Shown one piece after another: positions 1 through 64,000 of a stretch of DNA of 64,000 nucleotides. Origin of the DNA: a virus (lineage: Duplodnaviria; Caudoviricetes). The notes beneath the pieces are model-generated. The model made no database searches. It saw nothing but the letters and a program-made list of their open reading frames with translations, and was not told the origin of the DNA. Positions within the stretch are counted from its first letter, which is position 1; the number at the start of each line of letters is the position of its first letter. The position numbers and the translations under genes were made by a program. The stretch is from positions 356 through 64,355 of the IMG/VR virus record IMGVR_UViG_3300028558_000029. One strand, 5' to 3'.

Positions 1-176
1 GCAAGCATGAGGCGGCGGAGGCTTGCTTCCGCAGGGCCGTCGAGCTGCTCGGCGAGGAGCCTTACGCGCTCTCCAATGTCGGCTGGTCGCGCTACCTTCA
101 GGGCGACGTGCATGGCGGGATCGCCTGGACGGAGCGCTCGCGCAAGGTGACGACCAGCCTGCCCGGCCCGTTGAAC
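1..176 (+). repeat. Terminal direct repeat copy 1 (matches 63825-64000, 6 mismatches)
   Basis: Direct alignment; mismatches at 20,23,30,32,62,65; 66-176 identical. Confidence 0.95.
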
Positions 177-1190
177 AATCTGGCCCATATGTATATGGGG
201 GTTAGGGATCATGAGAGCGGCCTGTCGCTTGCCGAGCAGGCGATCGCCCTCGATCCGGGCAATCCGACCTACCGGGTGAGCCGGGCCTTCGCCCTTCTCT
301 ATAACGACGAAGTGTCGAAGGGCCTGCGCGAGTACGAATCGCGCTTCCGCTTTAAGCTGAAGGAATTCGAGAACTATCCGATGCCGTTCTGGCGCGGCGA
401 GAAGACCGGGCATCTGTTCATCGTCGGTGAGCAGGGCATCGGCGACACTATTCAGTTCGGACGGTTCATCAAGCGGGCCGGGATGTACGCGGAGCGCCTG
501 ACGATCAGCGTACACCCGGCCCTGGTCAAGCTGTTTACGGCGGAGTTTGATGGGTTAGCGACGATCATCGGATCGCCGGCCCCGATGCCGGAGGCGGATT
601 ACTACTGTCCGATGATGAGCCTGCCGGTGGCGATGGGACTGAAGGACAACGAAATCCTGGAGATCGGCGAAGAGTGGACAGGGCGGCCGATCGCCACGAC
701 CATACAGCCGGACTGGCTGGTCCCCAGTCGCAAGCTGCATGTCGGCATCGCCTGGGCCGGCAGCCCGGACATGGAGAACAACACCAACCGCTCGACGGTG
801 CCGGAGGAGTTTCTCGCGCTCTACGACGCGCCCGGCATCCAGCTCTACAGCCTCCAGGTCGGGCCGGAAGCGCTGCCGAACAAGCATGCCCATCTCGGCA
901 ATCTGATCAAGGACCTGTCCTGGGAGATCAGGGATGTCACCGATACCATGGCTATCATGGAGCATCTGGACGCGGTGGTGAGCGTCTGCACCTCGGTGGT
1001 CCATATCGCTGGCGCGGTCTGCCTTCCGTTCGCCGTGCTGTCGCCGTCCCGAGCCCCGCACTGGGTCTGGGGTTACAATGACCGCTCGGTATGGTATCCG
1101 GAGACGGCGCATGTGTTCCGTCAGCGCTTCGGTGGCGACTGGCGTCCGGCGATGAAGGAGGCTGCTGAATGGCTGACGACGCTAAAGTAA
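1..1190 (+). CDS. TPR + GT-B (GT9/FlmG-like) glycosyltransferase, 3' part (gene starts at 63638)
   Basis: TPR-like helices, GEQGIGDTIQFGRF, VGIAWAGS and DAVVSVCTSVVHIAGA motifs. Confidence 0.85.
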   Translation, partial: KHEAAEACFRRAVELLGEEPYALSNVGWSRYLQGDVHGGIAWTERSRKVTTSLPGPLNNLAHMYMGVRDHESGLSLAEQAIALDPGNPTYRVSRAFALLYNDEVSKGLREYESRFRFKLKEFENYPMPFWRGEKTGHLFIVGEQGIGDTIQFGRFIKRAGMYAERLTISVHPALVKLFTAEFDGLATIIGSPAPMPEADYYCPMMSLPVAMGLKDNEILEIGEEWTGRPIATTIQPDWLVPSRKLHVGIAWAGSPDMENNTNRSTVPEEFLALYDAPGIQLYSLQVGPEALPNKHAHLGNLIKDLSWEIRDVTDTMAIMEHLDAVVSVCTSVVHIAGAVCLPFAVLSPSRAPHWVWGYNDRSVWYPETAHVFRQRFGGDWRPAMKEAAEWLTTLK

Positions 1191-1444
1191 TCGGGCTGGT
1201 CACAGCGCCATTGGCGTCCGAAAAGATAAGGAATCAGATAGTTGAGTATCTGAAGGAATGCCTTTATCTGGCTGAGAAAGGGGAGGTGGACGATGTTCTG
1301 ATCATCGTCAACCTGACCAGCCACAAATGGCGGGACTTTGTCAGCGGGACGAACAACTTTTCGGTAAGGATAGGCCGCCTTGAGATCGTCAAGGCAGCCA
1401 TGATCGAGATGTACCGTCAGGAAGAGGAAAGCGAAAGTGACTGA
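1169..1444 (+). CDS. hypothetical protein
   Basis: ORF in tightly packed operon with AAGGAGG SD. Confidence 0.7.
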   Translation: MADDAKVIGLVTAPLASEKIRNQIVEYLKECLYLAEKGEVDDVLIIVNLTSHKWRDFVSGTNNFSVRIGRLEIVKAAMIEMYRQEEESESD

Positions 1445-1718
1445 AGACAAGGGATACGTTGTCAACGACGTCGATCCAGACGAACCCTCGCACCGCTTCA
1501 CCATGTTCCTTGCCGATCTGTGCGGCAATGCGCTGGCCCAGGGGCTGGGGCTGGATACGGTTAGCAACGCGATGACCAGCGCCTTCGTCAACATCGCGTT
1601 CCACAATGGCGTGCCGGCCGAGCACGTCGCGGAGCGACTGCACCGGCTCGCCGAACTGATGCCGCGCATCTACCAGGACATGCGGCTGATCAATATGGAT
1701 GTGCAAGGGAGCGCGTGA
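1437..1718 (+). CDS. hypothetical protein
   Basis: Overlap-coupled ORF. Confidence 0.7.
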   Translation: MTEDKGYVVNDVDPDEPSHRFTMFLADLCGNALAQGLGLDTVSNAMTSAFVNIAFHNGVPAEHVAERLHRLAELMPRIYQDMRLINMDVQGSA

Positions 1719-2011
1719 TGAGCCTGATGGAGTTCATAAATTCCGCGAACCGCCGGTATCTGAGGTGGGCCGAGCGCAGAAGGAACGCGCGCCTCGCCCG
1801 CCGGGCGGTCAAGGCCGCAGGAAAGAGGCAGATCGTCATGACCAGACTGATCTGGATCGATGAGGCGGAGCTGCGCGGAATGGGAGCTGTCACGGCCGAG
1901 GGCCTGTGGGTGGCCCCGACCGCAAAGCCGGTCTTTATCGCCGAGCGCGAGGATGGCTCCTACCTGATGTGGCCGACACCGCCGGTCGGCTTCAATGTGT
2001 TCGTGGAGTGA
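1715..2011 (+). CDS. hypothetical protein
   Basis: GTGA-coupled ORF. Confidence 0.65.
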   Translation: MMSLMEFINSANRRYLRWAERRRNARLARRAVKAAGKRQIVMTRLIWIDEAELRGMGAVTAEGLWVAPTAKPVFIAEREDGSYLMWPTPPVGFNVFVE

Positions 2012-2014
2012 GCG

Positions 2015-2227
2015 ATGCCTGAAATGCGCAAGGTCTTCTCCAGTCACGTCGACTCCATCGGCTATGAGGACGGTGAGCTGTTCGTGACCTATAAGTCCGG
2101 CAAGACCGCCGTCTACGAGAAGGTGCCGGAGAACGTGGCCGAGATGGTGACGGGCGCGGCGAGCATTGGCAGCGCGCTCAACGCCTATATCAAGGATGTG
2201 TACGGCTTCAGGTATCTCGACGAATGA
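2015..2227 (+). CDS. KTSC-domain protein
   Basis: SSHVDSIGYE..ELFVTYKSG..AVYEKVP...S.GS pattern, 70 aa. Confidence 0.85.
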   Translation: MPEMRKVFSSHVDSIGYEDGELFVTYKSGKTAVYEKVPENVAEMVTGAASIGSALNAYIKDVYGFRYLDE

Positions 2228-2958
2228 ACCAGACTCTCATCACCTCCAGCTCGTTCATAAAGGATGACGCGCGGGCGCAGCTGGTCAGGCTGTGGGCCGA
2301 CGTGCTGAACAAGCTGACGCCGCCGGACTGGCCGGTCATCCTGTTCGACAACGATTCGCCGATCAGCGCGGCTTCGGTGCTGGCCGACAAGGGGTTCGTC
2401 GAGCTGAAACATGATGAGCCGTGGGCACCGCACATCAAGCGGGCCATCGTGGTCAACCGCGAGCCGAACAAGTACCTGCTAAACGGCTCCGACCACTGCA
2501 CCGATGCCATTCTGTCGGCGGTCGAGGAGGGTGCGTGGACCGGCATGGAGTACGCGCTCTATCTGGAGAGCGACATGATCCTGGCCCGGAAGCCGGAGTG
2601 GATCGTGGACCGGATGCAGACCTACGGCATGCTGTGTACGAGCGCATGGAGCAAGATGCACGACTTCGTCGAGACCAATATCATGGGGTTTCACGTGAAA
2701 CAGTGCGCTGCCATGGGTCTGGTCGAGGCGTGGCGCAAGCACGAGCGGCGCGGCGGCGAATGGCCGGAGGTATGGTTCGAGAAGTTCTTCGGCGACAATC
2801 TGCATATCCTTCCGCTGCGTGGCGACCGCGATGATCGGCATGAGTTGACACGTTTAAACTGTTTGTACGCCTATCCGCGCGGCTGGGACTATCTCACCCA
2901 CTGCGATGATCTGGCGGTGTATCGTGAACTCCTGGCCAGGAATGGGGTGGAGGTATGA
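2224..2958 (+). CDS. putative GT-A glycosyltransferase-like protein
   Basis: VILFDNDS and ALYLESD (DxD-like) motifs; lies among glyco genes. Confidence 0.55.
   Translation: MNQTLITSSSFIKDDARAQLVRLWADVLNKLTPPDWPVILFDNDSPISAASVLADKGFVELKHDEPWAPHIKRAIVVNREPNKYLLNGSDHCTDAILSAVEEGAWTGMEYALYLESDMILARKPEWIVDRMQTYGMLCTSAWSKMHDFVETNIMGFHVKQCAAMGLVEAWRKHERRGGEWPEVWFEKFFGDNLHILPLRGDRDDRHELTRLNCLYAYPRGWDYLTHCDDLAVYRELLARNGVEV
2687..2702. promoter_or_regulatory. parS-like palindrome GGTTTCACGTGAAACA
   Basis: 15/16 match to consensus TGTTTCACGTGAAACA, inside a CDS. Confidence 0.7.
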
Positions 2959-3428
2959 AGATTCCGGAATGGCTGCGCCTACGCCTGCTCGCCTACGCTC
3001 GCCGCACCATGGCTTCGCGGCCCGCTGACTTCGTCATCGCGCCGTATGACGAGCCGTACCTGTACCGCTGGCATATCATCAAGACCAAGTGGTTCAGCCT
3101 GTATGTTCACAAGATGGTTCACGACGATGACGATCGCGCTCTGCACGACCATCCTGGCGACAATGTCAGCGTGTTGCTGAGTGGCGCGTACTACGAGCAT
3201 CTGGAGAATAGGCGTCGCATATCGCGAATCCAGGGTGACATGCTGTACCGGAAGGCCGAGGAGAAGCATCGTCTGGAGATGGTTTTTACAGAACAGACCA
3301 TCTCGCTCTGGGTTGTCTTCCACAAGCGTCGCGTCTGGGGCTTCTGGCCAGACGGACAGTTCGTTCCGTGGCATGACTTCGTCGACCAGGATAGTCCGGG
3401 TCGGGTGCGTGCGGATAGGAGGGTGTGA
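2955..3428 (+). CDS. cupin-fold phage protein
   Basis: YLYRW...LHDHP...LSGAYYE...H.L...WGF. Confidence 0.7.
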   Translation: MKIPEWLRLRLLAYARRTMASRPADFVIAPYDEPYLYRWHIIKTKWFSLYVHKMVHDDDDRALHDHPGDNVSVLLSGAYYEHLENRRRISRIQGDMLYRKAEEKHRLEMVFTEQTISLWVVFHKRRVWGFWPDGQFVPWHDFVDQDSPGRVRADRRV

Positions 3429-3637
3429 TGGGGAGGAAGAGGGTGCCCCTGCCGGGCCTGTCGATAGAGCTTCTCCATATGCTAAGGAACGACATGGGTT
3501 CAGAGATGAACGCGACGGTCCTGATGGCGGAAGCGTTTAGAGAGCACCTGGTCCATGAGGGCTGGCGCGTCCTGCCGCCAATCCATCACCGCAAGCCGAA
3601 GCCTGACGAAAGACAGATCGAGATGTTCGATGAGTAA
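3425..3637 (+). CDS. hypothetical protein
   Basis: Coupled ORF. Confidence 0.6.
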   Translation: MMGRKRVPLPGLSIELLHMLRNDMGSEMNATVLMAEAFREHLVHEGWRVLPPIHHRKPKPDERQIEMFDE

Positions 3638-3878
3638 GCAATCAATCGCGAATCAGTTCCGCACCATGGCCGAGCGCATCGAGGCCGCCGAGGAGAGCGA
3701 GTTCGGCGGGGCTTTTGTGATCGTTCCGCCGGACGGTGAGCAGGCTCTGATCGCAATGGTCACGTCGAACGACGGCGCGGCCGACATGTTCTACCTGCTG
3801 CTCGCCACGCAGGTTCAGAAAGAGCGGGACCGCGTGGACGCGAAGCGGCCGGGCGGCATGGGGATCAGGGGGCGGTGA
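3630..3878 (+). CDS. hypothetical protein
   Basis: MSKQSIANQFR start, coupled to neighbours. Confidence 0.65.
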   Translation: MSKQSIANQFRTMAERIEAAEESEFGGAFVIVPPDGEQALIAMVTSNDGAADMFYLLLATQVQKERDRVDAKRPGGMGIRGR

Positions 3879-4399
3879 AATACCGCGTCATCCTCGCCGA
3901 TCCGCCGTGGTCCTTCGCCACCTGGAGCGACAGGGGCAAGGGGAAGTCGGCTGACCGGCACTATTCGGTCATGACCCTGAATGATATCTGCCGCCTGCCG
4001 GTCGCCGACCGGGTTGAGGACGACGCCGTCCTGTTCCTGTGGGCGACTTGGCCGACGATCTTCTGGTCGCAGAAGGTGATCGAAGCCTGGGGCTTCACCT
4101 ACTCTGGTCTGGCCTGGGAGTGGATCAAATTCAACCCCGTCACCGGAAAATACGCCTTCGGTTGCGGCTACGGGACGCGGAAGAACGTCGAGCCGTGCCT
4201 TCTGGCGAGGCGCGGCAAGCCCGTTCTGAAGAACCGGTCGGTGCGCGACTTCCTGTTTTCGCCGCGCCGCGCCCATTCGCAGAAGCCGGACGAACAATAC
4301 GGGTTGATCGAGGCTATGTTCGACGGTCCGTACCTCGAAATGTTCGCGAGGCAGCGCCGATTCGGCTGGGATGCGTGGGGAAACGAGGTGCCGGGGTGA
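3875..4399 (+). CDS. MT-A70 family adenine methyltransferase
   Basis: ILADPPW, LFLWAT, WGF.Y, HSQKP, LEMFAR, WGNE motifs. Confidence 0.92.
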   Translation: MKYRVILADPPWSFATWSDRGKGKSADRHYSVMTLNDICRLPVADRVEDDAVLFLWATWPTIFWSQKVIEAWGFTYSGLAWEWIKFNPVTGKYAFGCGYGTRKNVEPCLLARRGKPVLKNRSVRDFLFSPRRAHSQKPDEQYGLIEAMFDGPYLEMFARQRRFGWDAWGNEVPG

Positions 4400-5556
4400 G
4401 TCTGTTCGAAAACGCTGACCTGATTGTCGTCGGCGCTGGCTTTTTCGGCCTGACAATCGCCGAAAGAGCCGCATCAGCCGGCTTCAACGTCACGATTATC
4501 GACAAACGCAGCCATTCCGGCGGCTCCGCGAACGCCTATTTCGACAAATCTACCGGAATCGAGGTGCATCGCTACGGTCCGCACGTCTTCCACACCAATT
4601 CCGACGATGTCTGGAACTACCTTTCGCGCTTCACCGGCTGGTATCCCTATACGCAGCGCACCTGGACGGTGGCGCGCGGCGGCGTCTGGCCCCTGCCGGT
4701 CAATCTGGCGACGATTTCGCTCTATACCGGCGCTGCGATGTCGCCTGGACTGGCGAGGAACTGGGTCGAGCAGCATGCGGCCGAGATCAGGGGTCGGCCT
4801 GGCAATCTGGAGGAGAAAGCCATCGCTTCGATCGGCCGTCCGCTCTACGAGCTGCTGATCAGGGGCTACACGGCCAAGCAATGGGACACCGATCCGAAGC
4901 TGCTGCCGCCGGAAACGGTGGCGCGCATGCCGGTGCGCTACACCTACGACAACCGCTACTTCACCAGCAAGTATGAGGGCCTGCCGATCGACGGCTACGA
5001 CACTATGTTTTCCAGGATGGTGAACCAGGACCATATCAGCTTGTATGTCAACACGGAATGGGACGAAGTTAAGTCGCTGCGTTCGGATATACCGGTCGTT
5101 TACACGGGTCCGGTCGACGCCTATTTCGGCTATCGCCTGGGCCGGCTCAACTGGCGGGTGGTCGATCTGGAGATGGAGCGTCTGGCCGGCGACTTCCAGG
5201 GAATTCCAGTCATGTACTATGCCGACGAGCACATTCCGTTCACTCGCATCAGCGAGTTCAAGCACTTCCGTCCCGACCGTGACTACGGAGAGGAAACCAT
5301 CATCGCTCGCGAGTACAGCCGGGCGGCGGTGCCGGGGGATGTGCCTCACTATCCCGTAAATACGCCGGGCGATCGCATGCTCTACGACGCCTACGCGACC
5401 ATGGCGCGGTCTGAACCGAACACGTTCTTCGGCGGACGGCTGGCGACGTATCGCTACCTGGATATGCACCAAGCGGTGGGATCGGCGCTGAAGATGTGGT
5501 CCAACCAGATAGAGCCGCAGCTATCTAATCGTCATAATCGTACTATCCGCGCATAG
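4396..5556 (+). CDS. glf: UDP-galactopyranose mutase
   Basis: VVGAGFFG FAD motif, HRYGPHVFHTN, YT.KQW, GRLATYRYLDMHQ; GTG start overlaps upstream TGA. Confidence 0.95.
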   Translation: MSLFENADLIVVGAGFFGLTIAERAASAGFNVTIIDKRSHSGGSANAYFDKSTGIEVHRYGPHVFHTNSDDVWNYLSRFTGWYPYTQRTWTVARGGVWPLPVNLATISLYTGAAMSPGLARNWVEQHAAEIRGRPGNLEEKAIASIGRPLYELLIRGYTAKQWDTDPKLLPPETVARMPVRYTYDNRYFTSKYEGLPIDGYDTMFSRMVNQDHISLYVNTEWDEVKSLRSDIPVVYTGPVDAYFGYRLGRLNWRVVDLEMERLAGDFQGIPVMYYADEHIPFTRISEFKHFRPDRDYGEETIIAREYSRAAVPGDVPHYPVNTPGDRMLYDAYATMARSEPNTFFGGRLATYRYLDMHQAVGSALKMWSNQIEPQLSNRHNRTIRA

Positions 5557-5592
5557 CTCTATCGTAAAGGCCGGCCCCGCAATGTTAAATGC

Positions 5593-7512
5593 GTGGCTAT
5601 GGCCGATCTTGTCGAGAGCGGGGCTTGGACGCCGGAGAAGGTTGCTGCCTTCCGGGCCGGTTTCTACGAGTTCCTGAAATATGTCGTCATCAACTCGAAG
5701 GATACCGGCGGCCTCACGGTCATGGCCGACAATATCTATTTTGCGCAGCAACGCTTTCTCGACTCCGTGTTCGACGGGCTCTCTGAAGATGTTCATGACT
5801 TCAAGGCCCTGAAGAGCCGACAGCTCGGCATCTCCACCATCTCGCGAGCCCTCGCCCTCTTCTGGCTCGGCGTCCATCCCGGCCTCCAGGGCGCGATGAT
5901 CTTCGACACCGACTCCAACAAGGAAGTGGCGAGGGCAGAGATCACCACGATCCTGGACAATCTGCCGGCTCGCTTCGGATTCCCCGGAAAGAAGAGCGAG
6001 AACCGCTACGGCCTGCGCCTGTCCAACGACAGCTTCCTCCGCTTCATGTCAGCCGGTGTGCGTTCCAATCGCTCCAGCGGTACGCTGGGCCGGTCGAGCG
6101 GCCTGAACATGGTCTGGGCCAGCGAAATGTGCAGCTGGGAAAACCCGGAAGGTATCGTCTCGCTCCGGCAGGCGCTGTCCGACAAATACAAGGACCGACT
6201 CTATATATGGGAGTCGACGGCGCGCGGCTTCAACGACTGGTATCGCATGTGGCAGGACGCGCGGGCCGATAGCCTGACCCAGCGCACCGTGTTCATCGGC
6301 TGGTGGGCGCGCGAGGACCAGCGCTTCGTCAAGGGCTCCAAGGGCTTCGATCTGTACGGCCTGGAGCCGCCAACCGAGGGCGAACAGGAGAAGATCGACG
6401 CGGTTCGCGACCAGTATGGCTACGAAGTCGACCAGGAGCAGCTGGCCTGGTATCGCTGGAAGTCCAATCCGATCGCCGCCGACGATGACGAGTTCGATGG
6501 CGAAGGCGAGGAGAGCGGCTATCTCCAGCAGGACCAGCCCTGGACCGAAGACGAAGCGTTTATACAGACCGGAAGCCAGTTCTTTCCGGCCGACAAGCTG
6601 ACCCAGATCACCAAGGAAACCGTAACCGACAATTACAAGCCGTACTATTTCGTGCCGGCCACCGAGTTCGTCTACATGCAGGTTCATCCGGCGCTGAACC
6701 GCCGCATGACCCAGCTCAAGGTGTGGGAGGAGCCCGACGAGCACGGCCACTATGTCTTGTCCGGCGATCCGGCCTTTGGCCACAACGAGAAGAACGATCG
6801 CTCCGCCCTTCAGGTGCTGCGCTGCTATGCCGACTGCGTAGAGCAGGTTGCCGAGTTCGCCAGCCCGAACTTCCAGCCCCACCAGTTCGCCTGGGTCATG
6901 ATGAGTCTGGCCGGATGGTACAAGAACTCACGCTTGATCATCGAACTGAACGGACCCGGAGAGGCCATGCTGCGCGAGATGCAGCAGCTGCCCGCCGTGA
7001 TCCAGCGTGGCTACCTGCGCCCGGTGGCCGAGGAGCTGGGGCTGAAGAACATCTTCAGCAACGTCAGACACTATATATATACGAAGACCGATTCGATGGG
7101 GGCCGGTCACGTCCTTCATTTGAAGACCAACAGCTCGCTCAAGGTCACCATCATGGAGCGTTGTCGGGACTTCACCTCGACCGGCCGGCTGATCATCCAT
7201 TCCAGGGACCTGATCGACGAGATGAAGACCATCCGTCGCGAGGGGGACAAGATCGAAGCCGAAGCATCCAACAAGGACGACCGGGTCTTCTCAATGGCCA
7301 TGGGGCTGCGGGCCTGGGAGCAGGCTGAGCGCATGGCCCTGGTGTCGCAGGGCAAGACTCGCGCTGTCGAGAACGCCAAGAAGCAATTCACCCTGGCCGA
7401 TCAGATGGCCCTGCTCAACAAGATGCAGATCGAATCGTTCTTTAAACGTAAGATCGCCACGCGCCGCAATCTGGCGGCGGACTTGCGTCGCAACACCTGG
7501 AGATATCGCTGA
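5593..7512 (+). CDS. terL: terminase large subunit
   Basis: KSRQLGIST Walker A, WESTARG, GDPAFG..ND.S, IIELNG, DDRVFS nuclease motifs. Confidence 0.92.
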   Translation: MAMADLVESGAWTPEKVAAFRAGFYEFLKYVVINSKDTGGLTVMADNIYFAQQRFLDSVFDGLSEDVHDFKALKSRQLGISTISRALALFWLGVHPGLQGAMIFDTDSNKEVARAEITTILDNLPARFGFPGKKSENRYGLRLSNDSFLRFMSAGVRSNRSSGTLGRSSGLNMVWASEMCSWENPEGIVSLRQALSDKYKDRLYIWESTARGFNDWYRMWQDARADSLTQRTVFIGWWAREDQRFVKGSKGFDLYGLEPPTEGEQEKIDAVRDQYGYEVDQEQLAWYRWKSNPIAADDDEFDGEGEESGYLQQDQPWTEDEAFIQTGSQFFPADKLTQITKETVTDNYKPYYFVPATEFVYMQVHPALNRRMTQLKVWEEPDEHGHYVLSGDPAFGHNEKNDRSALQVLRCYADCVEQVAEFASPNFQPHQFAWVMMSLAGWYKNSRLIIELNGPGEAMLREMQQLPAVIQRGYLRPVAEELGLKNIFSNVRHYIYTKTDSMGAGHVLHLKTNSSLKVTIMERCRDFTSTGRLIIHSRDLIDEMKTIRREGDKIEAEASNKDDRVFSMAMGLRAWEQAERMALVSQGKTRAVENAKKQFTLADQMALLNKMQIESFFKRKIATRRNLAADLRRNTWRYR

Positions 7513-8054
7513 TGCGCGAGCGTTGCTATCGCTGCCCTGATTGTGGCGGTTCGTTCTGGGTTCCGCTTGTCTCGGCCAACCAGCCGCCTCCGGACGACTG
7601 CCCGATCTGTCATGGAGCAGGAGCGCCGCCAGCCGAGCCGGTCGACATCAGCGATCTGCGTTTTCCACACATCGCCAAGTCGATCGGCAAAGTGACCGAC
7701 AAGGTCTACCGCGACATGGAGTCCGGTTCCCAGGCCAGGGCCGAGATGGCCGCCGAGGTGCTGGGCGAGAGCGCCGCCGAAACCGGCATGGCGATGACCA
7801 ATCTGAAGGACAGCCTGCGCGAGGGCGACACTGCCGCCGCCCTGCCGGTCAGCCCAGAGATGACCAGCTTCGTCCAGAACAACCCCAATGTCATGAACAT
7901 GAAGTCGCCTGAAGTCGGGGCCGAATTCGCCGCCGCGACCCGGCAGGGACCGGCCGCTGGGGCCGGAGACTGGGTCCGCTCGCAGGTTCAGCGCCAGCAC
8001 CACGTAACGGCGGCGTCGGTCATGCGTGCCGGCAATATGGGGGTGGCCAAGTGA
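7512..8054 (+). CDS. zinc-ribbon (FmdB-like) phage protein
   Basis: YRCPDCG...CPICHG, between TerL and portal. Confidence 0.7.
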   Translation: MRERCYRCPDCGGSFWVPLVSANQPPPDDCPICHGAGAPPAEPVDISDLRFPHIAKSIGKVTDKVYRDMESGSQARAEMAAEVLGESAAETGMAMTNLKDSLREGDTAAALPVSPEMTSFVQNNPNVMNMKSPEVGAEFAAATRQGPAAGAGDWVRSQVQRQHHVTAASVMRAGNMGVAK

Positions 8055-9724
8055 TCTTCCCGACTTCCCACAAGGAAACCCTCAAGTTCGCCCAGGAGCG
8101 GGTGGCCGAGTGCTCGATTTCGATGGGGTCCAGGCAGGCGCTCTGCCAGCAATACTACCAGTGGGTGGAGACTGGCCGGGCCAGCGGGGTTCGTGCCCTG
8201 GTCAACAAGCTGTACGCCCATCTCGACAATCTGGCGTCGCACCTGTTCAGCCCGTCCGACTTGCGATTCCATATCGATTTCGAGACTCCCTACGACACCG
8301 ACTTTCTGAAGAAGGCCGAGATGGCATCGCGCGTCCTGACGCGCGAGTGGCAGCGCCACGACATCGATATGATCTTCGCCTCGGCGGTCCCGCCGGCCCT
8401 GCAATACGGGGCGGCGTTCATCTGCCAGAACGAAACCTTCAACGGCGTGACCGGGCGTCTGGTGATGCCGTGGAATCTCGGCGTCTACAACGAGACGATC
8501 AACAATCTGGACGACCAGGAAGCCATCCTGGAGACGATGTTCCTCACCAAGTCCGAGGTGTGGCGTCGGATCAGCCACCTTCCTGACGCCGAGAAACTGT
8601 ACAAGCGGATCGTCACCAATGCTCGCCAGCAGAGCGGCGTCGGCACCGGAACCAGCTTCTTCCATCAGGTTCTGTCGACATCGACGCTCGATACCTCGTT
8701 GACCGGCACCGGCAACCGTATCCAGTCCGGCGGTATTGTCCAGCTTTCCAATGATCCCGGCTATGCGATCATGGGGCCGGACGTGGCGGCGGAGATGATC
8801 AAGTTCCACCAGCTCTACGTGGTCGACGACGAGCGCGGCGACTGGACCACGATCCAGATGGTCGACCCGGACGTGATCATCGCGCCGATCTTCAAGCGCT
8901 CGAACATGTTCGTGAAGCACCGGCAGCCCTATTCGATCATCCAGCCCAACTACAAGCAGGGCTACATCTGGGGCCGGTCCGAGATTACCGATCTGATCGA
9001 GCCGCAGAACCTGTCGGCGACATGGTGGGACGACATCCGCCGCGTTATGGGCACCATGTACGACAAGCTGCTGGCCTTTCCTGGCTACGATGGCCTGACC
9101 GACGAACTGTATGACCAGTTCCGCGCCCAGGGCTATATGGGCCTGCCGCAGGGGGCCGATGTCAAGGATTTGACCCCAAAGCTGCCGCAGGAAGCCTTCA
9201 CCGCTGTCGAGATGCTGTACCGGCAGATGGACGCCATCGCCGGCTTCGACAATATCCTGTCCGGTCAGGGCCAGTCCGGCGTCAGGGCCGGCGTTCACGC
9301 CGAGACGCTGACTCGCAATGCCAGTCCGCGATTGCGCGACCGTTCGCTTCTGGTCGAGCGCCAGTGCGCGGCGGCGGCCGACAAGACCTTCGCCCTGCTC
9401 CAGGCCAAGGATGCGTCGGCCTACTGGACGGACGCCAACAATCCGGAGCCGACCCAGTTCCTGCTGTCGCAGCTTCCGGATGACATCCACATCACGGTGG
9501 ACAGCCACTCCTCAAGCCCGATCTACGAGGAGGATCATCGCGAGCTGATCGCGTTCGGCATCAAATCAGGATTCATTACCGGCGAAACAGCAATCGAAGA
9601 GCTGCCGTTCCCGTCCAAAGACCTGCTGCTTGCTCGCCTCAAGCAGCAGCAGGAGCAGCACGCCAAGCTGCTCCAGGAGCATCCAGAATTGCTCGCCAAG
9701 GAAGTCGGCAAGCACCACAGGTGA
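8051..9724 (+). CDS. portal protein
   Basis: 557 aa after TerL, WGRSE motif, helical C-terminus. Confidence 0.8.
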   Translation: MIFPTSHKETLKFAQERVAECSISMGSRQALCQQYYQWVETGRASGVRALVNKLYAHLDNLASHLFSPSDLRFHIDFETPYDTDFLKKAEMASRVLTREWQRHDIDMIFASAVPPALQYGAAFICQNETFNGVTGRLVMPWNLGVYNETINNLDDQEAILETMFLTKSEVWRRISHLPDAEKLYKRIVTNARQQSGVGTGTSFFHQVLSTSTLDTSLTGTGNRIQSGGIVQLSNDPGYAIMGPDVAAEMIKFHQLYVVDDERGDWTTIQMVDPDVIIAPIFKRSNMFVKHRQPYSIIQPNYKQGYIWGRSEITDLIEPQNLSATWWDDIRRVMGTMYDKLLAFPGYDGLTDELYDQFRAQGYMGLPQGADVKDLTPKLPQEAFTAVEMLYRQMDAIAGFDNILSGQGQSGVRAGVHAETLTRNASPRLRDRSLLVERQCAAAADKTFALLQAKDASAYWTDANNPEPTQFLLSQLPDDIHITVDSHSSSPIYEEDHRELIAFGIKSGFITGETAIEELPFPSKDLLLARLKQQQEQHAKLLQEHPELLAKEVGKHHR

Positions 9725-9725
9725 C

Positions 9726-10013
9726 CTAGTCCTGGGCTGGTTCGTCGCCATAGTCTGGCGGTGTCCAGTTCAGGCGTTCCTTCATGTAGTTTTCGATGTC
9801 CTCGCGGCGGTAGCGGATGGTCCTCTGACCAAACCAGTACCACGGCGGACCATCGTGCTTGCGACGGCGCGCATCGCGTAGCCAGTCGTGCGAGACGTGC
9901 AGCAGGTAAGCGGCCTGCGCCGTGTTCAGCATATTCCCGAACGTCTTCGAATCGAGCGGAGTGCGCGACTCGCCCCTTCCGGCCCGTCCGGTTGTGTCGG
10001 TGCTCATCGTCAT
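9726..10013 (-). CDS. AlpA/excisionase-like HTH protein
   Basis: LNTAQAAYLL.VS..WL...R...GPP....G.R.IRY...DI. Confidence 0.8.
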   Translation of the reverse strand: MTMSTDTTGRAGRGESRTPLDSKTFGNMLNTAQAAYLLHVSHDWLRDARRRKHDGPPWYWFGQRTIRYRREDIENYMKERLNWTPPDYGDEPAQD

Positions 10014-10208
10014 TCTCCGATCAAATCGCGCTGATCTTTAATAACACCCTTAAACTGTTTAATCAACCTGTTGATGTTTACACCCACTCAAGCCGAACAT
10101 GCGGGCACCCAAGGCAACCGCCTTCCTGCTTCCTCACGGACGCAAGATCGGCGGCTGAAAAGAGGAATCTCTTGGGTTTGTGCAACTCCAGCAGGAAGGA
10201 AGTTTGTC

Positions 10209-10253
10209 ATGAACATCCGTTTCCGTCGCGGTCACCGCAAGGGTCGCCGCTAA
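10209..10253 (+). CDS. 14-aa Arg-rich peptide MNIRFRRGHRKGRR
   Basis: AGGAAGGAAG SD upstream; stop 3 nt before next ATG. Confidence 0.55.
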   Translation: MNIRFRRGHRKGRR

Positions 10254-10256
10254 GCC

Positions 10257-10658
10257 ATGACGGGCGTTCCTCCAATCCAGCCAGGGCAGTCGATGCCGCA
10301 AGCTGGTGCGGGCACACAGCCGGGTCAGCCGCCTTTCGGTTCCTCCCCGACTTCAATGCCCACGCCGAATCGCGGTCTTGAGGCTTCCGGAATGGCGCAG
10401 ATTGGGGTGATCGTCCGCCTCATGGAGCGAGCCCTCCAGCTATTGCCGGTGGGCTCCGAGCCTTGGAAGGACATGGCGAAGTCAATGAATCAGTTGGCTC
10501 GCCATGTCCCGCCAAACCCCGCCATGGGCGGCGTGGAAAATACCGCCATGAAGGGAATTATGCAGCAGCAGCAGCAGATGGCTCCGCTGATTGCGCAGAT
10601 GAGAGGCGCGCCCGCCGCTCCGTCTGGACCACAACCGCAGCCCGGTCCGGGCGCGTGA
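10257..10658 (+). CDS. hypothetical head-module protein (Pro/Gln-rich)
   Basis: ORF between portal and scaffold. Confidence 0.75.
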   Translation: MTGVPPIQPGQSMPQAGAGTQPGQPPFGSSPTSMPTPNRGLEASGMAQIGVIVRLMERALQLLPVGSEPWKDMAKSMNQLARHVPPNPAMGGVENTAMKGIMQQQQQMAPLIAQMRGAPAAPSGPQPQPGPGA

Positions 10659-10673
10659 GATAGGAAGACGACA

Positions 10674-10844
10674 ATGGTCAATATCTTTCAGGACAGCACC
10701 AAGTCGATCCCGAAGAACCCGCCCGATTCGATGATCGTGCGCGTGACGATGGAGCAGTCCGAGATCGCCGGCCGCAAGGACCACCTTCCGAACATGGTCA
10801 GCTCGGCGGCGATGGGCATCGCTCACGTTCCGAACAAGAGCTGA
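10674..10844 (+). CDS. small hypothetical protein (56 aa, MVNIFQDSTK...)
   Basis: AGGAAG SD; fills the gap before the scaffold gene. Confidence 0.7.
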   Translation: MVNIFQDSTKSIPKNPPDSMIVRVTMEQSEIAGRKDHLPNMVSSAAMGIAHVPNKS

Positions 10845-10847
10845 TCC

Positions 10848-11426
10848 ATGGCGCTCGTCGAAATCGATGATGGCGAACTCGCGCTGCTCCATGGGCAGCG
10901 CGATACGATCGCCAAGATGCTGGCCCACCCGGATGCGCGCAAGCGAGTCCTGGAAGCCCAGAAGCTGATCAATCCGAACCTTCCGATCCCTGAAATCGAT
11001 GCGGCGAAGCCGATCATGGATGCCGTCTCCGGCATGCGTGAGGAAATGGCCAAGTTCATGAAGGAACAGGCCGATCGCGAAGCCGAGCGTGAGAAGACAG
11101 AGAAGATGAAGACCCTTCAGCAGCGCTGGGACACCGGTCGCGGCTACGCGAAGGGCGAGGGCTACACCGACGATGGTTTGGCGGCCCTCGAAAAGTTCAT
11201 GGAAGAGCGCGGCATCGCCGACCACGAGGACGCCATTCCGGCGTTCGAGCGCAAGCACCCGCCCGCCCCTCCAGCGATCCCGTCCGCGCCCGGTCGCTTC
11301 GACATCATGCAGCCGGAAACCCGCAAGGACGAGATGATGAAGATGCTGTTCGACGGCAATGAGGAGGCTTTCCTCGCTCAGGCGGTGCCGCAGGCAATTG
11401 GCGAGGTGCGGGGCGCGAAGCGCTAA
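10848..11426 (+). CDS. capsid scaffolding protein (putative)
   Basis: Charged helical protein directly upstream of capsid gene. Confidence 0.65.
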   Translation: MALVEIDDGELALLHGQRDTIAKMLAHPDARKRVLEAQKLINPNLPIPEIDAAKPIMDAVSGMREEMAKFMKEQADREAEREKTEKMKTLQQRWDTGRGYAKGEGYTDDGLAALEKFMEERGIADHEDAIPAFERKHPPAPPAIPSAPGRFDIMQPETRKDEMMKMLFDGNEEAFLAQAVPQAIGEVRGAKR

Positions 11427-11455
11427 CCGCTGAATCTGAGGGAAGGACTTAGAAA

Positions 11456-12484
11456 ATGCCGCTACCGGGCCAGGGTGCAGTTCCGACTGGAGCCCTTTAC
11501 AACGAACTGACCGCCGCGACACGCCGCGCCTTCGTGCCGCGTCTGTTCGTGCAGATGTACTTCGCGTCGCCGTCGTGGTTCTACATGATGGGCAACGCGC
11601 AGAAGGCTGCGGGCGGCCTTTCCCAGATCACCATCCCGATCCAGGGCCAGTCGATGGTCCAGGGCGGATTCACCGGCTACGGCGGCGGCTTCAACCAGCC
11701 GGTCATCACCCCCGGTGTCCAGAACGCGCAGTTCCCGCTGTGCTATTGGGTGGTTCCGGTCCCGCTGCCGTTCGGCGAAACCGTCATCCAGGCGACCGAT
11801 CGCGAGATCAGCCTGCTGAAGGCCCGCATGAACGACGTGTACGCGGTCAGCGTCCAGACGCTGTCGCCGCTCATGTTCGTTCCGAACTCAGCCAACAGCC
11901 TGTATCCGAACGGCTTCGAGGACGGCTTCGACAACGGCACCAACTATCCGACCTACGGCGGCATCAGCCGCCTGACGGCGGCGAACGCCAACTGGAAGGG
12001 CCAGTATTACAACGCGGCCACCGCCTCGGCTGCTGCGGGCATGACCCGTCAGGTGCTGTCCCAGTACATCATCCAGATCACCGACGCCGCTGGCGGCGAG
12101 GCTCCGACCTTCGGGGTGATGAACCCATCGGATTTCTCGACTACCAACAACGACTTCATCGGTGTCGAGCAGGTTTTCGTCCGTCCCGGCACCCAGTACG
12201 GGATCGAGACGCCGGTCCGCTCGTCCTTCCCGAACATCAATATCGCTGGCGTGCCGATCTTCGCCGATCACTTCTGCCCGAAGGGCAACATGTTCTTCGT
12301 CAACACGAAGTACACGGCGTTCTACATGTCGGAAGACGCGGCCTGGGACTTCTCCGGCTTCTACAGCCTCGTTCCGCTTGGCCAGATCGGCCAGCAGGGC
12401 GTGGTGATCCTTGGTTACAACATCGTCACCGCCAAGCCTTCGGCAAACGCCTGGATCACAGGCATCGCTCACGGCGCATTCTAA
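11456..12484 (+). CDS. major capsid protein
   Basis: 342 aa, position, YGGISR and GVPIFADHFCP..FFVNT features of HK97-fold capsids. Confidence 0.85.
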   Translation: MPLPGQGAVPTGALYNELTAATRRAFVPRLFVQMYFASPSWFYMMGNAQKAAGGLSQITIPIQGQSMVQGGFTGYGGGFNQPVITPGVQNAQFPLCYWVVPVPLPFGETVIQATDREISLLKARMNDVYAVSVQTLSPLMFVPNSANSLYPNGFEDGFDNGTNYPTYGGISRLTAANANWKGQYYNAATASAAAGMTRQVLSQYIIQITDAAGGEAPTFGVMNPSDFSTTNNDFIGVEQVFVRPGTQYGIETPVRSSFPNINIAGVPIFADHFCPKGNMFFVNTKYTAFYMSEDAAWDFSGFYSLVPLGQIGQQGVVILGYNIVTAKPSANAWITGIAHGAF

Positions 12485-12496
12485 GGGGTAGCGCTC

Positions 12497-13618
12497 ATGT
12501 CACAGAACAATCTTGGTGGCGCTGGACTGGGGCTTCCGCTTCCCCAGTACGTTTCCCCGCCGCAGCTGTATAACGGCAACCTGCAAGGGGCGTCCGCTCC
12601 GATGGGTCTGGCTCCCGGTGACGCGGTTCCGGTTCCTCCTGGTGTGTGGGAGATCGTGCTGGGCTCCTACGCGATGCTCCAGTACCTCGATCCGCTGACC
12701 GGTGGCTGGTACAACTTCCCGACCGCCGACCAGTCCTCGAATCCGATCCAGATCAAGTCGGACGGAGAGAACTTCCGCGTCGCCAACCTGACCGGTTGCG
12801 TGATCGGCGCGGTGGTGACCGGCGGTGGCTCGGCCTACGTGCAGTCCACCACCAGCGTCGTGGCCTCGTCTGGCGGCGCGGTATTCCAGCCGATCGTCGG
12901 CGGCGTGCTGACCTCGATCACTGTGACGACCGCCGGCACCGGCTACACCATTCCGCCGGTTGTGTTCATTCCTGACCCGCCGGTTCCCGGACTTGCGGCC
13001 ACGGCCGCCGCCACCATCGCGAATGGTACGGTTTCGGCCATCACCCTGCTTGCCCAGGGCGGCGGTTACGCTTCGGTGCCATCGATCACCCTACTGCCTT
13101 CGCCATACGATCCGAATCTGGCGAACATCACCAACGCCACAGCTGGCGTGACCTCGCTGACCGGGACCGGCTCGCTGGTTGCCGTGATCGTGACCAACAA
13201 TGGCGCGGCGTCGGCTACTGCCGCAGTTCCGACCCTGACCGTGACCGGGGCTGGTGCCAGCGCCACCGTCTCGGCCGTGGTGCTTTCGACCACGACCAGC
13301 GTGTCGGTGTCCGGTGTCGGCGTTGGCTACAATGCCAACACCTTGCTGTTCTCGGTCGGCGGTCGCGCGAACTTCGCCAACCTGTTCACCAACCCATATT
13401 GGGAGAACAGCATCCTGCCGGCTCCGCGCAATATCCAGCAGGCTTCGGTGACCATCTCCAGCACCTCGCTGACCGCCGCCACACTGTACGACGGCGGCCT
13501 GTTCACCGCCCAGCCCACTGGCGTGGTCCTGTCCAACGTGGCCTCGATCACCACCGCCGGCACCATCTCCCTGGTTCAGGGAGCGGCCAACACACACGTC
13601 TTCATGCAGCCTTGCTGA
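12497..13618 (+). CDS. virion structural/decoration protein, Thr/Ser/Gly-rich with GxGY repeats
   Basis: Follows capsid gene, precedes terminator. Confidence 0.65.
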   Translation: MSQNNLGGAGLGLPLPQYVSPPQLYNGNLQGASAPMGLAPGDAVPVPPGVWEIVLGSYAMLQYLDPLTGGWYNFPTADQSSNPIQIKSDGENFRVANLTGCVIGAVVTGGGSAYVQSTTSVVASSGGAVFQPIVGGVLTSITVTTAGTGYTIPPVVFIPDPPVPGLAATAAATIANGTVSAITLLAQGGGYASVPSITLLPSPYDPNLANITNATAGVTSLTGTGSLVAVIVTNNGAASATAAVPTLTVTGAGASATVSAVVLSTTTSVSVSGVGVGYNANTLLFSVGGRANFANLFTNPYWENSILPAPRNIQQASVTISSTSLTAATLYDGGLFTAQPTGVVLSNVASITTAGTISLVQGAANTHVFMQPC

Positions 13619-13640
13619 TCGTTCTCAGGGTGGGCGAGCC

Positions 13641-13682
13641 GGGCCGGGAAGGTGCTCCACCACCGACCCGGCCCTAATTTTT
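13641..13682 (+). terminator. intrinsic terminator after capsid/decoration genes
   Basis: GGGCCGGG...CCCGGCCC stem followed by TAATTTTT. Confidence 0.65.
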
Positions 13683-13692
13683 AGAGGCGGCG

Positions 13693-14415
13693 GTGCTTAA
13701 CACCTACATCGCGCAAACCCAGAGGCTGCTTCAGAATCCGGTCCCGTCGACCCCGCTTTACGCGACATCCGATCTGACGGCTTACATCAACACCGCTCGC
13801 GGCCAGATCGCGGGCGAGGCCCAGTGCATCCGGACGATTGGGCAAATTCCAACTGTCGTCGACCAGCGTCCCTATGCCTTCTCGGCTATCGACGTGACCT
13901 TCGCGACCGTTGGCATCCACGGCGTCCAGGGCGTGCTGTCGATCGACAATATCCTGACCGGAATCGGCACTGGCATGCAGTGGTTCCGGTCCAGGCCGTG
14001 GCCATGGTTCCTGCTTTACAAGCTGAACAACGCCAATCCGCAGGAAGGCCCGCCGTCCGAATGGGCGCAGATCGGCCAGGGCGCGAGCGGAGTCTTCTAT
14101 CTCGATCCACTGCCTGATAGCGTTTACACGCTATATGTCGACAGCGTGTGCTACCCTGTCGCGCTGGTCGACGACACGACGGCCGAGGCGCTGCCCTATC
14201 TGTGGACCGATGCGGTTCCGTATTTCGCGGCGTATATGGCCTACATGTCGTCCCAGCGCACGCAGGACGCCGACGCCATGTACAGCAAGTTCAAGGAATT
14301 CATGGCCAGGGCACGCGCTGCGGCGACGCCGGAAGTGCTGGCCCCGAACTATTCGCAAGGTCCCGACCCGGTGGCGGCGAACAGGCTTGGCATCAGGTCT
14401 GGGGGTGGGCAGTAA
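13693..14415 (+). CDS. head-tail adaptor protein 1
   Basis: YINTAR...W.DAV.Y.AAY; position. Confidence 0.7.
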   Translation: MLNTYIAQTQRLLQNPVPSTPLYATSDLTAYINTARGQIAGEAQCIRTIGQIPTVVDQRPYAFSAIDVTFATVGIHGVQGVLSIDNILTGIGTGMQWFRSRPWPWFLLYKLNNANPQEGPPSEWAQIGQGASGVFYLDPLPDSVYTLYVDSVCYPVALVDDTTAEALPYLWTDAVPYFAAYMAYMSSQRTQDADAMYSKFKEFMARARAAATPEVLAPNYSQGPDPVAANRLGIRSGGGQ

Positions 14416-15335
14416 TGCTGTTCAATTACATGCGCAGCGTGCAGCGCTTTGTTCGCGATAGCGGACAGAAACTGATCGATCCAGGCGACATCATTGAATA
14501 TGTCAACACCGCGCGCCGTCAGGTGGCGATGCAGGCTCAGTGTGTTCGCATCCTTCCGTCGATCCAGAATGGGATCAAGACGATTGACGTGACGGCCAGC
14601 GGGTCCGGATACACCAACCCCACCGTGTCGATCAGTGCGCCTGACTTTCCGAGCGCCATGCTGCCGTCGCCGAGCGGATTGCAGGCCACTGCTATCGCCA
14701 CCCAGGCCGGTGGCAGCATCATTGGCGTGAATGTAGATGTCGGCGGAAGCGGGTATTTCCAGCCGGAGATCACCATCGTCGACCCGACCGGGTCTGGAGC
14801 ATCGGTGGTTGCCCATATCGCGCCGATCAACCAGACCAACACGAATCAGGAAGTCTACAACTTCAGCGATGTCGACCTGAGTGCGTTTCCTGGCGTGGAA
14901 TCGATCCTGGCGATCAAGTCGATCAGCATCATCTACTCCAATTACCGCTATACGCTGCCGTACTACAGCTTCACCACCTATCAGTCGATGATCCGGCAGT
15001 ACCCGCTGCAATACTATTACGTGCCGGTCATGTGGTCGCAGTACGGGCAGGGTGCCGGCGGCAGCGTCTATGCCTATCCGATCGCCTCGCAGGCGTATCA
15101 GTGGGACTGGGATTGCATCTGCCTGCCGTCAGACCTGACCAGCGACAACGATGTCGAAGCCATTCCGATGCCGTGGACGGATGCGGTCAAGTATCTCGCC
15201 ACCCACTTCGCCTTCCTTGAACTGCAAAACCTGAACGCGGCGGACTATTATTACAAAATGTTCATGATGCAAATCAACCGCTTCAGCGTTGCCGCTCGTC
15301 CTGGCCGAATGAACAACCCTTACGGCAGATTCTGA
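14415..15335 (+). CDS. head-tail adaptor protein 2 (paralog of 13693 with GxGY insert)
   Basis: Shares YVNTAR.Q.A..AQC.R, W.Q.GQGA.G, WTDAV.Y with previous gene. Confidence 0.7.
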   Translation: MLFNYMRSVQRFVRDSGQKLIDPGDIIEYVNTARRQVAMQAQCVRILPSIQNGIKTIDVTASGSGYTNPTVSISAPDFPSAMLPSPSGLQATAIATQAGGSIIGVNVDVGGSGYFQPEITIVDPTGSGASVVAHIAPINQTNTNQEVYNFSDVDLSAFPGVESILAIKSISIIYSNYRYTLPYYSFTTYQSMIRQYPLQYYYVPVMWSQYGQGAGGSVYAYPIASQAYQWDWDCICLPSDLTSDNDVEAIPMPWTDAVKYLATHFAFLELQNLNAADYYYKMFMMQINRFSVAARPGRMNNPYGRF

Positions 15336-17410
15336 TGGCTGACGAACGCGGCGGCTCTCTTCCGGCGCATCCACCACAGACGCCGGGCTTTCCTGGCAAC
15401 CCCATGCCCATCGTCTTCGATGGGTTCAGCGGGATGAACACGAAGCCGTCGCGCCCGGCTATCGAGGACCAGCAAGCCTTCTGGTCTGACGGCTTCATGA
15501 TGATCGGGCCGAACAACGCCAGGACCCTGCCTGACGTTGGCCCTGCCATCTACATGGCCCCTCCGGGCCAGCTATCGTTTTTCGGCTTCGCCAATATCGG
15601 CGACACGCCGTACTCGATTGCCTTCCTGTCCACCGGCTCCATTGTCGCGATCAACACCAACACGACGATGACGACCAGCGTCGCGCCGGCCGGAACCATT
15701 CTGAACCCGGCCAATCAGATCGGCCTGAGCCAGTGGGGCAGCCAGTACGTCCTGATCTGCGCGCCGCAGACCAATGGCTACTTCATCTGGGATGGCACGA
15801 CGCTCTATGAGGCCGGAACGCTCGGCCCAACCGTCCAGATAACCGACGACGGTGCCGGCTACACCTCGGCCCCGACCATCAGCGTGATCGGCGGAGCCGG
15901 CTCCGGAGCGTCGCTGGTCGCGACAGTCACCAACGGCGGCGTCACCGCCATATCGGTGGTCAATCCAGGCACCGGCTACCAGTTTGAGGATCAGCCCTAT
16001 CTGGCCTTCTCTGGTGGCGGATCGAACACGACGGCGATCCTGACCGCCACGATTTCCTCTGGGACAATCGCATCGATCAACGTCGTCAATGGTGGCACCG
16101 GCTACACCAGTTCAGGGGCGGTGGTCGAGGTTATGGGGGGCGGCGGAACCGGCGGTGCGGTGACGGTCGGCATCAGTGGCGGGGCCGTCAATTCGACGAC
16201 CATCACGGCAGCTGGCGAGGGCTACCTGACACCACCATCGATCTATGTGACCGATCCAAACAATTCGGTTGCCGAAGCGACGGTCAACGTGATGCCGTTC
16301 GGCATCCAGGGCACCGGATTGGAAACCTACCAGGGCCGGGTATGGATCGTTAATGGCGCGGCTCCGACCATCCCGCCGCCGCGCGGGCTGGTCCAGTTCA
16401 GCGCGCCCGGCGCGCCAGACGACTGGTCGGCCGGCAATGGCGCGGGCTCGTTTGTTTCGACCGACTCGTTCCTCCGTGTCGGCTTCCACGGGATCAAGCA
16501 GAGCAACGGCTTCCTGTATCTGGTCGGAGATTCGTCGCTGAACTACATCTCGAACGTCCAGCAGTCGACCGGCGTGCCGCCGATCGTGCAGTTCAGCAAC
16601 CAGAATGTCGACCCGCAGATCGGCTCGCCTTGGCCGAACACGGTCCAGGTGTTCAGCCGAAATGTGGTGTTCGCCAATCCGTTCGGCGTTCACGTCTCCT
16701 ATGGCGGGGCCGTTACCAAGGTCAGCGATGCGCTGGATGGCGTTTACACGACAGTTCCGAACTTCGGCAACTCCAACCCCAGCTCGGCCATCGCCGACAT
16801 CTTCGGCATCCGCGTCTACATGCTGTTGCTGCCGATCATCGATCCGATCAGCCTCGCCCAGGTCAACAAGCTGCTGCTGTGGGACGGGAAGAAGTGGTTC
16901 GCGGCCTCACAAACCATCGGCCTGACCCAGGTTTCGTCGCAGGAAATCAACTCGGAGCTGACTTCGTGGGGCACTGACGGGACCGGCATCTATCCACTGT
17001 TCCAGCTGCCGAGCGGCTCGCTTCAGAAGGTGATCGAGTCCAAGCTGTGGGACTTCCCTGGCTACGACTGGACCAAGACGGCGCTGCGCCTGTATGGCAT
17101 GGTCTTCTATTATTCGCTGGTATCTCCCGATCTGGTCATCTCGATTGACACTTCGGTTGCTGGCGTGTCCCAGCAGATCGTGGTGTCCGGAACCACCATC
17201 AAGATTTTCAACCAGTTCGGAGCGCTTGTTCCGGTGTTCAACAATGTTGGAGCGCCGGTCAATGTAGGCGGCGCGGTCCTGAATGTGTTCGGACCTCTAC
17301 CGACTTCCCAGGCCGGGCCGCTTATCGGGTTGACACTCACTACCGACGCGGCCGATATGGTGCTATTGTCCCTGAAGATTTGGGAACGCGCTACCCAGGC
17401 GAACCTGTAA
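15335..17410 (+). CDS. tail nozzle / DNA stabilisation protein (P22 gp10-like)
   Basis: FSGMNT N-terminus, beta-rich 691 aa, position after adaptors. Confidence 0.7.
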   Translation: MADERGGSLPAHPPQTPGFPGNPMPIVFDGFSGMNTKPSRPAIEDQQAFWSDGFMMIGPNNARTLPDVGPAIYMAPPGQLSFFGFANIGDTPYSIAFLSTGSIVAINTNTTMTTSVAPAGTILNPANQIGLSQWGSQYVLICAPQTNGYFIWDGTTLYEAGTLGPTVQITDDGAGYTSAPTISVIGGAGSGASLVATVTNGGVTAISVVNPGTGYQFEDQPYLAFSGGGSNTTAILTATISSGTIASINVVNGGTGYTSSGAVVEVMGGGGTGGAVTVGISGGAVNSTTITAAGEGYLTPPSIYVTDPNNSVAEATVNVMPFGIQGTGLETYQGRVWIVNGAAPTIPPPRGLVQFSAPGAPDDWSAGNGAGSFVSTDSFLRVGFHGIKQSNGFLYLVGDSSLNYISNVQQSTGVPPIVQFSNQNVDPQIGSPWPNTVQVFSRNVVFANPFGVHVSYGGAVTKVSDALDGVYTTVPNFGNSNPSSAIADIFGIRVYMLLLPIIDPISLAQVNKLLLWDGKKWFAASQTIGLTQVSSQEINSELTSWGTDGTGIYPLFQLPSGSLQKVIESKLWDFPGYDWTKTALRLYGMVFYYSLVSPDLVISIDTSVAGVSQQIVVSGTTIKIFNQFGALVPVFNNVGAPVNVGGAVLNVFGPLPTSQAGPLIGLTLTTDAADMVLLSLKIWERATQANL

Positions 17411-18183
17411 TGCCCCTACCAATCATATTCGGCCCACTTACCAGCATCGTCACGACCTACTTCGACGAGAACTTCGCCGCCGTGGGCGAGCTGGTGATTG
17501 CGCCGTGCTCGATTGCCGGCACGAACTCACTGGTCCTGACGCCGTTCGCCAACAATCCGACCGTATCGCTCTACGGCAACTACATGGTGTTCAGCGGTGT
17601 CGCGTCCGGCACCAACACCACGGCGGTCACAGCACAGCTCCTCGGGCTTGGCACATTGCCAGTTTACACGGATACAGCCGGCGGCCCGGTGGCGCTGACT
17701 GGTGGCGAGATCGTCATCGGCAATCTGGTGATGCTGGTCTACGACGCCAATCTTGGTGGCGGCGGCGGCGGATTCCACCTCCTGTCCAGTTCTCAGGTCC
17801 AGCACTTCACGTCGCTGGCGGTTTCTGGCCTGCTTACGGCCGGAACGGTTTCGGTCAGTGGAGCCGTTACCGCCGCCACCGTGTCGGCGACCTCGCTTGT
17901 GGTCGGCGGCGGGGCGGCTGTAAAGCATGTCCTGTCAGCCACCGCGTCGCTCACCTTCGCCTCGATCGTGCCGGGGGCCAGTCAGGACCAGACCGTGACC
18001 GTGACCGGAGCTGTGGTCGGCGACGGTGTATTCCTGGGGATGCCGGCTTCGGTTACGGCTGGGGTTGCCTACGATGGCCGCGTCTCGGCCACCAACCTTG
18101 TCGTGGTTCGCGCGACCAACGCCACCTCTGGAACGGTGACGCCGGCAGCCGGAACTTTCCGCGCGGTTGTCATGGGCTTCTGA
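17410..18183 (+). CDS. tail-associated structural protein
   Basis: Beta-rich; FDENF N-terminal motif; position. Confidence 0.6.
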   Translation: MPLPIIFGPLTSIVTTYFDENFAAVGELVIAPCSIAGTNSLVLTPFANNPTVSLYGNYMVFSGVASGTNTTAVTAQLLGLGTLPVYTDTAGGPVALTGGEIVIGNLVMLVYDANLGGGGGGFHLLSSSQVQHFTSLAVSGLLTAGTVSVSGAVTAATVSATSLVVGGGAAVKHVLSATASLTFASIVPGASQDQTVTVTGAVVGDGVFLGMPASVTAGVAYDGRVSATNLVVVRATNATSGTVTPAAGTFRAVVMGF

Positions 18184-18524
18184 TGTCGCTTGGTCAGCTC
18201 TATAACACGCCGGGCGATGGTCCGGGAATGAACGAGTTTTCGTTCGCCAATCAGGACCACCATCTTCAGATCGCTAGGGCAATCTATTCTCAGGCCGGAA
18301 TTTTTATTCCGGTCTATTCGCTTGATCCAATCCACCTCGCCGACCCTGGCGTCTTCCTGTACCAGCATCAGCAGGCTCACAACGTCCAGAATTCTGTCCT
18401 TGGCATTCAAGGCAATGACTTGACAGACATCGACTTGACGAAGAGAAGTGAGCTGGAAGAGTGGATTCTGATCCACTTTCAGGAACACTTTGCTGCTCAA
18501 CAGATATTGGGGTTGACCCTATGA
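18183..18524 (+). CDS. hypothetical His/Gln-rich protein
   Basis: TGATG coupling. Confidence 0.7.
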   Translation: MSLGQLYNTPGDGPGMNEFSFANQDHHLQIARAIYSQAGIFIPVYSLDPIHLADPGVFLYQHQQAHNVQNSVLGIQGNDLTDIDLTKRSELEEWILIHFQEHFAAQQILGLTL

Positions 18525-19120
18525 TCGATCTTCAGCCTGCCGTCGTTCCTGTCCGTCGCGGGCGTCCGCCTAGGAAGGACATCGAAGGAATCGAGCGAAC
18601 CAAGAATCGCTTCGATGTCCTGGAGGACAGGGACACAAGCCGTCCAGAGCCCGTCCCTGAAAACCGACAGGAAGTCGTCTTCGATACGACAACCAAGGCC
18701 GATTTGTCGGTCACTCGCTTCATGTATGAGGACCTGCTGACCATAGGCCCGTGGCTGGCAATGCGGCTGCGCATGGATCGCCGGCCAGACCTGTCCGACC
18801 GAATGGTCATCGGGTGGCTGCGCGGCTGCATGGACAACAATCTATTCTGCCTGCTGAAGAACGAGAATGCGGTCGGTCTGGCCCAGATCACCTACGATCC
18901 GCTTGACCCGCGCCCGGTCCTGGAAGAGCTGTTCGTTTACACGAAAGACGGCTGCGAGGCCGATGGTTTGCCGATCCTCGACCGCTTCATCGAATGGGGC
19001 AAGCAGATGCAGGCTTTCCGCGTGGTCTTCGGGGGCGAGAGCGATGTCCCCGGACAGATGATCGAGGAGAGGTACGGGCGCACCAAGCAGAGGGTGTCGC
19101 ACTACCTGCCGCTAAAGTGA
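18521..19120 (+). CDS. hypothetical protein, possible GNAT-like fold
   Basis: EELFVY...L..F.EWGK pattern; position before ejection genes. Confidence 0.55.
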   Translation: MIDLQPAVVPVRRGRPPRKDIEGIERTKNRFDVLEDRDTSRPEPVPENRQEVVFDTTTKADLSVTRFMYEDLLTIGPWLAMRLRMDRRPDLSDRMVIGWLRGCMDNNLFCLLKNENAVGLAQITYDPLDPRPVLEELFVYTKDGCEADGLPILDRFIEWGKQMQAFRVVFGGESDVPGQMIEERYGRTKQRVSHYLPLK

Positions 19121-19875
19121 TCATCGAGCGCCAATATGACGCCAGGAAGATTGATGGGTTCCTGAACCATCCCGAGGTGTACGAGGCTATCGCTGGCCCG
19201 CATGTCGGACCATTCAGCATGCAGTATCTGATCGACCAAAATCTTGGCATCATCCTGGCCGGAGAGTTCGGTGGGTTTGTCGTCTACCAGACCCAGCCAG
19301 GAACCTATGGATTTCACACCGCCGTAGTTCCGGAGGGGCGCGGTCGGTGGGCGATGAGGATGTTCATCGACGGACTGAGATGGATGTTTACACGAACTGA
19401 CGCCGTGGAGCTGATGACCCACCGTCCGGCCGGGAATCTGGCGGCGCTGACTGCGCTGAAGCGTTCCGGGGCCTCTCATGAATTCACTACGCGCCCGCTG
19501 TGGCCGATCAACGGAATCCTGGTGAAGATGGACGTTTATGCTTTCCGTATCCAGGAGTGGGCGAAGTCAGTCCCGGGCATGACGGCGGTCGGCAGGGATT
19601 TTCACGAAACGCTTGAACGAAAGACCGCAGGTACAGGCAAGTTTAATCATGAGGATGACGATTTGCACGACAGATATGTGGGGATCGCCATCGAGATGAT
19701 CAGAAATGGCCAGACAAGCAAGGGGGTTGGGTTCTACAATCGATGGGCGGCGATGGCCGGTTATAAGCCGATTGTCATTCGGAGCACCAACCCGCTCACG
19801 ATCGATATATGGGACGCCATTATAGAGATCTGGGCAGACGATTTCGAGGTAGTCAATGCCAACCGGAGGTCTTGA
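19117..19875 (+). CDS. acetyltransferase-like tail assembly protein (P22 gp14-like)
   Basis: YGFHTAVVPEGRG...WMFT.T...T..P.GN.AA. Confidence 0.65.
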   Translation: MIIERQYDARKIDGFLNHPEVYEAIAGPHVGPFSMQYLIDQNLGIILAGEFGGFVVYQTQPGTYGFHTAVVPEGRGRWAMRMFIDGLRWMFTRTDAVELMTHRPAGNLAALTALKRSGASHEFTTRPLWPINGILVKMDVYAFRIQEWAKSVPGMTAVGRDFHETLERKTAGTGKFNHEDDDLHDRYVGIAIEMIRNGQTSKGVGFYNRWAAMAGYKPIVIRSTNPLTIDIWDAIIEIWADDFEVVNANRRS

Positions 19876-21109
19876 TGCACTGGCGATTGGGGCTCTGATC
19901 GGGGCCGGAACCGGTGCCGTTGAAGCGTCAACGGGCCACGGCAAGTGGTTGCCTGATGTTCTCGGGGGTGCGGTTGTAGGGGCGGCGACCGGTGGTCTGG
20001 CTGGCCCGATTGGCAGCGCAGTCGGCGGTGAGTTTGGTGGTCTGGTCGGCGGTGTGGGGGCTGGTGCGCTTGGTGGACTTGCTGACGCTGCGATCACCGG
20101 ACAGAAGCCTGGGCCGGCGGCTCTGTTTGGCGGCATTACTGGCGGTATTGGCGCTGGGCTGAGCGGAAACATCTCAGGAGGGTCAGGCGGTCTGTTTGGC
20201 AGCGGGGCTCCCAGCGCCGCCGCTGGGCTTACGTCGGCCGCCGCACCAAGCGGATTCGATGTCTCGGGTGGGCTTGGCGCGACTGGCGATTTAACATCGT
20301 CTGGGCTTGGCAATCTCGACCCATCGGCACTGGCGATTTCTGGCGGTGGCGGAAGTCTGCCTGTCGGAGGACTGACTGGCGTTGCACCGGCCTCGGTTGG
20401 TTCTGGAGACTCTCTTTCCGGTCTGATTGGTCCAGGCGGCGGCGGTGGCCAGGGATCGGTCCTTACTGGCACAATTCCTGTGGTTGGTTCTCCGACTGGG
20501 TCTGGAGTTGGGGTTCCTGGTGGGGCTCCTGGTACAGCAACTCCCGGAAGTGCAATCGATCCGACCAAGGCAGCATTCTCTAGCTTTATAGACAATCCGA
20601 GTTTTGGCGGCGCGGGCGATGTCTTGAAGTCGACCGTCACGAATCATCCACTGGATATTCTGAACGCAGCGCTGCTTGGCAAGTCAGCTTTGGCCCAGAA
20701 TAACATTCCTGGCATGAAGCAGCTTGAGGCTAACGCCGCCATCGTCAGCGCCAATTCGCAAGCGATGCAGAACGCCCTCAACGGCCAGCTGCCACCGCTC
20801 GCAGCCAACGCGCTCAAGGCCGCGTCGAATTCAGCCAAGGCTTCGGTCCGCTCCTATCTGGCGGCCAACGGCTTGGGCAACAGCACGATCGCGTCCAGCA
20901 TGGAGCAGGCGATCGACGCCAACATGGCCCAGCAGACCTTCGCTATCGCCGACAAGCTGGTCGCGCAAGGCGTCGATCTGGCAAGCATCAGCTCGAACAT
21001 GTGGGCCAGCATTCTCCAGGCCAATACGACCCAGAACAATGCGCTCATGCAGAGCATCGCGTCGTTCTCGGCCGGTCTGGTGCCGGCGAAGCTCGGCAAG
21101 GCCGCGTGA
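19856..21109 (+). CDS. ejection (pilot) protein 1, Gly-rich
   Basis: Glycine-zipper N-terminus, GLGNST motif, podovirus position. Confidence 0.65.
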   Translation: MPTGGLDALAIGALIGAGTGAVEASTGHGKWLPDVLGGAVVGAATGGLAGPIGSAVGGEFGGLVGGVGAGALGGLADAAITGQKPGPAALFGGITGGIGAGLSGNISGGSGGLFGSGAPSAAAGLTSAAAPSGFDVSGGLGATGDLTSSGLGNLDPSALAISGGGGSLPVGGLTGVAPASVGSGDSLSGLIGPGGGGGQGSVLTGTIPVVGSPTGSGVGVPGGAPGTATPGSAIDPTKAAFSSFIDNPSFGGAGDVLKSTVTNHPLDILNAALLGKSALAQNNIPGMKQLEANAAIVSANSQAMQNALNGQLPPLAANALKAASNSAKASVRSYLAANGLGNSTIASSMEQAIDANMAQQTFAIADKLVAQGVDLASISSNMWASILQANTTQNNALMQSIASFSAGLVPAKLGKAA

Positions 21110-21112
21110 TAG

Positions 21113-22624
21113 ATGGCAGACGCAGCCGTAGCGGATGACGACACCAAGGTGCTGAACGGGACCGAGGGCGGCATAGCCGCGCCCGCCGAGGTCAGCATTC
21201 CGGACGATGCTTCGCCGCGCACAAAGACCATCGATTATGCGATGGATCAGATCGCCAGGAACCATGCCGCCCTTCACGATCTGAGCATGGGCCTGGAGAA
21301 GCAGAACGCCGATCTGATGAAGGCTTCTCAGGCGTCTTCAGATACGGCCAAGGCGCGCGGTCAGGCGCTCAAGCAGCCGCAGATTCCAGAGGACGCGACC
21401 AAGCCGTTCCAGTCCAACCAGCAGCCAACCTCGCCGCTGGAATCGTTCGGGTCGCTAGCGTCGACGTTCGGCCTGATGGCCTCGCTGTTCACCAAGACGC
21501 CGCTCACTTCGGCGCTGAACGCGGCTGGCAGCGCCATGCAGGCCGTCAAGCAGGGCGACATCGATGCCTACAACGCATCGCTGGCGGCCTGGAAGACCCA
21601 CACCGAAATGGCGCTGAAGCAGTACGATCTGGAGAGCAAGTCGTACCACGATGCCATGGAGCTGATCGGCAAGGACGATTCGCAGGCCCAGGCTCGCATC
21701 CGCACCATGGCGACGCTGAGCAACAATCAGTACATGCGTGCCGCCGCCGAGGCCGGGCGCTTCGATCTGGCGATGGAATATCTGACAAAGATGGACGGGC
21801 TGGCCAACAAGACCAGGAATCTGAAGTTCGATCCGCTCGAAACCATGTACATGCAGATGCGGAAAGATGATCCGGAGGGGGACCCGGTCAAGCAGCTTCT
21901 GTCGGCCCAGAAGCAGTTGTCTGATGCCAAGGCCAAGGAAAACGACAGCAGCAAGCAGTCGCCCTCCACTCAGGTTTTTGATGCCAGGGTCAAAGAATAC
22001 AAGGGCCAGCACGACGGCCAGGAGCCGCCGGCCGATATGAAGCAGAAGTGGCTGTCGGAGATTCAGTTCCAGCAGGGTGCGACGAAGAACGCTCTTCCGA
22101 CGCCGGCAGACGCCGCTCGCATGCGTGCCAGCGAAGATCAGATCATCATCACCCAGGCCAAAATTGACAGCGCGATTGACGATGTGAACAAGACAATCGC
22201 CTCGGTTGGCTTCAAGGGCAGGATTGGCAAGGCGGCCGAGACGGTCGGCAACATCCTTGGTCTGACCGACGATGCTACCCGCCACGTCCTCCAGAGCAAG
22301 CTAGACGACATTGCGCTGGAAGCCTCCACCACCCTCAAGGGATGGGCGGTTTCGTCACGCATTCCGGTTGCTATGCAGAAGGTCGTGCGCGATATAGTCG
22401 GCGGTCGGCTTGATCCAGGGACGACGTGGCAGAACACGGTGGCTGGGCTCAAGTACGTCAAGAAGGCCCTTGAGGCACAGAAGGCGGCGAGCGAGGCCGA
22501 AAGACATGGCGACACGATTTCGCCTTTCGCAGCCAAGCGGCTCGTCGGGCCGGATGACAACTCTGGCGGCGGGGGCTCTGGCGGCAATCCGTGGGATAGC
22601 GATCCGGCTGTCGGGGGGCAGTGA
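21113..22624 (+). CDS. ejection protein 2
   Basis: Helical Ala/Gln/Lys-rich 503 aa; position. Confidence 0.6.
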   Translation: MADAAVADDDTKVLNGTEGGIAAPAEVSIPDDASPRTKTIDYAMDQIARNHAALHDLSMGLEKQNADLMKASQASSDTAKARGQALKQPQIPEDATKPFQSNQQPTSPLESFGSLASTFGLMASLFTKTPLTSALNAAGSAMQAVKQGDIDAYNASLAAWKTHTEMALKQYDLESKSYHDAMELIGKDDSQAQARIRTMATLSNNQYMRAAAEAGRFDLAMEYLTKMDGLANKTRNLKFDPLETMYMQMRKDDPEGDPVKQLLSAQKQLSDAKAKENDSSKQSPSTQVFDARVKEYKGQHDGQEPPADMKQKWLSEIQFQQGATKNALPTPADAARMRASEDQIIITQAKIDSAIDDVNKTIASVGFKGRIGKAAETVGNILGLTDDATRHVLQSKLDDIALEASTTLKGWAVSSRIPVAMQKVVRDIVGGRLDPGTTWQNTVAGLKYVKKALEAQKAASEAERHGDTISPFAAKRLVGPDDNSGGGGSGGNPWDSDPAVGGQ

Positions 22625-25600
22625 TGCCTGAAGTCAAGCCGCTGGACATTCCGTCGGTCACCGACGCCGAAAGCTACGGCAAGATCACCGAGGGCGGGCA
22701 GTACACGACTCCTGAAGGCAAGCTTCAGGTCAAGCCCTATGTGGTCAACAAGGAAGACCCGTCGAGCTACCGTGACATTCCTGACGGCCGGCTGTACCGT
22801 GACCCAGAAGGCGTGCTCAGGACCAAGCCGACCTACGAGCCGATCCATCCTGGCGCGCAGACGCTTTTCGACATGACCGACAATGTCGAGGAGCAGGAAA
22901 AAGTCCTGTCCAAGTTCTACGGAGCCGACTCGATCAAGCGCGATCCGGTCGGCGACCCGTACATCGTTACCCAGGATGGCAAGCGCCTGAAGCCAGGACG
23001 TGGCATGCCGGCCGTGACCGGGGCAATCGCCAGCCAGGCCTTGCCTATGGGATTGGCGGCTGGCGGAGACTTTCTTGGCGGTGCCGGCGGCGGACCGGTC
23101 GGTGCCGTGGCTGGTGGTGCCGCAGGTTCGATGCTGGGCCAAGAACTCAACAACACCATCCTGCGCGCCGCTGGCGTCTACGACGAGACGGGGGCGCAAG
23201 AGTTTAAACAACTGATGGGGGCTGCCCAAGGCGGTGGCATCGGCAGTGGTGTGGGGCGCGGAGCGGGGCTGATTGCCGGCGGCGCAGCCAAGGCGGCTGG
23301 TGTGGCTGGAAGTGTGATCCCGAGCTGGCTGCGCGGAGTCATGGGGGCCGACCCGGAAAGGCTGAAGATCGCTCTCGACCTGGATGCGCAGGGCGTCCGC
23401 TCATGGCCGAGCAAGTGGGCCACCCACACTCCGGTTCTGCCGTTCTACGAGGCCATGTCGCGCCGGTTCGGCTTCGATCCGGTCAGGACAACCGGCAAGG
23501 AATATTACGAGCGCACCGCAACCGATCTGCTTCATCAGCTTGGCGTCGAGCGTGGCAGTGCTGGCCGGTTGACTGAACAGGGTTCCATTCCAGGCGTGCG
23601 AGCGGCGAGCGCCGTCGATCCTGGTCAGGCCGGTCAGCTCCTTAGAGATCGTGTAAACAGAGATATGGCTGTCGCCGATGGCCGGCTTGAAGTGGCGCAG
23701 CGCGCTGCCGAGGCCGCCGCGCGTGAACGCGCCGCCGGCACATCGGCGGACGCTGATCGCACCTACCAGGATGCCCTGAAGGCGTTGAACGAGGAAGCCA
23801 ACTCGGCAACGATGCAGGCGCAGCATCTTCTGGACGGTGAGTTCAAGTCGATCATCGACGACAACAAGAAGGCCATCGACATCGCCAAGGCCGGCGAAAA
23901 CCCCGGCGATTTGGCTCGCAACATGGCCAACAAGATCGTGACGCTGCGTACCGCGATCACACGTCGCGCCCGCATGATGTATAGCGCGGCGGACAAGGCG
24001 GCCGGAGACGATATTCCTGATGTTTCCAAGCTGACCGGGGCGGTTGACGAGTTCCGTTCTCGTTTGCCGCAGGACATCAAGGAAAATCACCCAGGACTTG
24101 TGATCATGCTCGACAAGCTGGGCAAGCCCAAAGAAGCACAGGGCGGCGTTGGCGGGCAGGTTGCGGCCGACTTCGGCGCTGGTGGGGCCGGCGGTGAGCC
24201 GGCCAAGTCTGAGCCAATGACATTCGGTCAGCTACGCATGCTGCGCACAATGCTGCGCGATGTGCCAAACTGGGGCAATCTCGATCCGTCGTTTCGTGAC
24301 GGCATGTACAAGTTCTTCTCCGGCAAGGTCGACGAGGCCATCCACGACTCGGCCAACTCTCCTGGAATACAGCGCGCCGCCGGCCTTCTAGATCAGGCTG
24401 ACTCGTTCTACTCCAAGAACATGGCGCAGTTTCGCGATACCAAGATTCAGCAGATCACCGATACGATCAAGGCCGGAATGCCACCAGACCCTGGCGAGAT
24501 TGCCTCCATGGCGATGCAGGGCGGCTGGACGGAGCGCATGGGCGCTTTGCGTCGCATCACCGGGCCGCAGGTATGGAAGGCCGTCCAGTCAGCCGACACC
24601 AACCAGATGATTCAGGCGAGCCGTCGTGTCGACGGCACGATCAGTGGCAAGGACTTCGCCCGTCAGGTCGAGGACCGTGTCCAGAACGGCGTGCTGGACG
24701 GAGCCTACGACAAGGTGACCGCCGACCGACTGAAACTCCAGGCCAGTCGGGCTCTGTTCCATGGTGGCGATAGCGATATCGTGCTCGCCCCTGGCGACAC
24801 ACTTGAGACGTTGTCCAAGCGCCTATTCGACGCCAGAGAGCAGATCAAGCAAATGGCGCAGCAGAATCCGGAGCGAGTTCTGCGTGACGAGATGCAGCGA
24901 GCGCAGCGCGAATCCGCTATGCGCGCCAGAACGCTGACGGTCGAGCGCCGAAATGACCCACTGTCCTTTCTGGCCAGCCCATCCGTTGGCGCGGTCGATG
25001 CGGCGGAGAAGATTCTCGGAAGCCCCGACCTGATGAAGACGGTCATGCAGCGTTACGGTCAGGACAGTCCAGAGTGGATAACTATCCGTAACGTCGCTGT
25101 CCGTCGCATCCTTCAGAGAGAATTCGATAGTACGGGAAAGCTGCTCGGCGACGTGGCCGGAAAGATTCCGGAAGAGGCGCAGCGCATGTTGTTCCCAGGT
25201 CAGGCGTATGACGACTTCCATAAGCTGGCGAGCAATATGGAATATCTGATCTCCGACGTTCCTGACATGGGCTCGTCGCTGGCTACCGCCGCTGGCGTCA
25301 TGAATCCCGCTTCGTGGCTTAACCGCCTGTCCCATCCGATTGGCAAGGTCGCCAAGGCGGTTCCGACCGTGGCCGCCCGTGCCGCTGTCGAAGGTGTGGT
25401 GGCAGCTTTCGCTCGCTTCGGTACTGGTGGCCCACTGCTGCGCTACGTCGCCAAGGGCCTGGACGGCAGCCCGGCGCAACGCGAGGCGATTCGCGAGTTC
25501 GTGCGGAAAGCTATCGCTTCCGGTGGGGCCGGGTTCAGCGCGGCTGGGGCTGGCGGTGCCAACACACCTCCAGGCTTCGTTCCCGGTGATACGGCAACCT

Positions 25601-25632
25601 ACGGCGGCACCGGCACCCCGGTCCAGCCGTGA
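22621..25632 (+). CDS. ejection protein 3 (large internal virion protein)
   Basis: 1003 aa helical with glycine zipper; position. Confidence 0.65.
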   Translation: MMPEVKPLDIPSVTDAESYGKITEGGQYTTPEGKLQVKPYVVNKEDPSSYRDIPDGRLYRDPEGVLRTKPTYEPIHPGAQTLFDMTDNVEEQEKVLSKFYGADSIKRDPVGDPYIVTQDGKRLKPGRGMPAVTGAIASQALPMGLAAGGDFLGGAGGGPVGAVAGGAAGSMLGQELNNTILRAAGVYDETGAQEFKQLMGAAQGGGIGSGVGRGAGLIAGGAAKAAGVAGSVIPSWLRGVMGADPERLKIALDLDAQGVRSWPSKWATHTPVLPFYEAMSRRFGFDPVRTTGKEYYERTATDLLHQLGVERGSAGRLTEQGSIPGVRAASAVDPGQAGQLLRDRVNRDMAVADGRLEVAQRAAEAAARERAAGTSADADRTYQDALKALNEEANSATMQAQHLLDGEFKSIIDDNKKAIDIAKAGENPGDLARNMANKIVTLRTAITRRARMMYSAADKAAGDDIPDVSKLTGAVDEFRSRLPQDIKENHPGLVIMLDKLGKPKEAQGGVGGQVAADFGAGGAGGEPAKSEPMTFGQLRMLRTMLRDVPNWGNLDPSFRDGMYKFFSGKVDEAIHDSANSPGIQRAAGLLDQADSFYSKNMAQFRDTKIQQITDTIKAGMPPDPGEIASMAMQGGWTERMGALRRITGPQVWKAVQSADTNQMIQASRRVDGTISGKDFARQVEDRVQNGVLDGAYDKVTADRLKLQASRALFHGGDSDIVLAPGDTLETLSKRLFDAREQIKQMAQQNPERVLRDEMQRAQRESAMRARTLTVERRNDPLSFLASPSVGAVDAAEKILGSPDLMKTVMQRYGQDSPEWITIRNVAVRRILQREFDSTGKLLGDVAGKIPEEAQRMLFPGQAYDDFHKLASNMEYLISDVPDMGSSLATAAGVMNPASWLNRLSHPIGKVAKAVPTVAARAAVEGVVAAFARFGTGGPLLRYVAKGLDGSPAQREAIREFVRKAIASGGAGFSAAGAGGANTPPGFVPGDTATYGGTGTPVQP

Positions 25633-25862
25633 AAAAAGTCGTCCAAGTCCCCGAGTTCGAGCAGTCCCTCAAGAAGCTGGCCCAGGACATCGCCGATCAG
25701 GCGTTGACCGAGCAGGACTTCAAGGCCAAGGTAGACGCCTTCAAGGCCCTGGCCGCATTCCATATCGGCGTGACCAGGGTCAAGGCCAAGATTCCAGAAG
25801 AAGACGACCAGGAGACATTCGGTGGCATCATCAGGGACATCGCGACTACAGGCCGTGGGTGA
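25629..25862 (+). CDS. hypothetical protein
   Basis: GTGA-coupled ORF. Confidence 0.65.
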   Translation: MKKVVQVPEFEQSLKKLAQDIADQALTEQDFKAKVDAFKALAAFHIGVTRVKAKIPEEDDQETFGGIIRDIATTGRG

Positions 25863-26142
25863 GCGGGAAGCACCGACGCTGGAGGAAATGCACGCTGATA
25901 TGGTCGCCGCCCCGCCGACCGTAGGGCCGGGAATGGCGCTAGGCATGGTGCTTCTCGGCATCAAAACCCTGTCCCAACGTGCGTTGGTGATGATCGGAAG
26001 CCTCGCGAATCTGGCGCTATGCGCCTCGGTTTGGTGGTTGTTCGTCCAAATGCCAGATAATCCCTCATGGCCCAAGATCGCAGCCAATGCCGGATATGGC
26101 ATCTTCGTGCTTACTGCAATTTTCCTGACCAGACGAAGGTAG
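25855..26142 (+). CDS. small membrane protein (2-3 TM)
   Basis: Hydrophobic segments, basic C-terminus; start uncertain. Confidence 0.65.
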   Translation: MGEREAPTLEEMHADMVAAPPTVGPGMALGMVLLGIKTLSQRALVMIGSLANLALCASVWWLFVQMPDNPSWPKIAANAGYGIFVLTAIFLTRRR

Positions 26143-26154
26143 CGAGGGTGCGAC

Positions 26155-27744
26155 ATGCGGCTAGGCTGGCTTTCCATATTCTTTGCCGGCCTGATCGCAT
26201 CGCTTCCGGCGGGTGCCGCCGAGTACATCCAGCAAGGCGGTAATGTAACCCAGGGGCATGTCGGCTCCTGGACGGCTCCCGGCATTCTTCAGGACGGTGG
26301 GCCGGCGACCGCTGGCAAGGTGACCGAACTCGGCATCACCCGGAACGGCGGCCTGCCGTTCTGCATCTATACCGGGCCAACCTCCCCAACCGTTCGCCTG
26401 TGCTTCACCGTTAGCAGCACGGACGGCGCGACCATCACCATGGTCAACAGCGGGTCGCCGCTGCCGTTCAACGTAAATTACAATGGGGTAATTTCCCCAT
26501 TCTCCATCCCTGTTCCGGTATCGCTCGCCAACGGCGGAACTGGAGTGGCACTGACCGCCAATAACGGCGGCATCGTCTATTCCAATGCCTCGACCCTGGC
26601 GATCCTGAGCGGAACCAGCACGGCCGGACTGCCGCTGATTTCTGGCTCGAATGCTGTGCCAAGCTGGGGCTCCAGGTCGGGCAACACCACGGTCTTCGGC
26701 ACGGCAAGCGGCACGTTGACGGACGGTCATTGCGTGACCATCAACGGCGGCAACTTCATCGATGCTGGCGGCCCCTGCACAACTGGCGGTGGCGGCGGAA
26801 CCGTGTCGGCCGGCACGGCCGGTCAGATGACTTACTATGCCGGATCGGGGACCGTGGTGGCTGGAAATGCCAACGCGACGATCAGCGGCGGCGCGCTGAC
26901 GCTGGGCCAGTCCAGCTCGGTGGCCGGTTCCCTGATCCTCAACGGGTCTGGCAGCGGTCACGGGACGATCGTAGCCCAGGCGGCGGCGGGCACGCCAACC
27001 CTGACACTTCCGACCGGCAGCGGTACTTTCGCCAACTCGGCCTCCGCGCCCCTTTCTCTATCGGCCACAACCGGCGCGCTGACCATATCGTCGGCCACTT
27101 CCGGAGCGCTCGGTGTCGTCCAGGGCGACGGATCGACCCTGACGATCTCGGCTGGCGTCATTTCTTGCACCACGGCGACCACCAGCCAGATCGGCTGCGT
27201 GAAGCCTGACGGCACATCGGTCACCATCTCCGGAGGCATCATATCGTCGGTCAACACTAGCGGTCCGGTCCTGCTGGCGACGCTGACCGCCAGCACCTCG
27301 GCATCGTTGACCGACACAACTCACATTACCAGCTCTTACAAGTCGTATGAGTTCAGGGTCATCAATCTACTGCCGGTGAACGCTAGCGCCACCCTGCAAA
27401 TGCAGCTTTCGACCAATGCCGGCTCGTCCTATGACAGCACTCTTGGAAACTACTGGATCAACAACGCCAACAGCATGGCGTGTCCGAGCGCCGAACTCGA
27501 TACGTCTAACTCCCTTCCGCTTGGCGGCATGAATTCGATCATGAAGCTGTATACGCCATCAACCAACGGCACCTACAAGATGCTCTACACGGCGGCTGTG
27601 GCGGCTTTTACCAGTTCGGATGTTCTGAGGGATGAGGTTGGCTGCATGTATGTCGGCAGCACGTCGCCAGTGAACGCGATCAAGTTCATCGAGGACTCCG
27701 GCAGCATTAGCTCTGGCGTGATCGAGATATGGGGATACCCATGA
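26155..27744 (+). CDS. tail-fibre-like protein with Sec signal peptide
   Basis: MRLGWLSIFFAGLIASLPAGA-AE; V..GGTG fibre repeats; Ser/Thr/Gly-rich. Confidence 0.7.
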   Translation: MRLGWLSIFFAGLIASLPAGAAEYIQQGGNVTQGHVGSWTAPGILQDGGPATAGKVTELGITRNGGLPFCIYTGPTSPTVRLCFTVSSTDGATITMVNSGSPLPFNVNYNGVISPFSIPVPVSLANGGTGVALTANNGGIVYSNASTLAILSGTSTAGLPLISGSNAVPSWGSRSGNTTVFGTASGTLTDGHCVTINGGNFIDAGGPCTTGGGGGTVSAGTAGQMTYYAGSGTVVAGNANATISGGALTLGQSSSVAGSLILNGSGSGHGTIVAQAAAGTPTLTLPTGSGTFANSASAPLSLSATTGALTISSATSGALGVVQGDGSTLTISAGVISCTTATTSQIGCVKPDGTSVTISGGIISSVNTSGPVLLATLTASTSASLTDTTHITSSYKSYEFRVINLLPVNASATLQMQLSTNAGSSYDSTLGNYWINNANSMACPSAELDTSNSLPLGGMNSIMKLYTPSTNGTYKMLYTAAVAAFTSSDVLRDEVGCMYVGSTSPVNAIKFIEDSGSISSGVIEIWGYP

Positions 27745-29105
27745 TCCGGTCCGGCGCATTCCTGGCCGCTCTGCTGTGGGCCGTTCCGGCCCTGTCGGCT
27801 GACTATATCCAGCAGTCTGGCAGCGTCACACAGGGCCACGTCGCGTCGTGGGTGGGTTCCGGGCTTCAGCAGGACGCCGGACCGGCGACTGGCGGACGCA
27901 TCACCGAACTTGGCATCACAAAGAATGGCGGGTTGCCGCTCTGTATAAACACCGCACTGGTCGGCCTGCCGCTGGCCGAGGCGTGCCAGGGCGTCAGCTC
28001 GACGACCGGGGCATTCTTCTCGCTTCAGTCGTACAACGGTCAGGCGGCGATGCCGCTATCGTTCCTGATCAACGGCTTCACGCCGCTGGTTCTGAACGCT
28101 GACGGCACCATCACGACGAACATCACCGGGTCGACGCAGTGTCTACAGGTCAGCACGGTGGGGCTGGTCAGCGGGAGTGGCGGAACCTGCGGTGGGGGTG
28201 GCGGGACGCCGGGCGGCTCTTCTGGGCAAGTTCAGTACAACAATAGCGGCTCATTTGGCGGCTTCACCGTCAGCGGAGACGGTACGCTTGACACCGGGAC
28301 CGGGGCGCTGACCGTCAGCAGTGCGTTTGGTGGAGTGCCATTTGCTACTTCAGCTTTTGTTGACACTACGAACGCTAGCAACATTTCGTCAGGAACACTG
28401 ATTCCATCGGCAGTGACCGGCACAGGCACGCTAACGGTCGGCGCAACCGGGGCTGGATTTACGATTGATTTCGGGGCCAGCACCGTATCTGGACAGCTTG
28501 GGCTTTCTGGCGGCGGCACGGGAGCTAGCATCTCGGCAACTTCTGGCGGAATCCCATACTTCTCTTCGACCTCCGCTATGGGATCGAGCGGCCTTCTGAC
28601 CCATTACGGACTGATATACGGCGGCGGTGCTGGAGCGGCTCCGGTATCGATGGTGGCCTGCTCAAGCGGAGCCCCGGTGCTTGGCGGAAGCACAGCCCCA
28701 GTGTGTGGTTCAGATGTCAATCTGGCCTACACCGATGTGGCACAAGCGTTTACCAAGTCGCAGCGGGGGACGCCGGTCAACATCGCCATCTCTACCGCGA
28801 CGTTCACCCCATCGTTCAACAATGCCCAAAATTTTGAAATCGACCTGACCTCCGCGTGTCCGTGTGCTCTGGCGAATCCAAGCACATCGCTGGTGGCCGG
28901 TCAGTCGGGAATGTTTGAGATTCACCAGGATGGCTCCGGCAGTCGCACCATCGTGACGTGGGGCAGCGACTATCAGTCGGTGGGCGGCACGAGCACGATC
29001 GTTCTCAGCACGGCCGCTAGCGCCATCGACTATCTCCCATACTATGTCAACAACGCAGCGACCGCCATTGTGTTTGGCGGCCTGATCAGATCGCCGAGCC
29101 ACTGA
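27741..29105 (+). CDS. tail-fibre-like protein with Sec signal peptide, paralog of 26155
   Basis: MIRSGAFLAALLWAVPALS-AD; shared N-domain; PGGSSGQVQYN and QDGSGSRT..W fibre motifs. Confidence 0.7.
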   Translation: MIRSGAFLAALLWAVPALSADYIQQSGSVTQGHVASWVGSGLQQDAGPATGGRITELGITKNGGLPLCINTALVGLPLAEACQGVSSTTGAFFSLQSYNGQAAMPLSFLINGFTPLVLNADGTITTNITGSTQCLQVSTVGLVSGSGGTCGGGGGTPGGSSGQVQYNNSGSFGGFTVSGDGTLDTGTGALTVSSAFGGVPFATSAFVDTTNASNISSGTLIPSAVTGTGTLTVGATGAGFTIDFGASTVSGQLGLSGGGTGASISATSGGIPYFSSTSAMGSSGLLTHYGLIYGGGAGAAPVSMVACSSGAPVLGGSTAPVCGSDVNLAYTDVAQAFTKSQRGTPVNIAISTATFTPSFNNAQNFEIDLTSACPCALANPSTSLVAGQSGMFEIHQDGSGSRTIVTWGSDYQSVGGTSTIVLSTAASAIDYLPYYVNNAATAIVFGGLIRSPSH

Positions 29106-30034
29106 TGCGCCAAGCCCTAATCACTGCTGTTTTGCTATTCTTTTATACGGGGATCGGATTTCCAGCCGAAGCCCAGATCGTGGGGACTTTCGTTCAGGCG
29201 TCTCCATTTACAGGGCTGGGTGACGCGGTCACCGGAGCCACCGCCTATTGGTCCTGCTCAAGGGCCTACTCTTCGGTGACAACGGCGTCTAAGGCGTGCA
29301 ACATATGCGATGCGGCCAATACTCATTGTGTTGATGTTTACAGTGACGCCGGCACCGGGATTGTGCCGGTTCCAAAACCAGACGGCAGCACGCCATGCGA
29401 CAACTCCGGCAACATCTGTACGGTTCAGACGGTATACAATCAGGTAAGCCCTGGAAATTACAACTTCGGGCAATCCACCGCCGCCAGCCGCCCAACTTTG
29501 GCAATATCTTCCTTGGGAAGCGCCGTCCAATACATAAAGTTTGTTGGGACTAGTTCTCAACATATGGACGGTAACACGGGTCCTAACCTAAGTAACAACC
29601 CGACTACTTATGTGTTTTACTCTCAAAGGAACGGTTCATTCACAACCGAGGGGACTATACTAAGTAACCAAACTGGTCTTACCACCCAGCAAACTGATTA
29701 TAAAAATGCCACCAACTCATTGTCTGTAGTGAATGTGATCAGCAACACGGTGACTGCTTCTGATAGCGCATGGCATTCTATTCAGACCATTGCTAATGGT
29801 GCATCGCCGGCATCTTTCGTTTGGGTGGATAGCACGTTGACAACTGCCAACCTTAGCGCCACCGGGACCACAACAAAACTATGTATGGGTTCTCTTGGAA
29901 ACGGCGGCACCACATGCACGGCCACTGGATTTTATGTGACCGCCATTATCGGCGAGATCGCTATCTATGACGGTGTCGCCTTCAACGCCACTCAGCACGA
30001 CAATGTCAACGCGAATCAGGCAGCGTTTTACTAA
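29105..30034 (+). CDS. signal-peptide protein with AbfB-catalytic/LamG-like domain
   Basis: A-E-A cleavage site; AYWS.SRAY...T.Y.Q....Q.T.A.RP motifs. Confidence 0.6.
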   Translation: MRQALITAVLLFFYTGIGFPAEAQIVGTFVQASPFTGLGDAVTGATAYWSCSRAYSSVTTASKACNICDAANTHCVDVYSDAGTGIVPVPKPDGSTPCDNSGNICTVQTVYNQVSPGNYNFGQSTAASRPTLAISSLGSAVQYIKFVGTSSQHMDGNTGPNLSNNPTTYVFYSQRNGSFTTEGTILSNQTGLTTQQTDYKNATNSLSVVNVISNTVTASDSAWHSIQTIANGASPASFVWVDSTLTTANLSATGTTTKLCMGSLGNGGTTCTATGFYVTAIIGEIAIYDGVAFNATQHDNVNANQAAFY

Positions 30035-30076
30035 ACCGTGAAGGTAGGCTACCATCTGCCCCAGGAGGGCGTTTAA

Positions 30077-31447
30077 ATGATCAAGCGTGTTCTAGGGGCG
30101 TTGGCATTGGTGACGGCGGTAGCGTTCTGGCATAGCGCCAGCGCCGCCGAGGCCGATCTGTACTGCCTGACCAGCAGCACGCCGCCGTTTCAGCCGTGCT
30201 CCGGCACCAACCCCCTCCAGGTCACCGCTTCCGTTAGCGCGACCACGGCCTACACAGCAGCCGCCGCGCTGCCTTCGCTTTCTCCTGGAACGCAGGCCGG
30301 CTATGAGAGCCTGTCCGGCGGACAGTATGTTCAGCCGATCTTTGGCACGACTATCGTCGACCTGACCCATGGCTTGCCGGTCAATATTGTGGCCGGGGCC
30401 GGGGCCGGTGGTACGTCGTCGAACTATGGAGCCGCCTTCCCGACTGCCGGTACCGCCATTGGCTTGACCGATGGTACGAACATGCGAGCATTGACCGGCA
30501 TCAATTATACCGGAACCTCGTATTCTGCTGCGACTTCGGTGGTTCAGGCGCTTCCTGCTGGGACAAACGTCATCGGTCACGTCATTACCGATACCGGGTC
30601 GACGACGGCAGTTACTGGCACCGTGACTGTATCCGGCACCGTCACTGCCAACGCTGGCACGGGAACATTCAGTGTGGCCGGAACCGGTAGCGCCGGAACC
30701 GCCAACGCTGGCGTCGTTACCATACAGGGTATTGCGTCGATGACGCCGGTTCAGGTGTCGCAGGCCACTGCTGCCAACCTGAATGCCACTGTCGTTGGCG
30801 CGGGAACGGCCGGCAGCCCCAGCGGTGGCGTTGTATCTATTCAGGGCGTGGCCTCCGGAACCGTTGTCCCGGTGACAGCGACCAACCTTTCGACCAATCT
30901 CGCACAGGTCAATGGCGCGACGGTCAATGTTGGAACTGGTGCGGCCTCCACCGGTACCCAGCGAGTTACCACGTCGACTGATAGCACCATCGGGACCGTC
31001 ACATCAGTCACCGCAATCGCCAATGCCTTGCCATCTGGCAGCAACGTCATTGGTCATGTGGTAACCGACAGCGGCTCCCTGACCACGCAGACCCCGGCGA
31101 CCAGCGGTGGCCTTTCCGTAGCCCGGACGATCCTGGCGAACAACACCACTTCGGTGGCGGTCAAGGCCAGTGCCGGTCAAGTCTACCATATCGATGCGAC
31201 TAACAATTCGACCAGCGTTAACGCCTATTTCAAGATTTACAACATAGCCCAGGGCTCCAATACCTGCGGATCGAATACCCCGATCATGACGATCATGGTC
31301 CCGTTTGGCAGCGGCTTCGTGCTGGACGACGCCAATGGATTCGCCTTCTCCACAGCAATCTCGGTCTGCGTCACAACCGGGCTGGCGGATGCGGACACGG
31401 GCGCTCCTGCCGCCACGTCCGGCACCTGGAACGTAGGCTATAAGTGA
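30077..31447 (+). CDS. signal-peptide Thr/Gly/Ala-rich structural protein
   Basis: MIKRVLGALALVTAVAFWHSASA; repeated ALP.G.NVIGHV.TD.GS. Confidence 0.7.
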   Translation: MIKRVLGALALVTAVAFWHSASAAEADLYCLTSSTPPFQPCSGTNPLQVTASVSATTAYTAAAALPSLSPGTQAGYESLSGGQYVQPIFGTTIVDLTHGLPVNIVAGAGAGGTSSNYGAAFPTAGTAIGLTDGTNMRALTGINYTGTSYSAATSVVQALPAGTNVIGHVITDTGSTTAVTGTVTVSGTVTANAGTGTFSVAGTGSAGTANAGVVTIQGIASMTPVQVSQATAANLNATVVGAGTAGSPSGGVVSIQGVASGTVVPVTATNLSTNLAQVNGATVNVGTGAASTGTQRVTTSTDSTIGTVTSVTAIANALPSGSNVIGHVVTDSGSLTTQTPATSGGLSVARTILANNTTSVAVKASAGQVYHIDATNNSTSVNAYFKIYNIAQGSNTCGSNTPIMTIMVPFGSGFVLDDANGFAFSTAISVCVTTGLADADTGAPAATSGTWNVGYK

Positions 31448-33159
31448 TGCGGGCGCTCGTCGCGGCTGTTCTGTTTGGGCTGACCCTGACGGCAGGGTTG
31501 CATCAGTCGGCCTATGCGGTTGGCGAGATGATGATGGGGGTTGGGAAGGCGGCGGCTGTTGGTGGCTGCTCGTACACCGGCCCTGTCGACGTGGTGGCTG
31601 GCCCGACGATCCTCTACTCGACCAGGGCCGCGAGCACCGCGACGTGCGGGAACAAGCTGATGAACGTCTGTAACGTCAGCGATGTGGCCTGTGGCGACCT
31701 TTCCAGCAGTGCATCGACCGGCAAGATGGTTATTTCGACCATCGGCGGATCGAACTGCTCCATCGTCACCTGCACGATCAAGACGTGGTATGACCTCTCC
31801 GGGAACGCCAACGACACAACGCAGAGCACCATTGCGAGCCGGGCGACCTTCACGGTCAGTTGCCAGAACTCGCAGCCTTGCGCGACTTGCGCCGGTTCCT
31901 GCATCTATGCGTCGGGCAGCGCGATCTCGACGACCCAGCCGTTCACAATGATCTCCTACGCCGAACGGACGGGGGCGACGACCTCGCTCAACTCCATCGC
32001 CCGTTCGGTCACGACCACTATCATCCTTGAGTTCACGACCTCGGCCAACCAGGCGGGGATCACGGCCGGGACGCTGGCGACGGCGACGGCCTCGGACAAC
32101 GCCTTCCACAGCATCAACGCGGTGGCGAATGGGGCCTCCTCGCTGCTCTCGATCGATGGTGCGACGGCGACGGTATCGGCCAACACCAACGCGATGTCGG
32201 CCAAGGTGTTCTGCGTGGGGACCGGGAACAACGCCTGCACCAGCGCCGCTTCCGGCCTGAACGGGAACCTGACCGAGGTTGGAATCTGGGGCTCGACCGG
32301 CTTCACGACCAGCAACTTGACCTCCATGAACACCAATCAGGCGACGTTCTGGGGGACGACCTTCGCCGGTGCGGGCGATGTTGTCTCGGGTGCCACGGCC
32401 TTCTGGTCAGCGAGCCGGGCCTATGCCGGGGCGACTCGGGGGCTCAAGGTCGCGAACGTCTGCAATGTTGCTGATGCGGCCTGCGCGGATATCAGCAGCG
32501 ATATCTCAAGCGGAGTGGTAGCCGCCCCCACCATCGGGGGCAGCGCATGCTCGGTCGTCACCTGTACGATCAAGGTTATGTACGACCAAACCCTGGGCGG
32601 TTTCGATGCCACCCAGGCGACCATCGCAACGCGGGCCACGCTAACCGTGGCTAGCCTAGGCAGTGCGGCTATCTACGCCTCCGGGAGCGGATCACAGTTT
32701 TACCCCTTGACTGCGGCTACCACCGTCGTGGAGCCATGGACGTTCATATCCTTTAGTAAAAGGAGCGGGAATTTTACAGGCTTTGGAGGTGTTCTATCGG
32801 ACATAAACTCAGGGACGCACCTATACTATAGGTCGATTGTCGATAGCGTTGGCTTCGATGTTAATGGAACGGCGATAACCATTTCCGGAGCAGTTCCAGA
32901 TGCGTCATATCATTCTCTTATCGGCGTATCTGCTTCAGTTGGAAGTAATAGCCTTTTAGTTGTAGATGGCTCGGCCACCACTGGAACCACAGGGACATCA
33001 TCTCTAAGTGGTGGATTTTGTTTGTTTTCGACTTCTAATGGGAGTGTTTGCGGAACGATTGCATCGACTGCAAATATAGGGGAGCTTGCTGTATACCCCA
33101 TTGGGTTCAACTCCACGCAATACGGCAATATGAACACCAACGAGGCGGCATTCTACTGA
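31444..33159 (+). CDS. signal-peptide protein with two tandem AbfB/LamG-like Cys-rich domains
   Basis: Internal duplication NVCNV.D.AC.D.SS...TIGGS.CS.VTCTIK..YD; A-Y-A site. Confidence 0.65.
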   Translation: MMRALVAAVLFGLTLTAGLHQSAYAVGEMMMGVGKAAAVGGCSYTGPVDVVAGPTILYSTRAASTATCGNKLMNVCNVSDVACGDLSSSASTGKMVISTIGGSNCSIVTCTIKTWYDLSGNANDTTQSTIASRATFTVSCQNSQPCATCAGSCIYASGSAISTTQPFTMISYAERTGATTSLNSIARSVTTTIILEFTTSANQAGITAGTLATATASDNAFHSINAVANGASSLLSIDGATATVSANTNAMSAKVFCVGTGNNACTSAASGLNGNLTEVGIWGSTGFTTSNLTSMNTNQATFWGTTFAGAGDVVSGATAFWSASRAYAGATRGLKVANVCNVADAACADISSDISSGVVAAPTIGGSACSVVTCTIKVMYDQTLGGFDATQATIATRATLTVASLGSAAIYASGSGSQFYPLTAATTVVEPWTFISFSKRSGNFTGFGGVLSDINSGTHLYYRSIVDSVGFDVNGTAITISGAVPDASYHSLIGVSASVGSNSLLVVDGSATTGTTGTSSLSGGFCLFSTSNGSVCGTIASTANIGELAVYPIGFNSTQYGNMNTNEAAFY

Positions 33160-33659
33160 TGCGCAAGATCATCCTCTTCTTCCTGCTCGTGGCCTCCCCG
33201 GCCTTCGCCCAGGTCACGACCAACAGCTATCTGCCGCAATCCGATCTCAGCACGGCCGCTGGACGGAGTCAGCTTGAGGCTCAGGCGATGGGGGCGACTC
33301 CGGACGGGAAGGGCAACTATCCGGGGTGGTGGGAATACCGGGCCTATCCATGTACCAAGGGGCCGACCGTGTTCATCACCATAGAGGCCGCGCCGCGCCA
33401 GCTCGCCACCGTGGGCTCCGACGACTTCACCGCCAATCCGCGCGCTCCGGTGATCGCGGCGACGGGGCGCAGCGTGCTCGCGCCTGCGGTCAACGGCCGG
33501 CTGAACATGGTCGCGGAGATGGCCCCGGTGATCGATCAGCAAACGGGGAAGGCCCAGCGCGCAGCGCCGACTGGCCTGAGTGCCGACGAGATCATTGCGC
33601 TGGTGCCCTACGAAACGATGCAGTCAAACGGGTGTTTCCCCGACCCAGGCCAGAACTGA
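33159..33659 (+). CDS. signal-peptide hypothetical protein
   Basis: MRKIILFFLLVASPAFA-Q. Confidence 0.7.
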   Translation: MRKIILFFLLVASPAFAQVTTNSYLPQSDLSTAAGRSQLEAQAMGATPDGKGNYPGWWEYRAYPCTKGPTVFITIEAAPRQLATVGSDDFTANPRAPVIAATGRSVLAPAVNGRLNMVAEMAPVIDQQTGKAQRAAPTGLSADEIIALVPYETMQSNGCFPDPGQN

Positions 33660-33723
33660 CATTGACAAATCAGTGTGACCATCAGCAACCTGCGACAGGC
33701 TCGTAACCCGTCAAGGAACGATC

Positions 33724-34023
33724 ATGATGACACGAATTGCCGCGATTGCGTTTGGTGGAGTAGCGATGGCTCTCTCCCTGTTTGCTCCGGCCATGGCTGC
33801 CGACGCACCACCGGCCCCGCCTGAAAAGCCAGCGCTGGCGGAGCCAGCCAAGCCAGCCAATTACACCATCACCCTGACCATGGACCAGCTCGTCGCCCTG
33901 GACTCGATCCTGAACGAGTCCAATTCGCCGTACCGTCTGGTTGCCGCCCTGCGGCAGTCCATCATCACCCAGTATCAGGCACAGCTCTCAAAGGCCGACC
34001 CGGCCAAGGCAGAAGGAAAATAA
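33724..34023 (+). CDS. signal-peptide small protein
   Basis: MMTRIAAIAFGGVAMALSLFAPAMA-AD. Confidence 0.7.
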   Translation: MMTRIAAIAFGGVAMALSLFAPAMAADAPPAPPEKPALAEPAKPANYTITLTMDQLVALDSILNESNSPYRLVAALRQSIITQYQAQLSKADPAKAEGK

Positions 34024-34026
34024 GCA

Positions 34027-34284
34027 ATGGCCGGCGACTCAAGCGATTCTGGAGCCTATGAGCGCCGGTCTGACGATGGCTGGATGGGAAAGCGGTTCGA
34101 CCGCATGCTCAACATCATCCAGGTGTCGGCGATCATCATTGGTGGGGTCTACGCCCTCGCCCAGATGAGGGAGCAGGTTTCCGGGCTGCGATCCGACCTG
34201 ACCGGGTTCGAGGATCGCATGGACAAAACGGTCACGGATATGGGCAGGCGTATCGACTCCATTCTTCTTTCTGGCAAGAAATGA
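34027..34284 (+). CDS. single-TM coiled-coil lysis-module protein (holin/antiholin candidate)
   Basis: One TM plus coiled coil, coupled to endolysin. Confidence 0.55.
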   Translation: MAGDSSDSGAYERRSDDGWMGKRFDRMLNIIQVSAIIIGGVYALAQMREQVSGLRSDLTGFEDRMDKTVTDMGRRIDSILLSGKK

Positions 34285-34727
34285 CCATCCGTATAAACGA
34301 TGCCGGCATGGCGATTCTGAAGAAGCATGAGAAGTGCTCTTTGGTCTCCTATTGGGACATCGATGGCTGGTCGATCGGCTGGGGTTGTCATAACCACCCC
34401 CTGGTCGATGCGCTTACGCGGTGGAGCCAAGAACAGTGCGACCAGCAGCTGATCGAGGATATCGAAGCCGTCGAGTCTGAACTGGACCATCTGCTGACCA
34501 TTATCGTCACGTCCAATGAGTGGTCCGCCCTGGTCGACTTTCTGTACAATGAGGGATATAGCCACCTGAGTGGTTCGACCCTGCTCAAGCTGGTCAATGC
34601 CGGAGACTTCAAAGGGGCGGCCGACGAGTTTCCGAAGTGGCGCGTGGCGGGCGGCAAGCCAAACGCCGATCTGGAGGCGAGGCGCGCTGACGAACGAGCA
34701 CTATTTTTGACTCCAGATCAAGCATAA
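34281..34727 (+). CDS. endolysin, GH24 lysozyme
   Basis: HEKC....YWD....SIGWG, ALVDFLYNEG, STLLK.VNAG, L..RR..ER.LF. Confidence 0.92.
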   Translation: MTIRINDAGMAILKKHEKCSLVSYWDIDGWSIGWGCHNHPLVDALTRWSQEQCDQQLIEDIEAVESELDHLLTIIVTSNEWSALVDFLYNEGYSHLSGSTLLKLVNAGDFKGAADEFPKWRVAGGKPNADLEARRADERALFLTPDQA

Positions 34728-34733
34728 ACAGCA

Positions 34734-34747
34734 TTTCATATATGCAC
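34734..34747. promoter_or_regulatory. operator copy (TTTCATATATGCAC)
   Basis: Matches GTGCA-N4-TGCAC family; intergenic. Confidence 0.5.
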
Positions 34748-34769
34748 TGATTGTGGCAGAATAACGGTT

Positions 34770-34839
34770 GCGCCGGGGGCACTGCGTTCCTCCCCCGCTT
34801 CGCAGCCGGCCCCTCCCCCCATAGGCCAGCCCTCGGCGC
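34770..34839 (+). ncRNA. predicted three-way-junction RNA with two CCUCCCC loops
   Basis: 10-bp closing stem and two internal hairpins seen by eye. Confidence 0.4.
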
Positions 34840-34852
34840 TCGGAGTTTTCTA

Positions 34853-35104
34853 GTGACCGACATTGCGCCGAAGAGCACAGCGACATCGATGGGGACCGCC
34901 ACTGGCGGTGCTCTGATGATCTACGTTTTCAAGTGCTGGACGGCCCATCAGATTATCGTTCCAGACGAAACCGTAGCGATCATCCTGGCCGGAACGATCG
35001 CGCCGATTGTCGAGATGCTCGGCCGCATCGTGGTTGCACTGATCGAGAAGTTCACCGGGGCCGATATCAACCAGAATGGCGTTGTGGGAAACGGCGCACA
35101 TTGA
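34853..35104 (+). CDS. putative holin (2 TM)
   Basis: GGAG SD + GTG; two hydrophobic segments after endolysin. Confidence 0.55.
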   Translation: MTDIAPKSTATSMGTATGGALMIYVFKCWTAHQIIVPDETVAIILAGTIAPIVEMLGRIVVALIEKFTGADINQNGVVGNGAH

Positions 35105-35115
35105 GGAGTCTGATC

Positions 35116-35457
35116 ATGAATTTGCTTAGCTGGGTACGCTCGCTTGGTGCGGGCTGGTTCGTCGAGTGGCGCGATGCGGTCGAGAACAAGGCCAAGGCCG
35201 CTTTTCAGGCCATCCTGAACAGCATCGAAGAGGATGCGCAGCCGGTGGCAATCGCTGGCTTCGACGCGGCGAAGACCGCCGTACTGGCCAAGCTGGCGAG
35301 CGGTGGCTCGGTCCAGGACGCCGAAGGCGCGGCTATCGATGCGCTGAAGGCGACTCTGGCGGCGAATGGCAAGACCCTGGCCGAGGATGCGTTCACCCAC
35401 ATCGTGGCTGCCGTCATGGCGAGCGCCACGGCCAGCCAGACCACGGCGACGGCGTGA
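35116..35457 (+). CDS. hypothetical Ala-rich protein
   Basis: GAGGAG SD. Confidence 0.7.
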   Translation: MNLLSWVRSLGAGWFVEWRDAVENKAKAAFQAILNSIEEDAQPVAIAGFDAAKTAVLAKLASGGSVQDAEGAAIDALKATLAANGKTLAEDAFTHIVAAVMASATASQTTATA

Positions 35458-35702
35458 TGGCGAACGTCTTCGACGGCAAGCCAGACGAGAGGCAGTCTGA
35501 CAAGTCAATTCAGGTATCGCGTTTCCGTCCGATGTATCGCGCCCTAAGCGATGAGGAGAAGGCGCTGCACGACGCCATCAAAGCCAAGGCTGTCGAACTG
35601 GAAACGCTTTTCGATACGGTGAAGGCCGGGCGCTATCGCTCTCTCGCCTATACCGAGCTGGAGCTAGCGGTCATGTGGATCATCAAGGAGCTGACTTCGT
35701 GA
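35457..35702 (+). CDS. Acb2/Tad1-like nucleotide-signal sponge protein
   Basis: YRALSDEEKAL...IK....L.......GRYRSLA.T.LE.A.MW. Confidence 0.7.
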   Translation: MANVFDGKPDERQSDKSIQVSRFRPMYRALSDEEKALHDAIKAKAVELETLFDTVKAGRYRSLAYTELELAVMWIIKELTS

Positions 35703-35977
35703 GCCTCCTCTCAGAAATCGGCTTGGAGGGTGGCGAGCTGATTCTGAAGGCGCTCGCCACCATTCCCAATCCGTTCATTGCCGAAGCGCGCATCGCCGAG
35801 GCTGTGCTTCCTCACGTCCAGGAGGCCATCGATCTCGGCAAGAAGCTGTGGAACGATGTGGCCGGAGCTGTCAAGAACGACATTCCTCTGACGGCCGAAC
35901 AGGTCGATACGGCACAGAAGGCTCAGGACGCCTACTACATCGCTATGGCGATCCAGGCCACTCCGCCATCAGACTGA
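35699..35977 (+). CDS. hypothetical protein
   Basis: AAGGAG SD, GTGA coupling. Confidence 0.65.
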   Translation: MSLLSEIGLEGGELILKALATIPNPFIAEARIAEAVLPHVQEAIDLGKKLWNDVAGAVKNDIPLTAEQVDTAQKAQDAYYIAMAIQATPPSD

Positions 35978-35981
35978 TCGT

Positions 35982-36374
35982 TTAAACTAACTTAGATTTC
36001 TTCATCGGAACATTCCACCACCCAAGCTGCGCGGCCACATCGTCAACCGATCTGGCTATCGCAACGTGGTGGTGGAGTTCCATGAGCTGAGCGGTCATCA
36101 GAAGCTGCGATTCCGACAGCCTTCCCTTGGCCGACTTCAGTTCGATCCACCCGACGATAGGTTGCTTGGTGTCGGGATCGCTCCACATCAGGCACAGGTC
36201 CGGCATCCCAGCCCTCACCCCCATGCCTTTGAGTCGCTTGGCGGTTATCAGTGAGCGCTGCTCGCCGTTGGGGATATGGAACCACAGGACCGATTTGTGG
36301 AGCACCGCCGACAGGTAGCGCGCGACGGCGGAGTGGATGGCGGCCTCGCTCGGCCCCTTGCGTATCTGCACCAT
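35982..36374 (-). CDS. VRR-NUC domain nuclease
   Basis: SEAAIH...FHIPNG...GVRAGMPDL...WIELKS.KGRLSESQ. Confidence 0.9.
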   Translation of the reverse strand: MVQIRKGPSEAAIHSAVARYLSAVLHKSVLWFHIPNGEQRSLITAKRLKGMGVRAGMPDLCLMWSDPDTKQPIVGWIELKSAKGRLSESQLLMTAQLMELHHHVAIARSVDDVAAQLGWWNVPMKKSKLV

Positions 36375-36386
36375 GCAGTGTATATA
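36358..36386 (+). promoter_or_regulatory. sigma70-like promoter TTGCGT-17-TATATA with overlapping operator; predicts leaderless HTH mRNA
   Basis: -10 ends 6 nt before ATG 36393; operator TTGCGTATCTGCAC at 36358-36371. Confidence 0.55.
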
Positions 36387-36392
36387 GCGCAC

Positions 36393-36623
36393 ATGCTGAT
36401 CATTGACTACCTGATCGAAAACAAAATGTCGGCCGGTGGGCTGGTCAACTTGATAGAGGAGAGGACCGGCTACAAAGTCAGCCGGACAACCCTTACCCGG
36501 ATCATGCGTGGCGACGTTCGCGACCCGAGCGTCAATCTGGCAATCGCCATAGAGCAGGCCACGGATGGCGATGTAAGGGTGTGGGAGGTGGCTCCCCCAA
36601 ATATCGATGCACTTTCGCATTGA
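36393..36623 (+). CDS. XRE/Cro-like HTH regulator
   Basis: VSRTTLTRIMRG..RDPS..LA.AIE.AT.G.V. Confidence 0.85.
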   Translation: MLIIDYLIENKMSAGGLVNLIEERTGYKVSRTTLTRIMRGDVRDPSVNLAIAIEQATDGDVRVWEVAPPNIDALSH

Positions 36624-36648
36624 CAGGTTCGGTTGATCGGCGTATAAG
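36620..36648 (+). promoter_or_regulatory. sigma70 promoter of tRNA array TTGACA-17-TATAAG
   Basis: Near-consensus boxes 17 nt upstream of first tRNA. Confidence 0.8.
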
Positions 36649-36665
36649 CCGCCCTCACGAATTGA

Positions 36666-36741
36666 CGCGGATTGGAGCAGTGGCCAGCTCGCCAGCCTCA
36701 TAAGCTGGAGGTCGGTAGTTCGAATCTATCATCCGCCTCCA
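36666..36741 (+). tRNA. tRNA-Met(CAT), initiator-like
   Basis: C1 mismatch, fMet-like D arm, CCAGC-CTCATAA-GCTGG, CCA. Confidence 0.9.
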
Positions 36742-36757
36742 ATTCGATTGACAGTGA

Positions 36758-36831
36758 CGCGGGATCGTATAACGGTAGTATGACTGGCTCTGATCCAGTA
36801 GGCAGCGGATCAACACCGCTTCCCGTATCCA
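36758..36831 (+). tRNA. tRNA-Gln(CTG)
   Basis: ACTGG-CTCTGAT-CCAGT; atypical T-loop ATCAACA. Confidence 0.85.
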
Positions 36832-36835
36832 AAAT

Positions 36836-36960
36836 TTCCGGACCGAGAGGTGCGGAGACGGTGTGACAGCAGTGGCTCCGGCTAGACCGGTGGGGATCGC
36901 AAGGTCCGTCCCAGCGCACCAAAAAGAACGCTAGACGGCGGCGTAACAATGGCCTTCTTC
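36836..36960 (+). ncRNA. unidentified structured RNA inside tRNA array
   Basis: GAGA and GCAA tetraloop hairpins, CCGG-CTAGA-CCGG hairpin, GGTGTG/CGCACC closing stem. Confidence 0.4.
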
Positions 36961-36973
36961 AATTTTTGAATAT

Positions 36974-37057
36974 GGGTTGGTTTGCGGTGGTCCGCAGCCG
37001 TGTCTGTAAAACACGCGCCTATGGCAATGAGGGTTCGATTCCTCTCCCGACCCACCA
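36974..37057 (+). tRNA. tRNA-Tyr(GTA)
   Basis: CGTGT-CTGTAAA-ACACG, variable arm, CCA. Confidence 0.88.
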
Positions 37058-37063
37058 TTCAAT

Positions 37064-37137
37064 GCGGGGCTGGTATAGTGGCTGTGCCCTAGCCTTCCAA
37101 GCTAGAAACAGGGGTTCGATCCCCCTGCCCCGCTCCA
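37064..37137 (+). tRNA. tRNA-Gly(TCC)
   Basis: CTAGC-CTTCCAA-GCTAG, U73, CCA. Confidence 0.93.
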
Positions 37138-37140
37138 ATC

Positions 37141-37214
37141 GCGACCGTAATTCAATGGCAGAACGAGACGTTGCCAACGTCGGTACAGCGGTTCGATTCC
37201 GCTCGGTCGCTCCA
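37141..37214 (+). tRNA. tRNA-Gly(GCC)
   Basis: GACG-TTGCCAA-CGTC, U73, CCA. Confidence 0.93.
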
Positions 37215-37215
37215 T

Positions 37216-37276
37216 GGGGTTTCCTCTAGGGCCGTGAGGAATTATAGCGGCGCGATCTCCAGCCGCTTCCCCGCCA
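37216..37276 (+). ncRNA. 61-nt mini tRNA-like RNA ending GCCA
   Basis: GGGG/CCCC acceptor-like stem plus two 6-bp hairpins. Confidence 0.5.
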
Positions 37277-37282
37277 TTTCAT

Positions 37283-37361
37283 CAGCGTGTAGCTCAGTCT
37301 GGCCTAGAGTACCTGTCTCGGACACAGGGGGTCGGTGGTTCGAATCCACTCACGCTGACCA
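37283..37361 (+). tRNA. tRNA-Pro(CGG)
   Basis: CCTGT-CTCGGAC-ACAGG, C1-G72, CCA. Confidence 0.92.
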
Positions 37362-37367
37362 TTTCAT

Positions 37368-37444
37368 GCGCCCGTAGTCCAACTGGATAGGGCACCTGCC
37401 TACGAAGCAGGAGTGTGGGGGTTCGAATCCCTCCGGGCGCACCA
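37368..37444 (+). tRNA. tRNA-Arg(ACG)
   Basis: CCTGC-CTACGAA-GCAGG. Confidence 0.95.
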
Positions 37445-37447
37445 TTT

Positions 37448-37524
37448 CGACTCGTCGCCCAAATGGATAGGGCACCGCCCTCCGAAGGCGGAGGCTGGGA
37501 GTTCGACTCTCCCCGAGTCGGCCA
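37448..37524 (+). tRNA. tRNA-Arg(CCG)
   Basis: CCGCC-CTCCGAA-GGCGG. Confidence 0.93.
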
Positions 37525-37526
37525 AT

Positions 37527-37601
37527 GGGGCTGTGCTGATTGGATCAGCGCCGGGTTTCCTAAACCTGGACCAGTGGGTTCGAATCCCTCCGGCCTCGCC
37601 A
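37527..37601 (+). tRNA. tRNA-Arg(CCT)
   Basis: CGGGT-TTCCTAA-ACCTG. Confidence 0.88.
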
Positions 37602-37607
37602 CTCAAT

Positions 37608-37682
37608 GGTCTGCGAAGCATCTGGCGAGGCTGTCCCGCTGTCTACGGGACGAGACGGGTCCGATTCCCGTGCAGACCGCCA
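37608..37682 (+). tRNA. tRNA-Asp(GTC)
   Basis: TCCCG-CTGTCTA-CGGGA, G73. Confidence 0.88.
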
Positions 37683-37688
37683 TTCAAT

Positions 37689-37763
37689 GCCCGTGTGGTG
37701 CAAGGTAGACACGCTGCGTCTCAAAAACGCGCTCGCTCGGATCGTTACCGGGCACGGGCACCA
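37689..37763 (+). tRNA. tRNA-Leu(CAA), no long variable arm
   Basis: TGCGT-CTCAAAA-ACGCG, GGTAGAC D loop, A73. Confidence 0.82.
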
Positions 37764-37766
37764 ATT

Positions 37767-37841
37767 CTTCGGATGATGCAACGGTAGACATACACTGGGT
37801 CAGGCCAAGTCGTGTCGGTTCGACTCCGACTCCGAAGACCA
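37767..37841 (+). tRNA. tRNA-Leu(CAG), atypical anticodon arm, no long variable arm
   Basis: ACTGG-GTCAGGC-CAAGT with G.A mismatch; perfect acceptor and T arms. Confidence 0.7.
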
Positions 37842-37847
37842 ATTCAA

Positions 37848-37922
37848 CCGGGCGTGGGTCAGTGGCTGACCGCTAGTTTTGGGAACTAGTCCAGGCAAGT
37901 TCGATTCTTGCCGTCCGGACCA
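37848..37922 (+). tRNA. tRNA-Pro(TGG)
   Basis: CTAGT-TTTGGGA-ACTAG. Confidence 0.92.
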
Positions 37923-37929
37923 TTTAAAC

Positions 37930-38002
37930 GGGGAGCCCGCAGGGGCGGCGCTGTGTTTTGCAAACACGGACGGGGTCGGATCGTTACCGACGCTCTCCAC
38001 CA
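37930..38002 (+). tRNA. tRNA-Ala(TGC)
   Basis: G3.U70, TGTGT-TTTGCAA-ACACG. Confidence 0.87.
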
Positions 38003-38008
38003 ATTCAT

Positions 38009-38082
38009 GCTCCGATAGGCAACAGGCAGACCACTCGCCCTCAAAATGCGAGATGCTGACGGCTCGAATCCGTCTCGGAGTA
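38009..38082 (+). tRNA. tRNA-Leu(CAA) second copy, no encoded CCA
   Basis: TCGCC-CTCAAAA-TGCGA (C31.U39), GGCAGAC D loop. Confidence 0.75.
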
Positions 38083-38083
38083 C

Positions 38084-38159
38084 GCTCGGCTAGTTCAGTG
38101 GTAGAACGCGGCTCTCGTACAGCCGATGTCCGGGGTCCGATTCCTCCGGCCGAGCACCA
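38084..38159 (+). tRNA. tRNA-Thr(CGT)
   Basis: CGGCT-CTCGTAC-AGCCG. Confidence 0.88.
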
Positions 38160-38160
38160 T

Positions 38161-38235
38161 GCCGTCGTAGCTCAACAGGAAGAGCCCTGCCTTGTAAGCA
38201 GGATGATCGGGGTTCGAGGCCTCGCGTCGGCTCCA
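38161..38235 (+). tRNA. tRNA-Thr(TGT)
   Basis: CCTGC-CTTGTAA-GCAGG. Confidence 0.88.
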
Positions 38236-38241
38236 TTTCAT

Positions 38242-38319
38242 CCCCTCGTAGCCCAATTGGTAGAGGTGACTCGCTTAGAACGAGTAGGTTGGCAGTTCGA
38301 ATCTAGCCCGAGGGGACCA
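38242..38319 (+). tRNA. tRNA-Leu(TAG), no long variable arm
   Basis: ACTCG-CTTAGAA-CGAGT. Confidence 0.88.
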
Positions 38320-38325
38320 ATTCAC

Positions 38326-38400
38326 GCTGATATAGGCCAGTGGCAGACCGCGATCTTGGTAAGATCGATGACGATGGTCCGATTCCATCTATCAGCTCCA
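38326..38400 (+). tRNA. tRNA-Thr(GGT)
   Basis: CGATC-TTGGTAA-GATCG. Confidence 0.9.
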
Positions 38401-38406
38401 TTCAAC

Positions 38407-38475
38407 GGCAGTGCGAGGAAGGCGCTGGCTCTCATAAGGCCGGCAGCGCTGGGTCAGGTCCAGCCACTGTCACCA
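38407..38475 (+). tRNA. tRNA(CAT) Met/Ile2, D-arm-less
   Basis: 7-bp acceptor, GCTGGCT-CTCATAA-GGCCGGC, degenerate T loop, ACCA; 69 nt. Confidence 0.7.
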
Positions 38476-38481
38476 ATTCAC

Positions 38482-38573
38482 GGGCGGTGGCGTTGGACGC
38501 AAGAGGGCCTTATAAACCCTGCTAGCAGTAGATGACTGTTCTCGACACGGATCGTAACCGTGGCCGCCTACCA
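38482..38573 (+). tRNA. tRNA-Ile(TAT) with long variable arm
   Basis: AGGGC-CTTATAA-ACCCT; AGCAGT/ACTGTT extra arm; 92 nt. Confidence 0.75.
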
Positions 38574-38579
38574 TTCCAT

Positions 38580-38653
38580 GGGCATGTAGCTCAACGGCAG
38601 AGCCGGCGGTCGATAACCGTCAGACCGTGGTTCGACACCACGCTTGCCTACCA
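38580..38653 (+). tRNA. tRNA-Ile(GAT)
   Basis: GGCGG-TCGATAA-CCGTC (C33). Confidence 0.9.
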
Positions 38654-38660
38654 TTTCGAC

Positions 38661-38735
38661 GGGCGGTTAGCTCAGAAGAAGAGCGGGGTTCTTACAAAAC
38701 TCAGGTCGGGATTGCGAAATTCTCACCGCCTACCA
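38661..38735 (+). tRNA. tRNA-Val(TAC)
   Basis: GGGTT-CTTACAA-AACTC; atypical T loop. Confidence 0.85.
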
Positions 38736-38792
38736 ATTAACCCGCCCTCCCGTTCGGGATGAGCCAGTAGCGCTGTGGCGGCAGCAAGTTAT

Positions 38793-38866
38793 TCTCTCCT
38801 CTTTCAATGGCAGGAAGTTCGGCTGTTAACCGAATAATCGGGGTTCGAGTCCCTGGGAGAGAGCCA
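38793..38866 (+). tRNA. tRNA-Asn(GTT)
   Basis: TTCGG-CTGTTAA-CCGAA, U1-A72, G73. Confidence 0.92.
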
Positions 38867-38868
38867 AT

Positions 38869-38944
38869 CGCGCGTCCGTCTATCGGAATGGACATCTGGT
38901 TCTCAACCAGAAGATGTAGGGTTCGACTCCCTAACGCGCGTCCA
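38869..38944 (+). tRNA. tRNA-Glu(CTC)
   Basis: TCTGG-TTCTCAA-CCAGA. Confidence 0.9.
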
Positions 38945-38947
38945 TAT

Positions 38948-39022
38948 CGCCCTGTCGTCTATAGGAAGGACACGCCGCCTTTCAAGCGGGGAACCGGGAT
39001 TCGAATTCCCGCAGGGCGTCCA
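38948..39022 (+). tRNA. tRNA-Glu(TTC)
   Basis: CCGC-CTTTCAA-GCGG. Confidence 0.9.
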
Positions 39023-39030
39023 GTTTACAC

Positions 39031-39102
39031 ACTCTAGCCGTTGGATCGGAGCCGGGCCTTCTAATCCCAGCCGAGTGGGTTCGACCCCCACCTAGAGTTC
39101 CA
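39031..39102 (+). tRNA. tRNA-Arg(TCT)
   Basis: GGGC-CTTCTAA-TCCC; short D arm. Confidence 0.8.
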
Positions 39103-39107
39103 TTCGA

Positions 39108-39177
39108 CGGGGTGCGCTAGGAGCCGAGCGAGCCTTTGACACTCGCAGCGAGATTTCGATTATCTCCACCCCCACCA
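39108..39177 (+). tRNA. tRNA-Gln(TTG) (register ambiguous, GAC also in loop), reduced D arm
   Basis: CGAGC-CTTTGAC-ACTCG; GGGGTG/CACCCC acceptor; ACCA. Confidence 0.6.
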
Positions 39178-39180
39178 ATC

Positions 39181-39263
39181 GGACAGGTGACCTGAGCGGC
39201 CGAAGGCACGGACTCTTAATCCGTTATTCCACATCGTGGGTTCGAATCCCACCCTGTCCTCCA
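39181..39263 (+). tRNA. tRNA-Lys(CTT) with Ser/Tyr-like D arm and 11-nt variable region
   Basis: ACGGA-CTCTTAA-TCCGT; GAGCGGCCGAAGG D loop. Confidence 0.85.
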
Positions 39264-39268
39264 CCGAA

Positions 39269-39351
39269 ACACCGGAAGCGTAAACCCTGGCTGGGCTGGG
39301 AACGGCCTTTTAACCCGTGCGCAAGGGGTCCGATTCCCCTCCGGTGTTCCA
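39269..39351 (+). tRNA. tRNA-Lys(TTT) with expanded acceptor-to-D linker
   Basis: ACGGC-CTTTTAA-CCCGT; ACACCGG/CCGGTGT acceptor. Confidence 0.75.
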
Positions 39352-39380
39352 TATGTTAAATTCAGAACCAGGAGGTAGCG

Positions 39381-39932
39381 ATGATGACCGATCTTCCGCC
39401 ATCCCTGGTTCTGAATGCCGATTTCCGCCCCGTCCAATGCCTGCCGCTGTCGACGATGTCCTGGCAGGAAACCATCCACAACACAGTGGCGGGCGATGTC
39501 TCGGTGGTCGCCGAGTACGATATCGACGTTCACTCGCAGAACGTAACGATGCGGCTGCCTAGCGTCATCGCGCTCCGCGCGTTCGTCAAGCCACGGCTCC
39601 GGCCATCGCTGACCCGGCACAACCTTCTGGTCCTCCGGGACAAGTCGTGCTGCGCGTACTGCGGACAGCGCTTCCCGATGGACATGCTGACCTATGATCA
39701 CGTCGTGCCGCGCTCTCATGGCGGCCGGACGAGCTGGGAAAACATGGTTTCAGCGTGCGAGCGTTGCAACTCGACGAAGCTGGACCGGACGCCTGAAAAG
39801 GCCGGTATGCCCCTCCTGTGGAGGCCGCGCCTGCCGAGCATGGAGGAGCTGGCTCGCGCTGACTACTATCTGCGCCAGCGCAAGATTCACGAGACGTGGA
39901 AAGAGTTCCTGCCGTTCCTTGAGGCAGCCTGA
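39381..39932 (+). CDS. HNH endonuclease embedded in tRNA array
   Basis: LVLNAD.RP...RD...CAYCG...TYDHVVPRSHGG.TSWEN.V.AC..CN..K; AGGAGG SD. Confidence 0.93.
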   Translation: MMTDLPPSLVLNADFRPVQCLPLSTMSWQETIHNTVAGDVSVVAEYDIDVHSQNVTMRLPSVIALRAFVKPRLRPSLTRHNLLVLRDKSCCAYCGQRFPMDMLTYDHVVPRSHGGRTSWENMVSACERCNSTKLDRTPEKAGMPLLWRPRLPSMEELARADYYLRQRKIHETWKEFLPFLEAA

Positions 39933-39936
39933 GTTT

Positions 39937-40010
39937 ATCCGATAGGTGTTACGGTAGCATGGCTGGCTCCAACCCAGCTGGAGAGGGTTCAATTCCTTCA
40001 TCGGATGCCA
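39937..40010 (+). tRNA. tRNA-Trp(CCA)
   Basis: GCTGG-CTCCAAC-CCAGC, G73. Confidence 0.92.
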
Positions 40011-40013
40011 ATT

Positions 40014-40085
40014 GCATGGTGAACAGATGGTGAGTGGGCGAGCTGCAACCTCGCCAAAGCCCGTTCGATTCGGGCACCATGCTCC
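40014..40085 (+). tRNA. tRNA-Cys(GCA)
   Basis: GCGAG-CTGCAAC-CTCGC, U73; followed by CCC not CCA. Confidence 0.85.
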
Positions 40086-40171
40086 CACTACCCCTGCGGC
40101 CCTTCACCGGGGCGGCTTTCGCGACGAGTAGCGCTACGTCCATCGCCACGCTACCGCAGGGACTGGTTTAT

Positions 40172-40248
40172 GGTGACGTTGGCTGAGAGGCTATGGCGCT
40201 GGATTGTGAGTCCAGAAAACGTCGGTTCGATCCCGACACGTCACCCCA
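40172..40248 (+). tRNA. tRNA-His(GTG) with G-1:C73
   Basis: CTGGA-TTGTGAG-TCCAG; 8-bp acceptor. Confidence 0.92.
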
Positions 40249-40254
40249 ATTCAC

Positions 40255-40330
40255 GCGCTGCTAGCAATGGTGGTCCATGCGCCGGTCTGAAGAGCCGGAC
40301 ATCTCCGTTCGATCCGGAGGCAGCGCACCA
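40255..40330 (+). tRNA. tRNA-Phe(GAA)
   Basis: CCGGT-CTGAAGA-GCCGG. Confidence 0.9.
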
Positions 40331-40336
40331 TTCCAA

Positions 40337-40426
40337 GGGTGGTTTCGCAGGGCGGCCCCTGTCACGGTCCCGAAAACCGATGATAGCAGCGATGCTATGG
40401 AGATCGACACTACCAGCCACCCGCCA
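40337..40426 (+). tRNA. tRNA-Ser(CGA)
   Basis: CGGT-CCCGAAA-ACCG, long variable arm, G73. Confidence 0.8.
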
Positions 40427-40430
40427 ACAT

Positions 40431-40518
40431 GGAGAGCAGAGCCAGCCGGGCTGGACCGAGTTTGCTAAACTCGTGATGCCTGAAATGGCATGGGGTCCAA
40501 CTCCCCCACTCTCCGCCA
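40431..40518 (+). tRNA. tRNA-Ser(GCT)
   Basis: CGAGT-TTGCTAA-ACTCG, long variable arm, G73. Confidence 0.85.
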
Positions 40519-40521
40519 TTC

Positions 40522-40635
40522 ATGAAGAAGACCAAGCCCAGGAAGCCACGGATACGGTGGTCGGTGCGCCCGGTGACGAAAGTCATTCCGGACAAGCGCA
40601 ACCGGCCACCGCGTTTTCGCGCGCCTATCGTTTAA
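40522..40635 (+). CDS. 37-aa highly basic peptide (MKKTKPRKPRIRWSVRPVTKVIPDKRNRPPRFRAPIV)
   Basis: ATG 3 nt after last tRNA CCA; no SD; contains long hairpin. Confidence 0.5.
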   Translation: MKKTKPRKPRIRWSVRPVTKVIPDKRNRPPRFRAPIV

Positions 40636-40813
40636 ACTTAACGATCCGACGGCACTCCGCCAGGACAACATTGTCCTCCCCGACCCACCCGATCCGCTCA
40701 CGATTACAGGCCAGCTCGGTTTCAAACTGGCCTGTAGCCATGCTCCAGCAGTTTGGCTGCCGGGTGACCTCAGACCACCCGGCGCACCACACTATGAGCA
40801 ACGTGAAGGTCAC
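40625..40813 (-). CDS. small Cys-containing hypothetical protein
   Basis: GTGA-coupled to 40810 gene; hydrophobic N-terminus. Confidence 0.5.
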   Translation of the reverse strand: MTFTLLIVWCAGWSEVTRQPNCWSMATGQFETELACNRERIGWVGEDNVVLAECRRIVKFKR

Positions 40814-41613
40814 GCTTGCGAAGCGTTCAGGATGGCCATCTTGATGCTGGTCTGTGGCGACGGCTTCGGCCACTTGCGCGCAAGCAAAACCTCCCTGGTC
40901 AAGCCAAGGCTGGCCAGGGACTTTTCGACGTTGATCTTCCGGTACGGGACGGCAGTATTGCTGCTATTGTACCAACGGTAGACGCGGTCATAGCAGAGGC
41001 CGGTTTCTTCGTCCTTCTCCCGGAGAACCTTGACCACCTCGCCGTTCTTGTAGGCCGTGCCACTCTTCTTCGCGGCGACAACTATGGGATCGGCGTCGGG
41101 ACGTAGCCCACCGCCGTTGGCAAGCGCCTTGCGACGGTTGATAGAGGCCTGGAGTCGGCTCAGGTCGCTGTGTTTGTCACCGTGACGGCCGAAGGCAACT
41201 TCGTCCTCTGTCTTGCCAAGCGCCTTGAGCGACGCCTCGACATTGATCACGTCGCGCCACGTGCGATTACGGTAGACCTTGTCGTAGACAAGGCGGTCGA
41301 CAGAAGTAGATGGGGTGCCGCCGAACTTCTCGGTCATTACCCTGATCTCTTCGGCACTTTTCGGTGCTGGTCGGGCTTTTGGCGTGAGCGGAACGATCTT
41401 CTCAGGCTTTGTGGAGAGTGGTCCAACCGCAGCGATCACGGCCTCCTCGAAGCTGATTTCTCCGTATGAATTGATGTTGGCGACATCGACGGTTTCGGTA
41501 AGGACCTTGGTGAACCTAACCCCCTTGGCCTGTAGGGCGCGCAGCGCCCGCACCACCGCCGTCTCTGGCTCAAGTGTCTCAAAGCGAACGATCATCCGTA
41601 TTTGGTCACTCAT
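40810..41613 (-). CDS. hypothetical protein with duplicated YDxVYR...INVExSLxxLGxT module
   Basis: GGAGG SD before MSDQIR; internal repeat. Confidence 0.7.
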   Translation of the reverse strand: MSDQIRMIVRFETLEPETAVVRALRALQAKGVRFTKVLTETVDVANINSYGEISFEEAVIAAVGPLSTKPEKIVPLTPKARPAPKSAEEIRVMTEKFGGTPSTSVDRLVYDKVYRNRTWRDVINVEASLKALGKTEDEVAFGRHGDKHSDLSRLQASINRRKALANGGGLRPDADPIVVAAKKSGTAYKNGEVVKVLREKDEETGLCYDRVYRWYNSSNTAVPYRKINVEKSLASLGLTREVLLARKWPKPSPQTSIKMAILNASQA

Positions 41614-41685
41614 AATTTCCTCCAAATTGCAAACACAAAACCGATCGTCTTATATATCGGCGATCGTCTAAATGCAAGATAATTG

Positions 41686-41699
41686 TTGCATACATGCAC
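41686..41699. promoter_or_regulatory. operator copy (TTGCATACATGCAC) in divergent promoter region
   Basis: Matches repeated 14-bp palindrome; overlaps a -35-like TTGCAT. Confidence 0.6.
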
Positions 41700-41740
41700 T
41701 GGTCGATATATTGTGTTGCTCGACCTTGATGAGGGGACCG

Positions 41741-42214
41741 ATGCGAAATCTGCCTGAATTGAAGGATGTGGCAGCCACCTCCGACACCGATCTGGCTAAG
41801 CTGGATACGGACGCCATACTGGCGCTGCGAAGCGAGGCCGCCGAGAAAATCGAGTGGCTGGCCAAGGCGATCAATCGCCTTAACATGACGGTTCGCTCTC
41901 GCTACCAGAGCGAGCTGACCGCGCTGCGCCTGTCTTCCAAGAAGGACACCGGCACCGTCTCGTTCCAGAGCGGCGACTACATGGTCAAGTCGGAAATCGG
42001 CAAGACCGTGAAGTGGGACCAGGACAAGCTGGAGACGATTTACAAGGCCATCCTGATGGCGGGCGACCAGCCGTCGGAGTACATAAAGGTCACCTACTCG
42101 GTCGGCGAGCGCGAGTACAATGCGTGGCCGGACCTGATCAAGGCGAGGTTCGCGCCCGCCCGCACCGTCAAGCCGGGCGCTGAAAACATCACCGTGGAGA
42201 AGATCGAGGAATGA
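41741..42214 (+). CDS. conserved phage replication/recombination-module protein
   Basis: KDTGTV.F......K.VKWDQ..L...Y.V.E..Y.AWP; GAGGGG SD. Confidence 0.75.
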   Translation: MRNLPELKDVAATSDTDLAKLDTDAILALRSEAAEKIEWLAKAINRLNMTVRSRYQSELTALRLSSKKDTGTVSFQSGDYMVKSEIGKTVKWDQDKLETIYKAILMAGDQPSEYIKVTYSVGEREYNAWPDLIKARFAPARTVKPGAENITVEKIEE

Positions 42215-43056
42215 CCCTACGCATCGTATCGGCCGATGAGCGTCTGGCCCAGCTGACCAAGAAGGATACTGTCGCCATCTTTGGTCCGGTTTCGTCTGGG
42301 AAAACCAGCCTGCTCCGCACCATCGATCCGGCGACCGTGCTGGTAATCGACATGGAGTCGGGCCTGCGCTCGGTCAGTGACGTGCCTTTTGACACGGCGG
42401 CCGTCAAGTCGTTCATGGACTTCGCTGACCTGTCGGTGATCCTCGGCGGACCGAACCCGGCGCTGCGAGCGCAGGACCTTCTGTCCAGCGCCCACTATGC
42501 GGCGGCCATCGAACGGCAGGGCAAGATCGACACCAGTAAATACAACCTTCTGTTCGTCGACAGCCTGACCGAGCTGACGCGGCTGGCCGCCCAGTACGTC
42601 AAGACGCTGCCCGGCTCCATGGTCGAGAAAAAGAACAGCGGCGGGCAGATGATCGACGACAATTTCTTCGTCTATCGCGAGCTGGCCGGCGGCGTTCTGG
42701 GCTGCCTGCGCCACCTTCAGCACAATGCGCCGATGACCGTAGTCATGGTCGGCATCCTGGAACAGCGCACCGACGACTTCAATCGCGTGACGTGGCAGCC
42801 GCAGATGGCAGGCGCGGCGATCGGCCGCGAGCTGCCCGGCCTGCTCGACCACGTCTTCATCCTGAGCCAGTTCAACTATGAGAACGGTTCGTTTACACAT
42901 GCCCCCGGTATCGGTGAGCATCGCTGTTTCGTCACCCAGGTTCCCAATAGCTGGGGCCTGCCGGCCAAGAGTCGCAGCCAGCATCTTCTCGACGTTGTCG
43001 AGAAAGGCGACCTAGGCTACATCCTTTCCAAGATCAACGGAGGTAAGCAAGCATGA
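42211..43056 (+). CDS. AAA_24/Sak4-like ATPase
   Basis: GPVSSGKT, IDMESG, FVDSLT, AKSR motifs. Confidence 0.88.
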   Translation: MTLRIVSADERLAQLTKKDTVAIFGPVSSGKTSLLRTIDPATVLVIDMESGLRSVSDVPFDTAAVKSFMDFADLSVILGGPNPALRAQDLLSSAHYAAAIERQGKIDTSKYNLLFVDSLTELTRLAAQYVKTLPGSMVEKKNSGGQMIDDNFFVYRELAGGVLGCLRHLQHNAPMTVVMVGILEQRTDDFNRVTWQPQMAGAAIGRELPGLLDHVFILSQFNYENGSFTHAPGIGEHRCFVTQVPNSWGLPAKSRSQHLLDVVEKGDLGYILSKINGGKQA

Positions 43057-43724
43057 CTGGTTTCATGAATTTCAACGATGCCGGCCCGCAATACGAGATG
43101 GGGACCGTCATTCCTGACGGCACCCTGGCGCGCGTAACGCTTCATATCGTCGACGGCCCGGTCCCCGGTCCATCCCAGACCGATGGCGCGATCCTGCACC
43201 CATCCAAGACCAGCGACGTGCTCCAGCTGCGCACCGAGTTCACCGTGGTCGCCGGTCCCTTCACCAAGCGCAAGTTCTGGCCGAACTTCACCATCTCCGG
43301 CGGAGAGCAGGACGATCATGGCGTGTCGAAGGGCTGGAACATCAGCAAGGCGCAGATCAGGGCGATCATCGAGTCGGCCTTCAATTTCCGTCCCGACGAC
43401 ATGTCGGCCGTGGCGCAGCAGCGCCGCCAGCTCAACGGCTTCCGGGCCCTTGAGGGTCTGGAGTTTGCTGTGAAGATCGGGATCGAGAAGGGCACCGGCC
43501 AGTACAAGGACAAGAACCGCCTGACCGCCATCATCACGCCAGACGACAAGAACTACGGACTGGTCATGGGCACGGCGACGATGACGCCGGGCGGCTGGAC
43601 CATCCAGAGCCAGCCGGCTCCGGCCCCTGTCCAGGGTGGCGTGATGGCTCCGGTGAACAATGGCGGCGCTGCCGGTGGCGGCGCAGTGCCGCTGGCGCAG
43701 AAGCCGGCATGGCTGAACGACTGA
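43053..43724 (+). CDS. putative ssDNA-binding protein
   Basis: Follows Sak4-like ATPase; GPF.KRKFW, YKDKN, C-terminal KPAW. Confidence 0.65.
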   Translation: MTGFMNFNDAGPQYEMGTVIPDGTLARVTLHIVDGPVPGPSQTDGAILHPSKTSDVLQLRTEFTVVAGPFTKRKFWPNFTISGGEQDDHGVSKGWNISKAQIRAIIESAFNFRPDDMSAVAQQRRQLNGFRALEGLEFAVKIGIEKGTGQYKDKNRLTAIITPDDKNYGLVMGTATMTPGGWTIQSQPAPAPVQGGVMAPVNNGGAAGGGAVPLAQKPAWLND

Positions 43725-43939
43725 CGGAGAACGAATGGCAGGCCCGGACCACCGAACAGGCCGGGCTTGCCATTGGTGAGTGGCTGCTGGCCGGGAACAA
43801 GCTGAAATGGCGGGTAGAGCAACTTACAAGAGCCGATCTGGCCGCTATGGCAAGCAACGCCATAAGCCGGTACATCCAGCTGCGCCAGGATCGGGAGTCC
43901 GAAGGAAAGCTGTCCCCCTGGTTCGAACAGGATGTGTAG
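43709..43939 (+). CDS. hypothetical protein
   Basis: Coupled ORF. Confidence 0.65.
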   Translation: MAERLTENEWQARTTEQAGLAIGEWLLAGNKLKWRVEQLTRADLAAMASNAISRYIQLRQDRESEGKLSPWFEQDV

Positions 43940-44067
43940 TCTGCGGCTGGGAATGCGGGGGCATCGCCTATCAGAAGCCGAACACGGCCAATGCCCCCAC
44001 CTACCATTTCTGCTCCATGGTGTGCAGCGACATCGCCATGCTTTCGATCAATGACAGGGGTCAATTC

Positions 44068-44262
44068 ATGCCGAACGAGCTGACCAGTATGGAGGCCAAG
44101 GCAATTCGGTTCGCCAGGGCCTACTTCGCCGACGCCCTGGCCACGACTGGGCTGATGGAGCCATTCGCCAATGCCAACGCGCAGCAGATCGACACGCTGA
44201 TCGAGGCGTGCTGGCGCGGGTGCCGGCGGGGGATGGCAGAGCAATCGGAGGTGCCTTTCTGA
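44068..44262 (+). CDS. DUF6511-like protein (may extend upstream to a CxxC/CxxxC segment)
   Basis: LT..E..AI......LIEAC; C-terminal EVPF. Confidence 0.55.
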   Translation: MPNELTSMEAKAIRFARAYFADALATTGLMEPFANANAQQIDTLIEACWRGCRRGMAEQSEVPF

Positions 44263-44489
44263 TGGCAAAATTCCGTGAAGTCCGTGACATCGCGCTTCGA
44301 ACGCTCGCCGATCACGGCGTCGACGACTATTCGATCGAGCCGACCGGCAGCACTCACTTCCGATTGCGATGGGAGCACAATGGCAAGAAGCTGGCCTACA
44401 TGCTGGCCGCATCGCCATCCGATCGACGTGTAAACAAAACTATTCGGGCCGACCTTCGGCGAATGATGAGGGGGATTAATTATGAATGA
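44262..44489 (+). CDS. HicA-like small protein
   Basis: GSTHFRL.......ASPSDRR pattern. Confidence 0.5.
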   Translation: MAKFREVRDIALRTLADHGVDDYSIEPTGSTHFRLRWEHNGKKLAYMLAASPSDRRVNKTIRADLRRMMRGINYE

Positions 44490-44673
44490 ACACAAGCCTT
44501 CTGCTGAAGAAATTCTTCAGAACGAACGCCATGGCTACGACGATGCGATTATCGCCAAAATGGTTGAGGACTTCGCTTTTCGTTGGGGACCGAAACCAAA
44601 AATACGAATTCGTAGAATTTGTTAGCAGCCTTGCGGCTATTCTTTATGTAGTCAATACAAAAGCGTCCAGGCA

Positions 44674-45435
44674 GTGATCGACACTAATCACGGCAGCGGC
44701 TACGTGCCACAGGCCCCAGCCCTGTCCCCAACAGAGCGTGTAAACATAGCCATAGACAGCGCTCTGGTTTACCGCCAAAGCCTCCAGACGCCGCGCGCCT
44801 ATCTGGGCGGGTCCAGGCTCGGCGAGCCATGCTCCAGGCTGCTGTGCTACGAACTGATGGGCGTGCCGGCCGACGAGGGCAGGGAGTTTACCGGCCGGAC
44901 TCTGCGCATATTCGAGGTTGGGCACCGGTTCGAAGCGATGATGGCCGACTGGCTGACGCAAGCCGGCTTCGGTCTGCGCATCGCCAAGCGAGATGGGAGT
45001 CAGTTCGGCTTCAGCATCGCGGGCGGCAAGATCGCCGGACACATCGATGGTGTGATCACCGATGGGCCTGTCTTGGAGGTTCCGTACCCGATCGGCTGGG
45101 AACACAAGTCGCTCGGCGACAAGGGGTGGTCGAAGATCGCCAACCACGGCCTGCGCCTGGGAAACGAAACCTATTTCGGTCAGGTCCAGATTTACATGGC
45201 CTACATGGACTTGCCAGCCTTCCTGTTCACCGCGATCAACAAGAACGACGAGTCTATCTACGCCGAGATCGTTCGTTTCGATCCGGCTGCGGCCCAAGCC
45301 CTGTCAGACAAGGCGGTGACCATCGTCAGCGCTGTCGAGCGCGGCGAGCTGCTGTCCAGGATCGCCAGCCAACGCGATTTTTACAAATGCCGCATGTGCA
45401 ATCATCAGGACCGCTGCTGGTCTGATCCAAACTAG
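44674..45435 (+). CDS. Cas4-like PD-(D/E)xK exonuclease
   Basis: YLGGSRLG.PC.R, GHIDG, EHKS, QVQIYM, C..C.....CW. Confidence 0.85.
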   Translation: MIDTNHGSGYVPQAPALSPTERVNIAIDSALVYRQSLQTPRAYLGGSRLGEPCSRLLCYELMGVPADEGREFTGRTLRIFEVGHRFEAMMADWLTQAGFGLRIAKRDGSQFGFSIAGGKIAGHIDGVITDGPVLEVPYPIGWEHKSLGDKGWSKIANHGLRLGNETYFGQVQIYMAYMDLPAFLFTAINKNDESIYAEIVRFDPAAAQALSDKAVTIVSAVERGELLSRIASQRDFYKCRMCNHQDRCWSDPN

Positions 45436-45438
45436 CCA

Positions 45439-45467
45439 TTGCATATCTGCACCGGATAGTGTAATAT
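45439..45467 (+). promoter_or_regulatory. promoter TTGCAT-17-TAATAT with overlapping operator TTGCATATCTGCAC
   Basis: Intergenic, upstream of GAGG SD and ATG 45490. Confidence 0.65.
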
Positions 45468-45489
45468 CCACCATTGAAGTGAGGTTCAT

Positions 45490-45678
45490 ATGGTTCGTGA
45501 AGCGATGCGCGCCGATCGACAGCCAACGGGCTGTCGCTACGTGATAGGCGATGTGAGGCAAGGCAACTGGCGGTTCTGCCAGAAGCCCGTGCTGCGCTCG
45601 TCCTACTGTCCGGAACACGACGCGCTGTGCATCAGGGCGCGCGAGCCGGCCGAGTTGATATTGAGGAAGAAGCCGTGA
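45490..45678 (+). CDS. stand-alone GcrA C-terminal-like domain
   Basis: CRYVIGD......FC.......SYCPEH. Confidence 0.7.
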   Translation: MVREAMRADRQPTGCRYVIGDVRQGNWRFCQKPVLRSSYCPEHDALCIRAREPAELILRKKP

Positions 45679-45965
45679 CCGCCAAGACGCCAACCGAGAT
45701 CGCCGCTCTAGCTTACAGAATCTCGACCGCCGAAACTTTCTATGACGCGACAGCCATACTTGAATCCGCCCTCACCACCTACGGCCTCGCCCAGCGCCGG
45801 GAGGGGTTGGAGGAGGCGAAGAGGATGTTCGCGGAGTGGACGGTGGACCATTTCGCGGAGTGGACGGTGGACCATGATTTTAAAAGTGTAGACCTGCGCA
45901 GTGTTCGTAAGGAAATGCGAGATTTCGCCCGCTCCCTCACCCCGTCAGACGAGGAGAAGAAATAG
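45675..45965 (+). CDS. hypothetical protein
   Basis: GTGA coupling; internal 8-aa duplication. Confidence 0.6.
   Translation: MTAKTPTEIAALAYRISTAETFYDATAILESALTTYGLAQRREGLEEAKRMFAEWTVDHFAEWTVDHDFKSVDLRSVRKEMRDFARSLTPSDEEKK
45828..45875 (+). repeat. 24-bp perfect tandem duplication (FAEWTVDH x2)
   Basis: TTCGCGGAGTGGACGGTGGACCAT twice. Confidence 0.95.
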
Positions 45966-46133
45966 ATGGCCCTGATGTATTGCCGCATACATGGCACCTT
46001 TACTGCCTGGGGCTGCCGAAAGTGCTTGGAAGAACATACGGTTTTAGCGGCGAAGGAAGCAGCCGATCGTATCCATGAGATCATCAGGAAAGCGCTAGAG
46101 ACACCCAAGAAGAAAGACCCCACCCATGACTGA
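45966..46133 (+). CDS. small CxxH/CxxC hypothetical protein (55 aa)
   Basis: GAGGAG SD; abuts neighbours. Confidence 0.5.
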   Translation: MALMYCRIHGTFTAWGCRKCLEEHTVLAAKEAADRIHEIIRKALETPKKKDPTHD

Positions 46134-47307
46134 CCGCCCCTCCGAGACGCGCGTCTCCGCGGCTCACGTAGCCATTTCTGAATTTACCGGCGCCTCTCAA
46201 AAGGCGCGTGAGTTCGTCGCCATGCTTGACGCCGTTCTCCCCCTGATGCCCCCGCGCCCCATGTCCGACGCAGGGTGGGCTCTTCTAGAGACGCTGGCGG
46301 CTTCGGTAGCTGGATATTCCGGCCCGATCAGAAAGGCCCTCGATGCCGCCCACGCATCCCGTGCCGAGCGGCAGCCCACTACGCCATCCGGCAACGCCCG
46401 CTGGGAAGATCATGGCGGCCCGATTGTTCGGGCAGACCCTGACCGTCGTCAATCCCCAACCGAAAGCGAGGTGATGCCAAATTCTACCCGATCCGGTCAC
46501 GTCGGTTCCAAAGATACGACGAAGCCCCCGTCCATGGCGGCGGGGGCGGTCGATCCCAAGACGTGGGACGGGGGCGAGCGCAGGGAGAAGCAGCGGCGCG
46601 TCAAGGCTATGGCGGGCGAACACCTCCCAGCACGACGCGTCGGTGAAGACCGCCGCCAACCCCCTCCTCCAGATTGGAAGCAAGACGCGGCCGAGACTTC
46701 GCGCGTGATGCTGGCCAAGTCCCCAGCACCGCCGAAAGCCGGATCGACTGCTGGCGCTGGAGGAGCCCAAGCCATGACCACCATCACCGAAGCCCGGCTG
46801 ACCGCAGAGCAACTGGACGAACTGCGGAAGGTGGCGGAAGCGGCTACGCCGGGGCCGTGGACCGAAAAAGAGATTGGTTGGTGGCAGAACGACATCCTAG
46901 CCCCTGATGGTCATGCCGTTGTGAAGGCTGCCACCAGACCGGCCGGGGCATCAAATGCCAATGGAGGTGTTGCCCGCGTTAAGGACCGCACCCACATCGC
47001 CTCCTTCGATCCACCCACCGCCCTCGCCCTCCTCGACCGGATCGCGGTGCTGACGGAGGCGCTTCAATATTACGCAAAGACCTTCTGTGAAGGCGTCGAA
47101 AACGGGTGTGGGCACCTACATGAAAACGTTTGTAGTGGATGCAGCGCTTATGCCGCCCTATCTGCCCTCCCCCGGCCCGACAACCGCAAGCCGGGGAGGG
47201 AGAGGCGCAAGGAAGATCAGGGCTACTTCCCGCTTTCCGATGGCGGACGCAGAGGCCCACCCAATCAAGGCCCAAACCGCCGCCTCACCCAGCGGAGGAA
47301 AGCATGA
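46126..47307 (+). CDS. mosaic protein with Ead/Ea22-like domain
   Basis: LDELRKVAEAATPGPW...HIASFDPPTALALLDRI. Confidence 0.6.
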   Translation: MTDRPSETRVSAAHVAISEFTGASQKAREFVAMLDAVLPLMPPRPMSDAGWALLETLAASVAGYSGPIRKALDAAHASRAERQPTTPSGNARWEDHGGPIVRADPDRRQSPTESEVMPNSTRSGHVGSKDTTKPPSMAAGAVDPKTWDGGERREKQRRVKAMAGEHLPARRVGEDRRQPPPPDWKQDAAETSRVMLAKSPAPPKAGSTAGAGGAQAMTTITEARLTAEQLDELRKVAEAATPGPWTEKEIGWWQNDILAPDGHAVVKAATRPAGASNANGGVARVKDRTHIASFDPPTALALLDRIAVLTEALQYYAKTFCEGVENGCGHLHENVCSGCSAYAALSALPRPDNRKPGRERRKEDQGYFPLSDGGRRGPPNQGPNRRLTQRRKA

Positions 47308-47627
47308 CCGCCCCCACCGACCGCGAGGAAACGCTTGAGGAGATGGCGGCGAGGCTTGGACATTGCGGTCGCCCGGTGATCTGCTACGAAACACTTAGCC
47401 CCGCTGGTTGCATTGGAACACGAGATACTTGCCAGCAGCACCGCATCCTCTCCGCCCTTCGCGCCGCAGAAAATCGCGGGCTTGAGCGGGTCGGCCATGC
47501 AGTAGAGCACGCACCGGCTCCGTTTTGCGGGGACACGTCCGGAGACGTTCGCCAAGAGGTTCTCCGTTTCATCCGCGCCCTAGCCAACGCCCCTGCCGAA
47601 CCGGAGGATAGTAATCATGGGCGTTAG
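47304..47627 (+). CDS. hypothetical protein
   Basis: GGAGG SD, ATGA coupling. Confidence 0.6.
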   Translation: MTAPTDREETLEEMAARLGHCGRPVICYETLSPAGCIGTRDTCQQHRILSALRAAENRGLERVGHAVEHAPAPFCGDTSGDVRQEVLRFIRALANAPAEPEDSNHGR

Positions 47628-48261
47628 GATTCATCCCTGCTACCGCTGCCCTCTCCGGAAGGGTTGCCCCGATCGAGAGCGCTGGGCACAGAAAGTCCAA
47701 GGTCTCGGACTGACGGCAGCGCGCTTCAAATGCCCCCGCCTCGGCTTTCAGCTTCGCCTTGGTCGTCGCATCGAAATCCGCGTTCCGGTCAGAGACACGA
47801 AATACCAACACGATGGCGTTGCATGGAAGCGTGCGAAGGCCACGATCAGCGCTGTCCAGTCCTTGCGGGATCGGGCAGAAACTTTTCGTATTCGCATGGA
47901 GATTGCGGAAGACAACCTTACCAAGGTTTGTATTCAACGAGACCAAGCCAAAGCCGAACTCGCCGCTACTTCCAAATGGCTGGGCGAACTTCTCGCCATC
48001 ATCCACCGAGACGGCGGGCACTATTCCCAAGAGCGCGGCTGGCAGAAATCGGTCAACGACGCGCACCTGATCTGGGCAGACCTTATTGGCAAGGCGGAAG
48101 AACTCGCCGCCCTCAAGTCCCGCCCCGAGGGGAGAGTGGTGACGGCGGAGGCGTTGCAAGACGCCATGCAGTTCATCGCCGGCAAGGGATTGAAGGTCGA
48201 ATTGAACGATGCTCGTCGAGTGCTGGAACTCCTCGGACCCATCCTCTCAAGCATGGACTGA
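47617..48261 (+). CDS. hypothetical protein
   Basis: GGAGG SD; LLAIIHRDGGHY motif. Confidence 0.6.
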   Translation: MGVRIHPCYRCPLRKGCPDRERWAQKVQGLGLTAARFKCPRLGFQLRLGRRIEIRVPVRDTKYQHDGVAWKRAKATISAVQSLRDRAETFRIRMEIAEDNLTKVCIQRDQAKAELAATSKWLGELLAIIHRDGGHYSQERGWQKSVNDAHLIWADLIGKAEELAALKSRPEGRVVTAEALQDAMQFIAGKGLKVELNDARRVLELLGPILSSMD

Positions 48262-48263
48262 CC

Positions 48264-48602
48264 ATGGCTCCGCCAATCACCGTCTGGACTCCAGACCGCG
48301 TTGCCAAGCTGCGCGAGCTATTCGCCGCCGGCCTCCCTGTGGGTGCTATCGCCAAGCAGCTGAGCACTAGTAAAGCGAGTGCTTACGTGCATCTTCTCAA
48401 GCTGGGCCTGTCGACTCGCGCTAGACGCAATCTCAGGCCGCTCGACGAGCGCAACCGAACCATCCTCGCCATGTTCGAGGCTGGTTACCAACGGAAGGAA
48501 ATAGCGGCCGAGCTGGGCCTGACATCCTGCCACATCGGCAATCTGCTCACAACCTTCGGACTGAGCATCCGGGCACGCAACAAAGAAAGGAAAACAAAAT
48601 GA
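48264..48602 (+). CDS. GcrA N-terminal-like HTH protein (two HTH units)
   Basis: WTPDRVAKLRELFAAGL....IAKQL. Confidence 0.7.
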   Translation: MAPPITVWTPDRVAKLRELFAAGLPVGAIAKQLSTSKASAYVHLLKLGLSTRARRNLRPLDERNRTILAMFEAGYQRKEIAAELGLTSCHIGNLLTTFGLSIRARNKERKTK

Positions 48603-48943
48603 AGATTCTCATCTTTGGTGGCTCCAACAGCCACAATGTCTATCTGGTCTACAAAACGCTGACTCCGCTTCACCGGAGCAAGCCGATCACCAGCGTCGCC
48701 CACACCAACGAATCCGGTATCGGCCGGATCATCGCCAAGTGGGCCAAACAGCACGGGGTCGAGGAGATCGTTTACACGCCATCCTGGTACGACCAGAAAG
48801 AGCCGGTCCTGCGCAACGCCATGCTGCTGGCATTCGAGTCGCCGGACGTGGTTATCGCCATGTCCGACGACCTCGCGACACGCAATCTGGTGGCCATGGC
48901 GCGCAAGAATCATATCAAGACACTAGAGGTGGGGTCAAAATAG
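48599..48943 (+). CDS. DUF2493/YspA SLOG-like protein (degenerate)
   Basis: MKILIFGG...WA...GV......W......RNAML...PDVVIA. Confidence 0.7.
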   Translation: MKILIFGGSNSHNVYLVYKTLTPLHRSKPITSVAHTNESGIGRIIAKWAKQHGVEEIVYTPSWYDQKEPVLRNAMLLAFESPDVVIAMSDDLATRNLVAMARKNHIKTLEVGSK

Positions 48944-49051
48944 TCATCAAGGCCCCACCTATATGGAGAATTCATTCCTAATTGCGGGGCCTCGAAACTG
49001 TGACTAGGCTGGTTGCCTCACTGGTGGTGGTGAGATTCAATCGGGGCTAAA

Positions 49052-51247
49052 ATGACCGGGGACAAGCTGGCTTCCTTCATGGAAGCTATGGCCAGGAGGG
49101 GGATTGCTTCTGGCCACATAATTCCGGACGGTAAGCTGCATCGCTGCGACACGACAGCTCGAAACGGGTCTGGCGATGCGGCTTACGTTCTGTACATGAA
49201 CGGAATAGCCCATGGCGGCTTTCAGAACTGGCAGGATGGCCAGGGCTGGGAGGACTGGCAGAGCGGCGAGGAGTCGTCGCTCTCATGGGAACAGCGCCAA
49301 TCCTACTACCGGGCGGTGCAGGAACAGCGGAGGCAGCGAGATGAGGAGTCGGCGAGGCGTCGAGAGAGTGCAGCTCAAAGCGCGCAAAAACTCTGGACAT
49401 TGGGCGCGGAAATTCAGCGGACGGACGTTGTTCATCCCTATCTCGAAAGAAAGCATGTCGGCGCTCACGGCATCCGGTCGGATGGCGGACGCCTGCTTGT
49501 ACCGGCATGGGGTATGGATGGAGTTCTTCACACGCTCCAGACGATCGACATATCTGGTCAAAAACTCTACCTTCCAGGCGGCAGCGTCCAAGGGCACTTC
49601 CACGTTGTCGGGGTTCCTCGCGAGTCGACACCCCTCCTGATCGCCGAAGGCTACGCCACGGCTGCCAGCCTGCATGAGTCGACGGGCTATCCGGTCATTG
49701 TCACCTTCCAGGCCAACAACCTTCTGCCGGTCGCGCAGGCATGGCGTGAGCGCATGCCGACGGCCAGGATCGCCGTCTGTGCCGATGACGACTGGAAGAC
49801 CGTCGTCGGCGGCAGGCCGACCAATGTCGGCGTGATCAAGGCCACCGAAGCCGCACAGGCCATCGCTGGTTTTCTTATCGTGCCCAAGTTTGTCAAAAAT
49901 AGGGTGGACAAGGACACCGACTTCAACGATCTGGCAATTTCAGAAGGGCCGGACGCCGTTCGCCGCCAGATCGAGTCGGTCATCAACAACCGGCTGGTCC
50001 ATGCCACACCGTTTACATGGATGGATGAGTCGACCATCCCGCCGCGTGCCTGGCTCTATGGCCGGCACCTGATTCGCCGCCACGTCAGCCTGACCATCGC
50101 GCCCGGTGCCATGGGCAAGTCAAGCCTGCTGATCGGGGACGCCATAGCGATGGCGAGCGGCAAGGATTTGTTGAACAGCTATGTGCATCCGGGGCGGGAT
50201 GGTGGCCAGGGGGATGACCGAGGCGCATCCCGGGACAATAACCGAGACACCCTATCGGGCGTCTCGTCCCAACCCGGAGTCCAAGGGCACCGGGTTTGGT
50301 ACTGGAACCTTGAAGACCCCGCCGACGAGCTGCAACGCCGCTTCATCGCCGCCATCCGTCACTATGGCGTGGAGCCCGAGTCCCTAGCCGACCGGCTGTT
50401 TGTCGATTCAGGCCGACAGCAAGGGCTGACCATGGCCCGGCAGGACCGTGGCGAAACCATCATCATGGAGCCGATCGTCGACGCTGTGATCAAGGAGATC
50501 AAGGAACGGAAGATCGACGTGCTTATCGTCGATCCGTTCGTCTCCTGCCACACCGTGCCCGAGAACGACAATGGGGCCGTGGATGCCGTGATCAAGCGGT
50601 GGGCCAAGGTGGCCGACGAATGCGATTGCGCCATAGAGTTGGTCCACCACAGCCGCAAGCTGGGTGGGGGCGAAGCGACAGCGGAGTCTTCGCGAGGAGC
50701 ATCGGCCCTCCTGGCCGCCGCGCGCTCGGTGCGCGTGCTCAACCGGATGACCAAGGAGGAGGCCGAGGAGGCCAGCGTTCCGACTTATGGAAAGTCCGGA
50801 CATTTGAGTTATTTCCGGGTCAGCCATGACAAGGAGAACCTGACTCCAGCCAGCCCGGAAAGCAGCTGGTTCCATTTTTTGAGCGTCGAGCTGGCCAATG
50901 GGGACAATGTCGGCGTGATCGAACCGTGGAAGTGGCCGAGCGCGTTCGACGGCATCTCCGCGAGCATCCTGCCGGCCGTGCAGCGGGCCGTGTCAGGCAA
51001 GGGGCTGAGGTACGACAGCCGATCGGAAGAGTGGGTTGGATTCGCCGTGGCCCGCATTGCCGGGCTGGATCACCAGGACATGGCGGCCAGGGCGCAGATA
51101 CGGCGCATGGTCGACCAGTGGATTCAGAACGCCGTGCTGCGCAAGATCGAGGTGGTGACGGAGCGCCGGCAGACCAAGGTGGCCATCGAAGTGGGGCGGT
51201 GGGTCGAGGGTTTCGTGGGCGCTACAGTCGTTGACGAGGAACTGTAG
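49052..51247 (+). CDS. primase-helicase (TOPRIM + AAA_25)
   Basis: HPYL, IAEGYATA, ADDD, TDFNDL; APGAMGKS, IVDPF, VHHSRK, SRGAS. Confidence 0.92.
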   Translation: MTGDKLASFMEAMARRGIASGHIIPDGKLHRCDTTARNGSGDAAYVLYMNGIAHGGFQNWQDGQGWEDWQSGEESSLSWEQRQSYYRAVQEQRRQRDEESARRRESAAQSAQKLWTLGAEIQRTDVVHPYLERKHVGAHGIRSDGGRLLVPAWGMDGVLHTLQTIDISGQKLYLPGGSVQGHFHVVGVPRESTPLLIAEGYATAASLHESTGYPVIVTFQANNLLPVAQAWRERMPTARIAVCADDDWKTVVGGRPTNVGVIKATEAAQAIAGFLIVPKFVKNRVDKDTDFNDLAISEGPDAVRRQIESVINNRLVHATPFTWMDESTIPPRAWLYGRHLIRRHVSLTIAPGAMGKSSLLIGDAIAMASGKDLLNSYVHPGRDGGQGDDRGASRDNNRDTLSGVSSQPGVQGHRVWYWNLEDPADELQRRFIAAIRHYGVEPESLADRLFVDSGRQQGLTMARQDRGETIIMEPIVDAVIKEIKERKIDVLIVDPFVSCHTVPENDNGAVDAVIKRWAKVADECDCAIELVHHSRKLGGGEATAESSRGASALLAAARSVRVLNRMTKEEAEEASVPTYGKSGHLSYFRVSHDKENLTPASPESSWFHFLSVELANGDNVGVIEPWKWPSAFDGISASILPAVQRAVSGKGLRYDSRSEEWVGFAVARIAGLDHQDMAARAQIRRMVDQWIQNAVLRKIEVVTERRQTKVAIEVGRWVEGFVGATVVDEEL

Positions 51248-51367
51248 CATGACTGTAGCAACTGTAGCACCAGGCTGCGAAGGTGACCATTGCTACAGTC
51301 GCTACAGATATTACCCCCATAGGGGGGAATAATATCTGTAAAGCCCTGCGGGCTAGCGACTGTAGCA
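51221..51367. repeat. putative replication origin: ACTGTAGCA iterons in both orientations around a long palindrome
   Basis: Direct copies 51241, 51252, 51261, 51359; inverted 51221, 51291, 51300; TACAGATATT...AATATCTGTA. Confidence 0.65.
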
Positions 51368-51484
51368 GCCATGGTCACCGTAGGCGAGTGTAGCGGGGTG
51401 CGGCGGGCAGGATGGTCAGACGGAAAATCGGAGATATTGTTTTGGAATTGGTCGAACGGAAAATCGGGGGCTGGGTTTGAAAAA

Positions 51485-51682
51485 ATGATATGGCTGGTTC
51501 AGATCGACGCGCCGCAGCCTGACGCCGCGATCATCGTCGCGTCCGGCGAAGTGGTTTTCGCGACTCCGGCCCTCGGATGGGCGGTGGGGAAGTCGGCGAC
51601 GGAAATTTACGAATGGTGCGAGAGGAAGGGGTATCAGACATCGGCTGCGAGGATCGCTAGCAGGCGCGATAGCGCGACATAG
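51485..51682 (+). CDS. hypothetical protein
   Basis: IDAP...A......V....P.L.W..GK. Confidence 0.55.
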   Translation: MIWLVQIDAPQPDAAIIVASGEVVFATPALGWAVGKSATEIYEWCERKGYQTSAARIASRRDSAT

Positions 51683-51817
51683 CGATTGCGTGCGTTCTGG
51701 TGAGGCTACAGGCCGGTTTGTGGGTTGTCTGGTATGGTGGTAGCTGATGGGGTGGTTTGTGAGGCCTGTACGGGGCTTAGAATGGATTGCGGATTCGGCT
51801 GGCCTGGGTGGTTCGGC

Positions 51818-51851
51818 AAAAGAAAGCCCGGCACGCGGTAGCGGCCGGGCT
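51818..51851 (-). terminator. intrinsic terminator of leftward operon
   Basis: AGCCCGGC/GCCGGGCT stem with AAAAGAA on + strand side. Confidence 0.75.
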
Positions 51852-51875
51852 GGTAGTGTGTAAACGGTTAGTGGT

Positions 51876-52292
51876 TCAGTCTTCCCATTCGACCTTGATA
51901 GTGGCGAAATAACCTTCGCTAGGCGGTCTGGCATAGCCAGCCGTGATTGCTTGGTCTCTGGATTCGTAAAGCCTGATTCCAGGCCCGGCCGTCATGGGTG
52001 GGCGCGGTTCGCGCTCTTTGCCGGGGTGGCGATAGAGATTGAGCCAACCGACACGCTTGGTGGGGATGTTGACAAGATCGCCCGGCATATTCCCTTTTGA
52101 ACCATAGCCAAGCCCACCGGCGGTGAAGCAGGCTACCGCCTCCCCGTATCCAGCCATATCGTCAATCAGGGCAACAATAGACATGCTGCCCCCGACTCGG
52201 TTTGTCGAAATGATCCGGGCTCTCCGCCCATCGCGAGTCTGGACGGGTTTGGCGGGGTCGAAGGGCTTTGGTATGGTTGCGCTGCAAGCCAT
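51876..52292 (-). CDS. hypothetical protein
   Basis: KPVQTRDGRRARII...DL.N...W.N.Y; AAAGGA SD. Confidence 0.8.
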   Translation of the reverse strand: MACSATIPKPFDPAKPVQTRDGRRARIISTNRVGGSMSIVALIDDMAGYGEAVACFTAGGLGYGSKGNMPGDLVNIPTKRVGWLNLYRHPGKEREPRPPMTAGPGIRLYESRDQAITAGYARPPSEGYFATIKVEWED

Positions 52293-52318
52293 TGTGATAG
52301 ATCCTTTAGTTTAAACGT

Positions 52319-52384
52319 TCAGTCGCTATGCGCCACGGCATAGATGACCAGGATGAGGCTGACGAAGATGAGGGTCGCGGTCAT
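52319..52384 (-). CDS. 21-aa single-TM peptide MTATLIFVSLILVIYAVAHSD
   Basis: GGAGG SD, ATGA-coupled to a 15-aa ORF at 52381-52428. Confidence 0.45.
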   Translation of the reverse strand: MTATLIFVSLILVIYAVAHSD

Positions 52385-52486
52385 GCTTCCTCCGCCTCGT
52401 AGTGGCGGGCCTGAAATTTTGGTTTCATGATAGCTCCTCTTTGTGCAGCCCGCGCGAGCGGGCAAGGAGGAACTGACGGGGTGTGA

Positions 52487-52786
52487 TCATGGCGTAGACT
52501 CCGCCAGTCCGCAGGCTTCGAGCAACCGCCGCCGAAGGCGGGGATTGTGACCATGCAAGCGATTCTGGGCCAGGAAGACAGCTAGGATATCGCCCTTGAT
52601 CGCCAGGAACTTAATGGCCGGGCGAGCGGACTCGACAAGGCATTGAGCGGTAGCGGGAGAACATGTCCGGCCGGCGGGATCGTTCGGGATCGGGGCGCGA
52701 ATGCAGCCATCGCGCAACTCCCATCGAAGGCCGGCGGGATTGTCTTTCAGGTAGTCAACGATCTGACAGACGGTAGGTTGAGTCAT
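52487..52786 (-). CDS. hypothetical protein
   Basis: AGGA SD; LRRRLLEACGL C-terminus. Confidence 0.6.
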   Translation of the reverse strand: MTQPTVCQIVDYLKDNPAGLRWELRDGCIRAPIPNDPAGRTCSPATAQCLVESARPAIKFLAIKGDILAVFLAQNRLHGHNPRLRRRLLEACGLAESTP

Positions 52787-52871
52787 GGTCTGGTTCCTAT
52801 CGGTTAGGCTGGCACCGCAAAGCCCCGCCAATGGGGCTACCACGGGCGGGGCGGGGCGGGGCTAGGTCTGA

Positions 52872-53099
52872 CTACTCGTCGTATTCGCTGGGGTCTAGGA
52901 GCGGCAGAATCTCGACGGGATCGGCCCATCCTTCGGTGGCTTCGTTTGCCTCCGCTTCGTCGCGAAAGGGACCGTAGGCAGCAAAGCCGGTGTAGATCGA
53001 TCCGACCAGCACTATCGCGAGCGGTTCGGGCAGCGGCAGGGGTGGGCGTTTCGCCGGTTCGGCCGGCTCCTCGGTTGTGGGTGTTCCATCCATGCTCAT
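52872..53099 (-). CDS. hypothetical acidic protein
   Basis: GGAG SD; G....GF..YGPF....A. Confidence 0.6.
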   Translation of the reverse strand: MSMDGTPTTEEPAEPAKRPPLPLPEPLAIVLVGSIYTGFAAYGPFRDEAEANEATEGWADPVEILPLLDPSEYDE

Positions 53100-53237
53100 T
53101 GTCTCCAGGTATGTCGATTGAGCCACCATGAGGCGGCAAAGATGGCAAGGGAGGCGATAGCGGTAACGCCAGCCCTTGCCAGTGACCAGATCAACCGGGG
53201 AGCGGCCATTGTCCGGACAATTCAGTTTCGTTTTTCA

Positions 53238-53942
53238 TTATCGAATCCACTCGGTGGTGAAGATCGCGTTTGCGTAGGGATCGCGGTCTGGCGACGTGAC
53301 GGCGAGTCGCTTCGCTGCTTTCGCGACCGGATCGGCCGCTTTCGGCTTGTGTCCGGTCTTCAGTTCGGCGTAGGGCCGGACTGGCAGCTTGGGCGGATTC
53401 GCCGCTTTCTCCGCTTTCACTTTTCGTGCGTTTACACGAACAAACTCAAGAACAGCCTCGGCTTGCGATAGCTCGAGTGGACGGGGCGGAGTCGCCTGTG
53501 AGCGGAGGAAGAAGAACGATTGGGCGAATCGCCGTGCTGTCTCGGTTCCCCCGAATCTTTCCAAGTGCTGGATTCCGGCTTGTGGGTCGGACAGGACCAT
53601 GTGGACGTTGGGGAAGTGATAGACGTGAACCGGGCGCGAGGCGGGATGCGCGCGCGTTCGCAGGTTAAGGATAGCGTCGCTGGCTAGCACGATATGCTGG
53701 CGGACATACCGATTGACGCTGCCGTTTCGAACGAACGCAACGATATGGTCGCCGAAATCGCCGATAGCGGCGATAACGGTTGATTCGCTGTTGCCGGTCG
53801 GGCGCGAGTATAGAACCTGACATACCATCGCCTCCGATCTCTCCGGGGATGTTCGGAGCGTCTGGTGACGATTCGTCATGCGGCGACTCGTCATGTTGAC
53901 AAAGCCGTAGATGATCTGGGCATTCGTGAAAGCGCGGGGCAT
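53238..53942 (-). CDS. hypothetical protein
   Basis: AAGGAG SD, 234 aa. Confidence 0.7.
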   Translation of the reverse strand: MPRAFTNAQIIYGFVNMTSRRMTNRHQTLRTSPERSEAMVCQVLYSRPTGNSESTVIAAIGDFGDHIVAFVRNGSVNRYVRQHIVLASDAILNLRTRAHPASRPVHVYHFPNVHMVLSDPQAGIQHLERFGGTETARRFAQSFFFLRSQATPPRPLELSQAEAVLEFVRVNARKVKAEKAANPPKLPVRPYAELKTGHKPKAADPVAKAAKRLAVTSPDRDPYANAIFTTEWIR

Positions 53943-53968
53943 GGTTGAGTCTCCTTTAGTTTAAACGG

Positions 53969-55018
53969 TTAGGCGATTTCGTCGTCCAGGGGCTGGACGG
54001 GACTGGCGATGCGACAGGAGTCGCCAAGGCTTTCGATGTGCTTCGCCATGTCGATGATCAGGGTTGCCGCGCGGTACGGATAGCGATTAATGACGGCGCA
54101 GATTTGCCGGTATGTCATCTGCGCCAAATCTTCCGGGCTATAGCCGGTCGTGGGCATCTGTGGCAAATCGACGTCGTCATAGATGCCGGGGCGGAGATAG
54201 GCTTTCTTGTGGTTATCCGCCGCGCGTTGGGCGGGGGTTTTGTCCGCCCATGTCACCTTGGTTTCGCCAGTCGACATGACGGTTACTTTGGGGTCCGCCG
54301 TAGTGCCGTCAGTCGTTTCCGGGGCCGTGGAAGGCGACGGAGTCTTGGCGCCTGTGGTCGCCGGCAGGTTGGCGTCCTTCGCCTTGCTGGCGCTACTGTA
54401 GGAGCGCGAATAGCTATAGCCGTCTGCGTCCACCCACGTATGCGAAGCGTGGTCCCAATGTCCGCCGCTGTACGTGTTGACATACGGTTGATAGTTCGAA
54501 TTGCTGAACCTTGCACCGCTCTTGTCCTTGACCCATCGGCCCACAAAGATCGATTTTCCGGCCTTGTTCAGGAACACGAGTCGATTGCCTTCGGTGACGG
54601 ACTTCAACCCCTTGGCTCCCCACGTCTTGGGATCGAACACCATGCCGGGGCGCGACTCGACGTAGGGTCGAAGCATGTCGGCGAACGCGGCCGTGTCAGA
54701 TTTGTGCTCATCCGGGATAGGCACAGAGATGACTCCGTTGTGCATGAGATGCACGCCCGCGCCGCAGTCGAAAGGGTGGCAATTGGACTCGTCCTTGTCG
54801 CCATGGGTGCGCCAGCGGAAATGGATGAACAGCGTGCGGCGCTTGAGTTTGTCATACTCTTTCATGAATTCGTCGAAGGTGCCCATCGACTTGATCGTTT
54901 CGACCTTCGCGCCGGTTGCGAACATGATCCCGTAGCCATCCGGATTCTGGTAATAGCATCGGCGCAGGGTGGACTCTTCCAGGGCGACGTCATGTGGCTT
55001 GGCGATGATGATACACAT
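53969..55018 (-). CDS. class II glutamine amidotransferase
   Basis: MC N-terminus, NPDGYG, HFRWRTHG, NCHPF, HNGVI, SDT. Confidence 0.9.
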   Translation of the reverse strand: MCIIIAKPHDVALEESTLRRCYYQNPDGYGIMFATGAKVETIKSMGTFDEFMKEYDKLKRRTLFIHFRWRTHGDKDESNCHPFDCGAGVHLMHNGVISVPIPDEHKSDTAAFADMLRPYVESRPGMVFDPKTWGAKGLKSVTEGNRLVFLNKAGKSIFVGRWVKDKSGARFSNSNYQPYVNTYSGGHWDHASHTWVDADGYSYSRSYSSASKAKDANLPATTGAKTPSPSTAPETTDGTTADPKVTVMSTGETKVTWADKTPAQRAADNHKKAYLRPGIYDDVDLPQMPTTGYSPEDLAQMTYRQICAVINRYPYRAATLIIDMAKHIESLGDSCRIASPVQPLDDEIA

Positions 55019-55047
55019 GGGTTGACTCCTATTTCGAGTGGAATGGT

Positions 55048-56415
55048 TCAGGCTTGATCGGTAACGACTGCCGGCGCATTCGGTGCCGGGTTGCGGTTCA
55101 GGCGGATATAGCCGCGCCTGTCCAGCCACGTCGCCAGATTTGGGTAGAGTCCGACTTGCTGGGGCGTGCAGACAAACCGGCAGAAAGACGGGATGTCCAA
55201 GTCACGGTTAGAGGTTGCCATGGCGAATCCCGCCGCTGCCGCCGTGAATTCCAGGTTCTTGAAAAAGCCCAGCTTGGCGACGTTGGACTTGAAGATGCGG
55301 ACTTCCACGGTTGCGCGCGTATGACCGCTGATCGACACGGCGTCGTAATGATCCGTGTAGTTCAGTGCGCCATCCGAGACTTTCTTTGGACTCCGCCGAC
55401 AGTATTCGTTCTGATCGCGCCCGGCGATTTCGGACATGAATCGATTGTTGGCGGGATCGGTTATGAACGCCATGAGTCGGCCGATGCCTAGCTTGCTCAT
55501 CGATGCGCGGGCGATATGGACGTGCATGCCGCAGTTCCGGGCGCGAAACCCGGACAACTTGGGCGCGGTTTCGGCAAAGAACCTGTCCCACGCGGTTTGA
55601 TGGTAGGCCAGCGTCGCCGGAACGGTACAGATTTCGAATCCGTTGGAAACACTGCCGTCGTGCTTCGCAATGGCGAATTCGCCGAGCGTGTCCCGGAACG
55701 AACGGAATCCGTCGTCTATGCCGTACCCGTCGCGCGGACATACCTCCAGCTCGACTCCGAGGAACATGGTCTGATCCATCTTGCGCTCGGTGGACGCGAC
55801 CAGGAACGACGGCAGGCGTTGAATCGGGTTGGCGGAATAGCTGAGAAGCTGATCCTGCTGGCGTGCGCGGTGCTCGGATCGAAGATAATAGATGCCGTCG
55901 TCTTCATCCTGGACGTAGTGGTCGCACCGGCAATTGGCGCAGATGGTGATGTGCCGGCCGGCATGCTGCGCTTGCCAGAACCATCCAAGCGGCAGGCTTT
56001 CGACTCCGCAGTGTCCGCACGTTGCGGGCTGGCCATAACTACGGAGTCTGATCGGCCCGCGCTCTCCGGTCATACGCGCGTGTCCGCCGTTACGATCAAT
56101 CCATCGCCAAACCGGCTCACGGATTGTGTCGGACTCGGGGTAGACATCGGAGCCAACCAGGACGAAAGTCTGACCGCGTGTGTTGTGGTTCAGCCAATCG
56201 CGGACTCGCGTGCGGTGCCAGATGGTTTCAGTGCCGGTCAGGCCGTTGGCGAATTGACGGGTAAGTAGCGCGATGGCGTCGCGGTCCCATCGGCCGCGCC
56301 GGCACATGTCGATTGCCCATCGAATCGCGATGTACTGGCGACGCTTGATCGCGTGCCGAATCTGCCCGTGACGATCCTGGTACATACCGGCCGGGATGCC
56401 TGGATTGCGTGGCAT
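55048..56415 (-). CDS. amidoligase (Amidoligase_2, COOH-NH2 ligase fold)
   Basis: GVELEV, KHDGSV..GFE, CGMHVHI, TVEVRIF. Confidence 0.85.
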   Translation of the reverse strand: MPRNPGIPAGMYQDRHGQIRHAIKRRQYIAIRWAIDMCRRGRWDRDAIALLTRQFANGLTGTETIWHRTRVRDWLNHNTRGQTFVLVGSDVYPESDTIREPVWRWIDRNGGHARMTGERGPIRLRSYGQPATCGHCGVESLPLGWFWQAQHAGRHITICANCRCDHYVQDEDDGIYYLRSEHRARQQDQLLSYSANPIQRLPSFLVASTERKMDQTMFLGVELEVCPRDGYGIDDGFRSFRDTLGEFAIAKHDGSVSNGFEICTVPATLAYHQTAWDRFFAETAPKLSGFRARNCGMHVHIARASMSKLGIGRLMAFITDPANNRFMSEIAGRDQNEYCRRSPKKVSDGALNYTDHYDAVSISGHTRATVEVRIFKSNVAKLGFFKNLEFTAAAAGFAMATSNRDLDIPSFCRFVCTPQQVGLYPNLATWLDRRGYIRLNRNPAPNAPAVVTDQA

Positions 56416-56532
56416 GTCCTGTTTCCTCTTGTGCGGCTTGCTGGCGGGATTGCCGGCTTACCTGACGCCTTGGCCCGGCGCGGGGTTGTCATGTCCCGGC
56501 CGGGCTGGCGATTGGCTTGTGGTGGCGTTGGG

Positions 56533-57141
56533 CTAGTCGCCCGCGTCGCCACCATCAACGCCCATTTCGCCATGGTTAGGGCAATGCGGTGCGCCAACGT
56601 CGGTTAACCATTTACGTGTCGTCCGAACCACGTAACCACAATCGCCGCATTCGCATTTGACCATACGAGTCGTCTGCTTCTTCTCGCCTTCTGGCATGGC
56701 AATGATGCGAGCGTGCGGGATGTTGCCCAGGTCGGCGATGACTCGTTGCGCGTGCCGTGTAAACGACTCGCCGGCCTTTGTGGCTGTCGCCTTGCCTTCC
56801 AGGCCGATGGATCGGACAAGCGGGACAAACGGCCCCTTGTGTCCGACTCCTGGCCCAAGCGCCAAATGGGCCAACTCATGGGCCAGCGTCGCCAGCACGT
56901 CCACCGAGTCCACGCGGTCAAGGCGTGGCGAGATGAATATCTGGCCGATGCCGTCAGCCGTTGCTGTACCGTGCCACGCTTGCCCAATGATGGCTTTGCG
57001 GGCGCGAGTCCCGCCCTTGTCCGGCCATCCGATGCTGATTCGTACCTGTCGGGGCAGGGGATGGCCGGCTTGAGCGTAGAGCGGGCGCAATTGCTCGGTT
57101 GCGCGCTCAAGCCATGCTTCGCGAGTCTGGGGTTGCGACAC
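56533..57141 (-). CDS. SprT-like HExxH metallopeptidase with C-terminal Zn ribbon
   Basis: TREAWL, LAHELAH...GHKGPF, KQTTRMVKCEC..CGY. Confidence 0.8.
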   Translation of the reverse strand: MSQPQTREAWLERATEQLRPLYAQAGHPLPRQVRISIGWPDKGGTRARKAIIGQAWHGTATADGIGQIFISPRLDRVDSVDVLATLAHELAHLALGPGVGHKGPFVPLVRSIGLEGKATATKAGESFTRHAQRVIADLGNIPHARIIAMPEGEKKQTTRMVKCECGDCGYVVRTTRKWLTDVGAPHCPNHGEMGVDGGDAGD

Positions 57142-57145
57142 GGTG

Positions 57146-57379
57146 CTATTCCTCCGCGTTAAGTAAGCGGTATAGTTCGGCGCGATACCTGGAAACAAGC
57201 GCAGCGCCGTCACCTTCCCGCATGAATTGATTGGTCATGTGTGTTATTTGGTTATTTATTTCCGAGTCTGACGCGGGATAGCCCTCGTTGCGACATTCCA
57301 CAATCCAGCTAAAGGTTAGGCGCGCCTCATCCTCTGGCCAATTGGATTCCGCCTCTTGCATCATACGGGCATATGACAT
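57146..57379 (-). CDS. hypothetical protein
   Basis: GGAGG SD; operon position. Confidence 0.6.
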   Translation of the reverse strand: MSYARMMQEAESNWPEDEARLTFSWIVECRNEGYPASDSEINNQITHMTNQFMREGDGAALVSRYRAELYRLLNAEE

Positions 57380-57382
57380 GGC

Positions 57383-57565
57383 CTATTCCTCCGCGTGTAT
57401 GGCGCTAGCGATACCGCGCGCGCCCTCGAACACATCGTCATAGCGTGCGAAATCGGCATCGATGCCAGCGGACACGCGGTCGAGGCGATCCGCCTCCGCA
57501 CGCTGGACTCGAATGATCCTGGCGATGGCCGGACGGTTGATGATGATGATTCGCTTGGTTTGCAT
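57383..57565 (-). CDS. hypothetical protein
   Basis: AGGAG SD. Confidence 0.55.
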   Translation of the reverse strand: MQTKRIIIINRPAIARIIRVQRAEADRLDRVSAGIDADFARYDDVFEGARGIASAIHAEE

Positions 57566-57576
57566 GGTGTGGACTC

Positions 57577-57786
57577 CTATTCGCCCTTGGTTTCATCGTA
57601 CGCGCGCCACGTGGCGACCGCCGCCGCAATCCTGTCGGCATCTTCATATGACAGGTACAGAATCTCCCCTCCCGTAGTGAGGAGGCGGATTGTTTTGTTT
57701 CGGCAGGATGAGACATTGGTGATGATTTTACCTATGTCCCTGTCTTTGCTTTCGCGCCCGGTGCGGCTTGTCCTGGCTATTTTCAT
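57577..57786 (-). CDS. hypothetical protein
   Basis: GAGG SD before MKIART. Confidence 0.55.
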   Translation of the reverse strand: MKIARTSRTGRESKDRDIGKIITNVSSCRNKTIRLLTTGGEILYLSYEDADRIAAAVATWRAYDETKGE

Positions 57787-57802
57787 CGCCTCTCTCCGTT
57801 CC

Positions 57803-58018
57803 TTAGCGTATGCGCAGAATGTCTGCCGGCGATTCGCCCGTATCCTCTCCCCATTGATCGCGCGGCGCGAGGCGCTGTCCGCTGCTATTGTAGTCAGCCC
57901 CGCAATCGTCACAGGTGTTCGTAAAGCCGCGCAGCACAACATGCGCATTGCAGTCGCACCGCCCGACTCGCGGGGATCCGGGATATTCAGCATTGCGCTG
58001 TCTGATAATCATGATCAT
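57803..58018 (-). CDS. small Zn-binding hypothetical protein
   Basis: CDC...CDDCGADYNSSGQ.LAPR.QWGE.TGE; first gene after promoter. Confidence 0.7.
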   Translation of the reverse strand: MIMIIRQRNAEYPGSPRVGRCDCNAHVVLRGFTNTCDDCGADYNSSGQRLAPRDQWGEDTGESPADILRIR

Positions 58019-58064
58019 TTGTTCTATCTCCGTTCCTATCGCGGTCAGCCGCGATGGCCCATTC

Positions 58065-58093
58065 AAGCTAGTGCAAATCTGCACCGGTTGCAA
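58065..58093 (-). promoter_or_regulatory. leftward promoter TTGCAA-17-TAGCTT with operator GTGCAAATCTGCAC in spacer
   Basis: Operator at 58071-58084. Confidence 0.65.
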
Positions 58094-58526
58094 GCCTCGC
58101 GATGAGAGGAATCGCCCACTCGCACGAATGCAATGGTTGTGCCATGGCGATTCCAGCGTCGATTGAGCGGCGGAATCCCCCATCGCCGACATGAGACAGA
58201 ATTGCGTGTAATGGCAAAATGTATAGCAATGTCATGGCGTTATGTTGAAACTCTCAACCATGCGAGTGTTGACTGAGTCCACAACATTTTGATCGATCGA
58301 TGGCTATTCGGTGGGTCGATTAGGATTCTGACCGCCCGGAAAGCCGCAGAAACCCTGGATTTAGGTGCTGAACTGGCGAAGGCAAGTTTTAAGCTATAAC
58401 TGGCCGGTCAGGATCAAACCGGCCTGTAGGCCTGTTAAAACGCAATTGCGGGGCTATGGGGTTTGCGTGGTTGTGGCGACTGGTGAGAGAGGCGAGTCCA
58501 TCAATCGAAAACATCGATTGATCGTG

Positions 58527-59039
58527 CTAGCGCTGATTCCAGCGGCGCCCGGAGCGGGGGATTGATCCTTCGCCATCGCGTTGTCTGACGATCATGGCTC
58601 CACCCATTCGAGCGATCACGGCCTGCTGTCGGATGATCTCAGAGTCGATCTCTGCGAGTATGGCGATTGCATCATTTACACGTTCAGCAATGACGTGTCG
58701 TAGGGCTGCCAGAGCAACGATTGGCGCATGTCTTCCGTACCTGTGCCACCGCTTAACCGTGATGGTGGAGTAGCCTGGCACAAGCATCTGAATGAGTTTC
58801 CATCGGCCAGGGCAATCCCAATGTGTTGCATATGGAGCGAGCCACATAACCGCCCGTGACCAGGGGCCGCGTCCTGCCTCAATAGCCGGGGACGACTGCC
58901 ACCGGGCTTCGCGCCTGATGCGGTTTCTGTTTACACGATCTACTCGCTCCGCGAGCGCGGCGCGCACAGCGTCTGGCGCGGGAATTGCATTGGCGCGCGG
59001 AACTGGCTTGACGAGGGTGGATGTGGCGTCTAGTGGCAC
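58527..59039 (-). CDS. possible hypothetical protein
   Basis: 170-aa ORF in an otherwise non-coding gap; weak SD. Confidence 0.35.
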   Translation of the reverse strand: MPLDATSTLVKPVPRANAIPAPDAVRAALAERVDRVNRNRIRREARWQSSPAIEAGRGPWSRAVMWLAPYATHWDCPGRWKLIQMLVPGYSTITVKRWHRYGRHAPIVALAALRHVIAERVNDAIAILAEIDSEIIRQQAVIARMGGAMIVRQRDGEGSIPRSGRRWNQR

Positions 59040-59306
59040 CAGAGTCGACCTACTAGATGTAGTGGGTCATATAATCGAGAAGCACGCTCAACGACTAAGC
59101 CATTGAAATAGGCTGCGATGGTTTTCGCATAATGTGTATTACGGTGCTCATGGTCTATTCCTAGCCTTTCCTGGCTGGTCTGCGGTCGCGCGCGAGCGCG
59201 TCGGACGCGGCGTCTGACAACATTGATGACCCCACCCCCTACGGCCCCCAAAGAAAAATCGTATCGCGCGCCCCGGAAAATTCCGGACTGTTCGTGCTAA
59301 TCGTCC

Positions 59307-59340
59307 TTGACTTCAATTATCCCCATGTGCTTATATGCAC
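59307..59340 (+). promoter_or_regulatory. rightward promoter (TTGACT...TTATAT) with operator GTGCTTATATGCAC
   Basis: Operator at 59327-59340 overlaps -10 region. Confidence 0.55.
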
Positions 59341-59341
59341 A

Positions 59342-59436
59342 TCGATGAGCGGCGTGCCCGCCGCCGAGCCCGGCCCGACCCCCAAAGCCTCGCCAGCTCG
59401 GCTTTCCCCCAGAGCCCCGGTCACGCCGCTCATCGA
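59342..59436 (+). repeat. 15-bp perfect inverted repeat enclosing C-rich structured RNA/leader
   Basis: TCGATGAGCGGCGTG / CACGCCGCTCATCGA; inner GCCGAGC/GCTCGGC. Confidence 0.8.
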
Positions 59437-59455
59437 CATCTGGGGAGATCAATCG

Positions 59456-59662
59456 ATGCCTGAACTCAAGCCCTGCCCCTTCTGCGGCTACCCCGCGCGC
59501 CTATCGGTCGCGCTGGTCCAGCAGGTCTGGCACGGCACCGCCGGCTGCTCGCACTGCACGGCGCAGACGCAAGCGAATGGCGAGACGTATCTATCGACGC
59601 GCGAGGTGACGGCCGAGGGTTGGAACCAGCGCGCGAGGCCGAAGAGAGAGTGGATCATATAG
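59456..59662 (+). CDS. Lar-family restriction alleviation protein
   Basis: ELKPCPFCG...C..C......WNQR. Confidence 0.8.
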   Translation: MPELKPCPFCGYPARLSVALVQQVWHGTAGCSHCTAQTQANGETYLSTREVTAEGWNQRARPKREWII

Positions 59663-59672
59663 GAGAGTGACT

Positions 59673-60584
59673 ATGGGTGGCGGAACCTTTGACCACAATG
59701 CCTATCGTGCCTACGCCTCGACGACCAGGGGGAAGAGTACTGATGAAATTTATCGGGCGCGGGAAATCAATGCCGACCTGAACCCGCTCGGCGTGAAGCT
59801 GCGCGAGTCACGCGACAGTGTTGACAATCCGCGCTCTACGCCGCTCATCGTTGGCATCGATGTGACCGGCAGCATGGGAATCATCGCCGATACGTTGGCT
59901 CGCGAGGGTCTTGGCACCCTGTTCAGGGGTGTTCTGGAGCGCAAGCCAATCTCCGACCCACACGTCATGTTCATGGCGATCGGTGACGCCTATATCGACC
60001 GCGCACCGCTCCAGGTGTCGCAGTTCGAGGCGGACAACCGCATCGTTCAGCAGCTGGCTTCGATTTATCTGGAGCACGGCGGCGGTAGCAACGATTTCGA
60101 GAGCTATAACCTGCCCTGGTATTTCGCCGCGATGCACACGAAGCACGACAGCATGGAGAAACGCGGAAAGCGCGGCTATCTGTTCACGGTTGGCGACGAG
60201 GAGGCACCGAAGGCGTTGACCAAAGAGCAGCTGAAGAAGATTTGCGGAGACGACGCGCAGGCCGATATGTCGAGTCTTGACCTGCTCCACATGGCGCAGC
60301 GCTCCTATGACGTGTTCCACATCGTCATTGAGCAGGGAAGCTACGCCAGTCGCGCCATCGACAGGGTGATGAGCAGCTGGACGCCGTTGCTCGGTCAGCG
60401 TGTGATCCGCCTGTCTGACTACACCAAGCTGGCCGAGACGATCGTCAGTGCGATCGAGGTTGCCGAGGGCCGGGACGCCAGCGATTCGGCTGCTGGTTGG
60501 GGCAGCGGATCGTCGGCTGTCCTGGCGGCGGTAAAGGGTATCGACCGCATCGGTGCGACCAGGGTGCTGGGAGGGCCACGCTGA
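59673..60584 (+). CDS. vWA-domain protein
   Basis: MGGG.F, RESRDS..NP, DVTGSMG MIDAS-like, QVSQFE, GYLFTVGDE. Confidence 0.8.
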   Translation: MGGGTFDHNAYRAYASTTRGKSTDEIYRAREINADLNPLGVKLRESRDSVDNPRSTPLIVGIDVTGSMGIIADTLAREGLGTLFRGVLERKPISDPHVMFMAIGDAYIDRAPLQVSQFEADNRIVQQLASIYLEHGGGSNDFESYNLPWYFAAMHTKHDSMEKRGKRGYLFTVGDEEAPKALTKEQLKKICGDDAQADMSSLDLLHMAQRSYDVFHIVIEQGSYASRAIDRVMSSWTPLLGQRVIRLSDYTKLAETIVSAIEVAEGRDASDSAAGWGSGSSAVLAAVKGIDRIGATRVLGGPR

Positions 60585-61630
60585 TGCGAGCGCGCGTCGT
60601 CATCGGAGCGAACTTCGGCGATGAGGGCAAGGGCCTTGTCACCGACTGGCTTTGCGCTACGCAAGGGGCTGGTGTGGTTGTGCGCTTCAATGGCGGCGCG
60701 CAGGCGGCCCACACGGTGGTCACGCCAGAAGGTGAACGGCATGTGTTTTCGCACTTTGGGTCGGGATCGTTCTTGGGTGTGCCGACCTTTCTGTCGAAGT
60801 TCTTCGTCTGCAATCCGATCGCGTTCTTCGACGAGGCCAGGCAGCTTGACGCGATCGGCGTCACGCCGGATGTCTACGCTCATCCGGACTGTCTGGTCAC
60901 GACCTTCGCCGACATGATTATCAACCAGCGCATGGAGGATGCCCGTGGTGAAGGCCGCCACGGCAGCGTTGGGTTCGGGGTTGGCGAGACGGTGGTTCGC
61001 TCGTCGATGCCGAACCTCCAGATCACCATGAGTGATCTGTGGAACCGCACGTCGCTCAGGGACCGGTTGACTGAAATCTGTACGAAGTATGCGGAATTCC
61101 GGACCGGAGCGCCGATTGAGAAGGCTGATCAGATGATCGAGGCTTTCCTGGCGTGCTGCGAGCGGTTTGCCGAGTCAATTGGCTCGGCCGGCATTGGCCA
61201 GTGCCAGGAACCGGTGTTCGAGGGTGCCCAGGGGCTACTACTGGACCAGGATAACAAGGAGTTCTTTCCTCACGTCACCCGGTCGAGCACTGGCCTGAAG
61301 AATGTCCTGTCGATCTGTAGCGGCACGGAGTTCGGCGACCTGGACATCTATTACGTTTCCAGGACGTACATGACCCGGCACGGTGCCGGTCCACTGCCGG
61401 GGCACGATCCGGCCATGTCGTACCATGACGATACCAACCTGGATCATGCCTACCAGGGAAGGATTCGTTTCGGCAGGCTGGACGGCCCGGCCCTGGTCAA
61501 GCGCTGCACCGCCGATGCGGCTGGACGTGACTTCAAGCTGGTCATGACCCACTGCGACCAGCTTGCGTCGTCGGTCAAGGCTGATGTGTATTCGTTTGGC
61601 CCCAAGAGAACGGACGTGACAGATGGTTAA
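60584..61630 (+). CDS. purA: short divergent adenylosuccinate synthetase-like protein
   Basis: GANFGDEGKG, RFNGGAQAAHT, FEGAQG.LLD, TRS.TG, TRHGAGP. Confidence 0.85.
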   Translation: MRARVVIGANFGDEGKGLVTDWLCATQGAGVVVRFNGGAQAAHTVVTPEGERHVFSHFGSGSFLGVPTFLSKFFVCNPIAFFDEARQLDAIGVTPDVYAHPDCLVTTFADMIINQRMEDARGEGRHGSVGFGVGETVVRSSMPNLQITMSDLWNRTSLRDRLTEICTKYAEFRTGAPIEKADQMIEAFLACCERFAESIGSAGIGQCQEPVFEGAQGLLLDQDNKEFFPHVTRSSTGLKNVLSICSGTEFGDLDIYYVSRTYMTRHGAGPLPGHDPAMSYHDDTNLDHAYQGRIRFGRLDGPALVKRCTADAAGRDFKLVMTHCDQLASSVKADVYSFGPKRTDVTDG

Positions 61631-61692
61631 GATCATCCACCTCGCGATCTTTATCGTCCTCATCCTCCCTAACCTGATCAGCTATCCCGGTC

Positions 61693-61887
61693 ATGGCAAA
61701 GAGATCGAACCGTCGACGCCGCCCAAGCCAGTCTCCTGAACGGCCGTGGGATGGCAAGGCTTTTGATGCCACCGGTCAGCTGACGACGCCGTTGATTGTG
61801 TCGGCGGTGTCGCGGCGGATCATGAAGGGCATCGACGAGATGGAGCCGGAAGAGCGTCGGAAGTGGCATGAGAGCGACAATGGATAA
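61693..61887 (+). CDS. hypothetical protein
   Basis: ORF in operon. Confidence 0.5.
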   Translation: MAKRSNRRRRPSQSPERPWDGKAFDATGQLTTPLIVSAVSRRIMKGIDEMEPEERRKWHESDNG

Positions 61888-62356
61888 TCTGCCCATATTC
61901 CACGGCGGCAAACTGATCGGCAGGATTCGCAACGCGCCGGAGCCGGACAACGCCTATCTGGTGTTCCCTTCGATCGGCCGCCCCCCAAGTATGGCTTACG
62001 GCCAAATGAGGGCACCAGTCACAACTATCATTACCAGCGTCACTGTCAGGCTGGTCAGGGCTGGTGATATCACAATTGGCACGACGGACGATCCTGGCGC
62101 TATGCTGGGCGTCAAGGGCTATGAGCGACTGGTTGGCGGCCTGTTTGTGGGACTGACTGACGAATGGGAGCCAGGCGTCGAGCGTGTGGCGAGGGCTATG
62201 TGTCGTCAATACCTACACGGTGAGCTGGCTGTGGGTGGGGCGTATGAGGCTGTCCTGGAGAAATGTGTCGACCTGGAGTGGTCGTGGCGTTTCGGCAGGC
62301 TCGCCTACGTTGCGATCATGACGATGGAGGGATCGAAGCGTGACGACCGAGGTTGA
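61880..62356 (+). CDS. hypothetical protein
   Basis: VERVARAMC motif; overlap-coupled. Confidence 0.6.
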   Translation: MDNLPIFHGGKLIGRIRNAPEPDNAYLVFPSIGRPPSMAYGQMRAPVTTIITSVTVRLVRAGDITIGTTDDPGAMLGVKGYERLVGGLFVGLTDEWEPGVERVARAMCRQYLHGELAVGGAYEAVLEKCVDLEWSWRFGRLAYVAIMTMEGSKRDDRG

Positions 62357-62642
62357 AGCAAACAGTTTGATCTGTGGCGAGATGTCCAAGCCAGTGGTTC
62401 GCCTCAATGGTGAGGCGGGGCTGTTCAGAGTCCAATGCTACGCATCGCTCTGCGGTCACTGGCGCTGGGCCGAGCCCTCGACAGAAATCAAGGACCTTGC
62501 CCGTGAAGAGGATGTGCCGGAGGGCGAGGGCTGGGTGAAGCAGCCAGGCACGATTAACAAGCACTACCGCTGGTCCCGCCGGAATCCTGACCGGCACGGC
62601 TTCTGCGGGCTGGCTGGAGCGCAGGGAGCGCCGATATCATGA
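62340..62642 (+). CDS. hypothetical protein
   Basis: C..S.C..WRW...GFCGLAG pattern; GGAGG SD. Confidence 0.7.
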   Translation: MTTEVEANSLICGEMSKPVVRLNGEAGLFRVQCYASLCGHWRWAEPSTEIKDLAREEDVPEGEGWVKQPGTINKHYRWSRRNPDRHGFCGLAGAQGAPIS

Positions 62643-62866
62643 GTGACCCGTGGCCGTTTCTGCTGTGCGGTTGGTTTGCTTGCGGGTGGATGGCATCCGC
62701 CGGGTGCGTTGCGGAGTGGCGCGCTCGGTTTAACAGCCACCCCGGAGTGGCGCTCGTTGTGGCGCTGATCGTGTTCGGCCCGGTCGGCCTGCTGACCCAG
62801 GTGACGACGAGCTGGATTGACAATGGTGGCCCGTTTAGCCACGGATTTATCTGGAGTCTGAAATGA
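62639..62866 (+). CDS. small membrane protein
   Basis: Two hydrophobic segments, ATGA coupling. Confidence 0.6.
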   Translation: MSDPWPFLLCGWFACGWMASAGCVAEWRARFNSHPGVALVVALIVFGPVGLLTQVTTSWIDNGGPFSHGFIWSLK

Positions 62867-63099
62867 TCGACCGGGGAACCGCGTCAGTAACTATCCGCAC
62901 AGCCCTCTCCATGCAGGTTTGCGTGCCACGACACTGGACGGACGATCAGGTGATCGAGTTCGCCGAAGAGCAGAACCGCTGCGGTACCGTCAATGGCTGG
63001 CAGATCAGGCGCGAGGGTGACCGGCTGCTGGCTGGCGCGAAAGAGCGGGTGACGTGTGCCGACAGCATCGGTCACGTCCACATCGTCCTGGATGCCTGA
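62863..63099 (+). CDS. hypothetical protein
   Basis: MQVCVP..WTD.QV..FA....CGT..GW. Confidence 0.7.
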   Translation: MIDRGTASVTIRTALSMQVCVPRHWTDDQVIEFAEEQNRCGTVNGWQIRREGDRLLAGAKERVTCADSIGHVHIVLDA

Positions 63100-63102
63100 C
63101 CG

Positions 63103-63351
63103 ATGAAGATCGTCAATCTACGTGCCGCCAACCTGACCAATATCCCCGCGATGTTGCGCGAGGTGGCGGACTCGATCGAGAAGGGCCGGCACGGCGAGGT
63201 GCGCGCGATGAGCGCTGTCATGTTGGCCGATGGCCGTGACCCGGTGATCTTCGGGTGGGGCTTGACCGATAGTATCCACTCGCTCGGCGTGCTTCAGATC
63301 GGCCTGACATGGCTGGCGCAGTCGCACCGGGCTCCGGGGGAGAAGAAATAA
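63103..63351 (+). CDS. hypothetical protein
   Basis: IPAMLR..AD.IE.G..G...FGWG. Confidence 0.7.
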   Translation: MKIVNLRAANLTNIPAMLREVADSIEKGRHGEVRAMSAVMLADGRDPVIFGWGLTDSIHSLGVLQIGLTWLAQSHRAPGEKK

Positions 63352-63641
63352 TGCCTTGTTTAAGCGGTCCATCCGAAGCGGAGCTGTGGCATGAAGAGAG
63401 GCTGAAGAATGACCGGGTTACGGCCCTGCTTTGTGCGCTTTGCCAGAGAATCGAGGAGGGCCCGTCTAGCAAGGTGATCAACGAGGACCCGGCCCTGGTG
63501 GCGTGGTGGCAGGAGCACAAGCGGCTGGACGCTGAGCGCAAGGCTCAGGAGGCCAGGGATTTCAGGCGCAAGCGTGTCGCCGAGGAGGCCCGGTCAAAGC
63601 TGACACGAGAAGAGCGCATTGCGCTGGGGATTGAAAGATGA
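63351..63641 (+). CDS. hypothetical protein
   Basis: MPC...LC..C...WW.EHK..D...KLT.EER.ALG. Confidence 0.75.
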   Translation: MPCLSGPSEAELWHEERLKNDRVTALLCALCQRIEEGPSSKVINEDPALVAWWQEHKRLDAERKAQEARDFRRKRVAEEARSKLTREERIALGIER

Positions 63642-64000
63642 ACGACGTAACCACCCTCACTCCACTCAAGGAACCGCCCGGCCTATCGCTGTTTCGCGCC
63701 TCGGCCCAGGCCCGCTCGCAGGGCGACCGAGCCACCGGCCGCAAGCTGACCGAGCAGGCGCTGCGCTTCGATCCTGCCATTGGCGGGGCATGGTTTAACC
63801 TCGGAACGGACTACATGCTGGAGGGCAAGCATGAGGCGGCGGAAGCCTGCTTCAGAAGGGCCGTCGAGCTGCTCGGCGAGGAGCCCTATGCGCTCTCCAA
63901 TGTCGGCTGGTCGCGCTACCTTCAGGGCGACGTGCATGGCGGGATCGCCTGGACGGAGCGCTCGCGCAAGGTGACGACCAGCCTGCCCGGCCCGTTGAAC
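63638..64000 (+). CDS. TPR-glycosyltransferase 5' part (continues at start of window)
   Basis: ATGA-coupled start; AWFNLG...AEACFRRAVEL TPR; in frame with 108..1190 ORF across the repeat. Confidence 0.85.
   Translation, partial: MNDVTTLTPLKEPPGLSLFRASAQARSQGDRATGRKLTEQALRFDPAIGGAWFNLGTDYMLEGKHEAAEACFRRAVELLGEEPYALSNVGWSRYLQGDVHGGIAWTERSRKVTTSLPGPLN
63825..64000 (+). repeat. Terminal direct repeat copy 2
   Basis: Matches 1-176. Confidence 0.95.

Follow-up and report, generated by a model that had tools for sequence, protein, structure and literature searches.

A proposed recognition word and its genome-wide enrichment

Why should a GC-rich phage genome carry the same AT-rich octamer again and again, inside genes and between them? 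The question arises from an uncultured phage from soil with a 64 kb, GC-rich genome, of which a stretch of 64,000 nucleotides (the window) was analysed. A preliminary description, based on the letters alone, had listed 23 copies of GTTTACAC and GTTTAAAC and proposed a dispersed binding site for a phage or host protein. All 23 coordinates proved right. GTTTACAC occurs at 17 sites (12 on the plus and 5 on the minus strand), against 0.50 ± 0.72 expected and a maximum of 3 in 100 dinucleotide-preserving shuffles, while the palindromic GTTTAAAC occurs at 6, against 0.26 ± 0.50 and a maximum of 2. Neither form occurs again in the record's remaining 355 bases, outside the window. A third form, GTTTATAC, occurs at three sites against 0.26 expected, and these are graded only as probable members because one of the 100 shuffles also reached three. 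Since GTTTATAC adds these sites and GTTTAGAC is absent from the genome (0 sites), the word can be written GTTTAHAC, with 26 copies.

Other background models agree. Under an order-3 Markov model, GTTTACAC ranks first among the genome's 8-mers (17 vs 0.95, z 16.4) and GTTTACACG first among its 9-mers (13 vs 0.29, z 23.7); the top 8-mers of five other phage records reach z values of 7.8, 8.3, 13.1, 7.7 and 8.9. With the motif masked, the three member words are enriched 29-, 28- and 10-fold, and the 51 words with one mismatch sum to 26 (30.9 expected), which is background level. Recognition of the word appears to be all-or-none. The flanking C and G that had been noted by eye are also present: position −1 is C at 16 of the 26 sites (T 7, A 3, G 0) and position +1 is G at 14 (A 6, T 5, C 1), giving a full form of (C/T)GTTTA(C/A/T)AC(G/A/T) in 26 copies. 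Beyond these two positions, no informative flanking position and no partner element were found within ±40 nt.

Position of the sites and selection on coding sequence

Our gene model has 76 genes; by it, 17 of the 26 sites are fully coding, as are 14 of the 23 listed first, in keeping with their description as mostly intragenic. All six Val-Tyr-Thr tripeptides are spelled GTT-TAC-ACG, codons that make up 19%, 60% and 30% of their respective families. These plus-strand sites lie in the UDP-galactopyranose mutase gene (5098..5105) and in genes 13693-14415 (14122..14129), 15335-17410 (16742..16749), 17380-18183 (17662..17669), 18461-19120 (18935..18942) and 48599-48943 (48770..48777). Three GTTTACAC sites are read in a Phe-Thr frame, in ORF 18994-19875 (19386..19393, plus), in the Sak4-like gene 42211-43056 (42891..42898, plus) and, in sense on the minus strand, in gene 56533-57213 (56757..56764). 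Three more are antisense and fall on Arg-Val-Asn, at 23651..23658 (minus) in the 1003-aa gene 22621-25632, at 44738..44745 (minus) in the Cas4-type exonuclease gene, and at 53430..53437 (plus) in the minus-strand gene 53238-53942. GTTTAAAC is found at 23202..23209 in the same 1003-aa gene, in a Phe-Lys frame, and at 2852..2859 in gene 2224-2958, flanked by C and T. The probable GTTTATAC members lie in the large terminase gene 5593-7512 (6558..6565, plus), antisense in gene 27729-29105 (27943..27950, minus) and antisense over codons 4-6 of the endolysin gene (34291..34298, minus).

Non-coding DNA, 13% of the total, carries the other nine sites (binomial P = 0.005), many crammed into tiny spacers, 2 nt past stop codons or directly ahead of ribosome-binding sites. 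GTTTAAAC lies at 35980..35987 between convergent genes, 2 nt past the TGA of gene 35675-35977, and includes the Val-stop (GTT-TAA) of the opposite-strand VRR-NUC gene. It also lies at 52309..52316, 2 nt past the TGA of a 21-codon ORF and directly ahead of the TAAAGGA ribosome-binding site of the minus-strand gene 51876-52292, and at 53959..53966, 2 nt past the TAA of gene 53969-55129 (minus) and directly ahead of the TAAAGGAG ribosome-binding site of gene 53238-53942. The GTTTACAC site at 51858..51865 (minus) is 10 nt past the TGA of gene 51876-52292, just ahead of a stem-loop and T-run read by eye as a terminator, and that at 39023..39030 (plus) abuts the 3′ end of tRNA-Glu (38948-39022). The remaining sites are a GTTTAAAC copy at 40630..40637, intergenic and 300 nt past the last tRNA gene, and GTTTACAC copies at 44428..44435 (minus), between plus-strand genes, at 58929..58936 (plus), in a poorly coding gap (58105-59294), and at 10076..10083 (plus), in a divergent control region.

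The refutation test set beforehand was a codon shuffle that leaves the proteins and the codon usage of every gene intact, and the enrichment survived it, with 17 intragenic sites against 1.43 ± 1.15 and a maximum of 6 in 300 synonymous shuffles. In relatives, all five of the orthologous positions compared hold other residues or codons, and therefore amino acids were altered to make the word. The word uses three reading frames and both strands. Both orientations do occur, with 13 non-palindromic sites on the plus and 7 on the minus strand, in proportion to the available coding contexts. Although 11 of the 16 orientable intragenic sites are in sense and 5 in antisense, this excess disappears once permissive contexts are counted, since 10 of 37 sense and 5 of 20 antisense contexts have been converted (Fisher p = 1.0). 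The sites, about one per 2.5 kb, are also more even than random (coefficient of variation of the spacing 0.66 vs 0.95), with 2% of 5000 simulations as even. Selection for the word is strong and positive and acts on the DNA itself, independent of reading frame and transcription direction, and its target is the number and spread of the sites.

Relatives and candidate hosts

Relatives with a 75-80% identical capsid protein hold 0, 0 and 2 copies of the word, and five related records (4.7-29.9 kb) hold 0, 0, 2, 0 and 0. In closer relatives the sites are retained: 3 of 3 in the 99% identical contig L001, and 2 of 2 alignable sites (17662 and 18935) in the 90% identical contig L109. The same sites also turn up in contigs of other samples, independent of this one (L001, L109 and runs X2-X13). 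Judged by these sequence comparisons, the word is lineage-specific and maintained.

A search for the word gave no enrichment in 802 sampled bacterial genomes, which is weak evidence, since the sample may or may not include the host. The densest of 401 genomes of one phylum holds 16 GTTTACACG per 0.9 Mb, and the maximum among 401 Pseudomonadota is 12 CGTTTACACG per 4.4 Mb, compared to 7 per 64 kb in the phage. On a re-scan with a 10-base pattern, the five genomes highest by excess over control reached 0.8 to 1.7 times the control.

A proposed recognition-site array on double-stranded DNA

The best reading of these results is an orientation-independent recognition word on double-stranded DNA, selected for density. 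We propose, with a probability of roughly 40%, that the 26 copies form a genome-wide array of recognition sites, read by a phage-encoded protein that binds DNA sequence-specifically. The core of the preliminary description, a dispersed and selected DNA-level site matching no named system, is supported by survival of the codon shuffles, use of three frames and both strands, equal conversion of sense and antisense contexts, and lack of a flanking partner element; binding by a protein, and the marking, organising, protecting or localising of phage DNA, are candidate roles. As an AT-rich word in a GC-rich setting, it is expected to be rare in likely host DNA, and for this reason the array may tag the phage chromosome as “own”. 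From evenly spread docking points the reader could organise or shield replicating phage DNA or time its expression. Counting against this reading, the complete lack of a halo of weaker variants fits restriction-type, nicking or methylating enzymes or helicase-nucleases better than most transcription factors.

The array was compared to known systems, and no ParB_N or GntR domain, integrase or enrichment in the sampled bacterial genomes was found that would place it with parS/KorB sites, GntR operators, stoperators or Chi. Docking arrays of the ParB/KorB type, such as the KorB operators of IncP plasmids, likewise consist of near-palindromes of either orientation that are evenly spaced, lie within genes and are rare in the host. 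They have sites of 13-16 bp and a ParB_N-domain protein, unlike the array here, and no ParB_N domain is found in six frames of the phage.

Candidate reader proteins

The leading candidate reader, as far as sequence and predicted fold can suggest, is a 95-aa HTH_17 winged-helix protein (9726..10013, minus), with a fold like those of Xis, RdfS, RacA and BldC. It leads because a putative ancestral site lies upstream of its promoter-like hexamers: the site at 10076 is 9 nt upstream of a −35-like TTGATT, 17 nt and TATTAA (hexamers read by eye) ahead of the gene, whose position is conserved in relatives. In G001/L005 and G002, GTAAAC lies 9 nt upstream of TTGACG or TTGACC, 17 nt and TAGCGT or TATCGT, before an HTH_17-homologous gene. 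The array may have grown in this lineage from that single regulatory site. This conserved promoter-proximal copy gives some support to the 9726 product as a binder, as had been suggested. Against it, a single promoter-proximal site carries the link, GTTTAC or GATTTAC stands in the equivalent spacer of the L009 clade with no HTH_17 gene there, the palindrome at this place in G003 is another one, and relatives with HTH_17 homologues (24-28% identical) lack a dispersed array.

RacA has about 25 binding sites scattered over the chromosome, and BldC forms multimers on repeats. The structural model of the HTH_17 protein (helix-turn-helix plus wing; mean pLDDT 65, moderate) has these small MerR-like winged-helix proteins as its best PDB matches, namely RacA-DNA, BldC-DNA, RdfS excisionase and Pukovnik Xis (PDB 5i44, 6ama, 8dgl, 4j2n), but the matches are weak (E 0.002-0.06, none at E ≤ 0.001) and the DNA sites of those proteins are different words. 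A role as excisionase is unlikely, as no integrase was found in the phage. A second candidate is a 112-aa protein (48264..48602, plus) with two HTH motifs, one like the GcrA N-terminus and one like GerE/sigma-70 region 4. Searches found no close relatives of either protein and no relatives of the 40810 product, another suggested binder.

Alternative explanations

Instead of a binding protein, the reader may be a sequence-specific enzyme of the phage that acts on its DNA, a nickase as in T5, phiKMV and Pseudomonas phage tf, a methylase or another base-modifying enzyme, with the sites as physical marks on virion DNA every few kb. We consider this a rather doubtful explanation, though one with several points in its favor. 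Apart from one degenerate position the word is exact, no one-mismatch variant is enriched, and as an 8-bp near-palindrome it is of a size that restriction-type enzymes recognise; the PmeI site is GTTTAAAC. The phage codes for MT-A70, HNH, VRR-NUC and Cas4-type nuclease domains, and a leftward operon with glutamine-amidotransferase-like and (as a lead only) amidoligase-like genes could modify nucleotides. Phage tf is described with the same pattern, having 14 nicks at TACT/RTGMC and only three one-mismatch variants, none nicked, and its relatives vary in the main nick word and its number (PMC3517423). The account of tf, T5 and phiKMV-like phages likewise gives short exact words in which one or two positions are degenerate, present at about ten times expectation or more, with near-variants almost absent and with word and number varying between related phages; it assigns no function to the nick sites either (PMC3517423). 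All those nick sites are on one strand (PMC3517423), whereas the word here, known from assembled contigs alone, is on both. The MT-A70 DNA methyltransferase (3875..4399, plus), considered as the writer of a mark on the word, found no support, as five phages with 55-65% identical MT-A70 (13-65 kb) hold 0, 0, 1, 0 and 1 copies, and there is no known reason for selection on the density of a methylation target.

It is unlikely that a host machine reads the word, either as a Chi-like signal that restrains the host nuclease RecBCD or AddAB at phage DNA ends or as a decoy array titrating a host regulator, such as a GntR/HutC-type repressor with operators of the same GT-N-TA-N-AC skeleton. Chi-rich phages (LLS, P1, MD8) look similar, as these are reported to have an exact octamer at the top of over-representation, about one per 2 kb (PMC12315714, PMC3784561), written in coding sequence and lacking in close relatives (PMC12315714). 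In LLS, Chi is the commonest octamer, with 23 sites or one per 1.9 kb, and lambda has none (PMC12315714); most Proteobacteria are described as having no known Chi word (bioRxiv 10.1101/2020.08.13.249359). Exact recognition by Chi systems fits the absence of one-mismatch enrichment, and a circularly permuted genome would require both orientations. However, Chi is the host's own polar word, and none of the sampled genomes is enriched in the word here. The Chi-rich phages are reported to lack their own recombination module and to have polarities of 20:3 or 32:0 (PMC12315714), while here Sak4-like and Cas4-type exonuclease genes are present and the only polarity is that of gene orientation; the known Chi words are also G-rich in the survey cited (bioRxiv 10.1101/2020.08.13.249359). 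For the decoy, the HutC-type operator core is given as GTMTAKAC, with GT and AC 4 nt apart, a compact palindrome readable by a winged-helix dimer (PMC4494728), which indicates that a protein-binding site can be as short as 8 bp. The variable positions here (T, not-G) are opposite to the M and K of HutC, GntR operators are not in dispersed arrays, and no GntR domain is found in six frames of the phage.

A transcription signal is improbable, whether as an 8-bp promoter element for a phage sigma-like factor in the style of T4 late promoters or as an oriented, stoperator-like roadblock. A copy stands at the head of the capsid operon, three other lineages also have GTTTAC in the spacer there, and the phage has the small protein with a sigma-70 region 4-like HTH; the sense excess that would fit is the one that vanishes on counting permissive contexts. 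There is no fixed distance to start codons, two sites abut a Shine-Dalgarno sequence that a transcript starting there would be without, one is sandwiched between a stop codon and the terminator-like hairpin, and promoters do not need every Val-Tyr-Thr converted. Stoperators are 13 bp long, and the word here is 8-10 bp. As described for Cluster A mycobacteriophages, stoperators resemble the array in their 20-30 dispersed copies of a short asymmetric site, many away from promoters (PMC6550527; PMC9283540), some in tiny intergenic spacers, in being lineage-specific and co-evolving with the repressor, and in one copy that doubles as a promoter-proximal operator (PMC6550527). Unlike the orientation-neutral word here, they follow the direction of transcription and serve the immunity repressor of temperate phages as binding sites (PMC6550527); this phage has no integrase or recognisable repressor.

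Least probable of all is that the word acts in RNA, as a processing or binding site, or has no function and arose by mutation bias, biased repair or assembly artefact: intergenic copies do lie at mRNA landmarks (past stop codons, ahead of ribosome-binding sites, past a tRNA 3′ end) and sequence-specific repair bias could multiply a word in principle, but antisense contexts are converted at the same rate as sense ones, one-mismatch neighbours are not depleted as conversion through repair would predict, identical sites stand in the independent contigs of other samples, and the creation of sites involved amino-acid changes.

A dispersed eight-base word

The preliminary description listed, by eye, an octamer scattered through the genome, and every one of its coordinates is correct. 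The over-representation it reported also holds, with GTTTACAC at 17 sites against 0.50 expected and GTTTAAAC at 6 against 0.26. Under an order-3 Markov model, the word is the top 8-mer (z = 16.4) and the top 9-mer (z = 23.7) of the window; the top 8-mers of five other phage records have z-scores from 7.7 to 13.1. When all single-base variants were scanned, position 6 alone varied, being C at 17 sites, A at 6, T at 3 and G at none; the G variant (GTTTAGAC) has no site in the window. The word is therefore written GTTTAHAC and has 26 sites, the three T sites being only probable members. The preceding base is C or T at 23 of the 26 sites and never G, the following base is G, A or T at 25 of them, and no further conservation was found within 40 bases on either side.

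One-mismatch neighbours at first seemed depleted (8 vs 20), but only because the motif itself had inflated the Markov model. With the motif masked, the 51 one-mismatch words total 26 against 30.9 expected and the three member words are 29-, 28- and 10-fold enriched, so recognition looks all-or-none. Among the literature matches listed for the word and phage, the titles looked unrelated to phage motifs.

Several other words are over-represented in the window: CAAGCTG (37 vs 12.7), ATCCACTC (9 vs 1.3), CCGTATCCAG (5 vs 0.13) and CTAACCGT (5 vs 0.8). Two CTAACCGT copies stand directly before copies of the main word.

Selection seen in codons, amino acids and both strands

The excess was put to the refuting check named in the preliminary description, shuffles that keep codons and amino acids. 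Synonymous-codon shuffles of 76 genes, run 300 times with proteins and per-gene codon usage preserved, leave it in place: 17 intragenic copies are observed against 1.43 ± 1.15 (maximum 6), and the enrichment is therefore no by-product of protein sequence or codon bias. Across the whole proteome, all six Val-Tyr-Thr tripeptides are spelled GTT-TAC-ACG, which by our own arithmetic from codon usage has a chance of ~1.6e-9. Of the x-Phe-Thr-[LPHQR] contexts, 3 of 7 likewise carry the word, as do 3 of 8 antisense [CSRG]-Val-Asn contexts, with codons of such low usage as GTA (6%) and ACA (11%). At five alignable orthologous positions, relatives have Ile-Tyr-Thr, Ala-Tyr-Thr, Val-Tyr-Lys, Leu-Tyr-Val or Met-Phe-Thr, and their codons differ; the word was created through amino-acid changes. 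Composition, codons and proteins do not explain the word, and the finding is real.

Ten intragenic sites are sense, five antisense and two palindromic. Permissive amino-acid contexts number 37 sense and 20 antisense, so that conversion is 10/37 (27%) in one direction and 5/20 (25%) in the other (Fisher p = 1.0); selection is therefore blind to the direction of transcription. This blindness argues against an RNA element, an oriented promoter or an oriented roadblock, and for a signal in double-stranded DNA. Both orientations do occur, as first described, with 13 non-palindromic sites on the + strand and 7 on the − strand, a split explained by gene orientation and coding contexts.

Position and spacing of the sites

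Under our own gene model, non-coding DNA is 13% of the window and holds 9 of the 26 sites (P = 0.005). The sites at 35980, 52309 and 53959 lie two bases 3′ of a stop codon, and those at 52309 and 53959 are also immediately 5′ of a TAAAGGA(G) ribosome-binding site, in each case that of a leftward gene. The site at 51858 is flanked by a stop codon and a terminator-like hairpin, and that at 39023 directly adjoins the 3′ end of tRNA-Glu. The palindromic A form and the C form number 4 and 5 in unconstrained DNA but 2 and 12 in coding DNA, where the TAA in the palindrome and the rare codons that it requires keep it scarce. Spacing between sites has a coefficient of variation of 0.66 against 0.95 for random placement, an evenness reached in 2% of 5000 simulations, and the smallest gap is 310 bases. 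The non-coding excess, the tiny spacers and the even spacing together point to selection for many well-spread copies over particular positions.

Three pairs of sites, 18935/19386, 23202/23651 and 51858/52309, are 451, 449 and 451 bases apart (P ~0.002 by simulation, post hoc). Repeat cassettes of 449-451 bp were considered and rejected, since the segments between the paired sites have no similarity to each other; the pair 51858/52309 brackets exactly one gene.

Relatives and strains

No isolated phage matched in a 20-kb megablast, and IMG/VR searches with the capsid, primase, MT-A70, HTH_17 and 48264 proteins and with gene 53969 returned only distant relatives or none. In eight IMG/VR loci the major capsid protein is 56-80% identical and most other common proteins are 31-64% identical. 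Five capsid relatives (29.9, 29.0, 17.0, 5.2 and 4.7 kb) carry 0, 0, 2, 0 and 0 copies of the word over their whole records and show no top word of like strength; the same lack of a comparable word holds for the related loci G001, G002, G808 and G809. Among 110 fetched loci, 88 have no copy at all, and more than two copies occur only in L001, a 5.7-kb contig 99% identical to the window, which keeps three of three sites. A 5-kb metagenome contig with 90% nucleotide identity (L109), the sole useful contig from a single metagenome scan, keeps both alignable sites amid altered flanks. The word being sparse in relatives and kept in these two contigs, the array is specific to this lineage and maintained in it, judged on the few close strains compared.

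The phage is present in 21 public runs, all labelled rhizosphere metagenome, and strain variants were seen in contigs from four of these runs (40 of 367 differences listed). Relative to window positions 2955-3428, L001 is missing a cysteine-dioxygenase-like gene and has ~160 other bases instead, and in L109 ~1.1 kb of unrelated sequence replaces the 1.4 kb at 19124-20555.

In the related locus G003 (L097) the 6-mer GTTTAC is only mildly in excess, at 13 vs 5.6 (P = 0.005 before any correction for the 18 tests), and AATTAATT occurs three times. Near the G003 contig start, at 691-711, is an inverted CGTTTAC pair with 8 bases between, and at 9660-9700 a 22-base palindrome closely precedes the promoter-like hexamers of the HTH_17 gene that G003 carries; this operator-like palindrome is not dispersed across G003.

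Comparison with known dispersed words

Dispersed exact words are among the few ways in which genomes label themselves, as in Chi, uptake sequences, parS, stoperators and nick sites, and to our knowledge every one of these has led to machinery that reads DNA across a whole genome. As a DNA word, GTTTAHAC is neutral to strand, all-or-none and selected for density; it is private to a single phage lineage, and we file it with the dispersed recognition-word arrays. That it matches no named system has held up, in that it fits none on the features that could be compared. We favour a putative non-catalytic phage DNA-binding protein as its reader, with a probability of about 0.4.

Among arrays read by binding proteins, the stoperators of Cluster A mycobacteriophages resemble the word in their dispersal, tiny spacers and promoter-proximal copies (PMC6550527). 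They number 20-30 dispersed copies, some of them promoter operators; here there are 26, one of which is 9 nt upstream of promoter-like hexamers assigned by eye. Stoperators belong to temperate phages and lie mainly in one orientation relative to transcription (PMC6550527), a feature absent here, with 10/37 sense against 5/20 antisense contexts converted. The temperate phages that carry them encode an immunity repressor together with either an integrase or parABS, whereas six-frame searches of this phage found no integrase of either kind (Phage_integrase and Resolvase domains), so that it is probably virulent, and no repressor family was seen among its 93 ORFs. In ParB/KorB docking arrays the element encodes a ParB_N protein, but ParB_N (PF02195) gave no match at E ≤ 1 in a six-frame search of the phage, with a control matching in 11 of 14 genomes. 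GntR/HutC operators (core GTMTAKAC, GT and AC 4 nt apart) have the skeleton GT-N-TA-N-AC in common with the word (PMC4494728). Their variable positions are M and K, whereas the word has T and H there, and they are read by a GntR winged-helix regulator, a domain (PF00392) with no match in a six-frame search of this phage. The shared skeleton nonetheless means that a winged-helix protein can bind a near-palindrome as short as 8 bp.

A predicted enzyme mark, left by nicking or modification, is possible but on balance unlikely. Nick sites of the T5, tf and phiKMV type are exact short words with few degenerate positions and no active near-variants, a pattern that the word, with its unenriched near-variants, matches; in sharpness and copy number its nearest counterpart is the phage tf nick word (PMC3517423). 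All such nick sites lie on one DNA strand, however, and here both strands are used. Modification by the MT-A70 enzyme, suggested in the preliminary description, found no backing: although the methylase is missing from the syntenic region of the three motif-less relatives, five unrelated phages with the closest homologues (55-65% identity, a distance at which specificity may differ) carry 0, 0, 1, 0 and 1 copies, and the link to the word is unsupported. Burkholderia GTWWAC methylation (PMC11380664) was rejected because it covers GTTTAC and not the A and T variants.

That a host machine reads the word, as a Chi-like signal or a decoy, seems improbable. A host genome is expected to be rich in a Chi-like or uptake-type word, and enrichment in candidate hosts, raised as a check at the outset, was seen in none of 802 sampled bacterial genomes, a sample rather than proof of absence. 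Phage protein matches loosely suggest a host among the Proteobacteria. The first 401 genomes, spread evenly over the phylum around G006, are small (0.4-2 Mb) and probably from the wrong phylum; in none is the 9-mer denser than 16 per 0.9 Mb. The unpublished genome G161 in this set has 2 copies, and the claim of no enrichment is independent of it. The 10-mer, of which the phage has 7 per 64 kb, reaches at most 12 per 4.4 Mb in another 401 genomes, from the phylum of a Shewanella genome, and the five highest by excess over control gave ratios to control of 0.8-1.7 when re-scanned with the full degenerate pattern. Chi in phages shows strong strand polarity (20:3 in LLS, 32:0 in MD8), and Chi-rich phages are strongly polar and without recombination genes of their own (PMC12315714). 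This phage, with its 13:7 split, shows no polarity beyond gene orientation and encodes a Sak4-like annealing protein and a Cas4-domain exonuclease, differences that by analogy would speak against a Chi-like role.

Explanations through transcription, RNA or neutral processes together take the remainder of the probability, the first two being opposed by the equal conversion of sense and antisense contexts.

Candidate readers

For a phage DNA-binding protein as reader, our best lead, holding about half of that reading's probability, is a candidate 95-residue HTH_17 protein. Its gene (9726-10013) separates the putative portal gene from the head genes and is encoded on the other strand. The preliminary description had named this protein as a possible binder, and its proposal stands in part: a word copy is promoter-proximal and the spacing is similar in relatives, but HTH_17 genes also occur in relatives without the array. 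The site at 10076 is 9 nt upstream of TTGATT-17 nt-TATTAA, in the direction of the HTH_17 gene. In G001/L005 and G002 the six-base core GTAAAC is 9 nt upstream of TTGACG or TTGACC-17 nt-TAGCGT or TATCGT, all of these promoter-like hexamers being assigned by eye. Homologues with 24-28% identity and an equal helix-turn-helix pattern are found at the same position in G001, L005, G002 and G003. The recognition helix reads VSHDWL here against VSRAYL in G001/G002, a difference that would fit a shifted specificity.

An AlphaFold model built from five sequences has a helix-turn-helix and a wing (mean pLDDT 65, core ~80). Among PDB entries it best matches the RdfS excisionase (E 0.0024, 31% identity), a RacA-DNA complex, BldC-DNA and a mycobacteriophage Xis, with none at E ≤ 0.001. 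Against the HTH_17 protein, the same spacer of the L009 clade contains GTTTAC or GATTTAC and no HTH gene, and the G003 palindrome at the equivalent position is unrelated to the word. The IMG/VR search found no closer homologues for a co-occurrence comparison. Among the other unknown proteins, PDB sequence searches with four gave no match, nor did an Atlas search with the 40810 product.

On one such reading, the phage would place an 8-bp word that is rare in its host about every 2.5 kb, with roughly even spacing, and pay for it in rare codons and altered amino acids. A small Xis/RacA-like winged-helix protein, not ParB, would load or dock at the sites, and the docked protein may coat, compact, shield or time the replicating chromosome. 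The array may have arisen recently through multiplication of one ancestral operator. As a whole, the proposal that an apparently virulent phage runs an undescribed self-marking system, with a host-rare 8-bp word and an Xis/RacA-like non-ParB reader, is a rather doubtful one.

The footprints of selection are unusually clear (Val-Tyr-Thr recoding, equal strand conversion, no variant halo, even spacing), and 26 defined sites with two or three small candidate proteins make the word directly testable. If the reader is a small winged-helix protein, it would show how one operator can grow into a chromosome-wide array inside a phage lineage, and would add a non-ParB solution to phage chromosome marking.

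Gene layout and accessory features

The source record, of which the window is bases 356-64355, is 64,355 bp and rated complete by CheckV, and the GC content of the window is 59-62% throughout. Annotation was based on ORFs and their PHROG, Pfam and NCBIfam matches. The left arm holds accessory genes for an MT-A70 methyltransferase (3875-4399) and a UDP-galactopyranose mutase (4399-5556), and beyond these are the large terminase (5593-7512), the 557-aa putative portal, which has no family match (8051-9724), the small HTH_17 gene, and head, tail and lysis genes up to ~36 kb. A replication and recombination block encodes the Sak4-like protein, the Cas4-type exonuclease and a primase-helicase. With a Lar-like restriction-alleviation protein (59294-59662) in the right arm, the methylase and the mutase form an accessory set of the sort usually tied to defence and counter-defence or to changes of the surface.

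A tRNA island (36666-40330) has 27 genes by ARAGORN, 19 of them above the Rfam threshold and all on the + strand, and is split by an HNH endonuclease gene (39381-39932). It lacks tRNA-Val, yet all Val-Tyr-Thr tripeptides use the rare GTT codon.

The right arm also carries a PurA-like adenylosuccinate synthetase (60497-61630) that PHROGs names as PurZ-type. Its score with the NCBIfam PurZ model is 39 bits (cut-off 300) and with the PurA model 111 bits (402); on the PurZ score, a 2-aminoadenine (Z) genome is not supported and a link between it and the word was dropped.

The leftward operon (51876-57213) includes a gene with an N-terminal class-II glutamine-amidotransferase-like region (53969-55129), a gene that is amidoligase-like by language-model features only (55048-56415; score 0.79, a lead only) and phrog_6361, a conserved phage protein without known function. 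Its 53969-57213 part (− strand) may be a small-molecule or nucleotide-modifying module. At 52319-52384 (− strand), just upstream of one copy of the word, a 21-codon ORF with its own GGAGGA ribosome-binding site encodes a hydrophobic peptide and is probably a small membrane protein gene that length filters missed.

A protein encoded at 35166-35702 has an Acb2/Tad1 hairpin domain (Pfam E 7e-13), which suggests a sponge for cyclic-nucleotide immune signals. At the head of the head-gene operon, a 14-codon ORF (10209-10253) with a good ribosome-binding site encodes a very basic peptide, and the equivalent position in G001, G002, G003 and the L009-L012 clade has similar tiny basic ORFs and a partly conserved leader of ~100 nt.

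Follow-up and report, generated by a model that had tools for sequence, protein, structure and literature searches.

Tailed-phage virions assemble in the cytoplasm. In the window analysed here, the whole 64,000-nucleotide stretch of phage DNA, the fibre slot is occupied by seven consecutive ORFs (P1 to P7, 26155-34023), bounded by an ejection-type gene (1003 aa) and the endolysin gene, and each of them begins with a predicted classic Sec/signal-peptidase-I leader. This arrangement raises the question of whether the host-recognition proteins of a phage might mature outside the cytoplasm, where the remaining virion parts are built, and of what such exported proteins would then do. The features on which the argument rests are the following.

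17410-18183, + strand: leaderless Gly/Thr/Val-rich ORF of 257 aa after the nozzle-type gene, its ATG lying at the stop of ORF 15335-17410
22621-25632, + strand: ejection-type (internal virion) protein of 1003 aa, upstream bound of the cluster, named from position, size and glycine-rich segments
25822-26142, + strand: small ORF just ahead of P1, a putative membrane protein (two hydrophobic segments)
26155-27744, + strand: P1, 529 aa; leader of 22 residues (26155-26220, + strand), then the N-terminal module common to P2, a shaft rich in Gly, Ser and Thr, and a C-terminal domain
27741-29105, + strand: P2, 454 aa (458 aa if the ATG at 27729 is used); leader (27741-27800, + strand), then the shared N-terminal module, PGGSSGQVQYNN as a central motif and, at residues ~328-454, a C-terminal tip domain
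29105-30034, + strand: P3, 309 aa; leader (29105-29173, + strand), then one concanavalin-A-like domain of lectin/glycosidase type
30077-31447, + strand: P4, 456 aa; leader (30077-30145, + strand), then an N-terminal loop with two cysteines, a repeat-rich shaft and a jelly-roll tip (residues ~345-456)
31444-33159, + strand: P5, 571 aa; leader (31444-31518, + strand), then two copies of the P3-type lectin-like domain
33159-33659, + strand: P6, 166 aa; leader (33159-33209, + strand), then a predicted secreted protein of 149 residues
33724-34023, + strand: P7, 99 aa; leader (33724-33798, + strand), then a small, predicted secreted protein, Pro/Ala-rich and then helical, beside the lysis genes
34027-34284, + strand: 85-aa protein with one membrane segment (hydrophobic window at residues ~27-44), candidate holin or spanin from its position
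34281-34727, + strand: endolysin, downstream bound of the cluster (PF00959, E 1.2e-28; phrog_7 endolysin, E 6e-37)

The surroundings of the cluster largely agree with the first-pass annotation. The gene at 22621-25632 that it counted among ejection genes is present upstream, and shares 37% identity over 992 aa with the 1027-aa ORF preceding the leader-bearing ORFs of a sister phage, L012; the ejection role is suggested by position, size and composition, the gene having no family match in Pfam or PHROG. The small membrane ORF expected ahead of the cluster was also found, with a counterpart kept in L012 (37% identity to a 99-aa ORF at the same position) and no family match in Pfam, PHROG, PADLOC or NCBIfam. 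At the other end, the 85-aa ORF had no family match in searches that included Pfam and PHROG, and the endolysin shows no signal, SAR segment or N-terminal hydrophobic stretch, which implies a hole-forming holin. The phage also encodes a UDP-galactopyranose mutase.

The leaders were detected with our own heuristic for n-, h- and c-regions, a crude instrument in which the hydrophobic runs used are of at most 18 residues, and it flags all seven cluster ORFs at the starts given above. In a crude gene call over the whole window, six cluster ORFs were flagged together with one of the 85 others, an antisense ORF; the 33159 ORF dropped out because it was displaced by a longer TTG start at 33048 and the antisense ORF. 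Wrong starts, non-coding frames, or chance in a GC-rich genome with Ala/Leu/Arg-rich ORFs could in principle produce such a row, and the heuristic does have a background. In this window (60% GC), 24 of the 359 ORFs of 60 aa or longer in the six frames are flagged, those of the cluster included; so are 7 of 268 segments taken from the interior of homologues and, when starts are assigned permissively, 70 of 468 distant ORFs. Among shuffled and reversed versions of the same 268 hydrophobic-rich proteins, 50 and 46 respectively are still flagged. The six-frame ORFs and internal segments give a false-positive rate of ~3-7%, so that seven leaders in a row are not due to chance (the probability of seven consecutive hits at a rate of ~5% is near 1e-9).

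The starts themselves are constrained. Six of the seven ORFs have no upstream in-frame start, an in-frame stop lying 1 to 29 codons before the start used, and the junctions overlap, with ATGA at P1/P2, GTGA at P4/P5 and a single shared base at P2/P3 and P5/P6. The next in-frame start is at least 41 codons downstream in P1 and P2, and in P3 to P7 nearer ones lie inside the leader or just past its end; no start skips a leader without also losing conserved mature sequence. Public homologues, called independently, begin at the same leaders. The genes are also intact in natural populations, with third-position variation dominating: there are no insertions or deletions across the cluster in four rhizosphere runs, P1 occurs there as two alleles, and 28 of the 30 differences listed in its N-terminal module fall at third codon positions. 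The leaders are real coding sequence, seven in succession as the first-pass annotation had read them, and for practical purposes the upstream stops, homologue starts, third-position variation and chance estimate refute an artefact of start codons or chance. None of the seven has a cysteine at +1 or a twin arginine, as read from the sequences, so these proteins are neither lipoproteins nor Tat substrates; the first six mature residues carry a net charge of 0 to -2 in all seven.

Leaders of this kind recur in related phages. L012 (37% identity) has the same gene order and leaders on all five of its fibre-slot ORFs; the P2 family (209 homologues) carries them in 100 of the 120 listed, and the P4 family (5198 representatives at E <= 1e-3) in 90 of the best 150. 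Across 188 leader-bearing homologues, the median leader length is 21 residues, most leaders end in a c-region containing Pro or Gly, alanine occupies position -1 in 156 and position -3 in 155 (partly circular, since the rule used favours Ala), glutamine stands at +1 in 111, and the net charge over the first six mature residues is zero or negative in 165. What these hundreds of relatives keep is a physicochemical pattern consistent with an export leader, while the sequences drift. P1 and P2 share ~70% identity over the first ~45 mature residues, their leaders being nearly unrelated; between P2 and a variant at 99%, 5 of 24 leader residues differ and none of 434 mature ones, and the corresponding P1 variant shows the reverse, with no differences in 22 leader residues and 19 in 507 mature ones. 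Leader state also clusters by genome: ORFs neighbouring P4 homologues bear leaders in 21 of 43 cases if the homologue has one and in 18 of 160 if it has none (odds ratio 7.5, p 3e-7, duplicates removed).

A second signature lies in the cysteines. The mature chains of P1 to P7 contain 8, 8, 8, 4, 18, 2 and 0 cysteines, all even numbers, at 1.98 per 100 aa for the cluster versus 0.67 in 14 other large ORFs. No leader-bearing homologue is without cysteine (0 of 188), the count is even in 181 of 188, and cysteine content has medians of 1.62 and 1.20 per 100 aa. The leaderless relatives, in contrast, have four to five times fewer (median ~0.3 per 100 aa); 22 of 80 are cysteine-free, and the count is even in 36 of the other 58, a near-random parity. 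The difference holds for parity (Fisher p 2e-10) and for content (Mann-Whitney p 1e-8 and 8e-17), tying the presence of a leader to cysteines that are apparently paired. With the conserved but drifting leaders and the genome clustering, this link gives strong comparative support to export and oxidative, disulfide-forming folding of the cluster proteins in the periplasm, as first proposed from this locus alone.

The hydrophobic N-termini might instead be structural, as trimerising or tail-inserting helices, or simply be ignored, the fibres assembling in the cytoplasm in the textbook manner; according to a preprint legend, the P22 tailspike lacks a signal peptide since it has no need of export, which fits such a route. 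We consider this very improbable. A docking helix would be conserved in sequence, and the opposite is seen, leaders being unrelated between paralogues and homologues apart from their n/h/c pattern and small-x-small site. The short hydrophobic runs (at most 18 residues) and the Pro/Gly c-regions do not favour it either, the AlphaFold model of P4 shows the leader (residues 2-18) as a detached helix followed by disorder, and the even, never absent cysteines are hard to explain without an oxidising compartment.

By their folds and domains, and by their place in the fibre slot, the cluster proteins belong to the fibre, spike and lectin class. The fibre motifs noted at first inspection were recovered, PGGSSGQVQYNN and QDGSGSRT in P2 and GGTG motifs in both P1 and P2. 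P1 matches phrog_14820 and phrog_27494, and P5 phrog_10356, all labelled 'virion structural protein'. The P2 tip, modelled at pLDDT 84-95, is widely shared (172 BFVD matches at E <= 1e-3, many named tail fiber), and the P4 tip is modelled at pLDDT 92-97; the shafts are modelled at low confidence. P3, which has no Pfam match by hmmscan, falls in the ESM Atlas among viral clusters with PF09206 (ArabFuran-catal) or Laminin_G_3 (TM 0.72). Of six non-self homologues of P5, three have a leader, two an N-terminal membrane anchor in its place and one neither. The cluster does not, however, consist of fibres throughout, as had been claimed, since P6 and P7 are small secreted proteins without fibre features: P6 has no family or relative in Pfam, PHROG, PADLOC, NCBIfam or the homologous loci, and P7 no match in the same four libraries and no relatives found. 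P7 may be a lysis component rather than a fibre.

The best explanation takes the cluster for the receptor-binding module of a ~64-kb podovirus-like rhizosphere phage, and our best guess, to which we give a probability of about 0.5, is that its exported fibres join the virions at lysis. Late in infection, the unfolded chains would cross the inner membrane as Sec precursors and signal peptidase I would cut them after the small-x-small site, leaving P1 and P2 with a free N-terminus a few residues ahead of the conserved module. In the oxidising periplasm the chains would fold, pair all their cysteines and presumably trimerise, the L012 spike, a leader-bearing protein of 1320 aa with a Peptidase_S74 domain (E 3e-14), supplying its own intramolecular chaperone. 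Capsid and tail assembly would stay cytoplasmic as usual. Once the holin opens the inner membrane, the signal-less endolysin would exit and the two compartments mix, so that P1, P2 and probably P4 could dock on fibreless tails through their processed N-terminal modules, the most conjectural step of all; P3 and P5, with their lectin-like domains, and the short proteins P6 and P7 may accompany them or serve as periplasmic helpers. Docking is supported by the position of the cluster in the fibre slot, by the tailspike hallmark domains of leader-bearing relatives (tail Collar and K1-lyase_C), and by the conserved module that directly follows the predicted cleavage site in P1, P2 and the L012 spike. 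All the ~18 relatives of this module that were seen (10 of 10 in one listing, four loci, a further two, and two by eye) have a leader, and in them the conserved motif begins at most a few residues from the predicted cut.

As a somewhat less probable alternative, the same proteins may be exported to act on the envelope of the infected cell, where the N-terminal module would keep them in the periplasm or on the surface. By binding or cutting nascent surface glycans they would mask or destroy receptors, excluding superinfection and sparing progeny from sticking to debris; or else they would tether neighbouring host cells. Adsorption would then fall to another, leaderless virion protein. The lectin/furanosidase-like P3 and P5, together with the mutase, suggest an interest in host surface glycans, and the module accompanies differing tail gene sets, as in contigs L001, L003 and L004, where the tail genes are of quite another kind and three phrog_394 tail genes lie beside it. 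In one T7-like contig (L029), leader-bearing spikes occur beside a canonical leaderless T7-type fibre and are thus not necessarily the main fibres of the virion. In the present phage, the first-pass annotation saw no clear signal-less long fibre; there is indeed none that is long, but the 257-aa ORF at 17410-18183, without a match in PHROG, Pfam or the phage collection, is a short leaderless candidate, possibly a short fibre, a tail tip or a docking partner. On the other hand, the fibre slot holds only leader-bearing ORFs in this phage, L012 and L002, with no other long receptor-binding candidate found, and at ~8 kb the cluster takes up 12% of the genome, a heavy cost for an accessory function in an apparently lytic phage. 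The tips behave as receptor-binding tips do, being shuffled across hundreds of phage contigs. The cluster proteins show neither a beta-barrel nor a lipobox, nor any other feature that would target them to the outer membrane, and no exclusion family was matched in PADLOC or NCBIfam.

Our search of the published literature found no description of a leader-bearing phage fibre cluster, and the two cultured relatives found are both leaderless. A leaderless ORF in Pelagibacter phage HTVC010P shows a weak relationship to the C-terminus of P1. Fold matches are middling overall (Z <= 8.2): the best solved match of the P2 tip is the C-terminus of an Acinetobacter phage tailspike (Z 8.2, rmsd 2.7 A over 91 aa), and the P4 tip (Z <= 7.6) resembles a phage cement protein, Ena pili, XepA and the tip of the Bdellovibrio fibre Bd2133 (Z 6.7). 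This last likeness favours the envelope, for which the Bdellovibrio MAT fibres offer a precedent: they have the same architecture as the cluster proteins, but are located on the cell surface as adhesins (PMC10769870) and are not virion parts.

Between the gene of a 1003-aa ejection-type protein (22621-25632), which bounds the cluster upstream, and the lysis genes, a location shared with the sister phage contig L012 and the viral contigs L002 and L029, the phage carries seven head-to-tail ORFs on the + strand (26155 to 34023). Each starts with a leader, that is, a predicted N-terminal export signal of the Sec/signal-peptidase-I type.

Leader-bearing ORFs of the fibre slot and the neighbouring endolysin gene
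26155-27744, +, P1
27741-29105, +, P2
29105-30034, +, P3
30077-31447, +, P4
31444-33159, +, P5
33159-33659, +, P6
33724-34023, +, P7
34281-34727, lysozyme-type endolysin (PF00959)

In all seven leaders, one or two Lys/Arg within the first 3-5 residues precede an uncharged hydrophobic run of 13-18 residues, as delimited by a heuristic and not long enough to cross a membrane, and a short c-region ending small-x-small; the predicted cleavage-site types of the set are GAA, LSA, AEA, ASA, AYA, AFA and AMA, and the net charge of mature residues +1 to +6 is 0 to -2 in every case. P1-P7 thus share with Sec/SPI signal peptides the n-, h- and c-region features and an early mature region without positive charge. 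Cysteine is absent from every leader and from +1 (no lipobox) and the n-regions hold no RR pair, so that these proteins are neither lipoproteins nor Tat substrates. The n/h/c-region heuristic flags 7/7 cluster ORFs at the starts used; when genes were called crudely over the whole window, it flagged six of them and 1/85 other ORFs, the seventh having been missed because a longer upstream TTG start displaced the proper one. Its background is 7/268 for internal segments of homologues and 24/359 for six-frame ORFs of the window, a set that contains those of the cluster; it is untrained and still flags 50/268 shuffled N-termini and 46/268 reversed proteins. The start used is the most upstream in frame in six of the seven ORFs, an in-frame stop lying 1 to 29 codons before it, and four junctions in the cluster overlap (ATGA, GTGA and two of a single base). 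In P1 and P2, at least 41 codons separate the start used from the next one downstream in frame, whose use would remove conserved sequence; the other five have nearer in-frame starts inside or just after the leader. With the starts well fixed, the claim of the first-pass annotation that seven consecutive ORFs each bear a Sec-type leader holds.

Folding in the oxidising periplasm tends to go with paired cysteines. The mature products of P1-P7 contain 8, 8, 8, 4, 18, 2 and 0 cysteines, respectively, all even numbers, and the same pattern distinguishes leader-bearing from leaderless homologues once self-like entries are dropped.

Cysteines in homologues with and without a leader
Leader-bearing, n=188: Cys-free 0; even count 181/188; median Cys per 100 aa 1.62 (P2 family) and 1.20 (P4 family)
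Leaderless, n=80: Cys-free 22; even count 36/58 of those with Cys; median about 0.3 Cys per 100 aa

The contrast between the two groups is pronounced both in even counts (Fisher p 2e-10) and in cysteine content (Mann-Whitney p 1e-8 and 8e-17), and a cysteine pattern tied to the leader would be difficult to account for if the chain, despite its leader, stayed in the cytoplasm. Judged from sequence, export and oxidative folding of the cluster proteins are therefore very probable. This part of the earlier proposal, export with disulfide folding in the periplasm, is well supported; of its two outcomes, joining to virions is rated more probable than a place at the cell surface, as discussed below.

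The leaders are kept in related phages, as the sister contig L012 and the homologue families indicate. The ejection-type protein encoded by L012 (64.8 kb) is 37% identical to that of the phage over 992 residues; its gene is followed by two small ORFs in the same order as in the phage, then by five ORFs, 5/5 with leaders, and then by the lysis genes. Its first fibre-slot ORF (1320 aa) shares with P1 and P2 the N-module, the conserved domain that follows the leader, and contains a Peptidase_S74 intramolecular chaperone domain (E 3e-14) together with a weak, sub-threshold match to End_tail_spike, the endosialidase catalytic domain (E 8e-4, 20 bits against a cut-off of 25). S74 is a hallmark of tailspikes and fibres. 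Directly after this spike gene lies a 95-aa leader-bearing ORF (L012 11129-11416, +), whose mature part consists of short Leu-Val-Asn-Thr-Gly-type repeats.

Leaders in the homologue families
P2 family: 209 homologues at E <= 1e-3; leaders in 100/120 (best 120 examined)
P4 family: 5198 representatives at E <= 1e-3; leaders in 90/150 (best 150 examined)
P5 family, which also covers the P3 domain: 6 non-self homologues; 3 with leaders, 2 with membrane-anchored N-terminal extensions, 1 with neither

The leaders of homologues (n=188) have a median length of 21 residues, with Ala at -1 in 156/188, a count that is partly circular as the rule favours Ala. Among the best 120 of the P2 family, the 20 leaderless proteins are mostly distant and have only the central Gly-rich motif in common, and some leaderless P2 relatives carry T7-fibre or DUF2793 domains; among the best 150 of the P4 family, the 60 leaderless proteins often have another conserved N-terminus in common. 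Many leader-bearing P4 relatives (for example P0142, P0170, P0191, P0208 and P0215) share short Cys-containing modules right behind the predicted cut, one with a Cys-Gly-Thr-Pro-Pro core and another being a two-Cys loop like that of P4, and at this place the leaderless relatives have an unrelated conserved N-terminus. The relatives with an N-module that were examined, about 18 (10/10 in the homologue set, four loci, two further proteins and two found by eye), all have a leader, and the conserved motif starts at most a few residues from the predicted cut. Homology to P2 is strongest over the C-terminal ~125 residues, the tip. Its occurrence in proteins 256-795 aa long is what shuffling of a receptor-binding tip would produce.

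Leader-bearing ORFs also cluster in genomes. In 78 viral loci fetched with an alignment of the P4 tip, 70 of them with a full ORF over the match, 27/67 same-strand neighbours of leader-bearing ORFs have a leader, against 20/163 beside leaderless ones and a background of 70/468 under the same permissive start rule; after nine duplicate loci were dropped and three doubtful leaders reclassified by eye, the figures are 21/43 and 18/160 (odds ratio 7.5, p 3e-7). Three leader ORFs stand in a row in the contig L028, and L002, a low-GC phage of a different structural-gene lineage, has leader ORFs of 1092 and 284 aa between its DNA-ejection genes and its endolysin. The evidence for drift of the leaders is mixed. 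P1 and P2 have nearly unrelated leaders and about 70% identity over the first ~45 mature residues, and P2 differs from its 99% variant at 5/24 leader and 0/434 mature positions; P1 shows the reverse against its own 99% variant (0/22 leader, 19/507 mature). A tblastn search with P1, P2, P3 and P4 found no leader-bearing relative among cultured phages, and with P2 and P3 it found no cultured phage at all.

The first-pass annotation had described the whole cluster as a tail-fibre locus, and this identity is borne out for part of it. The P2 tip, modelled at pLDDT 84-95, finds its best, middling PDB match in the C-terminus of an Acinetobacter phage tailspike (Z 8.2, rmsd 2.7 A over 91 aa), followed by a Pseudomonas phage capsid spike (Z 7.7), a Klebsiella phage baseplate protein (Z 7.2) and CBA120 TSP4 (Z 6.5), and the P2 model has 172 matches at E <= 1e-3 in BFVD, a viral structure library, many of them labelled tail fiber. 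Besides the S74 domain of L012, some leader-bearing relatives carry tail Collar and K1-lyase_C domains. The P4 tip is a jelly roll (pLDDT 92-97) with generic structural matches (Z <= 7.6), among them a phage cement protein, the disulfide-linked Ena pili, XepA and the Bdellovibrio Bd2133 fibre tip; as its scores to many jelly rolls are middling, no family is assigned. For P2 and P4 alike, shaft and N-module were modelled with low confidence. In the ESM Atlas, P3 and both repeats of P5 fall with viral clusters of the concanavalin-A-like lectin/arabinofuranosidase-B type (GH54-type; PF09206, Laminin_G_3; TM 0.72), with PF09206 on 48-80% of the members of the clusters beside P3; hmmscan of P3 and P5 against Pfam gave nothing at E <= 0.01. 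P1 and P5 match 'virion structural protein' PHROGs, and none of the seven proteins has a match in Pfam, NCBIfam or PADLOC. The label fits P6 and P7 less well: they are small, leader-bearing, predicted to be secreted, and found no relatives in the searches made. Overall, the cluster would encode phage receptor-binding proteins whose precursors are exported and disulfide-bonded.

The genes upstream hold tail-type proteins of their own. Two adjacent paralogous tail-type genes (13693-14415 and 14415-15335, +) are found there, and an inserted Gly-rich domain of ~100 aa in 14415-15335 recurs in 12497-13618 and 15335-17410. The upstream part of a crudely called ORF, 14148-15335, and the frame 17505-18524 are probably not real coding frames. 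The product of 15335-17410 aligns weakly (E 7e-5 and 4e-4) with an Hc3/nozzle-type protein of L002 over the same inserted domain, and in view of this alignment it is less likely to be a hidden leaderless fibre than a nozzle with an inserted domain. Searches of PDB sequences gave no match for P1, P2 (as a profile), P4, P5 or the ORFs starting at 15335, 14148 and 5593, and no relative of the 1003-aa ejection-type protein came up when loci were searched with its single sequence.

As for the destination of the proteins after their probable export, we put the chance that they dock as fibres on virions at about even. Docking is favoured by the fibre-slot position, by analogy with the familiar gene order of T7, by the conserved module directly behind the predicted cleavage site, and by the lack of any other long fibre candidate in the phage, L012 or L002, which agrees with the earlier remark that no long signal-less fibre is present. 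As the endolysin carries no export signal itself, a hole-forming holin, here a putative one, must join cytoplasm and periplasm before release. A non-virion role, in which the exported proteins act at the cell envelope, is a possible though less probable alternative. It draws on the MAT fibres of Bdellovibrio, which have a like layout and are reported to be located at the cell surface (PMC10769870), on the leaderless 257-aa ORF 17410-18183 of the phage itself, which is rich in Gly, Thr and Val and has no family match found, and on L029, where a canonical leaderless T7-type fibre (phrog_4492, E 3e-42) occurs together with leader-bearing spike-like ORFs ahead of the lysis genes. L029 is a T7-like contig from an Alphaproteobacteria MAG with two such spike-like ORFs (L029 4140-5852 and 7337-11811, +), and it offers a natural test case for what leader-bearing proteins contribute beside a canonical fibre.

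A far-reaching model, with a probability of roughly 0.45, is that a large group of tailed phages without cultured members, represented here by contigs from the rhizosphere and other environments, would use two compartments to build its virions. Capsid and tail would be made in the cytoplasm, and the whole receptor-binding apparatus would leave it by Sec, lose its leaders to signal peptidase, and acquire its disulfide bonds and trimerise in the periplasm, joining the particles only once the holin breaches the inner membrane. Such phages would also be the natural origin of the fibre adhesins that predatory bacteria export.

The phage is a free genome on a 64,355-bp contig, of which the window is nearly all.

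Other landmarks of the genome
11456-12484, HK97-type major head gene (phrog_9953)
36666-40330, +, array of 27 tRNA genes
39381-39932, HNH endonuclease ORF inside the tRNA array

Deposited phages include no close relative: a search of a phage collection found no DNA-level match to the genome or the cluster, and the head protein shares 34-36% identity with two uncultured phage records. An exact direct repeat of 111 bp lies near both contig ends (window 66-176 and 63890-64000, genome 421-531 and 64245-64355) and extends to ~150 bp if a few mismatches are allowed; being set off from the very start of the contig, it differs from a simple terminal redundancy. Within 19000-37000, promoter and terminator scans stayed at chance level (6 found for 5.4 expected and 17 for 13.0, respectively). 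A PurZ-like adenylosuccinate synthetase homologue (60497-61630, +; phrog_1211 E 1e-53, PF00709 E 2e-40) suggests that 2-aminoadenine may replace adenine in the phage DNA (a 'Z genome'); its neighbour, 59667-60584, matches phrog_2971, a family without known function. ORFs resembling class-II glutamine amidotransferase and amidoligase (53969-56415, -) and cysteine dioxygenase (2955-3428, +; phrog_4786 E 9e-34) may be DNA-modification or metabolic genes. The ORF 4039-5556 (+) encodes a UDP-galactopyranose mutase, by a match to PF03275 (E 4e-68) that rules it out as a packaging gene, and its product also has an NAD-binding Rossmann domain; as the match begins at about residue 125, the true start may be further downstream. 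This galactofuranose-precursor enzyme shares a genome with the lectin domains of P3 and P5, which look furanosidase-like and are predicted to be exported, a combination that suggests host surface glycans as the target.

The hosts of the leader-bearing group are likely Alphaproteobacteria. Among species-representative bacterial genomes, the P2 tip occurs at only two loci, both in Alphaproteobacteria MAGs, one of Stellaceae; names on homologues include Stellaceae and Roseiarcus, and the leaderless cultured relatives are phages of Caulobacter and Pelagibacter. At least half of the words sampled from the cluster occur in each of twelve rhizosphere-metagenome runs, one possibly the source. Across contigs of four rhizosphere runs, from one year, one habitat and possibly one campaign, the cluster shows no insertions or deletions and 27,9xx-34,023 is essentially invariant; P1 has two alleles, with 28 of the 30 N-module differences listed at third codon positions and 97 further differences beyond these.

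The assembly of tailed phages is taught as purely cytoplasmic, with signal-less fibres as the rule. It is hence surprising that the full receptor-binding module of a phage bears export signals, together with hundreds of sampled relatives in families with thousands of representatives, and that the cysteines of the leader-bearing proteins follow the pattern seen in proteins outside the cytoplasm. Searches of openly accessible full texts yielded no description of Sec leaders on tailed-phage fibres; the legend of one preprint gives the usual expectation, namely that the P22 tailspike lacks a signal peptide since no export is needed. If the proteins are on virions, they would represent a new assembly route for tailed phages and a new host dependence (Sec, LepB, Dsb), and thus a new kind of phage resistance, and recombinant production of such fibres would require periplasmic expression. 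If they are not, phages would be releasing fibre-like adhesins and lectins, in entire sets, into the envelope of the infected cell, which would also be new. Either outcome offers a possible origin for the Bdellovibrio MAT adhesins, and annotation pipelines should keep 'tail fibre with signal peptide' calls rather than drop them as errors.

Among known systems, the closest in layout are the MAT fibres of Bdellovibrio bacteriovorus, which are reported to consist of a signal peptide, a conserved beta-rich N-terminal domain of ~110-130 aa, a shaft and an exchangeable tip, and comprise surface-located S74 and non-S74 subtypes with variable tips (PMC10769870). P1, P2 and the L012 spike match this layout, with a leader, the N-module and a variable tip, a likeness of architecture. 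The S74 type of MAT fibres has its counterpart on the phage side in L012, and the P4 tip resembles that of the MAT fibre Bd2133 (Z 6.7). The two differ in their setting: MAT genes belong to a bacterial chromosome and their products to the predator's own surface, whereas here the genes occupy the fibre slot of a free phage genome.

Canonical podovirus fibre genes come after those of ejection-type proteins and before the lysis genes, and T7 gp17, the K1F endosialidase and the P22 and CBA120 tailspikes have no signal peptide and join the tails in the cytoplasm. The cluster is like these fibres and tailspikes in gene position, in its paralogues with a common N-terminal module and variable tips, in the tailspike-like C-terminal domain of P2 and in the S74, Collar and K1-lyase_C domains of relatives, but P1-P7 differ in their leaders and their high, paired cysteine content. 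Pfam shows no T7 gp17-type N-terminal domain (PF03906) in any of the seven, and the N-module of P2 and the T7-type fibre of L029 are not significantly similar.

Phage proteins that take the Sec route include SAR endolysins, spanins, T4 RI, exclusion lipoproteins and the coat proteins of filamentous phages, whose structural proteins are exported ahead of assembly. Phages thus do exploit the host Sec system late in infection; to our knowledge, these proteins serve in lysis, exclusion or filamentous virions, and none is the fibre of a tailed virion. Unlike those of SAR-type proteins, the cluster leaders look cleavable, and they are borne by a whole receptor-binding module. Finally, gp004c of Caulobacter phage S2B has a P4-type C-terminal domain (37% identity over P4 residues 318-445) and a 217-aa ORF of Pelagibacter phage HTVC010P has a P1-type one (29% identity over P1 residues 391-527); both proteins are leaderless and have few cysteines, unlike P4 and P1, and on these alignments they would represent those domains in their usual cytoplasmic form.
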